64,000 bases of DNA, from positions 64,001 to 128,000 of the forward strand of contig JAVYVS010000003.1 in assembly GCA_038727515.1 (NCBI GenBank), given 5' to 3'. The stretch comes from Candidatus Methanomethylicia archaeon (GTDB taxonomy: Archaea; Thermoproteota; Methanomethylicia; Culexarchaeales; Culexarchaeaceae). A model generated the notes under the pieces. The model ran no database searches. It had not been told where the DNA came from and worked only from the letters and a program-made list of their open reading frames with translations. The position numbers were made by a program, and so were the translations under genes. Shown here piece after piece: positions 1 to 64,000 of this stretch. Every line of letters starts with the position of its first letter. Positions within the stretch are counted from its first letter, which is position 1.

Positions 1-135
1 CTTAAAGCTGCAGTAAAGGAAATTCTGGGTACTTGTGTTAGTATGGGTGTCACCGTGGAAGGTAAAGATCCAAGAATTGTACAACGTGAAATAGATGAAG
101 GTAAATATGATGAAATACTAAGAGAGGAGAGTTAA
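1..135 (+). CDS. rpl11: 50S ribosomal protein L11 (uL11), 3' end, partial
   Basis: Frame 1 reads [37 protein letters not shown], the archaeal L11 C-terminus; directly upstream of L1. Confidence 0.95.
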
Positions 136-783
136 ATGTCATCCTTAGAAGATAATTTAAAAAGAGCCCTTGAAGAAGCAAAAAATACTTCTAAAAAGAG
201 GAATTTTGTACAGTCAGTTGAACTCATAATAAATTTAAAAGATATAGACTTAAAGAGACCAGAAAATAGGATAAATGAAAAGGTTATACTTCCACATCCA
301 GTAGGTAAACCTGTTAAAATATGCGTATTTGGAGATGGAGAATTTGCAGTAAGAGCGAAGGATATGGGAGTACAAACAATAATAAGCAGAGATATGTTAG
401 ATAAAATAGCTTCAAATAAAAAGGAAATTAGAAAACTTGCAGAAACCCATGACATATTTATAGCAAGAGCAGATTATATGCCGATTATAGGTAGACAATT
501 GGGATCTATACTTGGGCCAAGAAATAAAATGCCAGAACCAATACCACCCACAGGAGATTTATCTTCCATATTAAGTAAAGCTCAGAATACTATTTGGATT
601 AGAATGAGAAATCAACCAGTAGTACAATGTATCATTGGAAAAGAAGATATGCCGACAGAAAGACTTCTGGAAAATGCATTAACTGTGATCTCAAGGATAA
701 GGGAAAAGTTTAAGAGCTTAAAAAACATCGAATCCATATACGTAAAGACCACCATGGGTAAACCAGTGAAAGTTAATTTATGA
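136..783 (+). CDS. rpl1: 50S ribosomal protein L1 (uL1)
   Basis: KRNFVQSVELIINLK, LGPRNKMP and KTTMG motifs; L11-L1-L10-L12 order. Confidence 0.97.
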   Translation: MSSLEDNLKRALEEAKNTSKKRNFVQSVELIINLKDIDLKRPENRINEKVILPHPVGKPVKICVFGDGEFAVRAKDMGVQTIISRDMLDKIASNKKEIRKLAETHDIFIARADYMPIIGRQLGSILGPRNKMPEPIPPTGDLSSILSKAQNTIWIRMRNQPVVQCIIGKEDMPTERLLENALTVISRIREKFKSLKNIESIYVKTTMGKPVKVNL

Positions 784-793
784 GGTGATATAA

Positions 794-1816
794 ATGCTTA
801 AAACATCTATAAAAAAGCAGCCTAAAAGTGTAAGGAAACAAAGAATCTTAGAAGAACTTATTCAATTAATACGTTCAAATGAGATTTTAGCTATAGCATC
901 AATAAGGGGGTTAAGAACTCAACAATTACAAGAAATAAGAAAGATATTGAGAGAAAGAGGTATACATTTAAAGATAGCGAAAAACAGCCTATTTAAAAAA
1001 GCCCTTGAAAAGTGTGAAAAGAAATTAGAAAATATAGAAAAACTAGAAGCGCAATTAAGTGATCAAAATGCATTCATATTTCTGAATGAAAATCCATTTA
1101 CAATTATAACGTTACTAGAAAAGAATAAGGTATATACAGAAGCAAAAGCAGGGGATATAGCACAAAATGATATAATTGTACCTGCTGGAAATACAGGGAT
1201 GACCCCCGGCCCAATAATAAGCAAATTGAATGCACTTAAGATCCCAATAAAAATTGAAGAAGGATCGATATGGATAACAAAGGATACGGTGGTGGCAAAA
1301 ATTGGAGATGTAATAAGTCAAGACTTAGCAGATATACTAAAAAGATTAAACATAAAACCTATTGAGGTAAAACTGAAACTTAAATCAATATACTATAAAG
1401 GGAGGGTGCTAACCGGGGAAGAATTAAAGTTAAACATAGAAGAATACCGTACAAGTATAATTAATGCAGTAAGAAGTGCTTTTAAATTATCTATAGAGGC
1501 AGTTATACCTACACATGAAACTATGCAACTAATAATTATGAAAGCAACTAAAATAGCGAATAAAATTGCTGAAGAAACTGTAATACCAATCCCAGAGTTA
1601 ATGCCAAAAGCAATTGCATCTGCAAACACTAAAGCAATAATCTTAGCACAAAAACTTATGCAAATAAACCCTGATATTAAAATAGAAGGCATACAGAGTG
1701 CTACAGTTGCATCATCTACTGAGACGAAGACGAAAGAAGAAAAGAAGAAGGAAGAAAAGAAGAAGGAAGAAGAAGAGGAAGAAGTTGCAGAAGGATTAGC
1801 ATCACTCTTCGGATAA
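794..1816 (+). CDS. rpl10: 50S ribosomal protein L10 (acidic stalk protein P0)
   Basis: PAGNTGMTPGP motif; acidic tail ending GLASLFG; SD GAGGTGA. Confidence 0.97.
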   Translation: MLKTSIKKQPKSVRKQRILEELIQLIRSNEILAIASIRGLRTQQLQEIRKILRERGIHLKIAKNSLFKKALEKCEKKLENIEKLEAQLSDQNAFIFLNENPFTIITLLEKNKVYTEAKAGDIAQNDIIVPAGNTGMTPGPIISKLNALKIPIKIEEGSIWITKDTVVAKIGDVISQDLADILKRLNIKPIEVKLKLKSIYYKGRVLTGEELKLNIEEYRTSIINAVRSAFKLSIEAVIPTHETMQLIIMKATKIANKIAEETVIPIPELMPKAIASANTKAIILAQKLMQINPDIKIEGIQSATVASSTETKTKEEKKKEEKKKEEEEEEVAEGLASLFG

Positions 1817-1835
1817 ACAATCTTTAAATATACGT
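1700..1835 (+). repeat. 136-bp perfect direct repeat, copy 1 (P0 3' end and downstream sequence)
   Basis: Base-by-base identical to 2077-2212. Confidence 0.95.
1823..1832 (+). promoter_or_regulatory. Putative TATA box for rpl12
   Basis: TTTAAATATA about 30 nt upstream of the SD GGAGGTGA (1860-1867). Confidence 0.5.
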
Positions 1836-1872
1836 TATTACAACTTTAATCACAAAATTGGAGGTGATTTTT

Positions 1873-2193
1873 ATAGAGTACATATATGCAAGCCTCCTAC
1901 TACATTACGCTAAGAAGCCAATTGAAGAAAGTAGATTAAGAAAGATTTTAGAAGCAGCTGGAATTGAAATTGATGAGATAAAGTTGAAAGCAGTAACAAC
2001 AGCAATAAAAGAGATAAATATAGATGAAGCTATAAGCGCAGCATCAATTGCAGCCCCAATGGTAGCGATGCCAGCGGCTACAGTTGCATCATCTACTGAG
2101 ACGAAGACGAAAGAAGAAAAGAAGAAGGAAGAAAAGAAGAAGGAAGAAGAAGAGGAAGAAGTTGCAGAAGGATTAGCATCACTCTTCGGATAA
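1873..2193 (+). CDS. rpl12: 50S ribosomal protein L12 (stalk protein P1), probable ATA start
   Basis: (M)EYIYASLLLH matches the archaeal P1 N-terminus; GGAGGTGA lies 5 nt before ATA 1873; the ORF track starts at TTG 1858. Confidence 0.95.
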   Translation: MEYIYASLLLHYAKKPIEESRLRKILEAAGIEIDEIKLKAVTTAIKEINIDEAISAASIAAPMVAMPAATVASSTETKTKEEKKKEEKKKEEEEEEVAEGLASLFG

Positions 2194-2212
2194 ACAATCT
2201 TTAAATATACGT
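2077..2212 (+). repeat. 136-bp perfect direct repeat, copy 2 (P1 3' end and downstream sequence)
   Basis: Identical to 1700-1835. Confidence 0.95.
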
Positions 2213-2295
2213 AGACTATAGTTTAATTTTGCTAAACTTTATATTATATAGCTCAAAATAGGCATTATCTGATATTAGGAGCGGTGGTAAAATAA

Positions 2296-4980
2296 ATGAT
2301 TAATGAAAAGGAGTATGAAACCTTATTTTTCACTCAAAATTCATTTCATAGGAAAATCTGTGCAAAATGTGGAAAAACATTTTGGACATTAAATCCACTA
2401 CGTGAAACATGTGGAGAGGCTCCCTGTGAACCATATGAATTTTTGATGAATCCTATAATGAAATATTATAGTTCAATAGATGAATTAAGAAATAACTTTC
2501 TACTATTCTTTAAGAGGAATGGGCATGAAATCATAAATCCCTACCCAGTTGTGGCTAGATGGAGGGATGATATATATTTAACAATAGCAAGCATAGCGGT
2601 TTTTCAACCATTTGTAACGAGTGGAGAATCAGATCCCCCTGCAAATCCATTGGTAATCTCACAACCATGTATAAGATTAGTTGACATAGATGAAGTGGGA
2701 AAAAGCATGAAACATTTAACAATATTTGAAATGGCTGCTCATCACGCCTTTAACTATCCAAATAAGGAAATTTATTGGAAAGATAAGACCGTTGAACTAT
2801 GCCATAATTTTATGACAGAAGTTATGGGGGTAGACCCTAAAGAGATAACGTATAAAGAAAGTTGGTGGGAGGGAGGGGGAAATGCAGGTCCATGCTTCGA
2901 AGTTTGTATAGGAGGTTTAGAGGTAGCTACACTGGTATTTATGATGTATAAAGTAGTTAATGGAGGATATAAACTAATGCCTCTTAAAATAGTTGACACT
3001 GGATATGGATTAGAAAGAATTTTGTGGGAATCCCAAGCTAAACCTACAATTTTCCATTCAATATATGACCCCATTTTAAACAAAATTCTTAATGAAGAAG
3101 AAATATATATTCAAGAAAAGAATTTAAGAGATCACGTATATAAGAGTTCAATTCATCCAGAGGAATTATTAGTAGATGACGATCTAAATAGGATTCAAAA
3201 TATCTTTGCATTGCTAGATTATACAAAATGTTTAACATTTATGTTAGCAGATGGACTTGTACCATCAAACTCCGGTGGAGGGTATCTAGCAAGACTACTC
3301 ATAAGAAGAATAATTAGGTTAATAAACCAAGTTAAAATAGACTTTTCATTAATAGATCTAATTAAGCTTCAAATAAACTATTGGGGGAAAGCATTTCCAC
3401 ATATACTAAAAATGGAGAGAGAAATCTATAATATACTCAAAGAGGAAGAGGAACGCTATGTAACTACTTTAAAACGTGGAGAGAGAATTATAAAGAATAT
3501 TATAGAGGAAACTATTAGAAGGGGAGATAGAATAATCCCAGTAGCAAAGCTCATAGAACTTTATGATTCCCATGGAATACCCCCAGAAATCACTAAAGAA
3601 ATAGCTGAAAGAGATAATGTGAAGGTGGAAATACCCAGTAACTTCTACTCAGAATTAATGAAGAGGCATTTAAATATAGAAAGGAAGCATGAAGAAGCAT
3701 TTCAAAAGATAAGCGTTGAAGAATATCCTCCCACAAGAAAGATATACTATGAAGATGCTTACAAATTTAGATTTGAAGCAGAAGTGCTTGGAGTAATAGA
3801 TAATTATGTAATATTGGATTCAACAGCATTCTATCCAGAGGGAGGGGGGCAGCCTTGCGATCATGGAGTAATATTATGGGAAGACAAAGAAGCTAAAGTT
3901 ATAGATGTACAAAAAATTGGAGAAGTTATTGTTCATAAAATTGATGGAGAGAAGCCACCAATTGGGAGAAGAGTTATGGGCATAGTGGATGTTGAGAGAA
4001 GATTATCACTTATGAGAAGTCATACAGCAACACATCTATTATTGGCTGCAGCAATAGATGTATTAGGTAAACATGTATGGCAAAGTGGCGCACAAAAAGA
4101 TGTATTCAAAAACCGCTTGGACATAACACATTATAAACCATTAACAATAGAAGAAATTAAAAAAATAGAAGAAAAAGTCAATACATATGTATTAAGTAAC
4201 ATTGATGTAAAGATTTATGAAATGCCGAGAGCAAAAGCTGAAGGTACTTATGGTATAAGGATTTATCAGGGTGGAGTAGTCCCTGGAAAAAATGTTAGAT
4301 TAGTTAATATTGGAGATATTAATGTTCAGGCATGCGGGGGATTACATGTTAATAAGACTGGAGAAATAGGACTTATAAAAATATTAAAGACCAGTAGAAT
4401 TCAGGATGGTGTAATAAGAATAGAATTTACATGTGGATTATCATCATTAAGGTATATACAAAATAAAGAGGAAATATTAATGGAAGCCGCTAAGATTTTA
4501 AATTCTCAAGAAGAAAATTTGATAAAGAATATTGGTAAAATCAAAGAAGAAATAGAAAAATACAAAATCGAAAATAAACAACTTTGGAGAAAATACTTAA
4601 CTAAACTAGTGAATGAAATAATCCAGCAACCAAAAATAACTTATAGTGATATAAAGGTATACATACCTGAATTTGATGAATTAACGCGGGAACAAATGAT
4701 AGAAATTGGAGGAGAAATATTAAAGAAGCATATGGAAGCAATAGTAATAGTTGTAAACAAAAAGGCGGAAGCAATTGAATATGTGGTTATGTTAAATGAT
4801 GAAATATCAAAAAGAGGATTTGACTCTTCAGCAATAGCTAAAATAATAGCTGAAAAACTTGAGGGTAAAAGTGGAGGAGAGAAAACTATAGCACAAGGAT
4901 TTGGCAGAAAAATAGACAATGAAATTTTCCAATCTATAATATGTGAAGTGAGAAATTACGTAATTAATAAATTGAAATGA
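2296..4980 (+). CDS. alaS: Alanine--tRNA ligase
   Basis: Archaeal N-terminal Cys-rich segment, VDTGYGLER, editing motifs HTATH and CGGLH. Confidence 0.97.
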   Translation: MINEKEYETLFFTQNSFHRKICAKCGKTFWTLNPLRETCGEAPCEPYEFLMNPIMKYYSSIDELRNNFLLFFKRNGHEIINPYPVVARWRDDIYLTIASIAVFQPFVTSGESDPPANPLVISQPCIRLVDIDEVGKSMKHLTIFEMAAHHAFNYPNKEIYWKDKTVELCHNFMTEVMGVDPKEITYKESWWEGGGNAGPCFEVCIGGLEVATLVFMMYKVVNGGYKLMPLKIVDTGYGLERILWESQAKPTIFHSIYDPILNKILNEEEIYIQEKNLRDHVYKSSIHPEELLVDDDLNRIQNIFALLDYTKCLTFMLADGLVPSNSGGGYLARLLIRRIIRLINQVKIDFSLIDLIKLQINYWGKAFPHILKMEREIYNILKEEEERYVTTLKRGERIIKNIIEETIRRGDRIIPVAKLIELYDSHGIPPEITKEIAERDNVKVEIPSNFYSELMKRHLNIERKHEEAFQKISVEEYPPTRKIYYEDAYKFRFEAEVLGVIDNYVILDSTAFYPEGGGQPCDHGVILWEDKEAKVIDVQKIGEVIVHKIDGEKPPIGRRVMGIVDVERRLSLMRSHTATHLLLAAAIDVLGKHVWQSGAQKDVFKNRLDITHYKPLTIEEIKKIEEKVNTYVLSNIDVKIYEMPRAKAEGTYGIRIYQGGVVPGKNVRLVNIGDINVQACGGLHVNKTGEIGLIKILKTSRIQDGVIRIEFTCGLSSLRYIQNKEEILMEAAKILNSQEENLIKNIGKIKEEIEKYKIENKQLWRKYLTKLVNEIIQQPKITYSDIKVYIPEFDELTREQMIEIGGEILKKHMEAIVIVVNKKAEAIEYVVMLNDEISKRGFDSSAIAKIIAEKLEGKSGGEKTIAQGFGRKIDNEIFQSIICEVRNYVINKLK

Positions 4981-5648
4981 TGAGTATAAATTTAGAAGCA
5001 TTAAGAGAAGCAGTAAAGGATATGAGATATCTATTGAATAGAGGATACAATCGAAAAACAGCTGCAGACTATATTGCTTCAAGATATAAATTGAGTAAAG
5101 AAGAGAGAGCAATAATCTTCAGAGCAGTGTACCCAGAGCAACAAGTTCAAAATATATTAAAAAAATTACTAAGTCCAAAGGACATAATTGGAGAGAGATT
5201 ATTAATAGATGGATTTAATAATATAATAACGTTAGAAAGCGCTCTAAAGGGACATATATTATTGATGTGTGACGATGGAGTTATACGTGATATATCCTAT
5301 ACATCCAGGAAATTTAAGTTTTCACTATACACGGAAGATTCGATAAAAATGATTTTTGAATTATTAAAGGTGTATAGACCAGCTGAAGTTATATTCTTAT
5401 TTGACCAGCAAATTAGCTTTAGTGGGGAATTAGCGTCTATTATTAGAGATATAATTGAAAAGGAAAATTTAGTTGGTTATGCAAAAACATCAAAAAGAAA
5501 TGATAAAGAAATTTTATCAATCGGTGAAATTATAGCCTCAAGCGACTCCATAATAATGGAAAAAGCTAGAAAAATATTTGATCTTGCAGGTTACATAATT
5601 AAATCTAAATTTAAAGATAAAATACTTGATATAACTTCATTTAAATAA
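4977..5648 (+). CDS. DUF434-domain protein
   Basis: LREAVKDMRYLLNRGY N-terminus, IDGFN and DDGVIRD motifs. Confidence 0.8.
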   Translation: MMSINLEALREAVKDMRYLLNRGYNRKTAADYIASRYKLSKEERAIIFRAVYPEQQVQNILKKLLSPKDIIGERLLIDGFNNIITLESALKGHILLMCDDGVIRDISYTSRKFKFSLYTEDSIKMIFELLKVYRPAEVIFLFDQQISFSGELASIIRDIIEKENLVGYAKTSKRNDKEILSIGEIIASSDSIIMEKARKIFDLAGYIIKSKFKDKILDITSFK

Positions 5649-5653
5649 TTTAA

Positions 5654-5728
5654 CGGGCCCGCCGGGATTTGAACCCGGGACTTCTGGCTCCGAAGGCCAG
5701 CGCTCTATCCAAACTGAGCTACGGGCCC
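5654..5728 (-). tRNA. tRNA-Arg(TCG)
   Basis: Cloverleaf GGGCCCG...CTGGC-CT-TCG-GA-GCCAG...GGTTCAAATCC; CCA not encoded. Confidence 0.96.
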
Positions 5729-5824
5729 GAAGATATATTGAACATGTCAACCATAAATTTATTCTCTCATCTTCAATGCGCAAAAAATATAAAAACAAAT
5801 TGTATTTTAGTAATGAAATCAAAA

Positions 5825-5902
5825 GCCCAGGTGGTGTAGCCCGGTCTAACATCCGAGCCTGTCGAGCTCGGGCCCCGGGTTCAAATCCCGGCCTGGGCGC
5901 CA
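5825..5902 (+). tRNA. tRNA-Asp(GTC)
   Basis: GCCCAGG acceptor stem; CGAGC-CT-GTC-GA-GCTCG; CCA encoded. Confidence 0.96.
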
Positions 5903-5977
5903 TTTAAAGTACATCTTATTATCGTAATTTTTTAATATTTATTATACATGAAAATTATAGGTAGTTTTTTGAATATA

Positions 5978-6052
5978 GGGCCCGTAGCTCAGCCAGGACA
6001 GAGCAGTGGGCTTTTAACCCATTGGTCGCGGGTTCAAATCCCGCCGGGCCCG
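5978..6052 (+). tRNA. tRNA-Lys(TTT)
   Basis: GTGGG-CT-TTT-AA-CCCAT anticodon arm; canonical T-loop. Confidence 0.96.
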
Positions 6053-6241
6053 TCAAACAAAAGTTTCTAATGAGATCCTAAGTTTAATTGTAAAATTCTA
6101 TTAACATTGAAGTTTTAAAGAAAAACTTTAATAATTGGTTTAATGGTGTTTTGATGAGAGTAATGAAAAGCGAAATATTTATTGGTAAGTATTTACGCTT
6201 AACTTTTTTGACTTAATCTTATATATAATTTGGTGATATGA

Positions 6242-6484
6242 ATGAGTAAGAAATTTTCAATTTTTGATCATGTTCTTGTACCACAACATATATTATTAAG
6301 CAAGAAGGAAGCTGAAGAAGTTTTAAAACAGCTTGGAGTTGAACCTCATCAATTACCATATATAAGGGTGAACGACCCTGCTGCAAGAGCCTTAGGTGCA
6401 AAGAGGGGAGATATAATAAAGATAATTAGGAAGAGTCCTACAGCAGGAATTTCAATTGCATATAGATATGTTGTTCCAGGTTAA
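6242..6484 (+). CDS. rpoH: RNA polymerase subunit H (Rpo5)
   Basis: HVLVPQH, QLPYI and RKSPTAG motifs. Confidence 0.97.
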
Positions 6485-6497
6485 TGGGTGGTGGAAT

Positions 6498-9400
6498 TTG
6501 AATAAATCTATGAATACAAATGGATGGATATTAATAGAATCCTTCTTTAAGGAGAAGGGGCTTGTTAGACAACACTTAGATTCTTTTAATGATTTTATAA
6601 CTAGGGGTTTACAACAAATAGTGGATGAACAAGGTGAAATAGAAACAAGTATACCTGGATTAAAGGTAAGGTTAAGGGAAATTGAAGTAGGTGAACCTAC
6701 AGTTCTTGAAGCTGATGGTTCAGAAGAGAAGATATATCCAATGGATGCTAGACTTAGGAATTTAACGTATGCAGCATCAATACATTTAACAATGATACCA
6801 GTTGAAGATAATATTGAGGGGGAGCGAGTTAAAGTTTTTATAGGTAGACTTCCAATAATGGTTAAATCAGTTAAATGTAGATTGCATGGTTTAAGTACAG
6901 AAGAGCTTATTGCAGCTGGAGAAGACCCTGATGATCCAGGCGGATATTTCATAATCAATGGTTCTGAAAGAGTATTGGTTGCTCAAGAAGATCTTGTGAC
7001 AAATAGGATTCTTGTAGATGTGGGAAGAGCTGGATCTTCAGCTACCCATACTGCAAAAGTTTTCTCAACTGCAGCTGGATATAGAGTTCCAGTAACACTT
7101 ACAAGATCTAAGGATGGCACTCTACACGTATCATTTCCATCAGTCCCTGGTAAAATCCCACTATGTATATTAATGAAGGCACTAGGATTGAAAACGGATA
7201 AGGAAATTGTGGAAACAGTTTCTGAAGATCCTGAAATACAACAATTGATGATGCCATCACTAGATCAAGCTTCAGCTGTAACAACTGTTGAAAATGCATT
7301 GGATTATATTGGGAATAGGGTTGCAATAGGTCAAACTAGAGAATACCGTATACAAAGGGCTCAACAAATACTTGATAAATACTTCCTACCACATCTTGGA
7401 ACAGACTATAGAAGTAGAAAGAAGAAGGCTTTATTCCTCGGTCAAATGGCTGAAAAACTACTAGAATTAGTATTGAATAGACGTAAACCTGATGACAAAG
7501 ATCACTATGCAAATAAACGTTTAAAACTTGCCGGAGACTTATTAATGAGCTTGTTTAGAGTAGCCTTCAAAAACCTATGTAGAGATATAAAATATCAATT
7601 GGAACGCGCGAAGAGTAGAGGTAGAAGGATAAACATAGTAAATCTAGTTAGAGCAGATATAATTACTGAAAGATTAAGACATGCAATAGCTACTGGAAAT
7701 TGGGTTGGAGGAAAAGTTGGTGTAAGTCAACTTTTAGATAGAACAAACTATATGTCAACTCTAAGTCACTTAAGAAGAGTAGTATCACCTTTAAGTAGAA
7801 GTCAACCACATTTTGAAGCTAGAGATTTACATTCTACACAATGGGGAAGATTATGCCCTACAGAAACACCAGAAGGACCAAATTGCGGGCTTGTAAAGAA
7901 CTTAGCATTAATGGCATTAGTATCAGTAGGTACAGATGAAGAAAGTATAGAGAGGAAGTTAATACATCAATTAGAAGTAATACCAATAGAAATTGCTAGA
8001 CGTGAGAAAATTGCGGGAGCAAAAGTATTCTTAAATGGTCGTTTAATAGGGAAACATAATAACCCAGAAGTTTTATGTAATGAATTTAGAAAGCTCCGTA
8101 GATTAGGAAAGATACATCATGAAGCAAGCATTGCACATTATAAAAGTGAGTACATAAATGAAGTATATATAAATTGTGATTCAGGTAGGGTAATGCGACC
8201 ACTAATAGTAGTTGAAGATGGTAAACCAAAACTTACAGATGAAATCATAAACAAGCTAAAGAAGGGTGAATATACCTGGAGCGATCTAGTTAAAAATGGA
8301 ATAATAGAATACTTAGATGCAGAAGAAGAGGAAAACGCGTACATAGCTATAAATCAAGAATCACTTACAAAAGAACATACACATATGGAAATAGCGCCCT
8401 TCATAATTCTTGGAATATGTGCATCAATAATTCCATATGCAGAACACAATCAATCACCAAGAAACTCTTATGAAGCAGCAATGGCAAAACAATCTCTAGG
8501 ATTGTACTCCATAAATGCACAAATAAGAATGGATTCAAGAGCCCATCTACTACATTATATTCAAAAACCAATAGTAACGACAAAAGCTAGTAAAATAGTT
8601 AAATACGAAGACCGCCCAGCGGGACAAAACCTTATAGTTGCAGTATTAACGTACTCTGGCTATAACATTGAAGATGCAATAATAATAAATAAATCGGCTG
8701 TAGAAAGAGGACTTGGACACTCAACCTTCTTTAAATGTTATGAAATAAGTGAGAAAAGATATCCTGGAGGCGAAGTAGATAGGATAGAAGTACCAGATCC
8801 TTCAGTAAGAGGATATAGAGTTGCAGATGCATATAGATTATTGGATGATGATGGAATAATAGAAACAGAAGTGGAGGTTAAAGGAGAAGTAGTATTGGTT
8901 GGTAGAACCAGCCCCCCAAGATTTTTAGAAGAACCTACTGGAATGAGAATAGAAGAAAGAGCTAGAAGAGAAACATCCCTAACATTAGCGCATGGAGAAG
9001 AAGGAGTTGTTGATAAAATACTACTCACAAAAACATCAGAAGGAGATAGACTGGTGAAAGTTAGAATAAGAGAGAATAGAATACCAGAAATAGGAGATAA
9101 ATTTGCATCAAGACATGGTCAAAAGGGAGTTATAGGACTCCTAGTACCACAAGAAGATATGCCATTTACAGAAGATGGAATAGTACCAGACCTAATAATA
9201 AATCCTCATGCATTTCCATCACGAATGACATTAGGACAATTAATTGAAAGTATAGCTGGAAAGGTTGGGGCATTAGAAGGAAGATTTATCGATGGAACAC
9301 CATTTGAAGGTGAAAAAGAAGAAGATTTAAAGGAAGCATTAAAGAAACTTGGATTTAAACCAAATGGCTGCGAAATAATGTATGATGGAAGAACAGGCCA

Positions 9401-9827
9401 AATGCTTCAAGCAGAAGTATTTATCGGTGTAACATACTATCAAAAGCTACATCACATGGTTTCAGATAAGATGCATGCACGTGCAAGAGGACCCGTACAA
9501 ATATTAACTAGACAGCCCACTGAGGGAAGAGCTAGAGAGGGAGGATTAAGATTTGGAGAAATGGAGAGAGACTGTTTAATAAGTCATGGAGCATCAATGT
9601 TATTAAAAGAAAGATTATTAGATGAATCAGATAGAATGGTTGCATACGTATGTGAAAATTGTGGAACAATAGCATATTATGATGTTAATAAAAAGGAATA
9701 TGTTTGTAGAATATGTGAAGGAAAAGCAAAAATATCTCCAGTAGTAATATCATATGCCTTTAAACTTTTATTACAAGAATTAATGAGTTTAACCATTATG
9801 CCAAGAATAATTTTGGAGGAAGTCTAA
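6498..9827 (+). CDS. rpoB: RNA polymerase subunit B (Rpo2, unsplit)
   Basis: [12 protein letters not shown] and [11 protein letters not shown] motifs; likely start TTG 6498 or ATG 6510 after GGTGGTGG. Confidence 0.97.
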
Positions 9828-9828
9828 A

Positions 9829-12486
<2,658 letters not shown>

Positions 12487-12487
12487 A

Positions 12488-13666
12488 ATGGAGTTTATGA
12501 CCAAAGAGGAAATAATTGGAGAAATAGATAAATTAAACAATATACTTCCACAATCAATAATTGAAGAATTAAAAAAGAAACTTTCCAACATCAAATTAAC
12601 AAAAGAGAAATTTGAGAAAATCATTGAAAAAGTAGTAGAAGAATATATTAATTCACTAGTTGAACCAGGAGATCCCGTGGGAGCTTTAGCAGCTCAATCA
12701 ATAGGAGAACCAAGCACACAAATGACTTTAAGAACATTTCACTATGCAGGAGTTAGAGAGTTTAACGTGACACTAGGTTTACCTAGATTAATAGAGATTC
12801 TAGATGCAAGAAGAATGCCATCAACACCAATGATGACAATATATCTAGATGAAGAACATAAATATGATGAAGAAAAAGCTAAAGAAATAGCTAGAGCCAT
12901 AGAAACAACATATATAGAAAATGTGATAAAGAATGTTGAAATAGATTTCATATCCGCATCAATAATTTTATTACTGGATCTAGAGGTCCTCAATGATAAA
13001 GGAATAAAAGTAGAAAATATCGTAAATGTTCTTGAAAAATTAAACCTTGGAGAAGTGGAAGTTAGAGATGAAGATAAAATCATAATACACACAAATATTT
13101 ATGAAATAAATAAACTACAGAAAATTAAAAACAGGATAATGAGCACCAAGATAAAGGGTATTAAGGGGATTAATCGTGTGATAATAAGAAGAGAGAAAAA
13201 TGAATACGTACTTTACACGGAGGGATCGAATCTCGCAGCAGTATTAAGGGTAAAGGGGGTTGACCCTACAAAAATATACACTAACAATCCATATGAAATA
13301 GCGGAAGTATTGGGAATAGAAGCTGCAAGAAATGCAATAATAAAAGAAGCGGTAGGGGTACTTGAAGAACAAGGTTTAGACGTAGATATAAGACACGTAA
13401 TGTTAGTTGCAGACATAATGACTGCTGATGGAAAAATAAGACAAATAGGTAGACACGGAGTAAGTGGAGAAAAACCAAGCGTATTAGCAAGAGCAGCCTT
13501 CGAAGTTACAATAAACCACCTATTGGAAGCAAGCATACGTGGTGAAGTAGATAGATTAATGGGAGTAACAGAAAACGTAATTGTAGGTCAAATAGTTCCA
13601 GTAGGTACAGGAATCGTACAAATGCTAATCACAATGAAAGATACAAAAAATGAAGAGAAAAGTTAA
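12488..13666 (+). CDS. rpoA2: RNA polymerase subunit A'' (Rpo1C)
   Basis: [17 protein letters not shown] motif. Confidence 0.98.
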
Positions 13667-13730
13667 AATTAGCCATTTGTTATATCATAAATAACATGTA
13701 ATATGCATGCAAAAGAGGGATGCTATGTAA

Positions 13731-14054
13731 ATGTCGCTTAAAATTGATCGAGAGTTACAAGTTGCAGCAAAAACGGGTAAAATTGTAATTGGTTCTAAAA
13801 GCGCAATTAAAAGAGCAAAAATTGGAGGAGCAAAAATGATAATAATTTCATCTACAATACCAGAGGATATAAAGGAAGATATAATTTACTATGCAAAACT
13901 CTCCAATATACCAGTAATAGAATTTCATGGATCAAGTTGGGATCTTGGAGCAATACTTGGAAAACCATTTATGGTATCAGCCGTATCAATAATTGATGAA
14001 GGAGAATCAGAATTACTAAAATTTGCGGAGAGTGATGTGAAATCCCGAGCATAA
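13731..14054 (+). CDS. rpl30e: 50S ribosomal protein L30e
   Basis: KTGKIVIGSK and LGKPFMVS motifs; conserved position after rpoA2. Confidence 0.96.
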   Translation: MSLKIDRELQVAAKTGKIVIGSKSAIKRAKIGGAKMIIISSTIPEDIKEDIIYYAKLSNIPVIEFHGSSWDLGAILGKPFMVSAVSIIDEGESELLKFAESDVKSRA

Positions 14055-14476
14055 AATTAACTATAGATGAAATGCATTATATATCATTGTTTGAGAGTTT
14101 AACTGGAGCTGTAACTAAAGATTGCATTTTAGATGATAAAAATGATAGAGTAATATTCATAGTTAGACAAGGAGATATGGGTTTAGCCATAGGGAAGGGA
14201 GGCGTAAACATAAAGAGGATAAAAGACATAATAAACAAGAATATTGAAGTTGTAGAATACGCAGAAGATCCAGAAACCCTAATAAAACATGCATTTCTAC
14301 CTGCAAGAGTAAAAGCAGTAAAGATAACAAAGACACCAGATAATGAAAAGATAGCATACGTAACTGTAGATCCACAAGATAAAGGTATAGCAATTGGCAA
14401 AAATGGGAAAAATATTTTAAAGGTAAAATTAATTGCTAAAAGATACTTCGACATAGAGAAAATTGTAATGGTATAA
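14042..14476 (+). CDS. nusA: Archaeal NusA transcription factor, probable ATC start
   Basis: Two KH domains (AIGKGG, AIGKNG); the family-like N-terminus PSIKLTIDE lies upstream of the first ATG (14072). Confidence 0.93.
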   Translation: MPSIKLTIDEMHYISLFESLTGAVTKDCILDDKNDRVIFIVRQGDMGLAIGKGGVNIKRIKDIINKNIEVVEYAEDPETLIKHAFLPARVKAVKITKTPDNEKIAYVTVDPQDKGIAIGKNGKNILKVKLIAKRYFDIEKIVMV

Positions 14477-14509
14477 AATTTATTTACTTTAAGAATATAA
14501 TTGTAGTAC

Positions 14510-15232
14510 ATGATTGAAGGAGATAAATATATATCCAAAAAAGCTTTAGTAAGCAACGTTACTTTTGAAGGCTCATGTGTAATACTCGGTCAAACAAGAA
14601 TAGGTTCTAACACATTCATTGGATGTAGAAGTATAATTGGATATCCAAAGAGAACTTCCATTAAAAAACTAATTTCAGAAAAGAATGTTAATTGGTCATC
14701 CTATGATGAAGTAAGTATAGGTGCAACAATAGGAGAAAATAGTATACTGCGTTCTGAAACCATAATATATGAGGATGTGGATATTGGAAGAGAATTCGAG
14801 GGGGGACATAGGATATTAATAAGGGAGGGAACAAGAATCGGTATAAATGTAAAAGTGGGAACAAACACTGTTATTGATGGAAATGTAATTATTGGTGACC
14901 ATGTAAACATTCAAACTGCAGTGTATATACCCCCGAAATGTATAATAGAGGATCACGTATTTATAGCCCCAAGAGTTTGTTTTACAAATGATAAATACCC
15001 TCCAAGTAAAAGATTGGAGGGGGTTATAGTTAAGAAGGGGGCTATTTTAGGTGCTAATTGTACATTAATCTCTGGAGTAACTATAGGTGAGGGAGCTGTT
15101 GTTGCTGCTGGAGCTGTTGTTACAAGAAATGTTCCAGACTATTCTGTAGTAGCTGGAGTTCCTGCAAAAGTAATTTCAAGTAGAGAAGATTTTGAGAATA
15201 AGAAATCAGTTTGGGAAAAGTTATTTATCTAA
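14510..15232 (+). CDS. Hexapeptide-repeat (left-handed beta-helix) acyltransferase
   Basis: Repeated [IV]G hexapeptides, FTNDKYP and VAGVPAKVI motifs. Confidence 0.88.
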
Positions 15233-15665
15233 GTGGCTTTTGCTTTTTACCCTTCAATAAAGCATCTAATGATACACCATTAACTTTAATAACTTTGTAT
15301 CTAACTCCCGGCAAATCTCCATAAGCTTTACCCATGGGTCCACCTATTCCTTCTATCACCACTTCATCATGTTCTTCAATAAAGTTTAATGAACCATCCT
15401 TAGGTAAGAAAGCGGTAACCTGCTTACCATTTTTTATTAATTGCACCCTTACACATTTCCTAACAGCAGAGTTAGGCTGTCTACTCTCAATTCCAACTTT
15501 TTCAATAACAATTCCTCTCGCTTGCGGCGCCCCTTCTAAGGGATCTGCTTTTACATCCAACATAAGCATTCTTCTCTTATAATCCCTCTGCTTCCATCTA
15601 AACTTCTTCCTTTTTTCACGAAGCTTTCTAGCAGCATAAAGACCTTTAGGAGACTTAGAACCCAA
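15225..15665 (-). CDS. rps12: 30S ribosomal protein S12 (uS12)
   Basis: [12 protein letters not shown] and [15 protein letters not shown] motifs; TTG start after AGGTGAG. Confidence 0.97.
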
Positions 15666-15749
15666 ATTCTCACCTATAATGCTATTATTCTCCAAAATAT
15701 GCACACTTAAATATTTTTCTCTAGAAATAAAAGGAAGAAAAAAGGGGGA

Positions 15750-16709
15750 TTATATGTTTTCACATCTACTCTTTAGATCTTCCCACACAGCATCAACGTA
15801 CTCTTGTAATCTCTTTATTAATGGTTGATTTTGTGGTGTAAATAAATGACTAAATCTACCTTGAACTTTTAAGAACTCTTCAATAGGTTTCTTTAAACTT
15901 GGATTCTTTGCTATCATTAAACTTCTATCAGTTAATCTATAAACACCATTATCATATTCCCAGAGTGGGAAGTAACATGTGTCAACAGCTTTCTTACATA
16001 TCTCAATAGTTATAGATTCACTATGTCTCCAACCTCTTGGACATGGAGATAATGCATGAATAAATGTTGGACCATTAACTTCAATAGCTTTTCTAGCTTT
16101 TCTAATTAGATCGAGGTAATGTGCTGGTGTTGCTGTAGCAACATATGGAATTTTGTGAGCAACAACTATATCAGCTATTGGCTTTTTATTTTCGCTTTTA
16201 CCAGGAATAACTTTTCCAGCAGGTGTGGTGGTTGTTGAAGCACCTAAAGGTGTACCACCACTCCTCTGAATACCTGTATTCATATAAGCTTCATTATCAA
16301 GCAATACATATAGGAAATCATGCCCTCTCTCTAATGCACCACTTAAAGCTTGTATACCTATATCATATGTTCCACCATCACCAGCAAATGCTATAACATC
16401 TATATTCTCATATTTTGATATCCCCTTCTTATGCAATATCTTTGATGCAGCTTCTATTCCTGAAGCTACAGCTGCAACATTTTCAAATGCCACATGAATC
16501 CATGGAATATTCCAAGAGGTATATGGATAGATCGTAGTGGAAACTTCAAGGCAACCAGTAGCTGTAGCGACGATCGTTGGACCTCTAATGGCAAGAAGCA
16601 CTTGTTTCACTATTATTGGTTCAGCACAACCAGCACATAATCTATGCCCAGATAAAATACCTAAAGGACTCTTAGCAGCTTCTCTAATATTAAATCTAAA
16701 CATACTCAT
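15750..16709 (-). CDS. porB: Pyruvate/2-oxoacid:ferredoxin oxidoreductase beta subunit
   Basis: GHRLCAGC; TPP-binding GDGG...DNEAYMNTG. Confidence 0.93.
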   Translation of the reverse strand: MSMFRFNIREAAKSPLGILSGHRLCAGCAEPIIVKQVLLAIRGPTIVATATGCLEVSTTIYPYTSWNIPWIHVAFENVAAVASGIEAASKILHKKGISKYENIDVIAFAGDGGTYDIGIQALSGALERGHDFLYVLLDNEAYMNTGIQRSGGTPLGASTTTTPAGKVIPGKSENKKPIADIVVAHKIPYVATATPAHYLDLIRKARKAIEVNGPTFIHALSPCPRGWRHSESITIEICKKAVDTCYFPLWEYDNGVYRLTDRSLMIAKNPSLKKPIEEFLKVQGRFSHLFTPQNQPLIKRLQEYVDAVWEDLKSRCENI

Positions 16710-16710
16710 G

Positions 16711-17919
16711 TCATCTCACCCCAAGGAATTTTACTTCTCCACATTCTAGATTTGGTAATTCTTCAAACATTTTTTCAATCAACTTCGGAGGAGTATCTCT
16801 CCCTCCAAGACCATAAATGTAATTAACAATCTTCGGTCTCTTTTTCTCATTATAAAAGGCTGCTTGAGTTTCTACAAAAACTGGACCGCCAATACTTCCA
16901 TAAGCTCCACTCCTATCCATGACACAAACAATTTCAACATTTCTCAAAGCTTTCACAATTTCTTTAGAGGGAAAAGGTCTAAATGTTCTAAGCCTCAATA
17001 AACCCACCCTTTTACCTTCCCTTCTAAGCTTTTTAACAACATATCTAACAGTTCCAGCAGTTGAACCAAGAACTATAACGGCTATTTCAGAATCTTCTAA
17101 TCCATAGCAATCAATAAGTCCATCACCATATCTCCTACCACTTATCTCAGCATATTCGTCATGTACTTTCCTTATCACATTCCTTGAGTTTTCTATTGCA
17201 TCATGTTGCTGAACTTTATGCTCAAAATAATAATCATATAAGTCAAGTGCACCAAAAGTTAATGGTATTTCTGGATTAAGAATCATTGGAACTTTACCCA
17301 AATTTGGAATTTCTATTTCTTTAGCCTTTCTAATCCCAACAAATTTTTTAACAACATCATCTGAAAGCAATTCAACATTCTGTAAAGTGTGACTTATTTG
17401 AAAACCATCTATTGTAACCATTACTGGTAATTGAACATCTTCATGTTCAGCTATTCTAAAAGCTTGAATTGTAGTATCATAAGCTTCTTGAGCATCTTCA
17501 CAATATATTTGAATCCAACAGGAATCTCTACAACCCATACTATCACTATGATCACAATGTATATTTATAGGTGCAGATAAAGCTCTATTTACAACAGCCA
17601 TAACTATTGGAAGTCTAAGCCCAGAAGCTATGTATAAAAGTTCCCACATAAGTGCTAATCCTTGCGAAGATGTAGCTGTGAATGTTCTTGCACCTAAAGC
17701 TGAAGCTCCTATGCAAACACTTAATGCTGAATGTTCAGATTCCACTGGAACAAATGCACAATTAACTTCACCATCAGCAACAAACTCTGAAAACTTTTCC
17801 ACAATAATAGTCTGTGGGGTTATCGGATATGCGGATACCACATCTACATCACATTGTTTCACAGCATATGCAATAGCTTCATTACCATTAAGTCCCATTA
17901 AAACCTTGTTTTCATACAT
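16711..17919 (-). CDS. porA: Pyruvate/2-oxoacid:ferredoxin oxidoreductase alpha subunit
   Basis: AYPITPQT, ESEHSA and YGLGGRD motifs. Confidence 0.93.
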   Translation of the reverse strand: MYENKVLMGLNGNEAIAYAVKQCDVDVVSAYPITPQTIIVEKFSEFVADGEVNCAFVPVESEHSALSVCIGASALGARTFTATSSQGLALMWELLYIASGLRLPIVMAVVNRALSAPINIHCDHSDSMGCRDSCWIQIYCEDAQEAYDTTIQAFRIAEHEDVQLPVMVTIDGFQISHTLQNVELLSDDVVKKFVGIRKAKEIEIPNLGKVPMILNPEIPLTFGALDLYDYYFEHKVQQHDAIENSRNVIRKVHDEYAEISGRRYGDGLIDCYGLEDSEIAVIVLGSTAGTVRYVVKKLRREGKRVGLLRLRTFRPFPSKEIVKALRNVEIVCVMDRSGAYGSIGGPVFVETQAAFYNEKKRPKIVNYIYGLGGRDTPPKLIEKMFEELPNLECGEVKFLGVR

Positions 17920-17922
17920 TTT

Positions 17923-18192
17923 TCACACCCTCACCATACTTATACATTTAACGGGACACTCATTAGCACAAATACCACATCCTTTACAATAATCATATTT
18001 TTCATAAACCTTTTCACCATCCCATCCTATAGCCATATCTGGACATAAAATCCAACACATTAAACACTTTGTACATTTACTTTGATCGATTTTAGGTTTA
18101 AATGGAGACCAATCACCAGTTTTATTTTCCAATGAAGACTTCCAGGCAACACCGCCTATTGGTATCTCCCTCCAACTTCTAAGTTCACTCAA
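17923..18192 (-). CDS. porD: 2-oxoacid:ferredoxin oxidoreductase delta subunit (2x[4Fe-4S])
   Basis: CTKCLMCWILCP and CKGCGICANECP; TTG start after GAGGTG. Confidence 0.93.
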   Translation of the reverse strand: MSELRSWREIPIGGVAWKSSLENKTGDWSPFKPKIDQSKCTKCLMCWILCPDMAIGWDGEKVYEKYDYCKGCGICANECPVKCISMVRV

Positions 18193-18748
18193 TTTTCCCA
18201 CCTCTCGTCTCATTATATGCTTTCTCCACAACTTTAATGTTAAGTTCAGCTATTTTAGGTGGAAATCTCTCCCTTAAAACTTGATAAATACTATTTAAAC
18301 TCACAATCCCACTAACTCTTATTAATGCACCTATCATAGCGGTATTTGTTACTGGTCTACCAATAATTTCTATTGCTATTTCAGTTGCAGGAGTTGTATA
18401 TACATGAAAACTACGAGAAACCTTCAAAACTTCAGCCATTTTTAATGGGGATTCACTTGAGTTTATCAGTATCTTACCATTTTCCTTTAAACCTTGAGTT
18501 ACAGAAATTGATTGTAATAATGAGCTATCCAATACAATCACTATGTCAGGTTCATAGATGTTACAATGCACTTCAATAGGTTCTTCACTTATCCTTGTAA
18601 ACGCCATTACTGGTGCACCCATTCTTTCAGGACCAAATGTAGGGAATGACTGAACATATTTCCCTTCTTTCAATGCCGCTTGAGCAAGTATATTACTGGC
18701 AGTCCAAGCACCTTGTCCACCTCTACCATGCCACACTATCTCCAACAA
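18185..18748 (-). CDS. porG: 2-oxoacid:ferredoxin oxidoreductase gamma subunit
   Basis: HGRGGQG and FGPERMGAP motifs. Confidence 0.93.
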   Translation of the reverse strand: MLEIVWHGRGGQGAWTASNILAQAALKEGKYVQSFPTFGPERMGAPVMAFTRISEEPIEVHCNIYEPDIVIVLDSSLLQSISVTQGLKENGKILINSSESPLKMAEVLKVSRSFHVYTTPATEIAIEIIGRPVTNTAMIGALIRVSGIVSLNSIYQVLRERFPPKIAELNIKVVEKAYNETRGGKIE

Positions 18749-18892
18749 ACCATATAACACCTCACAATTTTCTACACTTCACCATATAGTTAGATGGCTT
18801 TAAATCTTTCTAAATAAACATTAATAACATGAAATCAACAAAATTTAAATTTATAATTTAGTATTTTGAATGAATGTTGAGTGATGTGAAAT

Positions 18893-19471
18893 ATGTGTGC
18901 ACTTGAAACAGAAATAAAACTCTTTGATAAATGGAGTTTTAATGGAGTTGAAGTTAGAGATCCAGGATTAAAAAGGTACATATCTCTAAAACCAGTTTAT
19001 ATACCACACACTGGAGGTAGACATGAACATAAAAGATTTGGAAAAGCAGAAGTACCCATAGTAGAGAGATTAATAAATAAATTAATGAGACCTGGGAAAA
19101 ATATGGGGAAAAAACACTTAGCAACAAACATAGTTAAACAAGCATTTGAAATAATACATTTAAGAACTGGAGAAAACCCTATACAAGTTCTTATAAGAGC
19201 TATAGAAAACTCAGCACCAAGAGAAGAAACTACGAGGATAATGTATGGTGGAATTGTTTATCATCAATCAGTAGATGTATCACCACTTAGAAGACTAAAT
19301 CTATCATTAAAATTCATAACCGAAGGGGCAAGGGCAGCATCCTTTGGAAACCCAAAGAGTATAGAAGAAGCTTTAGCCGATGAAATAATTAAAGCGGCAA
19401 ATGCAGATTCATCTTCATATGCGATACAGAAGAAGGAGGAAATAGAACGTATAGCTTTAGCCTCTAGATAA
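18893..19471 (+). CDS. rps7: 30S ribosomal protein S7 (uS7)
   Basis: [15 protein letters not shown] and KKEEIERIA motifs. Confidence 0.97.
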
Positions 19472-19545
19472 AAATCAATATTATAGACCGCAAAAAACTT
19501 AAATATGGAAATAATTCACTAATTTGCAAGGAGGAAGGTAAAAAT

Positions 19546-20835
19546 ATGTCCGAAAAACCGCACTTAAACCTCATAATCATAGGACACGTAGACCATGGAA
19601 AAAGTACAACAATGGGTCACCTACTATATATAACTGGAAATGTAGATGAGCGAACCATGAAGACATTGGAAGAGGAATCTACAAAGATTGGAAAAGGATC
19701 ATTCAAATTTGCATGGGTTATGGATAAATTAAAGGAAGAAAGAGAAAGGGGATTGACGATAGATTTATCATTCTGGAGATTTGAGACCCCAAAATACTAC
19801 TTCACTATAATTGATGCACCAGGACATAGAGACTTCGTTAAAAACATGATTACAGGAGCTTCACAAGCAGATGCAGCTATACTAGTGGTATCTGCAAAGA
19901 AAGGTGAATATGAAGCAGGAATGGGTGCTGCAGGACAAACGAGAGAGCATGCATTCCTAGCTAAAACGTTAGGTATAGATCAAATAGTTGTTGCAATAAA
20001 CAAAATGGATGATCCAACAGTAAATTACAGCAAGGAGAGATATGAAGAAGTTAAAGGGGGGGTAGGAAAGTTCCTTAGAATGATAGGATACGATATAAAT
20101 AAGGTGGATTTCGTACCAATTTCAGGATGGTATGGAGATAACTTAGTAGTTAGAAGTGATAAAATGCCATGGTATAATGGACCTACATTAGTTGAAGCAT
20201 TAGATAAATTCACAGAACCACCAAGACCAATAGATAAACCACTTAGAATACCAATACAAGACGTTTATACAATTTCTGGAGTAGGGACTGTGCCAGTTGG
20301 CCGTGTGGAAACAGGAGTATTAAAAGTTGGCGATGTAGTACTATTTTTACCAGAAAAGAAGACGGGTGAAGTGAGAAGTATAGAGATGCATCATCAACCA
20401 CTCCAGAAAGCTATACCTGGAGACAATATAGGATTCAATGTAAGAGGAGTTTCAAGAGAAGATATAAGAAGAGGACATGTATGCTGCCATCCAACAAACC
20501 CAGTTAAAGTAGCTAAATCATTTATTGGAAGAATATTCGTATTATATCATCCAACAGCAATAGCAGCAGGATATACTCCAGTTCTACACATACACACAGC
20601 TACAGTAGCTGTTAGATTTGATCAAATACTAAAGAAGATAGATCCAAGATCTGGAGCTACAATAGAAGAAAATCCAGCATTCATAAAGCAAGGAGATGCA
20701 GCAATAGTTAAATTTGTACCATTAAAACCAGTTTGTCTAGAGAAATATTCAGATATACCACAACTTGGTAGATTTGCGATAAGAGATATGGGAAGAACAA
20801 TAGCTGCTGGAATAGTTATGGAAATTGAAGAATAA
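19546..20835 (+). CDS. tuf: Elongation factor 1-alpha
   Basis: GHVDHGKST, DAPGHRDF and NKMD motifs. Confidence 0.98.
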   Translation: MSEKPHLNLIIIGHVDHGKSTTMGHLLYITGNVDERTMKTLEEESTKIGKGSFKFAWVMDKLKEERERGLTIDLSFWRFETPKYYFTIIDAPGHRDFVKNMITGASQADAAILVVSAKKGEYEAGMGAAGQTREHAFLAKTLGIDQIVVAINKMDDPTVNYSKERYEEVKGGVGKFLRMIGYDINKVDFVPISGWYGDNLVVRSDKMPWYNGPTLVEALDKFTEPPRPIDKPLRIPIQDVYTISGVGTVPVGRVETGVLKVGDVVLFLPEKKTGEVRSIEMHHQPLQKAIPGDNIGFNVRGVSREDIRRGHVCCHPTNPVKVAKSFIGRIFVLYHPTAIAAGYTPVLHIHTATVAVRFDQILKKIDPRSGATIEENPAFIKQGDAAIVKFVPLKPVCLEKYSDIPQLGRFAIRDMGRTIAAGIVMEIEE

Positions 20836-20869
20836 GAGATTTATAGACTACTGACGCTAGGTGACTTCA

Positions 20870-21178
20870 ATGGTTAGAAGAGCTAGAATAAGGCTTTCAA
20901 GTAACGACTATAAGAAATTAATGGAAGTATGTGAAGAAATAAAAAGAATAGCTACCACCACTGGTGTTCGAATGTCAGGTCCTATACCACTTCCAACAAA
21001 AAGACTTTTAATACCAGTCATGAGAACACCATGTGGAGATGGTACAAAGACTTGGGATAAGTATGAAATGAGGATACATAAGAGGATAATAGATTTAGAT
21101 GCAGATGAAAGAACAATGCGACAAATTATGAGGATAAGAGTTCCACAAGAAGTAAAGATAGAAATAGAATTAACTTAA
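20870..21178 (+). CDS. rps10: 30S ribosomal protein S10 (uS10)
   Basis: GPIPLPT and MRIHKRIID motifs; ATG after AGGTGA. Confidence 0.97.
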
Positions 21179-21277
21179 ATTTTTAAATAATACTTAATAA
21201 CCTTTATTTTAAGTATTATATTATTATTTTTCTAAACTTTTTATCGAGTATAGTAAAAGATTCTAGAATTATTATAG

Positions 21278-21377
21278 CGCCGGGGGCGGGATTCGAACCC
21301 GCGCGGCCTTAAAGACCATCGGCTTTTTACGTTATACATAGCAAGCCGACGCCCTAACCAGACTAGGCGACCCCGGC
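21278..21377 (-). tRNA. tRNA-Ser(GCT) with 14-nt intron at 37/38 (21325-21338)
   Basis: TCGGC-TT-GCT-A[TGTATAACGTAAAA]A-GCCGA; long variable arm; BHB helix TTGC/GTAA. Confidence 0.93.
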
Positions 21378-21439
21378 CTACTATAGTTTTTGTAAAAAGT
21401 TTCTTTTATCTATTTCCTTCACATTATACTAATTAAGAT

Positions 21440-22405
21440 ATGAAGAGAACTGTTGTGGATTTATTCTGTGGGTGTGGAGGATTTTCTAGAGGATTCCTAG
21501 AAGAAGGCTTTGATATTGTATTGGGTATTGATATTGATGTGAAAGCTTCAAAGTCATTTTCAGAAAATTTCCCAAAGGCAGTGATATTGCAAGCAGATAT
21601 AAGAGAGATTCATGGAGGGGAGATTAGTAAAGTTATTGGTGAACCTCCAGACGTAGTTATCGGTAGCCCACCATGTGAACCCTTTACACCAGCTAACCCT
21701 AAAAGAATGGAAAATGAATTAGATAGATTATATACTGATGAAATTGGTATTCTTACACTACATTTTATACGTTTAGTTGGAGAATTAAACCCAAAGATAT
21801 TCATTATGGAAAATGTTCCACAATTAGTTGAGGGAGAATTAGATTATTTCATAAGGTGGGAGTTCAGTAGGATCGGTTATAAAGAAATTTATTTAAATAT
21901 TTTAAGAGCAGAACAATTTGATACACCATCAATTAGAAAGAGGTTATTCATATCAAACATACCAATAAAATTAGTTGGTAGAAAACGGAGGATAAATGTT
22001 GAAGATGCATTAAAAGGATTGGAAAACCCTATGGGAATTATAAGTTGTTTAAATCATGAAATAACTCCAATAAGTGAAAGAAAACTTAAGAAAATTGCTA
22101 GATTGAAATGGGGTGATTCTCTAATAACATTTAAGGGGGCTAATGGAAAATTTTATAGAAATTGGATTCGATTACATCCAAAAAGAGTTGCGCCAACAGT
22201 AATGGGGGGATCAAGGTTTATACACCCGTATGAAAATAGATTACTAACAGTTAGAGAACAGGCGAGACTTATGGGCTTTCCAGACGACCACGTATTTTAT
22301 GGAAAAAGAGAGGAACAATATAATCAAGTTGGAGAAGCAGTCCCACCAACAGTTTCAAGAGCCATAGCAAAATATGTAAAGAAATACCTGGAAAAGGTGG
22401 ATTAA
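21440..22405 (+). CDS. C5-cytosine methyltransferase (Dcm family)
   Basis: DLFCGCGG (motif I), SPPCEPF (IV), ENV (VI), RxR (VIII) and VGEAVPP (X). Confidence 0.92.
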   Translation: MKRTVVDLFCGCGGFSRGFLEEGFDIVLGIDIDVKASKSFSENFPKAVILQADIREIHGGEISKVIGEPPDVVIGSPPCEPFTPANPKRMENELDRLYTDEIGILTLHFIRLVGELNPKIFIMENVPQLVEGELDYFIRWEFSRIGYKEIYLNILRAEQFDTPSIRKRLFISNIPIKLVGRKRRINVEDALKGLENPMGIISCLNHEITPISERKLKKIARLKWGDSLITFKGANGKFYRNWIRLHPKRVAPTVMGGSRFIHPYENRLLTVREQARLMGFPDDHVFYGKREEQYNQVGEAVPPTVSRAIAKYVKKYLEKVD

Positions 22406-22406
22406 A

Positions 22407-22898
22407 ATGTATGAAAATGTAAAAAACCTAATAATGGTAATTCATAATATCCATTCACCGCAAAGACTAATTGAATTAGCAAAGGTATTCTATGGATTAG
22501 GGTATACAAATCTAGTTATTTCAAAAGCTGCAGGAGCAGCTGCTCAAATGGGGATACCTGAAGTACAAAAAATATCAATAAAAACTGGAGGAAAATTAAT
22601 TATAACCACAAATTTAGAGGATGCTATAGAACTTATAAAACCAAACATAATACTATTAGCTACGTATAAACCCTATGGAAAAACAGTATATAAGCCAGAG
22701 GAAATAGCGAAGAAAATTATGGAAGGATTAACCGTAATGATTGTTATTGGAGGACTTGAACCAGGACTAACTTCAAAAGAATTATCACTTGGTGAAACAA
22801 TTTATGTTAACGGTATAGAAAGTGATATAGGATGCGTTGGTTTAGCCACAATAATAATATATGAATTAAAGAAAAAAATAGGTGAACTAAACAAATAA
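22407..22898 (+). CDS. DUF2122-like protein ('RecB-family nuclease' annotation; SPOUT-like C-terminus)
   Basis: HNIHSPQRLIELAKVFYG, GAAAQMGIPEV and IGGLEPGLT; operonic with the methyltransferase. Confidence 0.65.
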   Translation: MYENVKNLIMVIHNIHSPQRLIELAKVFYGLGYTNLVISKAAGAAAQMGIPEVQKISIKTGGKLIITTNLEDAIELIKPNIILLATYKPYGKTVYKPEEIAKKIMEGLTVMIVIGGLEPGLTSKELSLGETIYVNGIESDIGCVGLATIIIYELKKKIGELNK

Positions 22899-22957
22899 TT
22901 TATACTTTTAGATCCAAAATATCCCTAAAAACCTCCATTCATTTAATCAATAAATAA

Positions 22958-23034
22958 TGGTGGGCGGGCTGGGATTTGAACCCAGGACCACCGCCGTGTC
23001 AGGGCGGTATCCTAACCAGCTAGACGACCCGCCC
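22958..23034 (-). tRNA. tRNA-Val(GAC)
   Basis: CCGCC-CT-GAC-AC-GGCGG; CCA encoded. Confidence 0.96.
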
Positions 23035-23124
23035 AATCATAACTATCTAGGTTAATTTTCATTATTAATTTTTCCCTTCAATTTACTTAAGTTTATATTT
23101 GTATGAAGATTATTGATTATTGTT

Positions 23125-23201
23125 GGGCCGGTAGCTCAGCCTGGAAGAGCATCCGCCTCGCACGCGGAGGGTCGCGGGTTCAAATCCCGCCCGGTCCACC
23201 A
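23125..23201 (+). tRNA. tRNA-Ala(CGC)
   Basis: TCCGC-CT-CGC-AC-GCGGA; G3:U70 pair; CCA encoded. Confidence 0.96.
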
Positions 23202-23251
23202 AATTTTTTAAGCGAATCCTTTTATATAAAATAGCGATTTCTCAGTTTTTC

Positions 23252-24028
23252 TTGATGTTTAGGGCTAAGTACGGGTATTTGCTTGAGGATGAGGATGTTA
23301 GGCGCTGGTTTGATAATTTGGCTGCTAAGTCTCTATTAACCGCTACGGTTTACCTTAGGAATCTCGGCCTTTACTGCAAGCTAAATGGTACTGATCCTAA
23401 GGGCATTCTTAGGGATGCTGGCTCCAAGGCCTTTAAGGATCGCTTCGCGGATTTTGTTAGGCGTTTGGAGCGTGAAGGTAAGGCCGGCTCATATATTGCT
23501 AGGTTTAAGAAGGTTTTGAATAGCTGGCTTGCCTTCAACGGCATAAATGTTAAGCTTAAGGTTAATGTTAAGGGCGAGTCTGATGCGTCAACTATCGCTA
23601 ATGAACGTGTCCCAAATAGGGAGGAGCTTGACAGGATACTTCGGATGGCTACACCTCGGGCCAGGATCTCAATCGCCCTTATAGCATTCAGCGGCTTAAA
23701 GCCCCAGACGCTGAGAAACTATGATGGCAGCTACGGGGTTAGGCTCGGCGACTTTCCAGAAGCCGAAATACGCCCAGACGGAGTAGAATTCAAGAAGGTT
23801 TCCAACAATGCTCATAGTCAGGAAGAATCTGAGCAAGACTAAGCATCAGTACTTCACCTTCGTTCTGTAGCAGACAATAACATATATTAAAGAGTACCTG
23901 GAGAAGAGGGCTGAGGCTGGCGAGAGATTAGGCAGAGATAGCCCGCTATTGGGATTCGACCCCAGGGGGATTTAAGAAGAATAGGTTTTGGAGGACCACA
24001 CTTGTGACAGAGATATTAGGAAGGCCTT
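23252..24028 (+). pseudogene. Tyrosine recombinase/site-specific integrase, disrupted and truncated
   Basis: EDVRRWFDNL...AFSGLKPQ (K where R is expected); frameshift near 23800 continues PTMLIVRKNLSKTKHQYFTF, then stops; C-terminal catalytic part missing. Confidence 0.85.
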
Positions 24029-24993
24029 AGGGCTATTCTTAAGGTAAGCGTCTACTTCACAATTGGAATTGTTGGAGCGATGCTTTTTCCTCCATTTTAT
24101 TATGGGCTGGGAGATGATTGACGGTTTCATGCTTGGATCTATAATCAGCCAAACAGGAGCCGTAGTTATTGTGCCCTTGGCTAAAAGGATTGGGGTTCAA
24201 GCGGAGATGGCGGCCATACTTTCTATCGAGGCAATTGTAACTAGCATATTCAACATAGTTTTCTTTTCAGCTTTCCTAGAAGCACGCTTAGCGAAGTTTT
24301 AAACCTTGCTGAAGCCATAACTCTAATAGTAGCGAAATTCTCTGTAGGAATAGTAGTAGGGGTTATTGTAGGGTTATTTTGCCTACGATCCTATTCCTTC
24401 TTCAGAGAGAAGAGTTCACGTATATGGCCACGCTGGAATACTGCTGTTTGGCTATACCATTTCAGAAATGCTGAAGGGAAGCGGTGCTCTCACAGTCCTC
24501 ACTATTGGCATCATTTTAGGAAACGACAGAGAGATCCTTAGGCTGCTTGGGAAAAATCCTCTGCATGCGAGCGCCTTCTCCGAACTAAAAAGTATTTGGA
24601 GCACTTCCAAGCAGAAGTTTATTTTATTCTCAGAATATTCTTCTTCATGCTGTTAGGCTTATTGTTCGAGGTATCATCACTAAGCCTATTTGTAACATTA
24701 ACTTATGATCTACCCATCATCGGCATCCTCTTAGCTACGCGCTACTTGGTTACTCAATGTCGACGTGGAGGAGCCCCATGTTTTCTGAGAGGAAGATGAT
24801 TACGGATATGTGTGCGCTTGGATTAACACCAGCCCTCCTAAGCCTAATACCCTTACAGTATAATCTGCCCAATTCTAATCTTTACACACTCATCATCACA
24901 AACTTGATAGTACTAACCAATATCCTAACCTCAATATCGACTATAAAAATACGGAAGAAAAACAAAAACAAAGATTACATCAAGATATCTTAA
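24029..24993 (+). pseudogene. Cation:proton antiporter (CPA1/NhaP-like), 5'-truncated and fragmented
   Basis: Four consecutive hydrophobic fragments (LGSIISQTGAVVIVPL, GSGALTVLTIGIILGN, EVYFILRIFFFMLLG, ALGLTPALL) in shifting frames. Confidence 0.8.
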
Positions 24994-25044
24994 ACTTCTT
25001 TGTTCTAAACCATTTGTCAGTAAGTGATGTGAATTAAGAAAGTT

Positions 25045-27378
25045 TTATACGTGGCCAAAAATTTTGTATACTGCGATTTTAGCGGCATCTGTAGCTAGCA
25101 ATGTTACCATGATAGTGTAGATCAGCGCTAACGCTATGGCATATGGGGGCAGTGATGGTATTATTATGCCTCTCCATACAAGCGTTGTTGCAGCTACGCT
25201 GTCAACTATTATAGCTAGCAGCATGTACCTGCTTGGTTTCGAGCTCCAAAATGCTCTAGTCTCCCTAAAGTTCACTATGTTTAGAAGCCCTGAGAGGAGG
25301 AGTATATAGAACATGAAGCTTTGTAGCTGCGGGTATGACAGGTTAATGAGTTTTGCTATGTGTAACGCTATAAATAGTTCCGCGAGTTTTACAATGCCAA
25401 GCATAGTTGATATTACTGTAAGCTTCGTTATATTCCATTTCTCCGGCCTTCTACCTGGCTTTAATACGTCGATGCTTATGGACAGCGTTACAAAATCATA
25501 GAGGAAAAGCATTAATATCATGTGCGTGGGCGTTAATATTGGGAGCCCGAGGAGCAGCGTTGATATAACCACAAAATATACAATGCTAAATGTCTTAACG
25601 ATCTTGTTTATGGTCCAGACAACGATCTTCCTATAGATCATCCTCCCAAGCCTTATAATGTCGGCGATCTCCCTCAGCCCCGGAGATGTGAGCACCGCGG
25701 AGGCAACTGATTTAGCTACGTCCGTAGCCCCGCTCACGGCTATGCCTAAATCTGCCTTCTTAAGAGCCGGCGCATCGTTTACCCCATCACCCGTCATGCC
25801 GACCACATGCCCCTTCTCCTGCAGAGTTTCTACGATATTGTACTTGTCCTCAGGTACGACTTCCGCGAAGACCTCAATATCCTCGACGCCTTCAGTTAGC
25901 CGCTCTTTTGAAATCTCCCTCATGCTAATAGCCTTCTCGCCTATGCCAACTTTACTCGCTATGGCTTTAGCTATGTGTATATTATCCCCTGTAACCATTT
26001 TTGGTGTTACACCAAGGCTCTTTATGACATCTATAAATTGCTTAGAATCTTCGCGGGGCCTGTCATAGAGTCCTAACAGCCCAATGATCTCAATGATGTT
26101 CTGCTGGGCCTCTATTGCCACGGCCAGCAGCCTAAGCCCCTCCCTACTGAGCCCCCTAATGATCTCCTCAATATCCTCCTTATTGTTATTGGCGGCTAGC
26201 TGGAGAAGCGCCTGTGGCGCACCCTTAATAACTCTTAGCTTTCGTCCTTGAATCTGAACTAATGCTTCGCTCCTCTTTGTCTCCGGCGTGAATGGCTTAA
26301 ATTCTAAGATGCTTGCCACGTTTATGTTAATGTTCATCTCTTTAGCTTTCTGTCTAATGGCGTTATCTATGGGATCTTTCGTTATCTCTTCTGATGCCAG
26401 AGCAGCATATAGCAAAACGTCTTCCTCGCCATATCCGCCACTTAACGAGATCACCCTGTCAACCACTATCCTGTTCTCAGTTATTGTCCCCGTTTTATCT
26501 AGGCATATAACGTCCATCATGGAGGCAGCCTCTATGGCCTCAAGCCTCCTAACAATTATACCGCTCTTCGCGAGCTCAACACTTCCCAAAGCCAGAGTTA
26601 TAGTGGTCATGGCTGGCAGAGCTATGGGTATCGAGGCTAACAGCAACGTTAAGGTGAAGGGCAGGAGATCTAAAATGTTAAGCCCCGCCAGAATAAGCTT
26701 AGCTACAACCAAGACTATGAAGAGGGAGTCTACTAGAAGAAGCCACTTAGTTATGCTATTGGTTATCTCCTCTATTATGAGCCTAGGCTTCGCTATTTGG
26801 ACAAGTTCGATGGTTCTACCAAAGCGCGTCCTTACACCTGTCACAACTATTCTGATAATTGCTTCTCCCCTAACAACTGTGGTTCCAGCGTAAACATTAT
26901 CGTTAACGCTTTTCTCAACAGGCATGGATTCTCCGGTCAGCGCGGATTCATCAACAGTTATAGAACCCTCCACGATAACGCCGTCAGCTGGCGCAATGTC
27001 GCCCATAGAGATCTTCACAATATCATCTGGCACAATATGCTCAGCTGCAACATCAACCCACTTACCATCTCTCAGAGCTTTCACGGTCACTTTTAGCTTC
27101 GATTTAAGCATCTCAATAGCCTTACCAGCCCTATATCCATGAACAACACCAATAACGGCATTTACGAGGAGCAGCGAAACCATTATAGCGAAGTCTACGT
27201 ATTTCCCCAAAACAAAAGAGATCGCGGCGGCCACCTCTACAGTATAGGGTGTTAGCCCTGTGAGCTTCTTTAGGAAAGACACCGCGATATTCTCCCCTTT
27301 TTCAGGAACCTTATTGGGGCCGTAGATTTTGAGTCTCTCAACGACTTCTTCGCTAGTTAAACCTTTATGCTTGCTCAT
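25045..27378 (-). CDS. P-type H+-exporting ATPase (type IIIA-like)
   Basis: TGES, ASIPIALP, DKTGT, KGAP and GDGVNDAPAL; intact 777 aa. Confidence 0.88.
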   Translation of the reverse strand: MSKHKGLTSEEVVERLKIYGPNKVPEKGENIAVSFLKKLTGLTPYTVEVAAAISFVLGKYVDFAIMVSLLLVNAVIGVVHGYRAGKAIEMLKSKLKVTVKALRDGKWVDVAAEHIVPDDIVKISMGDIAPADGVIVEGSITVDESALTGESMPVEKSVNDNVYAGTTVVRGEAIIRIVVTGVRTRFGRTIELVQIAKPRLIIEEITNSITKWLLLVDSLFIVLVVAKLILAGLNILDLLPFTLTLLLASIPIALPAMTTITLALGSVELAKSGIIVRRLEAIEAASMMDVICLDKTGTITENRIVVDRVISLSGGYGEEDVLLYAALASEEITKDPIDNAIRQKAKEMNININVASILEFKPFTPETKRSEALVQIQGRKLRVIKGAPQALLQLAANNNKEDIEEIIRGLSREGLRLLAVAIEAQQNIIEIIGLLGLYDRPREDSKQFIDVIKSLGVTPKMVTGDNIHIAKAIASKVGIGEKAISMREISKERLTEGVEDIEVFAEVVPEDKYNIVETLQEKGHVVGMTGDGVNDAPALKKADLGIAVSGATDVAKSVASAVLTSPGLREIADIIRLGRMIYRKIVVWTINKIVKTFSIVYFVVISTLLLGLPILTPTHMILMLFLYDFVTLSISIDVLKPGRRPEKWNITKLTVISTMLGIVKLAELFIALHIAKLINLSYPQLQSFMFYILLLSGLLNIVNFRETRAFWSSKPSRYMLLAIIVDSVAATTLVWRGIIIPSLPPYAIALALIYTIMVTLLATDAAKIAVYKIFGHV

Positions 27379-27466
27379 CTCATATACCTACTCATCTACA
27401 CCGTTTTAAACAAGAATTCTTAAATATTTCTTCTTATTGTCAAGTTCAACATAATGGCGATTAAGA

Positions 27467-28639
27467 ATGAATAGAAAAATATTCGCGGTGTTTGTGCTGC
27501 TCGGGCTTATCTCTTTAGCTGCCGATATGGTTTATGAGGGGGCTAGGTCCGACAGCGGAGCCTATCTAGAGCATCTGGGCGCTCCGCCCATTGCCTCATC
27601 CATCATTGGCGTAGGCGAATTTATAGGATACTTTCTCAGGTTCGTAAGCGGTGTGCTAGCATCCTACTTGGGGTCTTCGGTTGCCTTCTGGGGCTTTGTG
27701 GCGTTGGGTTACGCCACGACCGTCATAGCCTTACCCCTCCTTGCCTTTGCGGGCTTATGGTGGATTGCAGCATCACTATGCCTCTTGAAGAGGATTGGGA
27801 GGGGCTTAAGGACTCCTGTGAGGGACGTGATTTTAGCCGAGGTTACGGAGGGTGTTGGTAGGGGGAATAGTTTCGGCCTCCACAAGGTTATGGATCAAGC
27901 TGGCGCCCTAGCGGGACCGCTTCTCTTCACATACATGCTCCTAAACTACGACTATTCTAAAGCATTTTTAACGATTCTAGCCCCGGGCATATTGGCTATG
28001 ATGTTCGTGTTCACAGCATGGTCTCTCTATCCAAAGATTAAGAGCGTTGAGGTTTTACCGAGGAAAGTTTCGTTTAGAGACGTAGGCAGAAGATCCTGGC
28101 TATACACGCTATCAATGATCCTACAGTCCCTAGGCTTTGTGCACTGGGCTATAGCATCCTACTTCCTAAAGTATTGGAGGATCTTAGGGAACGCTGATAT
28201 AGCAATACTATACGCAATTGCGATGGGTGTAGACGCCCTCGTAGCCTTCCCAATAGGATACCTATATGATACGATAAAGTTTAAGAGCCTCTATGTAGCG
28301 CCCATAACAACGCTAATATAACATTACTGTTGACTGCGAAGACCACTGCGCTAGCGTATGCGATGGCGGTTCTCTGGGGAGTCACCATGGGCGTCTCGGA
28401 GACGATTATGAGGGCTTCTATAGCGGACATAGTCGGCAGAGATGGGCTTGGCAGTAGCTTACGGCATATTCGGAATGCTTTACGGGGTCTCATGGAGCGT
28501 CGGAGGCTTCATAATAACCTTCCTACTAGAGTTATCAGCGCCAATAGCAATAGACTACACGAGCCTAACGCAAGCATCATAACTTCTAATGCTAGCAGTG
28601 TTAAATAGGCAAATTAGCTCTGAAAGCCTACGTCACTAG
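27467..28639 (+). pseudogene. MFS transporter, frameshifted
   Basis: SLAADMVYEGARS and GRGLRTPVRD; frameshifts near 28320 and 28445 (continues LAVAYGIFGMLYG) plus an internal TAA. Confidence 0.82.
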
Positions 28640-28695
28640 TCAACTATTTTAAGCCCATCACCCATTGTGGCGTTATATACCTAACCTGTTCCGCC

Positions 28696-29063
28696 TTAAC
28701 CTTCCTTAAGATCTTTAAGGATCTTCTCCACCTGCTTGATGGCGTATTCCGCCTCATCAGGTTTATAGACTCCATTATAGAGCGCTTCGTCATGCAGAGT
28801 TTTCATGACGTCACTGTAAACGGCCCTCAAATCCTCGCACCCTATCTTCCTGAGAAGCTCTCTCCTCCCGCTGTGGGATCTAGGCGTCACATTTAATTTA
28901 CGATGGATATAGGAGTTTACCGCAAGCACCATGCTTAAGAAGGCTTTATCAACAGCATTCCTATAGAGAAATATATCGCCTAATTTAATAGCCTTCTCAA
29001 ACCCCTCCTAGCATACTTTAAGATCTCCCTCAGCGGTTATGGATGCGGCATTTTCCTCACTTA
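28696..29063 (-). pseudogene. HEPN/PaREP1-like small protein, disrupted at the 5' end
   Basis: Frame extends upstream as FEKAIKLGDIFLYRNAVDKAFLSMVLAVN...PRSHSGRR...LHDEALY; frameshift and stop near the start. Confidence 0.55.
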
Positions 29064-29208
29064 AACGCCCCGCCGCATGCCATAGATAAATAGTGGTATA
29101 GGAAATAAATGGGATGCCGAGACTACGTGAGAAGTAACGCTCCATAAATTATGGCGGATCAAATCAATTAAGCAGAAATTCTTTAAAACGCGGTTCCTCC
29201 CGATAAAC

Positions 29209-32181
29209 TTAAGCAGGATAATTATATTCTTGATTTATTCTGCCGTATCTCGCCTTAAGATAGACGCTGATGTCCCGCCAGTCATCTAATATTTTAGGCC
29301 AGAGCTCGCTGAACACATATTTATTAACGTAATCCTTCATCGCCTTTTCACGCCTAATTTTCCCCTCACGCCAGTCGACGGATACTAGGCCCGCTCTGCG
29401 CAAATACCGGAGGCTGCGGTAAATCTCCTCTGGGCTAATGGGATAGGCTACTGCGCGCTCTAAATCGCTGATTAAAGCGTTTATGGGTATTTCATCCTCA
29501 TACCTCAGATAAATCATAGCTATAGTATCCTGAGTCACCCTCATGGTTCTGCTCAAATACAGCCCAATCCCCCTAGACGGCATTAGCACCTGCTCTAAGC
29601 GATGCCCATACCTCCTATAGAACCAGCTCTTAGCAGCTTCCACCAGCGCCAAATATGCGCTTATTATGGCGGCCAGCGCGAGATAAAATTCGATCGGGGG
29701 CTGAACAAACCTGAAGACCGCTCCCAGCCACGTGTATGGCAGCGCTAGAGCGAAGATTATTACGGATGCGCTTGTGAAGATCAAGGCTTTGCTGGGCCTA
29801 CTCCTGTAGAATGGGAACAGCCTTGTCCTTATGATAAAGACGACCAGCGTCTGCGTTAACAGGGACTCTAGGAACCATGCTGTCTGAAACAGCGGCTCAG
29901 CGGCCTTAAATGCTAAGAGCATCATGAAGTATGTTAGAAAGTCGAAGAGCGAGCTTATAGGTCCAAAGAACACCATGAACCTTCTCACGAAAAATATATC
30001 CCACCTCTTAGGCTTCTCTAAGTATTCCCTGTCGACATCGTCCAGCGGGACGGCTGTTTGAGTCAAATCGTATAGTAGGTTGTTTAAGAGTATTTGTATT
30101 GGGAGCATTGGTAGGAATGGTAGGAATAATGAACCTAGGGCGACGCTGAACATGTTCCCAAAGTTTGAGCTAATAGCCATCAGGATATACTTCATAGCGT
30201 TGCCGAAGGTTTTCCTACCCTCTAAAACGCCATCATAGAGTATAGTTAGATCGTTCTCTAGGAGGATTATGTCCGCGGCTTCCTTCGCAACATCGACAGC
30301 ATTATCCACGGATATGCCAACGTCAGCATTCTTCAGCGACGGCGCATCATTGATACCATCGCCGAGGAAGCCGACCACATGTCCATTAGCCCTCAAAGCG
30401 CTTATTATCCTATTCTTTTGGGCTGGGGTCACGCGGCAGAAGACGTTCACCTCCTCAACAGCCCTCGCTAGGGCGTCATCATGCATATGCTCAATCTCGC
30501 TTCCGAGGAGAATCCCTTTAATCTCAAAGCCTAAATGCTCACATACTTTCCTAGTGACGAGCTCATTGTCGCCGGTAAGTATCTTCAGCTCCACGCCAGC
30601 CTCCCTTAGGAGCTTTATTGCTTCTCTCGCGGTTTCTTTAGGCGGGTCGAGGAAACCTATAAAGCCTAGAAAAACCATTTCGCTCTCATCGCTGATGGAG
30701 TATACGGGCTTATATTCCCTCAGGCGCTTATACGCTACGCCCAGAACCCTATATCCTTCAGCGCTCAGCTCAAGGTATTTCCGCTCAATCTTTTTACGAG
30801 CCTCATCAGTTAAATCAGATACTACGTCGTCCAGCTCATAGAATAAGCATATCTTTAGGATCTCCTCCGGCGCACCTTTAGTGATCATGTAGCGCTGGTC
30901 TTCATGTTCAATAACTATTGAGAGACGCTTACGTATAAAGTCGAATGGTATCTCGTCGATCTTCCTGTAACCCGCAATATCTACACTCTTATATGCTAGT
31001 ACAGCCTCATCGAGGGGGCTTCTTAACCCAGTCTGATAATAACTATTTAGGTATGAGTATAGTAGCACTTTCTCGCTTTCTCTTCCGTTAACGTCAACGT
31101 GGAATATTAACCTTATCTTGTTCTCCGTTAATGTTCCGGTTTTATCAGTGCATAAGATGTCCATGCACCCAAAGTTTTGTATTGACGCTAAGCGCTTAAT
31201 TATAACCTTCTTCCTAGACATATTTATTGCGCCCTTAGACAGGTTTATTGAGATTATCATTGGTAGGAGATCCGGGGTCAGGCCGACGGCCAATGAGACT
31301 GAGAAGAGAAGCGACTCGAGAACATCCCGCTTATAGAGCGCGTTTATGAAGAAGATGAATAGGACTAGTAGAAACGTGGTCTCCATAATCATGTAGCCGA
31401 ACCTTCGTATGCCCCTTTGGAACTCGGTCTCAGGGCCTCTGGCGGCAAGCGCCCTAGATATCCGCCCATACTCCGTTCGACTCCCAGTCCTAACAACAAC
31501 AGCCGTGGCGGATCCGCTGACGACGGATGTCCCCATAAAGAGATAATTGCTCCACTCGGTAATTGGAAGGTCGCCCGATTTAAGGGGCGTAGGGGTCTTC
31601 TCAACTGGAAATGATTCTCCAGTTAAAGCTGATTGATCCACGCATAGATCCTTTGCGTTTATCACCCTAGCGTCCGCTGGCACTATGTCTCCAGCCGAGA
31701 GAAGTATGATGTCGCCTGGAACTATCTCGCTCATCTTTACTTCGCGCTTAAATCCATCCCTAATGACCGTGACTGTGAGAGCAACCCTTTCCCTCAGCAT
31801 CTCAGCGGCTCTCTCAGCCTTATGCTCCTGATAGAAATCTAAAAGCGTGCTCATAACTACTATCGAGAACACTATTATAGCGCTTTCATGATCGCCTAGG
31901 AGATAAGAGATTAAACCGGCTATCAGCAATATGATCACTAGAGGGTTTCTGAAATGGTATAAAAACTCTATTATAAGAGACCTCTTCCTCCTCCCGGCAA
32001 CCTCATTGTAGCCGAAAACTTCAAGGCGCCTTTCCACTTCCTCTGAGGAAAGCCCATTTAATGAGGTCTTCAGGCGTGAAAAGATTTCTTCAACAGGCAA
32101 TGTTAAAATTTCTTCGGTGCTCGGCAGAACCCATTCTAAAAATCCGCCAACCCTTGACATTTCTGAATTCTGATTACTCAT
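29209..32181 (-). CDS. mgtA: Magnesium-translocating P-type ATPase (type IIIB) with a C-terminal extension
   Basis: AVGLTPDLLPMI, DKTGTLT, GDGINDAP, SSNFGNMFS and FQTAWFLESLLTQ; ATG 32181 after AGGTGG. Confidence 0.9.
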   Translation of the reverse strand: MSNQNSEMSRVGGFLEWVLPSTEEILTLPVEEIFSRLKTSLNGLSSEEVERRLEVFGYNEVAGRRKRSLIIEFLYHFRNPLVIILLIAGLISYLLGDHESAIIVFSIVVMSTLLDFYQEHKAERAAEMLRERVALTVTVIRDGFKREVKMSEIVPGDIILLSAGDIVPADARVINAKDLCVDQSALTGESFPVEKTPTPLKSGDLPITEWSNYLFMGTSVVSGSATAVVVRTGSRTEYGRISRALAARGPETEFQRGIRRFGYMIMETTFLLVLFIFFINALYKRDVLESLLFSVSLAVGLTPDLLPMIISINLSKGAINMSRKKVIIKRLASIQNFGCMDILCTDKTGTLTENKIRLIFHVDVNGRESEKVLLYSYLNSYYQTGLRSPLDEAVLAYKSVDIAGYRKIDEIPFDFIRKRLSIVIEHEDQRYMITKGAPEEILKICLFYELDDVVSDLTDEARKKIERKYLELSAEGYRVLGVAYKRLREYKPVYSISDESEMVFLGFIGFLDPPKETAREAIKLLREAGVELKILTGDNELVTRKVCEHLGFEIKGILLGSEIEHMHDDALARAVEEVNVFCRVTPAQKNRIISALRANGHVVGFLGDGINDAPSLKNADVGISVDNAVDVAKEAADIILLENDLTILYDGVLEGRKTFGNAMKYILMAISSNFGNMFSVALGSLFLPFLPMLPIQILLNNLLYDLTQTAVPLDDVDREYLEKPKRWDIFFVRRFMVFFGPISSLFDFLTYFMMLLAFKAAEPLFQTAWFLESLLTQTLVVFIIRTRLFPFYRSRPSKALIFTSASVIIFALALPYTWLGAVFRFVQPPIEFYLALAAIISAYLALVEAAKSWFYRRYGHRLEQVLMPSRGIGLYLSRTMRVTQDTIAMIYLRYEDEIPINALISDLERAVAYPISPEEIYRSLRYLRRAGLVSVDWREGKIRREKAMKDYVNKYVFSELWPKILDDWRDISVYLKARYGRINQEYNYPA

Positions 32182-32857
32182 TATTTCCACCTACATCTAT
32201 CTTCGCCGAATAACCTTTAAAGCTAGACTCTTACGTTCTTATAAAAATGCTGTTCATAAAGTTCTTTTTACCAACCCTAAAGTTAAAACCAACAACTGTT
32301 TTATTAGAAGACTGTTAGGGGCGATTAAAAAGCCCTAAATACCAATTAGATAATTTGACTAGGGTATTTGTTTATGACCCTTTGGAGAGATATCTTCTAT
32401 ACCTTCTGAAATCTTAGACATGATTATCGAAGTTATAAGTTGTTCAAGATATAAGTATTAGTATAACTTTCAATGGAAAATTTTGTTTTAGAACACATAA
32501 TATCATCCCTCGATGTTTCCCCATTGAGTGCAATTTTGTTCTGCAGATATAGTTTGATGATGAAGACCCATTTGATATTATGGCGCTCAGCTATTAGCTC
32601 CTTGAAATTGGCTATCTCGCGAAGGTTAAGGCGCATTAATAATTGAGGAAGAATATGTAAAGGAACAAAACATTATTCTGAAAAATTCTAGTTTTAAATT
32701 TATTGAAATTTTTAGTACTACAAAAACGCAAAAAAGCAAAGAAAACTAACGGGGAAACTTCTAGATTATTAATGATTTTTGTTGGTTGAGTGTTCTTCTA
32801 ACAACTCAATGCAGATATGGACCTCTTTTTTGGTGTCAATGTTAGTTAAAATCACGA

Positions 32858-34219
32858 TTATATTTTTTTACCAGGGTTCATTATTTCATAGGGGTCTAAT
32901 GTTTTCTTTATGATTGAAAGTAATTTTAGCGTTTCACTTTTAATTTCTAGATGTAAATATTTTTTCTTTGCTAATCCAATGCCATGTTCCCCACTTAATG
33001 CACCTTTGTTTTTTATTGCTATTTTGAATATTTCTTCCTTTACCCTTTCTATCTCTGGAGTGTTTGATTTCTCTTTTTCCACCAATATACTTGGATGTAA
33101 ATGTCCATCTCCTGCATGACCAAATATTGCTATTCCTATATTCATCCTTCTACTTAATTCTTGTATTTCTCTAATGGTTTTTGGTAGGAAAGTTATTGGT
33201 ACAATTATATCTTCATCTATTCTTCCACCATAAACCTTTTCTAGGGATTCACCTGCCAATTTTCTAGTTTTCCACATATCATTTGAATCGTAGTATACAT
33301 GAACCATTTCATCCATAATTTTAATGCTTTTAAGATAATTGGCTAAATACTCAAGCTTATTATTTATATCTTCATTGGAAAATCCTTCGATTTCAAGTAG
33401 TATAATTGCTTCCACTTCTGGAAGTCTTTTTCCATGAACTGTATTTATTGCATTTATGGTTATTCTATCCATTAATTCTATGGCGGAAATATCTATTGTC
33501 GATTTCGTAAGTGCAACTATGGTTTTACCAGCATCTTCAAGGTTATCATGAGAAATAGATATACCAATTCTATACATAGGTTTAGGAGCTAATCTAAGTA
33601 GAGCTTTTGTTATTATTCCAAGGGTTCCTTCACTACCAACAAAAAGTGAGACTAAATTATAACCTGAAACCCACTTTTTAGTTTTTGATCCAATCCAGAC
33701 TTTACCTAGAGCTGAAGTAATAACTTCTAAACCCAAAACCCAATTTTTCATAGTACCATACTTATAGCTACGGGGACCAGCAGCATTCTCTCCAATCATT
33801 CCACCTATAGTACACTGATCACTCGTAGCTGGATTTGGAGGAAGGAATAAATTATATTCAGCTAAAAAATCATTTAAAACATCACATATAACTCCTGGTT
33901 CAACAAGCACTTGAGCATTATCTACATCTAGCTCAATTATTCTATTCATTCGTCTAAGATCTACAATAATGCCACCAGAAATTGGAACGCTGCCACCGCT
34001 AAGTGATGTACCCCCACCCCTTGGAATAACTGGAATTCTATACTTCTTAGCCACATCTACCAGTTTTTCAATTTCCTCAGTATTTTCAGGTATAACAGCA
34101 AGTGATGGTTTACCCTTAATATAAGATTGATCTTCCTCATATTGTTTAAGTTTTTCTTCATCAAAAATAACTCTATCTCCAAAAATAGTTATAAGTTCAT
34201 CTAGATAAGGCATTGACAT
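32858..34219 (-). CDS. FAD-linked oxidase (GlcD/D-lactate dehydrogenase family)
   Basis: PRGGGTSLSGG, GSEGTLG, GHAGDGHLH, SGEHGIG and MNPGK motifs. Confidence 0.92.
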   Translation of the reverse strand: MSMPYLDELITIFGDRVIFDEEKLKQYEEDQSYIKGKPSLAVIPENTEEIEKLVDVAKKYRIPVIPRGGGTSLSGGSVPISGGIIVDLRRMNRIIELDVDNAQVLVEPGVICDVLNDFLAEYNLFLPPNPATSDQCTIGGMIGENAAGPRSYKYGTMKNWVLGLEVITSALGKVWIGSKTKKWVSGYNLVSLFVGSEGTLGIITKALLRLAPKPMYRIGISISHDNLEDAGKTIVALTKSTIDISAIELMDRITINAINTVHGKRLPEVEAIILLEIEGFSNEDINNKLEYLANYLKSIKIMDEMVHVYYDSNDMWKTRKLAGESLEKVYGGRIDEDIIVPITFLPKTIREIQELSRRMNIGIAIFGHAGDGHLHPSILVEKEKSNTPEIERVKEEIFKIAIKNKGALSGEHGIGLAKKKYLHLEIKSETLKLLSIIKKTLDPYEIMNPGKKI

Positions 34220-34322
34220 ACAATAATCACCAAATAGGCAAATCAATTTATACAAATAAAAATTAATAGTTTTCTAAATATCTTCAAGTCATACCATCAC
34301 TATTATAATGCTAATATTTCAA

Positions 34323-34397
34323 TGGGCCCGGTGGGATTTGAACCCACGACCACCCGGTTATCAGCCGAGTGCTCTAACCAGGCTGAGCTACGGGCCC
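34323..34397 (-). tRNA. tRNA-Ile(GAT)
   Basis: CTCGG-CT-GAT-AA-CCGGG. Confidence 0.96.
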
Positions 34398-34465
34398 TAT
34401 GACAATATATGAAACTCATAAAAATTTAAAATTTTATATTAATAAATCCTTTTGGGTGTCATTAA

Positions 34466-35374
34466 ATGAGTGAAGAAAACATTGAGAAAACATTGAAAGC
34501 TGGAAGAATATTAAAGGAAGTCTTCGAAAAAATACCAAAAATGATCCAACCTGGAGAGAAAATAATAGATTTGTGTGAAAAAATAGAGAATAAGATAATT
34601 GAGTTAGGTGGAATACCTGCATTCCCATGTAATATCTCCATAAATAATATTGCTGCACATTATACATCACCTCCAAATGATACATCAATAATACCTGAAG
34701 ATTCTGTAATTAAAGTTGATATTGGGGTACATATTGATGGATATATAGTGGATGCAGCAAAAACATTCTCATTTAACTCAAAATATGATGATATGATTGA
34801 AGCTGTTGAACTAGCCTTAGAAAATGCCATAAGAATAATTAAACCAGGGGTAAAAGTTAAAACCATAGCAAGAGAAATAGAGAGGACAATAGTAGGATTT
34901 GGATATAAGCCAATAAGTAATTTAACTGGACATTTATTAAAGAGGTATATCCTACATGGAGGCAAAAATATACCAAATGTATATGGAGAATATCCATGGA
35001 TAATAGAGGAAGGAGAAATATATGCAATTGAACCATTTGCAACAAATGGATTTGGAAGCGTTATTGAAACAAACACTACAGTAATATACTCTTTAGCAAA
35101 GATAAAATCGGGAAAAACTAAACTTGAAAAAGATATGCTCAAATACATTTATACAAACTTCAGAATGCTACCATTCTGTGAGAGATGGATAATGAGAAGT
35201 GAATTAGGATTAAGTCAGGAAACCATACATACAATAGTTAATAGGTTACTTGAGGAGGGGATATTAACAAAATACCCAGTACTAAGAGAAGTTAGAAATG
35301 GCATAGTTACACAAGCAGAAACAACAATCATAATAACACGTGATAACATAATAAATATCATGGAAAACAAATAG
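34466..35374 (+). CDS. map: Methionine aminopeptidase type II
   Basis: AFPCNIS, AAHYT, DIGVHIDGYIVD, NLTGH and AIEPF motifs. Confidence 0.96.
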   Translation: MSEENIEKTLKAGRILKEVFEKIPKMIQPGEKIIDLCEKIENKIIELGGIPAFPCNISINNIAAHYTSPPNDTSIIPEDSVIKVDIGVHIDGYIVDAAKTFSFNSKYDDMIEAVELALENAIRIIKPGVKVKTIAREIERTIVGFGYKPISNLTGHLLKRYILHGGKNIPNVYGEYPWIIEEGEIYAIEPFATNGFGSVIETNTTVIYSLAKIKSGKTKLEKDMLKYIYTNFRMLPFCERWIMRSELGLSQETIHTIVNRLLEEGILTKYPVLREVRNGIVTQAETTIIITRDNIINIMENK

Positions 35375-35505
35375 GAAAACAGCTTAAATTCAAAGTAAAC
35401 TAAATTGCATGACATAGAAAAATCATTAATATTTACAATCACACTAACTCTCATATTCAAAGAATTAAACATTACATATATGTAAAACTCCAAAATTCAG
35501 AATAT

Positions 35506-35583
35506 TGGAGCCTCGGGCGGGATTTGAACCCGCGGCCTACGCCTTACCAAGGCGCCGCTCTAACCAGGCTGAGCTACCGAGGC
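35506..35583 (-). tRNA. tRNA-Thr(GGT)
   Basis: GCGCC-TT-GGT-AA-GGCGT; CCA encoded. Confidence 0.96.
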
Positions 35584-35657
35584 TATTAAATTTTAACAAC
35601 TAAATAGAAATATGAAGGGGGTTCCTTTAAATTTTGCTGATATCTAACTGGCGAAGC

Positions 35658-35807
35658 TTATTTTACTAGATCCATGAATTTTGCACAACTAGCGCAGACT
35701 CTCATACCCTCCCTCTCAGTTATACAGTTTTTGCATACATTTTTGAAGCACATTTCACATTTATGTACTTCATTAACCTTTGCACCGCATATTGGACATG
35801 TATACAT
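35658..35807 (-). CDS. 49-aa Cys-rich zinc-finger microprotein (not in the ORF track)
   Basis: MYTCPICGAKVNEVHKCEICFKNVCKNCITEREGMRVCASCAKFMDLVK; four CxxC; SD AGGTGA before ATG. Confidence 0.85.
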   Translation of the reverse strand: MYTCPICGAKVNEVHKCEMCFKNVCKNCITEREGMRVCASCAKFMDLVK

Positions 35808-35862
35808 ATAACTTCACCTAAAATACTATTTTATCAAGTTAATTTATTTGTTTTCATTTATA

Positions 35863-37551
35863 TTAAAACCATTTTGCAACAATTTCATCTTTAATTGTTT
35901 TTGGTTGTATGCCTCTTTCAGGAAATGTTGGTTGACAATGTGTAATTTCCATTATTGAAACTGGTATTTCAATTTTGAAATTAACTAATACTCTTGGATG
36001 TATTTCACCAATTAACCCTATATTCCTTTCATCAACTTTTATGATTGCAACACGTCCATCTATAAATGTTGGATGTCTGTATGGTTCTACTTTCACTTCT
36101 ATTCCAAGTCCATCCATCAATGCAATTAAAACTTCTTTAATATCAGAGAAAGAAGCTTTAGAAGAAGCTATTGCAGCCGCTAGATTCCTCTGTACCATTA
36201 TATCATCGTCTAATGGTATTGCTACATATCCTATTTCGAATATTTTTTGTGGGTATTCAACATGTTTATTTTGTGAGAGGAAGTGAAGTAGATTTGGTGT
36301 TATCCAACGTCTATAACAATTGTATTCTTCCGTTACTGGATTGGAAAGCTTCAATACGTTTAGGTTATTGAGATTCACTAAGCTAGTTTGATGAATAATA
36401 CTGGTTAATGTGAATGTCATAACTTCCTGAAACCCCATTCCAATCATTAATTCCCTAATCTTACCCTCTAATACTTCTATTAGTGATGGCTTTCCAATAG
36501 TCATTAACGATGGCAATTCTGGGGTTATATTCTCATAACCATATGCTATTGCCATATCCTCGATAATATCCACAGGATGAAGAATATCAACTCTAAATGG
36601 GGGAATAGAAATTTTAAGAATTTCACCTCTAACATCACTAATACTATACCCCATCTTCCTCAAGAGTTTAAAAGCCTCTTCTACACTTATATTTAAACCT
36701 ATGAGTTTACGAAAATCTTCAAGATTAATATCTATATGTCTAAAGTTCAGATCTGGGGTTATTTTGCTACATGTTGGGTATTTTACTACAACTTTCTCTA
36801 GAACTCCACCTCTTTCAAGGATGTTACAAACAAGTACGTTTAGAGTTTGAGTGACGGCATTTTCATCTATTCCAGTCAACTCTATAAATAAGTTCCTTGT
36901 TTTTTCAGTAACCCTTGTTCTCTCCCCATTAATTACTGGTGGAAAGCTAAAAATACCTTTAGCATCAATATAGACTGGGTATAATTCACCCTTTAATAGT
37001 CCAGCATAAGTTTTACCTTTAGGATGTTTAACTAGAATTTCCCTAAGAGAAAGTTCTTCAGACATATCCAACGGTATCATCTTTTCATCGCCATTAACCT
37101 CCATATACATTATTGGAGGTTCTATTTTATCATAATCATGGATACCTATAGCTACTTTTCTACGATTTCTACCAATGGTTATGTGTAAAGCCTCTTGCAT
37201 GTTCATTAAACTTTTTATGAAATTATTGTCGATACGCATATCTCTTATAATTGCACATGCAATATAGGGACGCAACTTCACATTACCAACATATACCTCA
37301 ATATTTGGATTTTTAAAAGCTGAAAAAGGAAATTTGGGGTAGCAAATTTCTAAGAAACTTCTTATGGCTCGCGCAAGTCCTTCAACACATAGTATATCTG
37401 GTCTATCAGGTTCAAGTTCAACAATTATATTGTCACCTTCAATACCCTTCACTTCACCTTTGAATTGCCTTATAGCATAAATAATTTTTTCAAGATCTTT
37501 TACATAGCTCAATTCCATTAATTCACTTATACTAAGGTTTAATGTCGGCAT
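35863..37551 (-). CDS. pheT: Phenylalanine--tRNA ligase beta subunit
   Basis: DRPDILCVEG, GRNRRKVAIGIHD and DIIEDMAIAYGY motifs. Confidence 0.96.
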   Translation of the reverse strand: MPTLNLSISELMELSYVKDLEKIIYAIRQFKGEVKGIEGDNIIVELEPDRPDILCVEGLARAIRSFLEICYPKFPFSAFKNPNIEVYVGNVKLRPYIACAIIRDMRIDNNFIKSLMNMQEALHITIGRNRRKVAIGIHDYDKIEPPIMYMEVNGDEKMIPLDMSEELSLREILVKHPKGKTYAGLLKGELYPVYIDAKGIFSFPPVINGERTRVTEKTRNLFIELTGIDENAVTQTLNVLVCNILERGGVLEKVVVKYPTCSKITPDLNFRHIDINLEDFRKLIGLNISVEEAFKLLRKMGYSISDVRGEILKISIPPFRVDILHPVDIIEDMAIAYGYENITPELPSLMTIGKPSLIEVLEGKIRELMIGMGFQEVMTFTLTSIIHQTSLVNLNNLNVLKLSNPVTEEYNCYRRWITPNLLHFLSQNKHVEYPQKIFEIGYVAIPLDDDIMVQRNLAAAIASSKASFSDIKEVLIALMDGLGIEVKVEPYRHPTFIDGRVAIIKVDERNIGLIGEIHPRVLVNFKIEIPVSIMEITHCQPTFPERGIQPKTIKDEIVAKWF

Positions 37552-37552
37552 A

Positions 37553-39154
37553 TTAAACCCTCCATAGCGATGGAATTCTTTGGAATCTTAACCATTTAAG
37601 ATCATTCGAGAAGAGAAGTCTTATGTCTTCTATTTTCAATGCAACCATAGCCAATCTATCTATTCCAAGACCCCAAGCAAGTACGGGAACCTTTATTCCA
37701 AGCGGATACGTTACTTCTGGTCTAAATATACCAGCTGGTAGAGCTTCAATCCAACCAAGTTTTTCATGTTTCACGTATCCAACAACACTTGGTTCTGTAA
37801 ATGGGAAATAAGCTGGTTGAAATTTAACTTCTCTAATTCCAAAAGCTTCTGCAATAGTTTTAAGGAAGCCTAATAGATGCTTAAAATTAACATCTGATGA
37901 AACAACTATTCCTTCACATTGATTAAACTCAATTAAATGCGTTGCATCAATTTTATCAGGTCTATAATTTCTATCAATGGTAAATATTTTCTTGGGTAAA
38001 TCTTCATTTCTAAGTTGTGAAAGACAACGTACAGATAAAGCTGTTGTCTGACTTCTTAAAATCCTCTTTAAAGCTAATTCTGGATCCCAAAAACCCCAAC
38101 CCCTAGATCCAGTTTCCCAACCATTTTCATGAGTTTCCTTCACCCTTAACCAAATCTCACTTTTTGCAACTTTATCTATTGACATAGGTTTATAATCTAG
38201 GTAGAAGACGTCATGTATATCCCTAGCAGGATGATCTGATGGCATAAAAAGTGCATCTGCATTCCAAAAGTTCACTTCTATCGGGGGGCTAATAACTTCT
38301 TCAAACCCAAGACCTATTAGAATCTCCCTAACTTCATCAATTATCTCTCTATAAGGATGTTTCTTCCCCAAATAGAACTTTTTAACCGGAGCGGAAACAT
38401 CATATGGTCTAAAAAGAGTTCTTTCCCATTCACCAGAAATTATTAATTCTCTTGTTAATTCATTCACTATTTTTAAACTTTTCAGATCCAATTTTCTGTC
38501 TGATATTGGAAGCATTTTTTTAATTCTATCTACAATTTCAAATCCTCTGGTTGAAAGAAAAGCATTCAATTCTCTACGTTTTAAAATCTTTATTATTGAC
38601 CCCCTCAACTTCAATTCTTCTAATATTTTAAACTCATCCTTTGAAAGAGGCTCTCCACGCTTAATCTTTTTTAATAAGATGTATGGAGGATAATTCTCTA
38701 GGACTTCAACATCATTAACTTTTAACTTTAATATCCGCTTTCCATCCTTTTTTTCAATTGATGCAAAGCCTAATTTTAAAACCCAACTCAAACCTATTTT
38801 AATTTCATCTTCCGTTAAATGTAATTCTTCAATAGATGCTTCTCCACCAAACTCCGCTAATTTCTTAACTATCCTCTGCTCTGGGAAAAAGTTTTCAACA
38901 TATAATTCCCCCTCAACATCAAGATCGTATTCAACGAATATCCTTTCATCCAATACTATAAGTCCTTTTTCCTTTAATGATTCAAAAGCCCACATAATGG
39001 AATCTATTGGCAGTTCTGTATCTTCTGATATCTGTTTCAAATTAGCATTTCCACTTCCCAACGATAATAAAACTTTTATTTCAATTGGATGAAGTTGTTT
39101 GACCAATTCTAATATCGAAATTGGCTTTCCATCACCAAGTCCCTCATTAAACAT
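37553..39154 (-). CDS. pheS: Phenylalanine--tRNA ligase alpha subunit
   Basis: HPARDIHD, YFPFTEPS and AWGLGIDRL motifs. Confidence 0.96.
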   Translation of the reverse strand: MFNEGLGDGKPISILELVKQLHPIEIKVLLSLGSGNANLKQISEDTELPIDSIMWAFESLKEKGLIVLDERIFVEYDLDVEGELYVENFFPEQRIVKKLAEFGGEASIEELHLTEDEIKIGLSWVLKLGFASIEKKDGKRILKLKVNDVEVLENYPPYILLKKIKRGEPLSKDEFKILEELKLRGSIIKILKRRELNAFLSTRGFEIVDRIKKMLPISDRKLDLKSLKIVNELTRELIISGEWERTLFRPYDVSAPVKKFYLGKKHPYREIIDEVREILIGLGFEEVISPPIEVNFWNADALFMPSDHPARDIHDVFYLDYKPMSIDKVAKSEIWLRVKETHENGWETGSRGWGFWDPELALKRILRSQTTALSVRCLSQLRNEDLPKKIFTIDRNYRPDKIDATHLIEFNQCEGIVVSSDVNFKHLLGFLKTIAEAFGIREVKFQPAYFPFTEPSVVGYVKHEKLGWIEALPAGIFRPEVTYPLGIKVPVLAWGLGIDRLAMVALKIEDIRLLFSNDLKWLRFQRIPSLWRV

Positions 39155-39244
39155 AAGCTTACCTTCATTATATATTTTATTCCAGTTATTAAACGTTTAA
39201 ATATAGTATGATAGAGAAAATATATCAAGTTAGTGGGTGTAAAT

Positions 39245-40132
39245 ATGGAGCTGAAGGGTATTTATGTGCCTCATGTAACACCATTTGATAAAGATGGAAA
39301 AATAGATTATAATTCATTGAATGAATGCATAGATTTTTGGATTAAGAGTAATGTTGATGGATTAGTAACTCTAGGTAGCAATGGAGAATTTCCATATCTA
39401 ACATATGAAGAAAAGATTTCCGTAGTAAGGGAAGTTGTAAACTATGTTAATGGAAGAACAAAGGTAATTGTGGGAACTGGTGCCCCAAGTACATATGAAA
39501 CAATAAAATTTTCAAAAGATGTCTTAGACATCGGAGGAATAGACGCACTAATAATAGTTACACCATACTATTTTCCTCTATCTTCACATGAACTAGTAGT
39601 CCATTACTCTGAAATATTAAACAAAATTGATGCTCCAATACTGTTATATGATGTACCGAAATTTACTGGATATAGCATGGATGTAAACGTAATTGAAAAA
39701 TTAGTTGATGAGTATAGCAATATAATTGGTATAAAAGATAGTACAGGAAACATGATACATATATCTGAAACTATAAGAACAGTAGGCAAGAAGATTAGTG
39801 TATTAGCTGGAACTGCAGACTACATTTTACCAACACTAATACTTGGGGGAAGGGGGGCTATAGTTGCCGTTGCTAACTTCATCCCGGAAGTCACTGTAAA
39901 ACTTTATAAAAGTTTTATTGAGGGAAGATATGAGGAAGCAGCAAAGATACAATTAAACATAAATGCCATATGGAATGCAATAAGAAGATATAATCAACTT
40001 TCAGCAGTAAAAGCATGCATGATTGCAAGAAATATAAATGCAGGCTATCCAAGAAAACCCTCAGTGCAACTAAACCTAGAGGATATTAAATATTTTAAGA
40101 ATATCTTATTAAAATACGCCAATATAAACTAA
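39245..40132 (+). CDS. Dihydrodipicolinate synthase family protein (DapA/KDG aldolase-like)
   Basis: VTPF, GSNGEF, TPYY and GIKDS motifs. Confidence 0.9.
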   Translation: MELKGIYVPHVTPFDKDGKIDYNSLNECIDFWIKSNVDGLVTLGSNGEFPYLTYEEKISVVREVVNYVNGRTKVIVGTGAPSTYETIKFSKDVLDIGGIDALIIVTPYYFPLSSHELVVHYSEILNKIDAPILLYDVPKFTGYSMDVNVIEKLVDEYSNIIGIKDSTGNMIHISETIRTVGKKISVLAGTADYILPTLILGGRGAIVAVANFIPEVTVKLYKSFIEGRYEEAAKIQLNINAIWNAIRRYNQLSAVKACMIARNINAGYPRKPSVQLNLEDIKYFKNILLKYANIN

Positions 40133-40173
40133 AGTTTTTATGAAGGAAGATCAAAAATTAAATCTGAAATTAT

Positions 40174-40824
40174 ATGATGGAAGAAGAGTATTTAAAAAAT
40201 AAGGCAAAAAGAATATTAGAATTGCTTAAACAAGCATACCCAGATGAAAAAGGTACTGAACTAAATTTTAGTAATCCATGGGAGTTACTAGTCGCCACAA
40301 TACTTGCAGCTCAAACACCAGATAAGAGAGTAAATGAAGTTACAAAGGTATTATTTCAAAAATATAGAAATGTAAAAGATTATGCAGAAGCAGATTTAAG
40401 TGAAATGGAGGAAATTTTGAAGAAAATAAATTTCTATCGTAAAAAGGCTCAACGAATAAAAGAAATAGCAAAAATAATTATGGAGAAATATAATGGAGAA
40501 ATCCCAAAATCAGTAGAAGAATTAACAAAATTACCTGGGATAGGTAGAAAAACTGCAAATATGGTTTTAGCAAATGCATTAAATATTATAGAGGGCATAA
40601 CTGTGGATACCCACGTAATGAGAGTTTCAAAAAGACTTGGGTTAACATCATATGACGATAGAAATAAAATTGAAAAAGACTTAATGGGATTATACCCAAA
40701 AAATGAATGGTTTAACGTATCAAACCTATTTATTGCACATGGAAAAAGAACCTGCAGTGCAAAGAAGCCAAAATGTGATGTATGCATTTTAAAGGAAATA
40801 TGCCCTTCAAAATCAATTTCATAA
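40174..40824 (+). CDS. nth: Endonuclease III
   Basis: HhH motif LPGIGRKTAN, VDTHV, C-terminal Fe-S cysteines. Confidence 0.95.
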   Translation: MMEEEYLKNKAKRILELLKQAYPDEKGTELNFSNPWELLVATILAAQTPDKRVNEVTKVLFQKYRNVKDYAEADLSEMEEILKKINFYRKKAQRIKEIAKIIMEKYNGEIPKSVEELTKLPGIGRKTANMVLANALNIIEGITVDTHVMRVSKRLGLTSYDDRNKIEKDLMGLYPKNEWFNVSNLFIAHGKRTCSAKKPKCDVCILKEICPSKSIS

Positions 40825-41038
40825 GTTTACAGATAAGCCAATTGATTTAAGCAAAAATGGAAAAAATACAGATTTACTGGAATAAGGAAGCTTTAATCAT
40901 TAATATAAAGCTTCATTGTCGTGAATTACAACTTAATGATTTTAATCCTTAATCATATTAGCTTTCTACGTATCGATACATAAAATATAGTATCAAGAGG
41001 ATAGAGGTGTATTTAGAACATAAATTATTGGTAATTTA

Positions 41039-41139
41039 TGCGGGGGGTGGGATTTGAACCCACGAACCCCTTCGGGACAGCCGTTCCGAGAATATATCAC
41101 CTCAGGGCTGCGCCTTTGTCCTGGCTTGGCTACCCCCGC
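41039..41139 (-). tRNA. tRNA-Leu(GAG) with 16-nt intron at 37/38 (41084-41099)
   Basis: CAGCC-CT-GAG-G[TGATATATTCTCGGAA]C-GGCTG; BHB helix CTGA/TCGG. Confidence 0.93.
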
Positions 41140-41153
41140 ATAAATTTAAAAAA

Positions 41154-41411
41154 TTATTGTACAACTCCAATCTTCGCAATTATATCCGCTTTTGCCTTTT
41201 TAAGTTTAACTGATGTTATTTTAACTTTAACTACTTCTCCAATTTTTGCTCCTGGAATAAATATTACGGTGTCTTTGATTTTTGCTATACCTTCACCTTT
41301 ATCGGAGTAATCCTCTATTACAACTGTATAAATTTCACCTTCATTGACTCTACTGAATGTGTATACCTTTCTCTTTTTACTAGATTTACGTTTAGACCCC
41401 TTTTTACCCAT
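41154..41411 (-). CDS. Stand-alone TRAM-domain RNA-binding protein with a basic N-terminal tail
   Basis: VNEGEIYTVVIEDYSDKGEGIAKI..VIFIPGAKIGEVVKVKI. Confidence 0.88.
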   Translation of the reverse strand: MGKKGSKRKSSKKRKVYTFSRVNEGEIYTVVIEDYSDKGEGIAKIKDTVIFIPGAKIGEVVKVKITSVKLKKAKADIIAKIGVVQ

Positions 41412-41432
41412 ATTATCCCCCATCAAAAGATG

Positions 41433-42173
41433 CTAACGTGCTTTTCTTGGGGTACCCTTTTTCCTTCCAGTTCGTCTGGGCGCAATTATACCAACTTTCT
41501 GTCCTGGAGGCGCTGTTTTTGGCACTGGTGTACCACCTTTGGGATGTGAACCACCACCATGTGGATGACTTGCTGGAACCATAGCTTTACCTCTTACTAT
41601 AGGCCATTTTGTAGCTTTTCTCTTAATCAAGTGATATTTGTTTCCAGCTTTTACAAATGGTTTTTCTACTCTTCCACCAGCAGCAACTATTCCTATAGTT
41701 GCTCTACATTTCGAATCTAACGTTTTAAGTTTTCCCGATGGAAGTTTAATTGTTGTTTGTCCAAGAGAGTGTGCTACCACTACTGCATAGGTACCAGATC
41801 TACGCGCTAACTTTCCACCATCTCCAGGTCTTAGTTCAACATTACATATAGTAGTACCTTCCGGAATATTACCTATTGGAAGTATATTTCCTGTATCTAT
41901 TTCTGCTAATGCCCCCTTAGCTATGATTTTACCTACGTATATGCCTTCCGGTGCTACAATCAATTCTTTACTACCATCTTCAAATTTCAATAAAGCTAAT
42001 GGGCATCCCCTACCAGGATCATGCAATAACTCTTCTACAACCCCAGTAATCTTTGATTCATATTCGATTTTTTGTGGTATGCTATATTTTGCTTCACCAA
42101 CTTTAATCCATTTAGGTGATCTGAAATTTGATCCTCCTCTTCCTTTACGTTGAACAAGTATTCTTTTACCCAT
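41433..42173 (-). CDS. rpl2: 50S ribosomal protein L2 (uL2)
   Basis: MGKRILVQRKG, HDPGR and HPHGGG motifs. Confidence 0.97.
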   Translation of the reverse strand: MGKRILVQRKGRGGSNFRSPKWIKVGEAKYSIPQKIEYESKITGVVEELLHDPGRGCPLALLKFEDGSKELIVAPEGIYVGKIIAKGALAEIDTGNILPIGNIPEGTTICNVELRPGDGGKLARRSGTYAVVVAHSLGQTTIKLPSGKLKTLDSKCRATIGIVAAGGRVEKPFVKAGNKYHLIKRKATKWPIVRGKAMVPASHPHGGGSHPKGGTPVPKTAPPGQKVGIIAPRRTGRKKGTPRKAR

Positions 42174-42185
42174 TTAAACAGCCTC

Positions 42186-42455
42186 CTACAATATACCCAT
42201 TTTTGAAGCTACATCTGAAGCAGAATATTCTGGTTTCAGTTTGACGTACGCCTTTTTCTCCCCCTTAGATGTTATTAACGTATTTACTTTTTCCACTTTT
42301 ACATTAAATAATCTTTCTACAGCCCACTTAATTTTATGTTTATTTGCTTTCCTATTAACAATAAACACCAATTTATTTTCCACTTCAGTTTTCCTTAAAG
42401 CAGATTCCGAAATCACAGGTCTAATTATTATTTCCCATGGATCTAAATTTTCCAT
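42186..42455 (-). CDS. rpl23: 50S ribosomal protein L23 (uL23)
   Basis: [16 protein letters not shown] motif. Confidence 0.96.
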
Positions 42456-42475
42456 TTCAAAACCTCCATATACTA

Positions 42476-43318
42476 TCACTTCGTAATATAGTTAAAAATG
42501 TTAGTTGTCAATAAATGTTTGTCCTTATACGTTGAAAATCTATTCATCAATATATTTATTGCACTCTTAGTCCATATGGTAAGTCTACCAGGAACTCCAC
42601 CAGGAGATAAATGCATTACACTTAGATTTGATGCTTTAACAACATCAACACCAGGGAAATTCCTAGCTGCTTCCATCAAAGGAGAGTCATCTGAAACTAC
42701 TATAAGGGGTCCTTTACCAATTTTATATCTTCTACCTCTCATTTTTCCTCTTCCAGCTCTAATTCTAATGTTTTCTTTAACCCTCTCAATATCAGCCCAA
42801 AAACCAAGTTTAATAGCAACTTCCTTGAAATCTCTACTTTTATTAATCTTTTCAAAATCATCGGAAACAATTAATGGTAATTGAGGGATTAAAGATGCTA
42901 TATGCCCTCTCTTATACACGAACTCTGCATTTGCAGTAGCAGAGATAGCTGATAAAATCGCATAAATACGTTCCTTCTTATTTATTCTTTCATGTATTAT
43001 CTTTTCAACTGTTGGTGCATGTGCACGTCTACCACCAACTGCCATAGTTACAAATGCAGCAGTCCCAGCTTCTGGATAACCAGAGCCCTTCACCCTTGGA
43101 ACACGGGCAACCCCATATCCAACACCCCAACTTTTAGCTGTTGTACGTTTACCAGCTAAGGGATCTCTACCCTGAGGTTGTATCCTCGCTGTTAATGATG
43201 ATAAATATGCCCTTTTTATTATGTCCTTTCTAATAGGTATGTTAAAAAGCCAAATATCACCTATTTCTTCTATAACTGAGCCACTTAAATCGTATACCTT
43301 AAACTTTCTTTCCTCCAT
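42476..43318 (-). CDS. rpl4: 50S ribosomal protein L4 (uL4)
   Basis: [13 protein letters not shown] and [12 protein letters not shown] motifs. Confidence 0.97.
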
Positions 43319-43321
43319 AAT

Positions 43322-44320
43322 TTATTCACCTCTATATATGTAAATGACCTTTGGTTGAGTAATCATTTGAGTGCGAGGAGATCTAATTGCATACCTAATT
43401 TTAACTAAGCGTTTTGGTGGACCTGGTATTGAACCTTCAATTAATAAGCATGGTCCCTTTACTAAACCATAATGCTTAAATCCACCTTTCACATTCACTT
43501 CATTAGCACTGCAAATTTTTAGTATTCTCTTATTGAATTCAGTTCTACGATGAAAACCCATTTGCCCAGGACGAGGAACAGTCCACATAACTCCTGAGGG
43601 TGTACCGGGACCAATAGATCCAACTTTCCTAGACCCCTTCCTATGTTTATGCCATCTCCCTAAAACTTTAACACCAAATCTTTTAACAACACCTTGAAAT
43701 CCCTTACCCTTACTCACAGAAATAACATCAACATATTGTCCCTCTTTAAATACATCTTTTACATTTATTTCAGAACCTAAAAGTTTAGATGCAAATTCTA
43801 ATTGATCTTTTATTGTACCACCATCCACCTTTATTTCAAAGATTTCAGGCTTCTTCTTGTGAATACCAGCCTTTCTTGGTTGTGTACAAACAATCAATCG
43901 TACTTCACTTATCTCAGATATTCTTGAATATAATTCATTAATAGAAGATGTATCAAACTTTTCTGGTAACTTTAAAACACGTTCTAAATCTTTAGGTGGT
44001 TTTTCAACCCAAACTTCCTTTAAAGCACGTGAGGCCCCAAATTGTTTTGAATAAACTCTTACTCCAACAACTAGAAGTGGTGGTGTTTCCACAATAGTCA
44101 CAGCTTTTACAACTTCTCTACCAAACATGGGTGTACCAGCACGATCTTCAATTACAACAACATGAGTCATACCAACTTTATACCCAGAAAAACCAAGTAT
44201 TCTAATAGGACCTTCAATCTTAGGCCATGAACTTACCCGTGGAACTATACTCCTAGCTCTAACTCTAGGTGCAAATGCCAATGATCCTCTTCGCGGGGCA
44301 CTATACTTCCTACGACCCAA
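43322..44320 (-). CDS. rpl3: 50S ribosomal protein L3 (uL3)
   Basis: APRRGSL, GYKVGMTH and KGKGFQG motifs; TTG start. Confidence 0.97.
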   Translation of the reverse strand: MGRRKYSAPRRGSLAFAPRVRARSIVPRVSSWPKIEGPIRILGFSGYKVGMTHVVVIEDRAGTPMFGREVVKAVTIVETPPLLVVGVRVYSKQFGASRALKEVWVEKPPKDLERVLKLPEKFDTSSINELYSRISEISEVRLIVCTQPRKAGIHKKKPEIFEIKVDGGTIKDQLEFASKLLGSEINVKDVFKEGQYVDVISVSKGKGFQGVVKRFGVKVLGRWHKHRKGSRKVGSIGPGTPSGVMWTVPRPGQMGFHRRTEFNKRILKICSANEVNVKGGFKHYGLVKGPCLLIEGSIPGPPKRLVKIRYAIRSPRTQMITQPKVIYIYRGE

Positions 44321-44369
44321 TCTTCTCACCGAAAATCTTTAACTTGAAATGTAAATTGAAAGCCTATAT

Positions 44370-45245
44370 TTATCTTTTACGTGCCTGTAGGCAGAGTAAT
44401 AAATTAAAAATACTTAAAGTGGAAAATATTGATTCTTCAGTTCTAATAGTTTCACATCCTTGAGATGGTACTATATTAACTATAAAGTGAGAGATGCTGG
44501 ATAATTCTACCCTAAATCTTTTGCAAATTTCAAATAAGCCTTCTTGTGGAGCACCAAAGAGAATCAATATCTTTTTACTATTGGCTAGAGCGTTAATTAA
44601 GTCATTTAAAACACTATGAATTGGAACACCATATTTTGATGTAGCAATTACAAGATCAGCATTATATCTTCTAATACAATCAACTATATTTTCATAATTA
44701 TAATGGACGTTATAACCCCAATACATATCGACTTCATCTTTCGATGATAAGGATAGCTTTAAACTACCATCATCCTGTCTGATTAATTTCACAGTAATCC
44801 TTTCTCCCTTCTGCAGTCTTCTCGGTATAGGATATAGCTTCTCAAACCCGATATCTACTAAAGACTCTTTATCACCACTTTTTACAACTACACCCTCCCT
44901 AAATTCATAGTTTCTTATTTCGTTTACACTCGTTGAAACAGTATGTGATGGAATTTTTAATGGAGGTAGAAGCCCTGCATATCTTAGGAATGTGGATATT
45001 TTATATATTCGTTTCCGAAGGTATTGTGGTGTTTCACAATATCTCAATATTGTACTTAGCCATTCCCCTTCACCTTCAACACCATATCTATCAATGTATA
45101 TAATTATATCATCAACTCTGAATATTGCCGCAGCTCTAGCCACTAAACCAGCTTTTACAGTTTTCTCTCTAGGATGAAGATCAAGAATAAAACTAGCGGG
45201 TATAGCTATCCCCAAGGATTTCTCTCTCTTCTCTGGACGAAACAT
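44370..45245 (-). CDS. SPOUT RNA methyltransferase (COG2106/SPOUT1-like)
   Basis: ARAAAIFRV, ETPQYLRK, FGAP..GL and QGCETIRTEE motifs; usual position upstream of rpl3. Confidence 0.9.
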   Translation of the reverse strand: MFRPEKREKSLGIAIPASFILDLHPREKTVKAGLVARAAAIFRVDDIIIYIDRYGVEGEGEWLSTILRYCETPQYLRKRIYKISTFLRYAGLLPPLKIPSHTVSTSVNEIRNYEFREGVVVKSGDKESLVDIGFEKLYPIPRRLQKGERITVKLIRQDDGSLKLSLSSKDEVDMYWGYNVHYNYENIVDCIRRYNADLVIATSKYGVPIHSVLNDLINALANSKKILILFGAPQEGLFEICKRFRVELSSISHFIVNIVPSQGCETIRTEESIFSTLSIFNLLLCLQARKR

Positions 45246-45314
45246 TATGATCACATATATTATAATAAGTAAAAATAAAAGATAACCCCATCATCAAAAG
45301 CATACGTAAGAAAT

Positions 45315-46760
45315 CTAACCTTTAGCAACTGCTATGGGAATAAATCTCGCCACTAATGTTGCTATTCCAACGTTATGAGATACTTGAGCAACCCTATCGA
45401 TATCCTTATAAGCTTCAGGAGCTTCTTCAATTATTCCATCTCTACTTGCCGCTTTAACTAAGATTCCTTTACTACCTAGTTCTCTGATAATTTCATCAGC
45501 TTTAAACTGTTTTAGAGCTTGCGCACGACTAAGCATCCTGCCAGCGCCATGTGCCGTTGATCCAAAACTTATATCCATTGCCTTTGGCTGACCTAGTAAT
45601 AGGTATGATGCAGTACCCATTGATCCTGGAATTATTACGGGTTGCCCGATATTTCTATATTCTTGTGGAAGTTCTACATGTCCCGCTGGAAAAGCTCTAG
45701 TAGCCCCTTTTCTATGTACATATACTTTACGGGTAACATTATCAATTTTATGTTCTTCAAGTTTAGCTATATTATGTGCTACATCATATACTAGGGTCAT
45801 GCCTAAGGACTCAGCAGATTGTTTAAAAACTTGTTCAAAGGATTCTCTAACCCAATGTAATATTAGCTGTCTATTAGCCCATGCATAATTTGACGCACAA
45901 GCCATAGCTGCAAAATAATCTTCAGCCTCCCTACTCTTTGCAGGAGCATAAACAAGCTCTCTATCAGGAAATCTAAGGTTATATTTCCTTGCAGCTCTCT
46001 CCATAATCATTAGGTAATCAGAGCATACTTGATGACCAAGTCCACGTGAACCCGTATGTATCATTACTGTAACTTGTCCCTCCTCCATTATGTTAAAAGC
46101 TTTAGCCACTTTAGCATCATATATTTTATCAACGATTTGGATTTCTAAAAAATGATTACCACTACCTAAAGTTCCTAACTGGGGGGCTCCTCTAGATTTG
46201 GCTTTACTTGAAACTTTACTTGGATCTGCATTTTCTAAACAACCATTAGCTTCACAACGTTCTATATCACTTTTCCAACCATAACCATTATTCACAGCCC
46301 ATCGAGCTCCTTCCATTAAAACTTCATCAAGCTGAGATTGGGAAAGACGAATTTTACCTTCAGAACCCACTCCAGAGGGCACCATCCTAAAAATAGTATC
46401 AAGTAATTGTTGAACTTTATTCTTGACATCATTGTAATTTAAATTTGTACTAATCAACCTTACACCACAATTGATATCATAACCAACTCCACCAGGACTT
46501 AAAACACCATCTTCAGCATCAAATGCAGCAACACCACCTATTGGAAAACCATAACCCTCATGACCATCTGGTAAAACTATCGAAAATTTATATATTCCAG
46601 GTAATTTTGCAACATTAATACATTGTTCAAGGGTTCTATCTTCCTTCATTTTTTGAAGTAAATAATTATCGGCATAAATGATTCCTGGAACACGCATATT
46701 TACATCAGAATCCTTTGGTATAATCCACGTGTAATCATTAACTCGCTCAATTTTAACCAC
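45315..46760 (-). CDS. rtcB: tRNA-splicing ligase RtcB
   Basis: PDGHEGYGFPIGG, DINCG, GSGNHF, HRKGAT and HGAGR motifs. Confidence 0.97.
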   Translation of the reverse strand: MVKIERVNDYTWIIPKDSDVNMRVPGIIYADNYLLQKMKEDRTLEQCINVAKLPGIYKFSIVLPDGHEGYGFPIGGVAAFDAEDGVLSPGGVGYDINCGVRLISTNLNYNDVKNKVQQLLDTIFRMVPSGVGSEGKIRLSQSQLDEVLMEGARWAVNNGYGWKSDIERCEANGCLENADPSKVSSKAKSRGAPQLGTLGSGNHFLEIQIVDKIYDAKVAKAFNIMEEGQVTVMIHTGSRGLGHQVCSDYLMIMERAARKYNLRFPDRELVYAPAKSREAEDYFAAMACASNYAWANRQLILHWVRESFEQVFKQSAESLGMTLVYDVAHNIAKLEEHKIDNVTRKVYVHRKGATRAFPAGHVELPQEYRNIGQPVIIPGSMGTASYLLLGQPKAMDISFGSTAHGAGRMLSRAQALKQFKADEIIRELGSKGILVKAASRDGIIEEAPEAYKDIDRVAQVSHNVGIATLVARFIPIAVAKG

Positions 46761-46820
46761 GATCTCACCCAAACTTTATAATGCACTAATTAAGAAAAAC
46801 TTTTTGTATGAAAAACAGGG

Positions 46821-47261
46821 TTAAATATCTAAAATGAATTTTACAATAAAATTATTATCTTCATGTTTTATTTCCATCTGAGAGTATGTTACAGCCTTAA
46901 CTATTGTTCTGCGAACATGCTTAAATGGATTAAATTTCTCCCCAAGTGCAAAAGCTTCTAAGACATAATTCTCCTCATCAGTTTTACTAATATTATATAC
47001 ATGGAATTGTGAAAAAACGATATTTTCAACATCAAAAATATATAAGAGTTCTTCAAGCCAAGAATATAATAGGGAGTATAAGTCAAAACCATGAACAGAT
47101 ATATTCCTCTTAATATTAGGCTCAACTTTTGAAGTATCTGTAATAACTTCAAACATAGCTTTTGCTGCATATTCAAAACTCTCATTTAAACTTTTACCAA
47201 ATGCCATTATATATACGTCAGCTTTATGATCAAGAAAAGAAAACCCACCGGTTCCACACAT
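46821..47261 (-). CDS. Archease
   Basis: DHKAD, KAVTY and C-terminal LDI; adjacent to rtcB. Confidence 0.94.
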   Translation of the reverse strand: MCGTGGFSFLDHKADVYIMAFGKSLNESFEYAAKAMFEVITDTSKVEPNIKRNISVHGFDLYSLLYSWLEELLYIFDVENIVFSQFHVYNISKTDEENYVLEAFALGEKFNPFKHVRRTIVKAVTYSQMEIKHEDNNFIVKFILDI

Positions 47262-47335
47262 AATTTAACCGATATTTATTGAATAAAATACAACAATTTT
47301 TATTTTACTTAACACCATAAACTATAATGTAAGTT

Positions 47336-47442
47336 GCCGGGGTGGCTGAGCGGACCAAATAGTTTATGACTAGGTTAAAGCGCAGGCCTTGAGAGCCTGT
47401 GTCCCCTTAGGGGACTCGCGGGTTCAAATCCCGCCCCCGGCG
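47336..47442 (+). tRNA. tRNA-Ser(TGA) with 20-nt intron in the D-arm (~22/23; 47359-47378)
   Basis: CAGGC-CT-TGA-GA-GCCTG; insert ATAGTTTATGACTAGGTTAA forms a GACC/GGTT helix with AAA bulges. Confidence 0.9.
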
Positions 47443-47505
47443 TCATAATACTTATTGTGTTAAAAATGAAAAAACTTAATAAACTTTATAAGTGTATTAT
47501 GAGAT

Positions 47506-47840
47506 GGGGGTGGCGGCTAGGCGGGGTGCTCGGCCTACCCTTGCAGAGTTAAAAACTCTGCACCGCAAATGGTCGATATGGCGGGCCGAAGCCGATGTGA
47601 GGTGCCTCAATAAATGTTGGTGTTACACAGCCCAGCAATGAAGCCTTGTCCCGTGGGGTGCATGGAGGCAATAGACTCCTCGGAGGAGGAGTCGAATTGC
47701 CCTTACCAAGCGAACCGGGTTAGGCCAGGAATGGAGCAGCCCTAAGCTTGGACATGCACGTTCACGGGGTTACAGGGCTAAGTATGGTGTGTAAACACCG
47801 CATTTAGAGGGGCATCCAGCATCGGCGTGCCGCCACCCCT
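47506..47840 (+). ncRNA. ffs: Signal recognition particle (7S) RNA
   Basis: Terminal pairing GGGGTGGCGGC/GCCGCCACCCC; helix 6 GACTCCTC-GGAG-GAGGAGTC; helix 8 AGGCCA-GGAA-TGGAGCA; Alu loop-loop TCGGCC/GGTCGA. Confidence 0.93.
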
Positions 47841-47844
47841 CTGA

Positions 47845-48768
47845 TTATATCATATTTAAATGTTCTAGTAATTCACAAGCTCTGCATATATCTCTAGTTG
47901 TAGGTTCACCACAATGTTTACACCTATTAAGTTGAACATCTTCTATTGTAATTTTATCCACTAATTTTTCAAAGAATGAAACTATTGATGATTTTACATC
48001 ACCATGTTTTAATTCATAATCGTTTAAAAAAGATCTAAATTCACTTCTTAGTGAAAACTTTGAAAAGGGACATTCACTGGAATAAAGGTTGATTCCAGAA
48101 TAATATGCATATAGTGCAATCTCCCTTTCGGATACATATCTTAATGGTTTAACTCGTGGTATAAATCCTTCCTGTCTATATGATTCCATTTTAAAAGATC
48201 TTATTAACTTATCTAAATCTCCACGTAGAATATTCATTAATATTGTTTGCGCTTCATCATCAAGATTATGAGCAGTAGCAATTTTTGTTCCACCAATCTC
48301 TTTACTCTTTACATTTAGAATTTTCCTTCTTAAAACACCACAAAAAGTACAAGGATTATGCGGAGAACCATACCTTTTTGCTTTTTCAACTATTTCCATC
48401 AATGTATAACCATAAAAATCTTTGAAGGAAAACGTTAAATGTTCAATTCCATATTCATTTGAAAAGTTCTTTGAAATCTCTATACCCTCCTTACGATAAT
48501 CACATATACCTTCATCAATTGTTATTGCAGTTAATTTTACATTTGGAAAATTCTTTTCAATTTTTGAAACTATCTTCATCATAACAATACTATCTTTACC
48601 ACCAGAAACAGCCAAAACTATGTGATCATTCCAATCAAAGAGCTTCCTCTTATTTATAGTCCAACGAACTAAACCTTCCACATATTCTATAAAACAACTT
48701 TTACAATATGCAACCCCAGAGCTCCTCTTAAAATAAACAGCATTTCTACCACATTTTGAGCATTTCAT
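47845..48768 (-). CDS. tRNA 2-thiolation protein (TtuA/Ncs6, TIGR00269-like)
   Basis: N-terminal CxxC, PP-loop SGGKDS, CTFCGVLRR, AHNLDD and C-terminal Zn finger. Confidence 0.92.
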   Translation of the reverse strand: MKCSKCGRNAVYFKRSSGVAYCKSCFIEYVEGLVRWTINKRKLFDWNDHIVLAVSGGKDSIVMMKIVSKIEKNFPNVKLTAITIDEGICDYRKEGIEISKNFSNEYGIEHLTFSFKDFYGYTLMEIVEKAKRYGSPHNPCTFCGVLRRKILNVKSKEIGGTKIATAHNLDDEAQTILMNILRGDLDKLIRSFKMESYRQEGFIPRVKPLRYVSEREIALYAYYSGINLYSSECPFSKFSLRSEFRSFLNDYELKHGDVKSSIVSFFEKLVDKITIEDVQLNRCKHCGEPTTRDICRACELLEHLNMI

Positions 48769-48772
48769 ACGA

Positions 48773-49975
48773 TCACCTCAAAAATATTGAACCCATAAAT
48801 AGTGATTGAGAAATATTTAGAAGTAAGAAGGTTAAGGAAGTGAACTTCAAAATCTCAAGAATTAATTCACCAACACCAATTTCTCTCCCCTTAAAAAGAG
48901 CCTTTTTAGAATTAATTATTCTATTACGAAGAAGAACCTCAAAAAATCTACCACCATCAAAAAATGGTATTGGAAGCATATTTATAAATGCAGCACTCAA
49001 AGATATTACTTCAAACCAATTTAGAAAATTGTAATAATGATATGGAAATTCTGGAGTAAATATAAAAGGCATAATTTTAGGTGGATAATAATTAAAAACT
49101 CTAATGCCTAAAAAGACCTTTGATGGATTAATTGGATGAGCTCCTCCAACTATAATTAAATCACCACGAGCTGTATTCAATACAACAGTTGAATTTGCAG
49201 GAATATTACTAAGAACATTGGAAAAACTTAATGAATCATAAATTCTGACACCATTAATATAAAAGAGGATGTCACCATTTTTTACACCATATAAACTTGC
49301 AGGTGAACCATTAATAACTTCAACAACTATAACACCAGAAGATGAACCATAAAATGGAGATATTACAAAGGAAAAATTTGCAATCATAAAAAGAGATAAG
49401 ATTCCAGTTACAAGGTTTGCAGTAGATCCAGAGGATAAAATTCTTAGTTTAGAGATAAAACTAGCTGAATTCATATCATTTTCATCTAATTCAACAAATC
49501 CCCCACCAACAAAAACTGCCAAAAGGAGACCAACATTTTTAACTGTTAAATTTTCCGCAAAAGCTGCAATACCATGGGCAAACTCATGAAAAATAAATAC
49601 AAGTACTATGGAAATTATGAAATATGGCAGTGAATTCAAAGAAAATGTAATTCCAGGAATTAATGGAATAACAGGTTGAACCTCGCCAACCCTATAATAG
49701 TAGGAAATCAAATTTCCTAAGAGAAAGTTTAATGTAAAGAGAGTTTCACCAATAGCTAAAAAAATCCCTACAGTAAATACTATCTTCCAAAACCCTCTAA
49801 AACCCATTGCAATTTTAAAGAGTATGCTGTTAAGTCTTCTTGTTCTCCATAAAATGACTAAATAAGGTTTAAATTCTAATTGATAACGCTCCAACTTAAA
49901 TAGTTTATGTAAAATAAATAAGACAACCCAAAAGATGAATAAGTATATAAAGAAGGTTACCGCATCAGTATTCAT
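48773..49975 (-). CDS. Site-2 (M50) intramembrane metalloprotease with PDZ domain
   Basis: HEFAH, NMLPIPFFDGG and PDZ-like GSPA...GD. Confidence 0.92.
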   Translation of the reverse strand: MNTDAVTFFIYLFIFWVVLFILHKLFKLERYQLEFKPYLVILWRTRRLNSILFKIAMGFRGFWKIVFTVGIFLAIGETLFTLNFLLGNLISYYYRVGEVQPVIPLIPGITFSLNSLPYFIISIVLVFIFHEFAHGIAAFAENLTVKNVGLLLAVFVGGGFVELDENDMNSASFISKLRILSSGSTANLVTGILSLFMIANFSFVISPFYGSSSGVIVVEVINGSPASLYGVKNGDILFYINGVRIYDSLSFSNVLSNIPANSTVVLNTARGDLIIVGGAHPINPSKVFLGIRVFNYYPPKIMPFIFTPEFPYHYYNFLNWFEVISLSAAFINMLPIPFFDGGRFFEVLLRNRIINSKKALFKGREIGVGELILEILKFTSLTFLLLNISQSLFMGSIFLR

Positions 49976-50033
49976 ATCATCCCCAACCAACTAAAAACTT
50001 AACAGTAACTATAAAATAAATATTCTTAGAGAA

Positions 50034-50741
50034 ATGAGGGAGAAAGTGATTATAAAAGGAGATATAAGAAAGGTTGTATATAATCAGGAGCAATGGATTC
50101 TTTTTTCTAACTTAAGAAGTAGAGCAATTAAGATTATGGAAACATTGGAAAATAACGGTTTAAAGTGTGTAGTGCATGGAAGCATAGCAAGAGGTGATGT
50201 ACATAAGAAAAGCGATATAGACATATTAATTCCATATCCAATACCATCATATAAATTAGAAATCATAATTGAAGAAAACAATCTAACAGTTTTAAATAGA
50301 AAACTCGTACAAGCAACACCATCACATGTAATGAAAGCCCATATTGAATTACAAGACAATATAGTGCTAACATTTCCAATGATGGAAATGAGAAGGTTAG
50401 AAAGAGAATTTTATAAATTTGGAGGAGAAGCAGATCTAGAAGATTTAATCAATAACATAAGGAAACCAGGGGTCTCGAAAAAACTTTTATTGATAGAACC
50501 AATAGAAGAAGGACATATAGAATCCCCAGTGATTGGAAGAGAAGAATATGTTGCAGAAAAGGTTGGAGTATCAATAGACATCGTTAAAGAAAGAGAACGT
50601 GTACTATTAAGACGAGATAAAATTGGTAGAACAGGGGTATATTTTAAATATGCACTTAAACCAGATGAAACTTTTGAAGATATCTTCAAGAAAATATTGG
50701 ATAGAAATCCAGCAATAAGGAGAAGATCATTCAGGATTTAA
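50034..50741 (+). CDS. Nucleotidyltransferase (Pol-beta superfamily, COG2413-like)
   Basis: GSIARGDV..SDID motif; conserved RRDKIGRTG. Confidence 0.85.
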   Translation: MREKVIIKGDIRKVVYNQEQWILFSNLRSRAIKIMETLENNGLKCVVHGSIARGDVHKKSDIDILIPYPIPSYKLEIIIEENNLTVLNRKLVQATPSHVMKAHIELQDNIVLTFPMMEMRRLEREFYKFGGEADLEDLINNIRKPGVSKKLLLIEPIEEGHIESPVIGREEYVAEKVGVSIDIVKERERVLLRRDKIGRTGVYFKYALKPDETFEDIFKKILDRNPAIRRRSFRI

Positions 50742-50775
50742 ATATTTAACGCTAACGATAAAATAAAGGAGTGAG

Positions 50776-51042
50776 ATGAGTGCATTTTTCGTAATTATGA
50801 AACAGACTCTCGAAGACCGATTTAAAGACATAATATATAATTGGATCAAAAAAATTGAAGAAAATATAATATGGATTGTTTCAACAATAAAAGATGCTGC
50901 ATTAACTATAGGTAGAGCATCTTATTCCTCAATGATAATAATTGGAATAATACTTTGGTGTATGAACATACAGAAGTATTATGCAAAAAGATTAATTTAT
51001 GGTGGGGTTGCATTAGCCTTGATAATTGAAGTACTATCATAA
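50776..51042 (+). CDS. Small two-TM membrane protein
   Basis: 88 aa; two hydrophobic segments separated by KYYAKR; SD GGAGTGAG. Confidence 0.65.
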   Translation: MSAFFVIMKQTLEDRFKDIIYNWIKKIEENIIWIVSTIKDAALTIGRASYSSMIIIGIILWCMNIQKYYAKRLIYGGVALALIIEVLS

Positions 51043-51049
51043 AAATAAT

Positions 51050-51778
51050 TTAATTATCACTTTTATTGCATAATTTATTTAATTCAAGTAATATATGTCT
51101 AAAAACTCCCATTAAAGTGTAAGCTTCTCTACCTGAAATAAACGCTCTACCAATAACATGCTTAAAAATTATAAAGGCTCTTTCTTTACGATGAGAAGGT
51201 ATATTTAGAGTTTCTAAGATTTTACTGAAATATTCCAAAAGTTTTTCTTTTTCTATTCTAGAAGCTTCTCGAAAACCTTCTTGTCTTGAAGAAAGTTGTG
51301 ATGATGAAAGCTCATAAAGTATTATTGCAACTGCATGACTAAGATTTAATGATGGATACATCTTACTAGTAGGTATAGTCACTATTATATCACATAGTTT
51401 TAATTCTTCATTTTTAAGACCAATACTTTCTCTACCAAAAATTAGCCCTATATTACCCTTAACATCCTTCATCGATTCAACAAGCATTTTAGGGGTTATT
51501 GACATTCTTGCAACATTATAATCATGACCACTTTTACTTGTAGTGCCCACCATAAAATCTACGAAATCCTTAACTTCATATAAACTATTAAGAATCATTG
51601 CATTCTCAAGTACACTTTTTGCATGAACAGCATAAACATATGCTTCATTTAAATTACACTTAGGATTAACCAAAATAATATGTTTAAAATTGAAATTCAT
51701 TAAACTTCTTGCAATAAAACCAACATTAGCTGAATTTTCAGGTTCAACGAGTACAACATATATGTTTTCGTTAATCAT
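51050..51778 (-). CDS. trmJ: tRNA 2'-O-methyltransferase TrmJ family
   Basis: VEPENSANVG, FGRESIGL and SLNLSHAV motifs. Confidence 0.9.
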   Translation of the reverse strand: MINENIYVVLVEPENSANVGFIARSLMNFNFKHIILVNPKCNLNEAYVYAVHAKSVLENAMILNSLYEVKDFVDFMVGTTSKSGHDYNVARMSITPKMLVESMKDVKGNIGLIFGRESIGLKNEELKLCDIIVTIPTSKMYPSLNLSHAVAIILYELSSSQLSSRQEGFREASRIEKEKLLEYFSKILETLNIPSHRKERAFIIFKHVIGRAFISGREAYTLMGVFRHILLELNKLCNKSDN

Positions 51779-52419
51779 GCTAGAGTCACCTTAAAGAGAT
51801 ACAGCTTTTCATAAAAGAAACTTTTCTCAGAAATAATTGAAATTTTAAACCCCATATTGGTGAGTTTATCAATAGTTTTTTTGTGATCAGAAAGAGAAGA
51901 TTGTAAAAGAAGTACTTCGCCAGATGGTTTAAGTATATTTTTAAAGGTATCTAAAAATCTATCCAATAACAACCTACCATTAAATCCACCACACCACATC
52001 CTTAATTCTTCCTCATATACGTATTTATCAAAGTCATTCATAGGTAAGTATGGTGGATTAAAAGTTATTATATCAAATATTGGTTTAAATTTTATTGAAG
52101 TTATCAAATCTCCTCTAATTACAGAAACTTTTTGTTGAAGACCATTTAACTTTACATTATAAAAAGTATTTTTAGTAGCTAAACTACTTACATCAATAGC
52201 AATAACATGTTTACAAATCCTTGTTAACATCAAGGTTAATATACCACACCCACACCCGATATCAAGACCATATTCATATTCATTGTTAAGCGAATATAAA
52301 AAGTCAGCAATCATATAGCTATCATCAGATGGATAATAAACTCTTGGGAAGACTACTATTTTAAAACCGTAAAATACTATTGACTGGCTATTTTCAATAG
52401 TTTTTATACTATCAATAAT
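51775..52419 (-). CDS. HemK2/PrmC-like (release factor glutamine) methyltransferase, probable ATT start
   Basis: DIGCGCG and NPPY motifs; the VYYPSDDSY motif lies upstream of the first ATG (52314). Confidence 0.88.
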   Translation of the reverse strand: MIDSIKTIENSQSIVFYGFKIVVFPRVYYPSDDSYMIADFLYSLNNEYEYGLDIGCGCGILTLMLTRICKHVIAIDVSSLATKNTFYNVKLNGLQQKVSVIRGDLITSIKFKPIFDIITFNPPYLPMNDFDKYVYEEELRMWCGGFNGRLLLDRFLDTFKNILKPSGEVLLLQSSLSDHKKTIDKLTNMGFKISIISEKSFFYEKLYLFKVTLA

Positions 52420-53265
52420 TTAATCACCCCTCCTTAAAGTCTCTACATATTTATACACATATGAGGAAATCTCATATACATCATTTACGCTAAGATCAAT
52501 CACTCTTATTTCTTGAAGAGAAATTCCACTTAAAATTTTATTCCACATGTCTTTAGGAATCTTAATAACTTCAAAGAACTTAGGTAAAACGTTTTTTAAC
52601 TTTCTATTCCTTTGAGTGAAGATAAATCGTGTTAATTCCAAGAAAAATTCATCCAATGGATTTAAAGGAGTGCTTCTATTCATTGAGATACGTATTAGGG
52701 ATACGTCCACTTTAGGTGGTGGATAAAAACATACTCTAGGTACTTTATCTATAAACTCTATAGAGAAAAAGAAGTTTGAAGTAACACTTAACCTGCCATA
52801 ATCTCTTGAGCCAGGTTTAGCTAACATTCTATCTACAAATTCTTTTTGTAATGTTAAAACAGCCTTATTGAAATGATATTCCTTTGCTATCTTAAAAAGT
52901 AAAGGTGATGATATATTAAATGGAACATTTGAAATTATCTTATCTACATTAATTGGGCCTAATTTCATAATATCAGCCTGTATAATCTCTACATTATTAA
53001 AATCTTTCAGTAAACTTCTAAGTACATTCACAAGTTTCCCATCTATCTCAACAGCTATAACTTTTCTAGCTTTTTCAGCTATTCTTTTAGTTAAAAATCC
53101 AAGTCCAGCTCCAATTTCAAGTACGATGTCGCTACTTTCAATGTTTGCACAATCTATTATCTTAAAAATTAAATTTGAACATACAACGAAATTTTGACTT
53201 AATCTCTTTTTCGGTTTAATATCATACTGCTTTAATAACTTTCTAACTTCACTCAACAGATCCAT
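52420..53265 (-). CDS. rsmA: 16S rRNA dimethyladenosine transferase KsgA/Dim1
   Basis: KKRLSQNF, EIGAGLG, SNVPFNIS and PPPKVD motifs. Confidence 0.95.
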   Translation of the reverse strand: MDLLSEVRKLLKQYDIKPKKRLSQNFVVCSNLIFKIIDCANIESSDIVLEIGAGLGFLTKRIAEKARKVIAVEIDGKLVNVLRSLLKDFNNVEIIQADIMKLGPINVDKIISNVPFNISSPLLFKIAKEYHFNKAVLTLQKEFVDRMLAKPGSRDYGRLSVTSNFFFSIEFIDKVPRVCFYPPPKVDVSLIRISMNRSTPLNPLDEFFLELTRFIFTQRNRKLKNVLPKFFEVIKIPKDMWNKILSGISLQEIRVIDLSVNDVYEISSYVYKYVETLRRGD

Positions 53266-53270
53266 ATAAA

Positions 53271-53852
53271 CTAACCTTTAACAAACAGCTTATACTTGTC
53301 TTCCCCCATCAATTCAGATATTATCCGCTTAATTATTAATTTCTTTGGATCGGATATTTTAGTTCTTGCACGAATATCATCAAAGCTCTCAAATGGTTTA
53401 GATCTTCTTTCTTGAAGTATAACCCATAAATGTTTTTTGCCAATTCCGGGTAAGAGTTGTAGTGAATGCATCCTAGTTGTCAAGGCACCAGCACTATTAA
53501 AGAAATCAACAAACTTCTTTTCCTTTTGTGAAACTATAATTTCTAACACATTTGGTAATTCATCTTTAGCTGTAACAGTTAAATCATTGTAAGTTATCTT
53601 ACGTTTAATTCGTAAAATTTTGTCTCTTACACCTTTACCGATATAAACTAGTTCTCTCAGTGCTAAGTGTACATCAGGTCTTACAATAACTTCTAAAAGA
53701 ACAAAATAGTTGATTCCTATAACCTGAGCGAGAGGTTCGCTTTTAAATAATGTCTTCTCAGCAAGAGGATGCCCATATGGTAAAAAATCTAATACATATG
53801 CATAATCTTCATAAATTATGCTTTCAATTCTATCTTTTTTTATAGAAGCCAT
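53271..53852 (-). CDS. DUF655 putative RNA-binding protein
   Basis: EDYAYVLDFLPYG and HSLQLLPGIGKK; conserved between rpoF and ksgA. Confidence 0.9.
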   Translation of the reverse strand: MASIKKDRIESIIYEDYAYVLDFLPYGHPLAEKTLFKSEPLAQVIGINYFVLLEVIVRPDVHLALRELVYIGKGVRDKILRIKRKITYNDLTVTAKDELPNVLEIIVSQKEKKFVDFFNSAGALTTRMHSLQLLPGIGKKHLWVILQERRSKPFESFDDIRARTKISDPKKLIIKRIISELMGEDKYKLFVKG

Positions 53853-53886
53853 TAAAAACACCTAAGATAAAATAATTGAATTGAAA

Positions 53887-54225
53887 CTAATAGAACCTTT
53901 TTATAACTTCTAACATTTCCTGTAATTCTGATGTTAAGAAGATGCGTCCTTCTGTTAGAAGTAAAATTCTTAATTCTTCTATACTTCTTGGGAGTATATT
54001 AACTATTTGAACAGCTGAGAAACGGGATATATTAAAATCTTTAGTTAATTTTTCTATTAAAGCTTCAGCACGTTGAGGATCAATCTTTGAAAATTTTGAT
54101 GAAACATCTAAAGTTAAATTTTGTAAAGCAGAAAGTTCACCACTTTCCTTTCTCTTCTGAAGAAAATCTCTAACAATTGTATAAGGTACTTCTATTTTTT
54201 CAATAATTTTCCTTGAAATAAACAC
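53887..54225 (-). CDS. rpoF: RNA polymerase subunit F (Rpo4); start GTG 54225 or ATT 54219
   Basis: KFSKIDP and QIVNILPRSIEELR motifs; follows rpl21e. Confidence 0.92.
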   Translation of the reverse strand: MFISRKIIEKIEVPYTIVRDFLQKRKESGELSALQNLTLDVSSKFSKIDPQRAEALIEKLTKDFNISRFSAVQIVNILPRSIEELRILLLTEGRIFLTSELQEMLEVIKRFY

Positions 54226-54244
54226 ACCCCCTAAACATGAAATA

Positions 54245-54541
54245 TTATGTAATTAAAGGTTTTATGTGTTGTGGCCGAATTATGAGAGTTTTTTCTTTAT
54301 TCCCAAGATAAACTTTAATGATATATGCTCTACCTCTGCGACCCACTATTTCACCTATTTTACCATGATAACGTCTATGAGGCATCCCCTTGTGCATACT
54401 TGGATCAATATCTATGACGACTTTTTCTCCTTCCTTATATGGATAAATTACTCTACTTAATGGTGTAACTCCTCTTTCACGAATACCTTTACGTAATAGT
54501 TTTCGAGTTCTACTTCTATAACCAACGGAATGCTTTACCAA
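54245..54541 (-). CDS. rpl21e: 50S ribosomal protein L21e
   Basis: GYRSRTRKLL and KGMPHRRYHG motifs; TTG start after AGGTGA. Confidence 0.96.
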   Translation of the reverse strand: MVKHSVGYRSRTRKLLRKGIRERGVTPLSRVIYPYKEGEKVVIDIDPSMHKGMPHRRYHGKIGEIVGRRGRAYIIKVYLGNKEKTLIIRPQHIKPLIT

Positions 54542-54605
54542 TTCTTCTTCACCTAATAGCGCATTATTACAATAGTTTATATGTAGAGTGCCTAATAAAT
54601 ATTCG

Positions 54606-55949
54606 CTACAAATGTTCAGAAACAAAAATAACTGCTAGTTCTATACATCTAGCATTTGAATTTAATATTTGAGAAAAGTTCGGCAAAGTTCTACCATTGT
54701 CTCCGCTGATAAGCTCTTTAACGTAAAGGCCGCCTTGACATTCAATTATTGCTTTAAACGTCTTTTTATTTATGATCTCAGTTTTTAATGAATAAACCTT
54801 TTTAATCCTCAATTTATCAGCCCTTCTATGTAAAACACGCAATGGTGTATATTGCCTAATTTCTCTATTATAGAAGTACTCTTCTAAATTTTTAAGAAGT
54901 ACTTCATTTATTTCATTATCAACTTCAACAATGGCTTGATAAACTTTCTTTGCAAGTGAAGAAATATTTTTCAACATCCTTACCTCCCTTCTATTTGAGA
55001 ATTTAATTAATTTAACATCAATCTTCCCATCAGATAGTTCGTTGATCTTTTTCTCTAAAGCATTTAAATCAATAAACCTATACCTAGGATTTTTAATTTC
55101 AACTATAAAAGGGCGTCCATTTCCAAGCGTCAATGTATCTACATCCTCCCTCCCCGCTCCATGGAAAATTCCTTCTGAACCTTTTACTAATTCTAATGTT
55201 GGATTTATTATAAGCTCAGAAATGGAAGTATTGTAACGTTTCCCAGTAAAATTACACTTAGAACATCCTCTCCCAAAACAATTACTACAAAACCACGTTG
55301 TCTGGGGAATATCACGTACAAATTTTCTATATCTACCATAAATGAATATTGGTTTTGATTGAATGTCAACGCTATTGTTGACAATGTCTATTACTATTAC
55401 TATGTCTGGGTCGTTAAATGATACTTCTTTATTTAATGTATTCTGCAATTTTTTACCTAATAATCGGTTAACTTCTGATTTTAATGACTCACCAACATTT
55501 ATACAAAATTGAGATCTAATGGAATCTTCTCTCTCTAAAAAGATTGCAGGAATTTTTGTTCCGACGAGAAATGTCTTAAATTCATATTCATTTATTATTT
55601 TTAGAACTTCCTTGATGTAATCATCTAATTTGCTGAATATGCCTCCACATACATAACATTCATTTGGAGGTGGAAGATCGTACCCAAGATGAACCAATAT
55701 ATCCTTAGCAGGCTCAAAAAGGCCATTAACTGCTAAAACCTTTAAATTATCTATAGCTGTATTTACGGATTCTGATTCTTCATCTTTTAATATTGAATGA
55801 TATAACATCGTTAATACTAACTTTATTGAATACCCCCTCTCAAAGTTATTAATACCTTTACTTAATCTTGCAAATAATCTACCTAAACAATGATTACATA
55901 ATGGATATTTTCGAAGTATTTCCATTGAAAGTCCCAAAATGTCGATCAT
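54606..55949 (-). CDS. pus10: tRNA pseudouridine 54/55 synthase Pus10
   Basis: LCNHCLGR, FHGAGREDVD and GLYVKELISGD motifs. Confidence 0.95.
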   Translation of the reverse strand: MIDILGLSMEILRKYPLCNHCLGRLFARLSKGINNFERGYSIKLVLTMLYHSILKDEESESVNTAIDNLKVLAVNGLFEPAKDILVHLGYDLPPPNECYVCGGIFSKLDDYIKEVLKIINEYEFKTFLVGTKIPAIFLEREDSIRSQFCINVGESLKSEVNRLLGKKLQNTLNKEVSFNDPDIVIVIDIVNNSVDIQSKPIFIYGRYRKFVRDIPQTTWFCSNCFGRGCSKCNFTGKRYNTSISELIINPTLELVKGSEGIFHGAGREDVDTLTLGNGRPFIVEIKNPRYRFIDLNALEKKINELSDGKIDVKLIKFSNRREVRMLKNISSLAKKVYQAIVEVDNEINEVLLKNLEEYFYNREIRQYTPLRVLHRRADKLRIKKVYSLKTEIINKKTFKAIIECQGGLYVKELISGDNGRTLPNFSQILNSNARCIELAVIFVSEHL

Positions 55950-56506
55950 AGCAATTCCCCTACCTGTTTATCTATATAATTATTTATCACCATTATAATA
56001 GGTCCAGGTAATTTATATTTTGAGTAAATCTTAACAGATTTTGCCCCACCTTCAATTAATAATTTTAAATAATTTGATTCAATATTTGGATAACAAATTA
56101 AAAACTTAAAGTTTTTGGGAAAAGAAATATTTTCAATTCTAATACCTTTATCTTCATAAAAAAAGAGGTTACCCAAACTACCAATGATACCAAGAAAATC
56201 TTTGTATCCACATACGATTCCAGGTAAAATTCTAAACACTTTGCTTGTTTTCTCACTTTTTGATAAAAATGATGAAGCTTTACGGAAAATTCCCATGATC
56301 GACTGCATATCAGGTCTTAGATTCTTCAGAGTACTAGAAGTAAAACTAATATATATAGAATTAGGGAAGTATAAGATTAATTTTGTGTCTAATCGAATTC
56401 CATGAGAAAGAAGAAGTGCTGAATAAACTGTTGAAGATAGTATGTATGGTATTTTATCCATCAAATATTTCAATTCTCTATTAAACTTTACTATAAAAGT
56501 TCTTAT
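55946..56506 (-). CDS. Divergent TrmY-like SPOUT protein (m1-psi54 methyltransferase family), probable ATA start
   Basis: (M)RTFIVK N-terminus, ALLLSHGIRLD, NLRPD and PGI; immediately upstream of pus10. Confidence 0.75.
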   Translation of the reverse strand: MRTFIVKFNRELKYLMDKIPYILSSTVYSALLLSHGIRLDTKLILYFPNSIYISFTSSTLKNLRPDMQSIMGIFRKASSFLSKSEKTSKVFRILPGIVCGYKDFLGIIGSLGNLFFYEDKGIRIENISFPKNFKFLICYPNIESNYLKLLIEGGAKSVKIYSKYKLPGPIIMVINNYIDKQVGELL

Positions 56507-56509
56507 AGT

Positions 56510-57847
56510 CTAAACCCCTATAACTCCCTTTAACTTACCAAATAATTTTGTTCGTCTCTTTAATGTTCTCATTAACTTTTTCATATTTTTATATTGATCT
56601 AAAAGCTCTTGAACATCGCGTATAGACGTTCCTGAACCAAAGGCTATTCTACGCATCCTAGATCTATCGATGATTTCAGGATTCTCTCTTTCTTCCTTTG
56701 TCATTGACTCTATTATGGCAGAATACTTCTTGATCTTCTCTTTAGAAACTTCTTGAAATTCTTCTGGAAGATTTATTGAAAAACCTGGAATCAACTGAAT
56801 TAATTTATGTAAAGGTCCCATACTTGATATAGCTTTCAATTGTGTTAATAAATCCTCCAATGTAAATTTTCCGGAGAGAAAACGTTGTGCATCTTCTTCT
56901 GATGGCGTATACTGTACAGCTTCGAATTTCTCAATTAGAGATTCTATATCACCAAATCCAAGTATTCTCCCAACGAATTTACGGGAATCAAATATTTCTA
57001 TTTCCTCCACTTTCTCACCAGTACCTATGAATTTTATTGGAGCTCCTGTAACTGCAACTGCAGATAAGGCACCACCACCTCTTGCAGATCCATCAAGTTT
57101 TGTTAAGAAGATGGATCCTATTTTCGTAGCTTCATGAAAAGCTTTAGCTTGAATAGCTGCTTGTTGTCCTATTGTAGCATCAATCACGAGCATTATTTCA
57201 TCTGGATTTACCTTTTCTGCTATTTCATGCATCTCATTTATTAATCCTTTTTCCTCTTTATGTCTACCTGCTGTATCAAGAATTATTATGTCAAAACCTT
57301 CTTTAATGAATTTATTAACACCATTAATAGCAATGCTAATAACATCTCTAGCAGTATCTTCCCCATATACTGGAACACCTATTTTTTCACCTAATTGTTT
57401 TAATTGTGCAAACGCTCCAGGACGGTAGTTATCAGCACAGACTAATCCAACCTTGAAATTCCTCTTTTTATAATATAATGCTAATTTTGCAGCCGAAGTT
57501 GTTTTCCCAGATCCCTGTATACCAACAAGCATAATAATATAAGGCTTTTTCGTAGGAAGCTTAAATTTTTCAGTCAAATTTCCACCGAGTAATTTGACCA
57601 ATTCATCATAAACAATTTTTAATAATAAATCTCTCTTTGAAAAACCTTGTGGAATTTTTTCCTCTTTTACTCTTTTTTCAATATTTTGTGATATTTGAAA
57701 AACTAGATTAACATTAACATCTGCTTGTAAAAGAGCTCTTTGAATATCTCTTATAAACTCCTTTAATGTTTTTTCATCAATTATAGGAGCTTTCGTTATC
57801 TTTCGTATAGCATCTCCCAAAGCTTTGCTCAGAGCTTCTAACACCAT
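56510..57847 (-). CDS. srp54: Signal recognition particle protein SRP54
   Basis: GIQGSGKTT, DTAGRH and TKLD motifs; M-domain RRIAFGSG. Confidence 0.97.
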   Translation of the reverse strand: MVLEALSKALGDAIRKITKAPIIDEKTLKEFIRDIQRALLQADVNVNLVFQISQNIEKRVKEEKIPQGFSKRDLLLKIVYDELVKLLGGNLTEKFKLPTKKPYIIMLVGIQGSGKTTSAAKLALYYKKRNFKVGLVCADNYRPGAFAQLKQLGEKIGVPVYGEDTARDVISIAINGVNKFIKEGFDIIILDTAGRHKEEKGLINEMHEIAEKVNPDEIMLVIDATIGQQAAIQAKAFHEATKIGSIFLTKLDGSARGGGALSAVAVTGAPIKFIGTGEKVEEIEIFDSRKFVGRILGFGDIESLIEKFEAVQYTPSEEDAQRFLSGKFTLEDLLTQLKAISSMGPLHKLIQLIPGFSINLPEEFQEVSKEKIKKYSAIIESMTKEERENPEIIDRSRMRRIAFGSGTSIRDVQELLDQYKNMKKLMRTLKRRTKLFGKLKGVIGV

Positions 57848-57916
57848 ATTGTAACCTCATATATAAGTGTTTAAATATTCATAAATAAATGTATACTAAC
57901 TTACTTGGAGAAAGTT

Positions 57917-58573
57917 ATGATAGCATCTTTGTTTAGCGGTGGAAAGGATTCGATATTTTCAATATATTATGCTTTAAATCAAGGATTAGAAGTAAAATAT
58001 CTAATAACCGTAAAAGCAAAAGAAGATTCAATGTATTGGCATTACCAGAATATTGAATGGACAAAATTACAGGCAGAAGCTATGGGGATACCACTTGTAG
58101 AGATACCTAATGAAGACTCATTAAAAATAATACTAGAAAAAATGAAGAGGGAAAGAGAAATATTTGGATTGCTTTCAGGAGTAGTATATTCTGATTTCCA
58201 AAGAGATTACTTAATTAAAGTTTGTAAAGAAGTTGGATTAAAACTGATTACACCGCTTTGGATGAAAAATCCAATAAAACTATTGGAGAAAATTGTAGAA
58301 TGTAAAATTCACGCAATAATAGTTTTTGTGGCTGCAGAAGGATTAAATCAAGAATGGTTAGGGGTTGAAATAAATCGAGAAGTCATAAATAAGTTGATTG
58401 AAAAAAACAAAAAGTATGGAATAAGTATATGTGGGGAAGGGGGAGAATATGAGACTTTTGTGTATGATGCCCCGTTTTTCAATAAAAGAATAGAAATAAG
58501 GGAAATGGAAAAGATCTGGATGAAAGATCGAGGATTATTAAAAATTAAAAGTGCAGAATTAACTAGTAAATAA
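57917..58573 (+). CDS. Diphthine--ammonia ligase (Dph6 family ATP pyrophosphatase)
   Basis: SGGKDS and GEGGEYETFV motifs. Confidence 0.9.
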   Translation: MIASLFSGGKDSIFSIYYALNQGLEVKYLITVKAKEDSMYWHYQNIEWTKLQAEAMGIPLVEIPNEDSLKIILEKMKREREIFGLLSGVVYSDFQRDYLIKVCKEVGLKLITPLWMKNPIKLLEKIVECKIHAIIVFVAAEGLNQEWLGVEINREVINKLIEKNKKYGISICGEGGEYETFVYDAPFFNKRIEIREMEKIWMKDRGLLKIKSAELTSK

Positions 58574-59863
58574 ATCTAAACAAGTTTGTTCGAATTCTTC
58601 ATAAACTTTCTGTTCATTAACTTTAGTTAAAACACCATTAAAAAGAACTATCTCCCCATCTATAATCACATGTGATATATTAATGGGAGAGATATCAGCA
58701 TAAACAAGATGGGATATAATATTCTCCTCAAATAGAGGGAAAACATTTGGGTTACGTGTATTTAAAATTACTATATCTGCCGGACCATTTTCAACGATTT
58801 TACCTATAGAATTAACATAATTTGTTGCTGCAGCACCATTTATAGTTCCAAAATTAAAAACGAGTGGAGCTGGTGCTATTGAAGGGTCAAGAGAATGATG
58901 TTTATGTATTAGTGCACAGAATTTCATTACATCAAACATATTTAAGGAATTATTACTTGCAGCACTATCAGTTCCTAAACTTATTATCACGTTGTTTTTT
59001 AAACATTCATCTAAAGGTAAAACGCCACCAACAGCCAATTTCATATTGGATATAGGGCAATGTGATATCTTTACCCCATTTTTCCCAAGTAAACGAATTT
59101 CATTTTTACTAAGCCATACGCAATGAACAGCAACAACATTAGGTGATAGAAAACCAATATCATCCAAATATTCAACTTCACGTTTACCATATTTCTCTTT
59201 GAACTCAGATTGTTCCTCCATAGTTTCAGCTATATGTATTTGTAGTAATCTTCCCTCTTTATCAGCAATATCTTTACACTTCATTAATAATTCATTGGAG
59301 CAAGTATATGGTGCATGGGGACCTATAGCCCCAATAATTTTAGGTTCATACTTTTTCACATCATTTAAAAAAGAGTTAATAAAATGAATCATATGATCCC
59401 TCATGGCAGAATCTCCAAAATCAAAAACCCCTATTGAAACTATGGCTTTTAACCCAACTTCTGCAGCTGCTTTCACACACATCATTGGATTAAGATACAT
59501 ATCCCAAAAAAGTGTAGTTCCACTTTTAATCATTTCAATGCAGGAAAGTAGAGAACCAATATAGTAATCTTTTTCTTTAAGTTTCTTCTCCATAGGCCAT
59601 ATCTTATCATTCAACCATGTTTTAAGCGGCAAATCATCAGCATAACCTCTAAATATTGACATTGCAGCATGGGTATGCGTATTTATTAACCCAGGAATAC
59701 AAATGTTTTCTCTACAATCTATTGTATACTCCGCTTCAACCCCTATCCTTTCGGATAATTCAACTACTCTGCCATCTTCAATAAACATGGAGGTATTTTT
59801 TAAAATTTTACCTTTATCCTGCGTAATAATAAATTTGCAGTTTTTTAATTTTATGCTGCCCAA
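58559..59863 (-). CDS. Amidohydrolase, MTA/SAH deaminase (MtaD)-like
   Basis: PGLINTHTH, PHAPYTC, HIAET, HCPISNMKL and LGTDS motifs. Confidence 0.88.
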   Translation of the reverse strand: MGSIKLKNCKFIITQDKGKILKNTSMFIEDGRVVELSERIGVEAEYTIDCRENICIPGLINTHTHAAMSIFRGYADDLPLKTWLNDKIWPMEKKLKEKDYYIGSLLSCIEMIKSGTTLFWDMYLNPMMCVKAAAEVGLKAIVSIGVFDFGDSAMRDHMIHFINSFLNDVKKYEPKIIGAIGPHAPYTCSNELLMKCKDIADKEGRLLQIHIAETMEEQSEFKEKYGKREVEYLDDIGFLSPNVVAVHCVWLSKNEIRLLGKNGVKISHCPISNMKLAVGGVLPLDECLKNNVIISLGTDSAASNNSLNMFDVMKFCALIHKHHSLDPSIAPAPLVFNFGTINGAAATNYVNSIGKIVENGPADIVILNTRNPNVFPLFEENIISHLVYADISPINISHVIIDGEIVLFNGVLTKVNEQKVYEEFEQTCLDLFTS

Positions 59864-59887
59864 AATTTGGCACCCAATAATTTAAAT

Positions 59888-60289
59888 TTATTTTACCCGA
59901 ATAATCTTTTTCCTACCCATGATTTCCCAATATTCAACTTCAACTCCTGAAGTAAGTTTATCCTTCAATTCAGGTTCTTCAGGGGTGGGGACATCAAATA
60001 TTTCATAGCTTGACAAATCCATTAGTTGTATAGATGAAGAAGAGACAGAGATTACTTGTCCCACTTTTTTTTCAATTATAGGTACTTCAACTTGCGCATC
60101 GGCAGGACCAACATATGACCGTTTTTTACCATCGAAAATCCCTAAAGCGACTATTCTCACTTTGGCAGAACCATGTTTCCCAGCCTTTGATTTATCTATA
60201 CTAACTATCTTGCAAGGTTCATCATCAATAATAATAAACGACCCTACTTTTAGTGAACCTGCTTCTTCAGGCCTCTTCAAAACAGACAC
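59888..60289 (-). CDS. eif5a: Translation factor aIF-5A
   Basis: SKAGKHGSAK hypusine motif. Confidence 0.97.
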   Translation of the reverse strand: MSVLKRPEEAGSLKVGSFIIIDDEPCKIVSIDKSKAGKHGSAKVRIVALGIFDGKKRSYVGPADAQVEVPIIEKKVGQVISVSSSSIQLMDLSSYEIFDVPTPEEPELKDKLTSGVEVEYWEIMGRKKIIRVK

Positions 60290-60367
60290 CTAACACATTA
60301 TTGAAATCTCTTCTTAAAAATATTTACATTTATATTTTAAGGTAAAATACTTATTAGGAAGAAACAT

Positions 60368-61249
60368 ATGAATGAACTTAAAAGGATACTAATAACTGCA
60401 AGGATAGATTCTGAAAGAGCAATAAATATATCCAGTAAAATATATGAAATGCTGTCTTTAATGGATTTTGAAACATTATTGGAAAGAGAATTAGCATGGA
60501 AATTGAATCTTAAAGGAGGAGTATCTATAAGAGACGTTGATGTAGATGCAGTCATAGTTGTCGGGGGAGATGGAACAATTTTAAAAGTTGCAAATGAAGT
60601 AAAAGAAAGAGGAATCCCAATATTATCCGTAAATGCAGGAACGGTAGGATTTCTCTCAGAATTGGATCCTGAAGAAATATATAAAATACCGGAGGTATTA
60701 AGTGGAAAATATACCATAAAGGAGTGTACAAGAGTAAAAGCAACCATAAAAAGCTTTTTCACTAAAAATCAAGTGATAAAAAATGCAGAAGAAATTTATC
60801 CAGTAAAGGACGCATTAAATGAAATAACCGTTATAACAAGTATACCATCGAAAGTAATAAATCTAGAGGTAAGAGTTGAGGATGAAGAATTATTTAGTGG
60901 TAGAGGTGACGGAATAATAATATCAACTACAACTGGAGCTACAGCATATTCGTTATCTGCAGGTGGACCAATAGTGGACCCTGCACTTGATGTTTTTATA
61001 ATTACAATGCTTTCACCATTGAGTCTAATCAATAGATCAATAATAGTACCTGTAAACTCCAAAATAGAGGTAAGAGTATGTGATGATGGTGTTGACGCCT
61101 ATATGTCTACAGATGGAAGAGACCATATATTTATACCGGCTGGAACAAACATATTGTTCGAGAAAAGTGAGTTTAAAACAAAGATTATATGTACAAAGGA
61201 GAAAGATTTTTATAAAAAGTTAAAAAGAAGGCTGAAAAGGGAGTTATGA
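60368..61249 (+). CDS. nadK: NAD kinase
   Basis: GGDGT, NE, GDG and T(A)YSLSAGGP motifs. Confidence 0.94.
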   Translation: MNELKRILITARIDSERAINISSKIYEMLSLMDFETLLERELAWKLNLKGGVSIRDVDVDAVIVVGGDGTILKVANEVKERGIPILSVNAGTVGFLSELDPEEIYKIPEVLSGKYTIKECTRVKATIKSFFTKNQVIKNAEEIYPVKDALNEITVITSIPSKVINLEVRVEDEELFSGRGDGIIISTTTGATAYSLSAGGPIVDPALDVFIITMLSPLSLINRSIIVPVNSKIEVRVCDDGVDAYMSTDGRDHIFIPAGTNILFEKSEFKTKIICTKEKDFYKKLKRRLKREL

Positions 61250-61250
61250 A

Positions 61251-61754
61251 ATGGAAAAAATTATAGTTTTAGATACATCAGCAATAATAAATGGATATAA
61301 TCCACTATTAATGATTGGAAATAGGCAAGTGATATCTATCGACGCATTAAATGAAATCATACAGGAAGATAAAAGAAAGATAGTTGAGGAAGCTTTAGAA
61401 ATAAAAAGATTAGAAAAAATAAATCCTGAAGAAAAGTTTATAATAAAGGCAGAGGAAATTGCAAAAGAAACTAATGACATAAAGTATCTCTCCAAAAGCG
61501 ACATTTCAACAATAGCATTAGCATTAGAATTAAAGGAAAAGGGGTTTGAACCGATAATAATAACTGATGATTTCTCAATCCAAAACGTGATAAAGTTTTT
61601 AGGATTAAAATATGCTCCAATGGCAACAAGAGGTATAAGGAAACTGATAAAGTGGAAGTTATATTGTCCTGCTTGCGGAAGGAAATATAATGGTGAAAAG
61701 TTAAATGAATGTTTAGTGTGTGGAGTAAAATTAAAACGAAAACCTATACTTTAA
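61251..61754 (+). CDS. nob1: Nob1-family PIN-domain rRNA endonuclease
   Basis: VLDTSA, LS..D and TDDFSIQN; C-terminal Zn ribbon. Confidence 0.92.
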   Translation: MEKIIVLDTSAIINGYNPLLMIGNRQVISIDALNEIIQEDKRKIVEEALEIKRLEKINPEEKFIIKAEEIAKETNDIKYLSKSDISTIALALELKEKGFEPIIITDDFSIQNVIKFLGLKYAPMATRGIRKLIKWKLYCPACGRKYNGEKLNECLVCGVKLKRKPIL

Positions 61755-62931
61755 CAAATTTAGCTATAAAAAATCCAGGAGTATCATGTTCATCTGGGTA
61801 AAAACGTTGAAGTAAATTGTAGTTAGGCATAATCTCTAAACCCCGTGAACCGAGATATAAGATTTGAGTATCTAATTCTAATGGATAATTTTCTAAGGCG
61901 TATTTCACTATCAATTCATTTTCATCAGGAGTTATAGTGCATGTTGAATAAACAAGAACACCACCTTTCTTAAGAATTTCTGTAGCTGATTTAAAGAATT
62001 GCATTTGATACTTTGCACAAGCTAAGATATCCTTAACTGACTTACGTTCAAATAATTTAGGTCTAACACCCAAGGCAGAACATGGTGGATCCAATAAGAC
62101 TTTATCAGCTTTCAAATAAGGATAGTCTATGTGAAGATACCTAGAATCAGCAAACACAACATTTACATTTTTTACGCCTAATCTTTCAATATTCTCCTTT
62201 AATTTGTTTAATTTAGAGATAGAATTATCGAAAGCATATATTTTAGCATTATTGGAAGTTAGTTGTGCTATATGAGTCGTTTTTCCGCCAGGAGCTGCAC
62301 ACATATCAACTATAACTTCTCCTGGATTAGATTCCAATATTATGCTTGTTAGCATTGCAGGTATACTTTGTTCATATATTTTACCCTGATTATATTCATC
62401 TAAGTTTCTAATCGGAGCGCTATGATAAACAGATTCTAAAACTTTTACAGCGATGCCTTTTCTATTACTGAAAATCTCTTTTTCATCTTGCATGGCAATA
62501 CCATTTGCTATTAAGTATCCTCTTTCATCAGTTATAGTAACCAAATCTCCCTTCTTAACGTTTTCAGCAGATAAAACCCCTGGAGCATATAAATCTGCCC
62601 CTATATAAACACTTTCCGCGGCATTTTTATCGGCAATAACGATCTTACCTTTTTTGCAGATTTTAAATGGTCCTTTCAATTTAATTAGTAAAGCCTCATT
62701 TAACTTTGGGTGATATAATACATCTATTCCCTTTTTCTCTAGAGAATTATATACTTCATCAACATCCGCCTTTAATGTGTTTACACGAATAGAATAAAAT
62801 TTTGGTGGTAATGTTAAATAGGTAATTATAGATTTTAACTTTGTAAAATTGAAGAAATTACTTAAGTAGGAAAGTATATCTTTAGGAAAGCCGCTAGTCT
62901 CAGAAAGCTTATTTATATCTTCCTCAGACAT
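61744..62931 (-). CDS. RsmB/NOP-family m5C RNA methyltransferase with PUA domain (NSun6-like)
   Basis: GADLYAPGV (PUA), DMCAAPGGKT, DPPCS and YSTCT motifs. Confidence 0.9.
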   Translation of the reverse strand: MSEEDINKLSETSGFPKDILSYLSNFFNFTKLKSIITYLTLPPKFYSIRVNTLKADVDEVYNSLEKKGIDVLYHPKLNEALLIKLKGPFKICKKGKIVIADKNAAESVYIGADLYAPGVLSAENVKKGDLVTITDERGYLIANGIAMQDEKEIFSNRKGIAVKVLESVYHSAPIRNLDEYNQGKIYEQSIPAMLTSIILESNPGEVIVDMCAAPGGKTTHIAQLTSNNAKIYAFDNSISKLNKLKENIERLGVKNVNVVFADSRYLHIDYPYLKADKVLLDPPCSALGVRPKLFERKSVKDILACAKYQMQFFKSATEILKKGGVLVYSTCTITPDENELIVKYALENYPLELDTQILYLGSRGLEIMPNYNLLQRFYPDEHDTPGFFIAKFVKV

Positions 62932-62960
62932 TTTATCTCAATTATGAAATTGAGGAAGTA

Positions 62961-64000
62961 TTAAAATGTCTTCTTGGGGTAACGTATAATAGAATTCATA
63001 TTTTCAATGTAAATTTCAAGTATAAGTGGAAATTCATAGGTATGTGTTGCACATGATAAACATGGATCATAGTTTCTTATCAATTTTGAAATTTCACTAT
63101 ACAATCGTTCTTCTGATAATCCTTCTTTTGAAATTATGCTTTCAGATATAGCTGCTATCTCTTTCTCTATGACTGGAATATTTTGTACTGTAGCAACTAT
63201 TAGATTTGCATCGCAAATATATCCTTCATTGTCAACTTTATAGTAATGAATTAACGTTCCCCTTGGAGCTTCTATAACGCCTAAACCTTCATTATTTTTA
63301 ACCCTAAGATTTTTCTGAGGAAGAGAAGGTTCTTGAATACATTTATTATTTAAAATTTCAAACATTTTATCTAAGACATATACTATTTCTGCAACTCTGA
63401 TTATGTTATAGTAATTTGATGTCAATAGGGGTCGTGACCTATTTGATAGAAATCTTTTAACAAATGCTTCAGAATTTTCAGAGTCAAAAATATCATTTAC
63501 GTTAAATCTTGCTAAAGGACCAACTCTATAATAACCATAATTTAAAATGTATGGTGTTTTTGTATAACTCCAAGGAGTGTCTTTCTCACAAATACTTTTA
63601 AGACACTCATTGTACTTGAAAAAAGTTAGTAATTCACCATGTTGAGAAATAACACGAATATCATCTGAATGATAAAGTGGATATGTTGAATTAGAATATA
63701 GTGCTACAAAATTGCTAGGTACATATACATCATAATCTTCAAGTATAACGGTTAATTTGTCTTCAATATTATCAATAATCTCTTTAATCATTTTTATTGA
63801 ATTAATTGATTTTTCTTGCAATTCAAGTTGTTGAGAAGGCTTTATTGAATTAAGAAAACCTCCGGGTATTGCTCCAGAGGGATGAACAGATGAACCCCCA
63901 AGTATTTCTATAACTTGTCTTGCAAAATCCCTTATTTCTAAAATTTGCTTAACCAATGATGGATAATGTTTTACCATTCCAAGAAATCCTGGATTTTTGT
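62961..64000 (-). CDS. [NiFe]-hydrogenase large subunit (group 3-like), 5'-partial
   Basis: GG.SVHP...PGG, VGPLAR, EAPRGTLIH and DPCLSCATH plus a C-terminal extension; frame open to the window edge. Confidence 0.9.
   Translation of the reverse strand, partial: KNPGFLGMVKHYPSLVKQILEIRDFARQVIEILGGSSVHPSGAIPGGFLNSIKPSQQLELQEKSINSIKMIKEIIDNIEDKLTVILEDYDVYVPSNFVALYSNSTYPLYHSDDIRVISQHGELLTFFKYNECLKSICEKDTPWSYTKTPYILNYGYYRVGPLARFNVNDIFDSENSEAFVKRFLSNRSRPLLTSNYYNIIRVAEIVYVLDKMFEILNNKCIQEPSLPQKNLRVKNNEGLGVIEAPRGTLIHYYKVDNEGYICDANLIVATVQNIPVIEKEIAAISESIISKEGLSEERLYSEISKLIRNYDPCLSCATHTYEFPLILEIYIENMNSIIRYPKKTF

Follow-up and report, generated by a model that had tools for sequence, protein, structure and literature searches.

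Sequence comparison with its relatives makes it very probable that roughly 1% of the genes of this Candidatus Methanomethylicia archaeon have ATA, ATC or ATT as their start codon, preceded by a Shine-Dalgarno (SD) motif. We consider it likely that the best reading of these starts is SD-directed initiation at near-cognate AUH codons (AUA, AUC or AUU), the weakness of which would be kept by selection. The first-pass annotation of the window (the whole 64,000-nt stretch of DNA analysed) had proposed that such initiation is routine in this lineage, either through relaxed checking of the third codon position by the initiation machinery or as a way of tuning expression. Routine use did not survive the analysis, since only a small set of genes is involved and ATG, TTG and GTG account for 62, 34 and 4%, respectively, of 440 orthology-supported, SD-led starts (148 of them TTG, which is indeed common); a general relaxation of start-codon choice is not the case. 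The starts themselves were accepted as real because relatives conserve them.

The host is a hot-spring archaeon. In all five genes of the window (rpl12, nusA, rpoF, and those for HemK2-like and trmY-like methyltransferases) an isoleucine codon occupies the position of the family's Met1, and the three codons are all used: ATA in rpl12 and the trmY-like gene, ATC in nusA, and ATT in the HemK2-like gene and rpoF. Measured from the A of GGTGA, the five codons lie 4-6 nt downstream, as do canonical ATG and TTG starts, whose distances peak at 4-7 nt (at 5 in the orthology-supported set). The 3' end of the 16S rRNA (...GGATCACCTCCT) pairs with the motifs of the five genes, which are thus true anti-SD complements. 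SD motifs of at least 7 nt precede 3 of about 10 ATA/ATC/ATT genes, against 10% of genes overall, so that they are only partly stronger than usual. All five genes are internal to operons and start 0-56 nt past, or overlapping, the stop codon of the preceding gene. For nusA and the trmY-like and HemK2-like genes an in-frame stop 0-2 codons upstream leaves no ATG, GTG or TTG able to serve ahead of the conserved residues, and a usable one is likewise absent in a helicase and a kinase gene described below, and in rpl12 of seven other genomes. The host's own rpl12, rpoF and SAH hydrolase genes have an in-frame GTG in or beside the SD, so that a canonical alternative is present there and, judged from the host sequence alone, may be the one used.

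The rpl12 gene, encoding stalk protein P1, has the SD GGAGGTGAT (1860..1868, plus strand), all 9 nt of which are complementary to the 16S 3' end, and TTTT separates it from the ATA at 1873; the reading frame from this codon (1873..2193, plus strand) encodes 106 aa with the N-terminus I/M-EYIYASLLLH. ATA or ATC is found in 20 of 30 relatives belonging to four families (f1, 6/6; f2, 1/1; f3, 5/5; f5, 8/8), behind GGAGGTGAT, GGGGGTGAT or GGAGGTGGT, and the remainder have TTG (f7) or ATG (f4 and f8). Gene callers had been expected to misplace such starts, and the public record of the host gene is in fact a 109-aa protein starting from a GTG inside the SD, while those of close relatives are proteins of 128-129 aa starting from a far-upstream TTG. 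Several copies of P1 are needed per ribosome, and selection for a weak start on this multi-copy ribosomal protein would be odd among highly conserved genes.

The SD-like motif of nusA, GGAGAGTGA (14027..14035, plus strand), lies within the last codons of rpl30e and contains the TGA that is the in-frame stop before nusA, and the spacer TGTGAA leads to the ATC at 14042; the earliest ATG is at 14072. From the ATC, the gene (14042..14476, plus strand) encodes a protein of 144 aa with two KH domains, identical in length to the solved NusA of Aeropyrum pernix (2CXC), to which it aligns with an E value of 4.7e-34 (residues 5-143 against 6-143). Matches to PF07650 (KH_2) and PF13184 (NusA-like KH) identify it as an archaeal NusA. 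ATA or ATC is present in 15 of 30 relatives (ATC in 5/5 genomes of f1; ATA in f2, f3 and genus g10 of f5). Across the 30 genomes, the amino acids of the segment P-S-I-K-L-T..DE are kept while its codons change synonymously, and in genome G005 even the downstream ATG is missing, both of which indicate that the residues skipped by a downstream start are translated.

On the minus strand, the SD of the gene for the HemK2/Mtq2-like methyltransferase, AAGGAGGGGTGAT (52423..52435), is part of the last codons of an upstream rRNA adenine dimethylase (ksgA-like) gene; relatives also have the methyltransferase gene behind the ksgA-like one. The in-frame TAA of that gene (52422-52420) is directly followed by ATT ATT from 52419 (coding region 51775..52419), and the earliest ATG is codon 36, downstream of the conserved segment VFPRVYYPSDDSY. 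The product matches PF05175 (E value 1.3e-11), alongside many generic methyltransferase profiles. Its ATT is private to the host genome, with ATG or TTG in relatives, and it is the one exception among the five genes to the sharing of these starts with sister genomes. Also on the minus strand, rpoF (Rpb4 family; 53887..54219) is read from the ATT at 54219, separated by TTT from the SD-like GGGGGTGTG (54223..54231); ATA, ATC or ATT is found in 6/6 genomes of f1. The trmY-like SPOUT methyltransferase gene (55946..56506, minus strand), with the N-terminus I/M-RTFIVKF..., has the SD-like AGGGGT (56514..56519) in the last codons of SRP54, whose in-frame TAG (56512-56510) is followed by ACT and the ATA at 56506; the earliest TTG is codon 13. 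All 11 genomes of the order have ATA, ATC or ATT here (f1, 6/6; f2, 1/1; f3, 4/4). We call this gene trmY-like only, because its score against the profile of the tRNA pseudouridine-54 N1-methyltransferase TrmY (PF04013) is 23.9 bits, under the cut-off of 25.5, and it matches MJ1640 with an E value of 4e-4. Fusion of L30e with NusA, or of SRP54 with TrmY, by readthrough or frameshifting in the host's order was considered and rejected, since the relative frames of the genes differ between genomes.

Further cases, the existence of which would have been expected from the first-pass annotation, emerged from a genome-scale scan of about 950 gene pairs between the host and the sister-genus genome G003. 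Eight of the nine genes needing a non-canonical start carry ATA, ATC or ATT, and one carries CTG; we put the total at some 8-12 genes (about 1% of those that could be compared), nearly all with ATA, ATC or ATT. They include a Hel308-like helicase with a predicted ATT start, whose first canonical start is codon 87, beyond Walker A; a DUF1177 gene with ATA precisely where G003 has ATG, behind GGAGGTGA; and, outside the window, a P-loop kinase with ATA, ATC or ATT in 5/6 genomes of f1, whose first ATG is inside the Walker A motif GMPG. Independent genomes share the same Ile codon where their sequences align, which, together with the eight of nine in the pair scan, makes the pattern more than chance, and in rpl12, nusA, rpoF, the trmY-like gene and the kinase gene this codon aligns with the ATG, TTG or GTG of other families. 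ATA and ATC interchange among relatives, and ATG was never seen within the clades carrying them. Concentration in translation and transcription genes had also been suggested, and the affected set is enriched in genes of the ribosome, RNA polymerase and RNA or protein modification. A crude census of orphan SD motifs in the host genome alone found ATA, ATC and ATT no commoner than other AT-rich codons. GGTGAT motifs within genes, as well as non-genes, make such a census too noisy, and the missing excess implies that the cases are few rather than pervasive.

Several candidates from the scan were set aside. NAC (C5:11048), with an apparent ATT start, and adenylosuccinate lyase (C1:574377), with an apparent ACG start, have an in-frame ATG two codons upstream and are ambiguous, and wherever TTA, TTT, GTA or CTT aligned to a G003 start a canonical start adjoined it. 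Upstream conservation was a poor marker of coding, since many of the hits came from rRNA shadow ORFs, contig edges, conserved promoters such as those of EF-1alpha and C5:75848, or the mRNA introns of cbf5 and hypD; these artefacts were dropped by eye.

The genes could instead use ordinary starts, namely a GTG or TTG lying in frame within or next to the SD in rpl12, rpoF and SAH hydrolase, and a downstream ATG or TTG, giving shortened proteins, in nusA and the trmY-like and HemK2-like genes. This we regard as improbable. Codons of this kind do exist in frame (TTG 1858 and GTG 1864 of rpl12, both described as within the SD, and GTG 54225 of rpoF), gene callers pick them, and short extensions appear to be tolerated, since rpl12 in some other lineages has an ATG 2-3 codons before an Ile (MFDIEY.., MEIEY..). 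However, a 5-nt spacing automatically places the GTG of GGTGA in frame, and a GTG paired to the anti-SD would be barred from the P site and would have no SD of its own; GTG is also the rarest of the canonical starts. At seven other rpl12 loci, whose records bear the labels Desulfurococcales, Desulfurococcaceae or Thermoprotei MAGs, the GTG is removed as a rival by a TGA or TAG that stands in frame between the SD and the ATA or ATC. In rpoF, the GTG within the relatives' SD has an out-of-frame counterpart in the host, and GTG 54225, which is in frame, is another one, so that the position of the GTG is not conserved but the ATT is. Downstream starts would cost residues conserved throughout the class in the HemK2-like, nusA and trmY-like products, strand 1 and part of Walker A in the kinase, and 87 codons in the helicase.

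Still less probable is termination-reinitiation, in which ribosomes finishing the upstream gene would restart nearby almost irrespective of the codon, ATA, ATC or ATT being one tolerated outcome. Every case is internal to an operon and close to the upstream stop, the TAA adjoining the ATT of the HemK2-like gene and three nucleotides following the TAG in the trmY-like gene, as this explanation would have it. Moreover, in three genera of f5 (g13, g14 and g20; genomes G019, G021, G031 and G033) the start position of nusA has GTT, TTA or TTT; the rpl30e stop lies two codons earlier in the same frame, and there is no start codon of any kind. These codons go beyond simple near-cognate pairing and hint that coupling to rpl30e may outweigh codon identity. 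Free choice of the restart codon predicts many different codons, however, and in the host and its order ATA, ATC or ATT is found in eight of nine cases; the relatives' rpl12, trmY-like and rpoF genes have only these or ATG, GTG or TTG, and rpl12 starts 56 nt beyond the rpl10 stop with a perfect SD of its own. That the sites reflect artefact or decay is hardly credible, whether through errors in assembly or consensus, pseudogenes, AUA read as Met, edited RNA or an AUG supplied by an mRNA intron: although the assembly is a draft of 12 contigs with a completeness of 94%, with four cases private to it (the HemK2-like gene, the helicase, DUF1177 and C1:564978) and with mRNA introns that split cbf5 and hypD relative to G003, the same codons occur in independently assembled genomes, the reading frames are unbroken and share 60-90% identity with orthologues, and the SD spacing points to the Ile codon itself.

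The genetic code appears to be standard, because ATA, ATC and ATT all occur as starts and ATA is freely used at conserved Ile positions, which also disposes of a recoding of AUA as Met. The idea of an altered initiation machinery found no support in the two components examined, the initiator tRNA gene and the aIF1 start site. The initiator tRNA is canonical (A1:U72, a G:C-rich anticodon stem and a CAU anticodon), the presence of three CAU tRNA genes matches the expected set of initiator, elongator Met and Ile2 tRNAs, and the aIF1 gene (C1:655337) has an ordinary ATG behind GGAGGA; autoregulation of the infC type is not applicable, because the aIF1 gene starts at ATG.

Under SD-directed near-cognate initiation, base pairing between the SD and the 16S 3' tail would bring the codon, 4-6 nt further downstream, into the P site; this codon is AUH exactly where orthologues carry ATG, TTG or GTG. 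The standard initiator tRNA (CAU) would read it with a mismatch at the third position and deliver an N-terminal Met. Initiation at AUH would probably be weak, lowering the output of the gene inside the operon compared with that of the gene before it, and selection may hold the codon weak, allowing ATA and ATC to be swapped and keeping ATG out of the carrying clades. Selection for a weak start is indicated because the one-step change to ATG is absent over distances from family to class, which fits the suggestion of expression tuning made at the outset.

Two AUH starts are known in E. coli, and the frequency in the host lies far above this. Bacterial AUU or AUA starts are found in infC (encoding IF3) and pcnB of E. 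coli, and ebpA of Enterococcus faecalis has ATT (PMC4447247). The likeness lies in an SD-led gene whose AUH codon is read by the initiator tRNA (in the host, Met delivery is predicted from sequence), in a weak conserved codon that attenuates expression, and in an annotation that often takes the wrong ATG. Unlike these bacterial cases, initiation on the host's archaeal genes involves aIF1, aIF1A and aIF2, and unlike infC, for which autocontrol is described in PMC4705826, the genes encode stalk P1, NusA, RpoF and modification enzymes rather than a fidelity factor. The literature searched contained no AUH start in archaea, an absence that is not proof that there are none. According to PMC4705826, which summarises in vitro work, archaeal aIF1 discriminates against AUU; archaeal 30S subunits and Met-tRNAi can bind AUU mRNA under the control of aIF1, and this would be the step tuning such starts. 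As summarised there, that work used model mRNAs, whereas here natural genes keep ATA, ATC or ATT over long evolutionary times.

It is possible, although unlikely, that the weak starts form a fidelity-sensing regulon held by selection, whose outputs rise as start-codon stringency (aIF1 activity) falls. Its members would be P1, NusA, RpoF, a tRNA- and ribosome-modification operon and a nucleotide kinase. If so, the regulon would make accessory proteins of the ribosome and RNA polymerase responsive to the condition of the initiation machinery, as an archaeal counterpart of the infC logic acting on other genes, of class-spanning age and recurrent in other Thermoproteota, and the nusA of those genera that have GTT, TTA or TTT would represent an even looser, coupling-dependent restart.

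For SD-directed near-cognate initiation itself, the consequences begin with annotation. Table 11 of the NCBI translation tables formally allows ATT, ATC and ATA as starts in bacteria and archaea, but in practice gene callers take ATG, GTG or TTG, so that the N-termini of P1, NusA, RpoF, the trmY-like protein, the kinase and the helicase are stored wrongly or would be cut into catalytic motifs, a problem that spans many genomes of Methanomethylicia and other Thermoproteota. Archaeal initiation factors are eukaryote-like, and natural, conserved AUH starts would be ready substrates for studying the control that aIF1 and aIF2 exert over the third position of the codon.

The 16S rRNA of the window's genome, an archaeal draft of 1.59 Mb and 33% G+C (G000; the window is G000:C3:64001-128000), ends in ...GGATCACCTCCT, so that its full Shine-Dalgarno (SD) motif is AGGAGGTGATCC. 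Counted from the A of GGTGA, the spacing to ATG or TTG codons that open long ORFs peaks at 4-7 nt, and to orthology-supported starts at 5 nt. The five Ile codons put forward as starts by the first-pass annotation were found with the positions and letters it had read, at 4-6 nt, in keeping with its claim of normal SD geometry; its claim that many genes start at TTG also held (ATG 273, TTG 148, GTG 19 among 440 orthology-supported SD-led starts). In the conserved rpl1-rpl10-rpl12-alaS cluster, rpl12 has the SD-like GGAGGTGAT, the spacer TTTT and ATA at 1873, with an in-frame TTG at 1858 and a GTG at 1864 within the SD. In the conserved rpoH-rpoB-rpoA'-rpoA''-rpl30e-nusA cluster, nusA has GGAGAGTGA, whose TGA is an in-frame stop, the spacer TGTGAA and ATC at 14042, the first ATG lying at 14072. 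The remaining three belong to a conserved minus-strand cluster (SRP54, trmY-like, a 447-aa gene, rpl21e, rpoF, DUF655, ksgA-like, HemK2-like): the HemK2-like gene with AAGGAGGGGTGAT, a TAA spacer that is the upstream gene's in-frame stop, ATT at 52419 and its first ATG at codon 36; rpoF with GGGGGTGTG, TTT, ATT at 54219 and an in-frame GTG at 54225; and the trmY-like gene with AGGGGT, the spacer TTTAGACT holding the in-frame SRP54 stop TAG, ATA at 56506 and its first TTG at codon 13. An ATG with a TGA directly after it (14035-14040), a start-stop pair in a different frame, overlaps the nusA SD, and relatives in the window's own family, f1, likewise have an ATG at GTGATG.

For each gene, 40 relatives spanning eight families (f1-f8) within the class were searched and their DNA was read at the aligned start, and the ATA/ATC/ATT starts of rpl12, nusA, the trmY-like gene and rpoF recurred among them. 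The rpl12 codon ahead of EY[IV]YA is ATA in 6/6 f1 genomes and in f2, ATA or ATC in 5/5 of f3, ATC or ATA in 8/8 of f5, TTG in 6/6 of f7, and ATG in f4 and f8, with a GGAGGTGAT-type motif 5 nt upstream in all 20 ATA/ATC relatives. Class-wide, nusA begins [start]-P-[S/N/Q/T]-I-[K/R]-L-T..DE, and the many synonymous codon changes within this conserved segment show that it is translated. Its start is ATC in 5/5 f1 genomes and ATA in f2, 4/4 of f3 and 5/5 of the f5 genus g10, with an in-frame stop 0-7 codons upstream in these ATA/ATC genomes; in G005 even the downstream ATG is missing. Read from ATC, NusA has 144 aa, and residues 5-143 align with 6-143 of the solved 144-aa Aeropyrum pernix protein. 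Elsewhere nusA starts at ATG, GTG or TTG, apart from four f5 loci in three genera (L086, L087, L089 and L090, in G033, G031, G021 and G019) where the position set by the SD reads GTT, TTA or TTT and a start codon is lacking altogether. There nusA shares the frame of rpl30e, with only the stop and one other codon between them, and could be translated by a restart without a start codon or by readthrough; these loci do not fit an AUH-start (AUA/AUC/AUU) mechanism. The trmY-like gene has ATA at I/M-R-x-F-I-V-K-F in 6/6 f1 genomes and in f2, ATT, ATC, ATA and ATA in f3, and TTG or ATG in f5; rpoF has ATT or ATA ahead of P-[K/R] in 6/6 f1 genomes and ATG, GTG or TTG in other families. The HemK2-like ATT was not shared: among the relatives compared it occurs in G000 only, the others starting at ATG/TTG about 10 codons ahead of the conserved YGF..VFP segment, which in G000 lies upstream of the first ATG.

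For rpl12, translation could instead begin at the in-frame GTG of the SD's own GGTGA, the start that public gene calls adopt (VIFIEY.., MIKIEY..), but at 5-nt spacing this GTG falls in frame automatically. When an rpl12 alignment was used to scan one genome per species, 80 loci emerged, Met1 being ATA or ATC in eight; in seven of these an in-frame TGA or TAG, and no canonical codon (ATG/GTG/TTG), stands between SD and Ile codon. The predicted ATA/ATC start is therefore unambiguous in those lineages, recorded as Desulfurococcales, Desulfurococcaceae or Thermoprotei MAGs, and this shows that such putative starts recur beyond Methanomethylicia, to whose Candidatus MAGs the closest named relatives of the G000 rpl12 belong. 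An ATA start is the parsimonious reading in G000 as well. A 136-nt direct repeat, 100% identical (1700-1835 and 2077-2212), takes in the final 117 nt of both rpl10 (P0) and rpl12 (P1) plus 19 nt beyond each stop; it suggests gene conversion involving the acidic C-terminal tails that the two share, or else a collapsed assembly.

Genome-scale frequency was estimated against the 1.08-Mb main contig of G003, of the same family and another genus, through reciprocal-best stop-to-stop ORFs (1048 pairs before filtering), taking as candidates genes with conserved N-terminal residues lacking a canonical start in G000, artefacts removed. Besides nusA, the trmY-like and the HemK2-like gene, this filter caught a helicase resembling Hel308, with ATT and no canonical codon until number 87, past Walker A (the G003 ATG is three codons upstream); C1:564978, with ATA and its first canonical codon at 53; a DUF1177 gene with ATA behind GGAGGTGA, at the exact position of the G003 ATG; a P-loop kinase, with ATT here and ATA in G003-G005, the first ATG lying within GMPG; a 125-aa protein encoded on C4 that has ATA/ATC in G000 and G003 alike; and one gene with CTG. 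It missed rpl12, rpoF and SAH hydrolase because an in-frame GTG or TTG is present; by alignment and SD spacing these look like ATA/ATT starts with GTG as the alternative. Such cases in G000 number 8-12 of about 950 genes (~1%), and G003 has non-canonical cases of its own (ATT, ATA, CTG, possibly ACG). A bPH_2-domain gene (G000 C7, minus strand, reverse-complement coordinates 11739-12588) has a conserved N-terminus with neither canonical nor ATA/ATC/ATT codon, and carries CTG 6 nt past AGGTGA, the G003 TTG being two codons earlier. Relative to G003, cbf5 (C2, minus strand, reverse-complement coordinates 298387-299167) and hypD (C2:203850-204842) are split at the conserved motifs GTL/DP and CGTH, consistent with mRNA introns.

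Within the window, G+C rises to 45-46% at about 24000-32200, vs 33% for the genome, and this island, with a fragment of an MFS transporter and genes for two P-type cation ATPases (25045-27378 and 29209-32190, minus strand), was therefore probably gained horizontally. Two tRNA genes of ~100 nt (21278-21377; 41039-41139, minus strand), matched by Rfam and absent from a first ARAGORN pass, probably contain introns.

The sequences show how the SDs are spaced, that the Ile codons align with canonical starts, that alternatives are absent and that the pattern is conserved across genomes; on the decoding side, Met-tRNAi would read the Ile codon despite a mismatch at its third position, and yield would be reduced. 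The changed machinery that the first-pass annotation had suggested as one option (relaxed third-position checking through aIF1, aIF2 or the initiator tRNA) found no support in the initiator tRNA, which is canonical, or in the start of the aIF1 gene, an ATG. Since ATA and ATC interchange among relatives and ATG is never seen within AUH-carrying clades, selection may hold the codon weak. Because aIF1 rejects AUU in vitro, as summarised in PMC4705826, this factor is the likely gatekeeper. Every case is an operon-internal gene lying near the upstream stop, so translational coupling probably assists. Starts at AUH codons have precedents in bacteria, and NCBI table 11 lists them; for archaea, the literature searched contained no report of them. 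The new element is the class-level conservation of these predicted starts in rpl12 and nusA within Thermoproteota.
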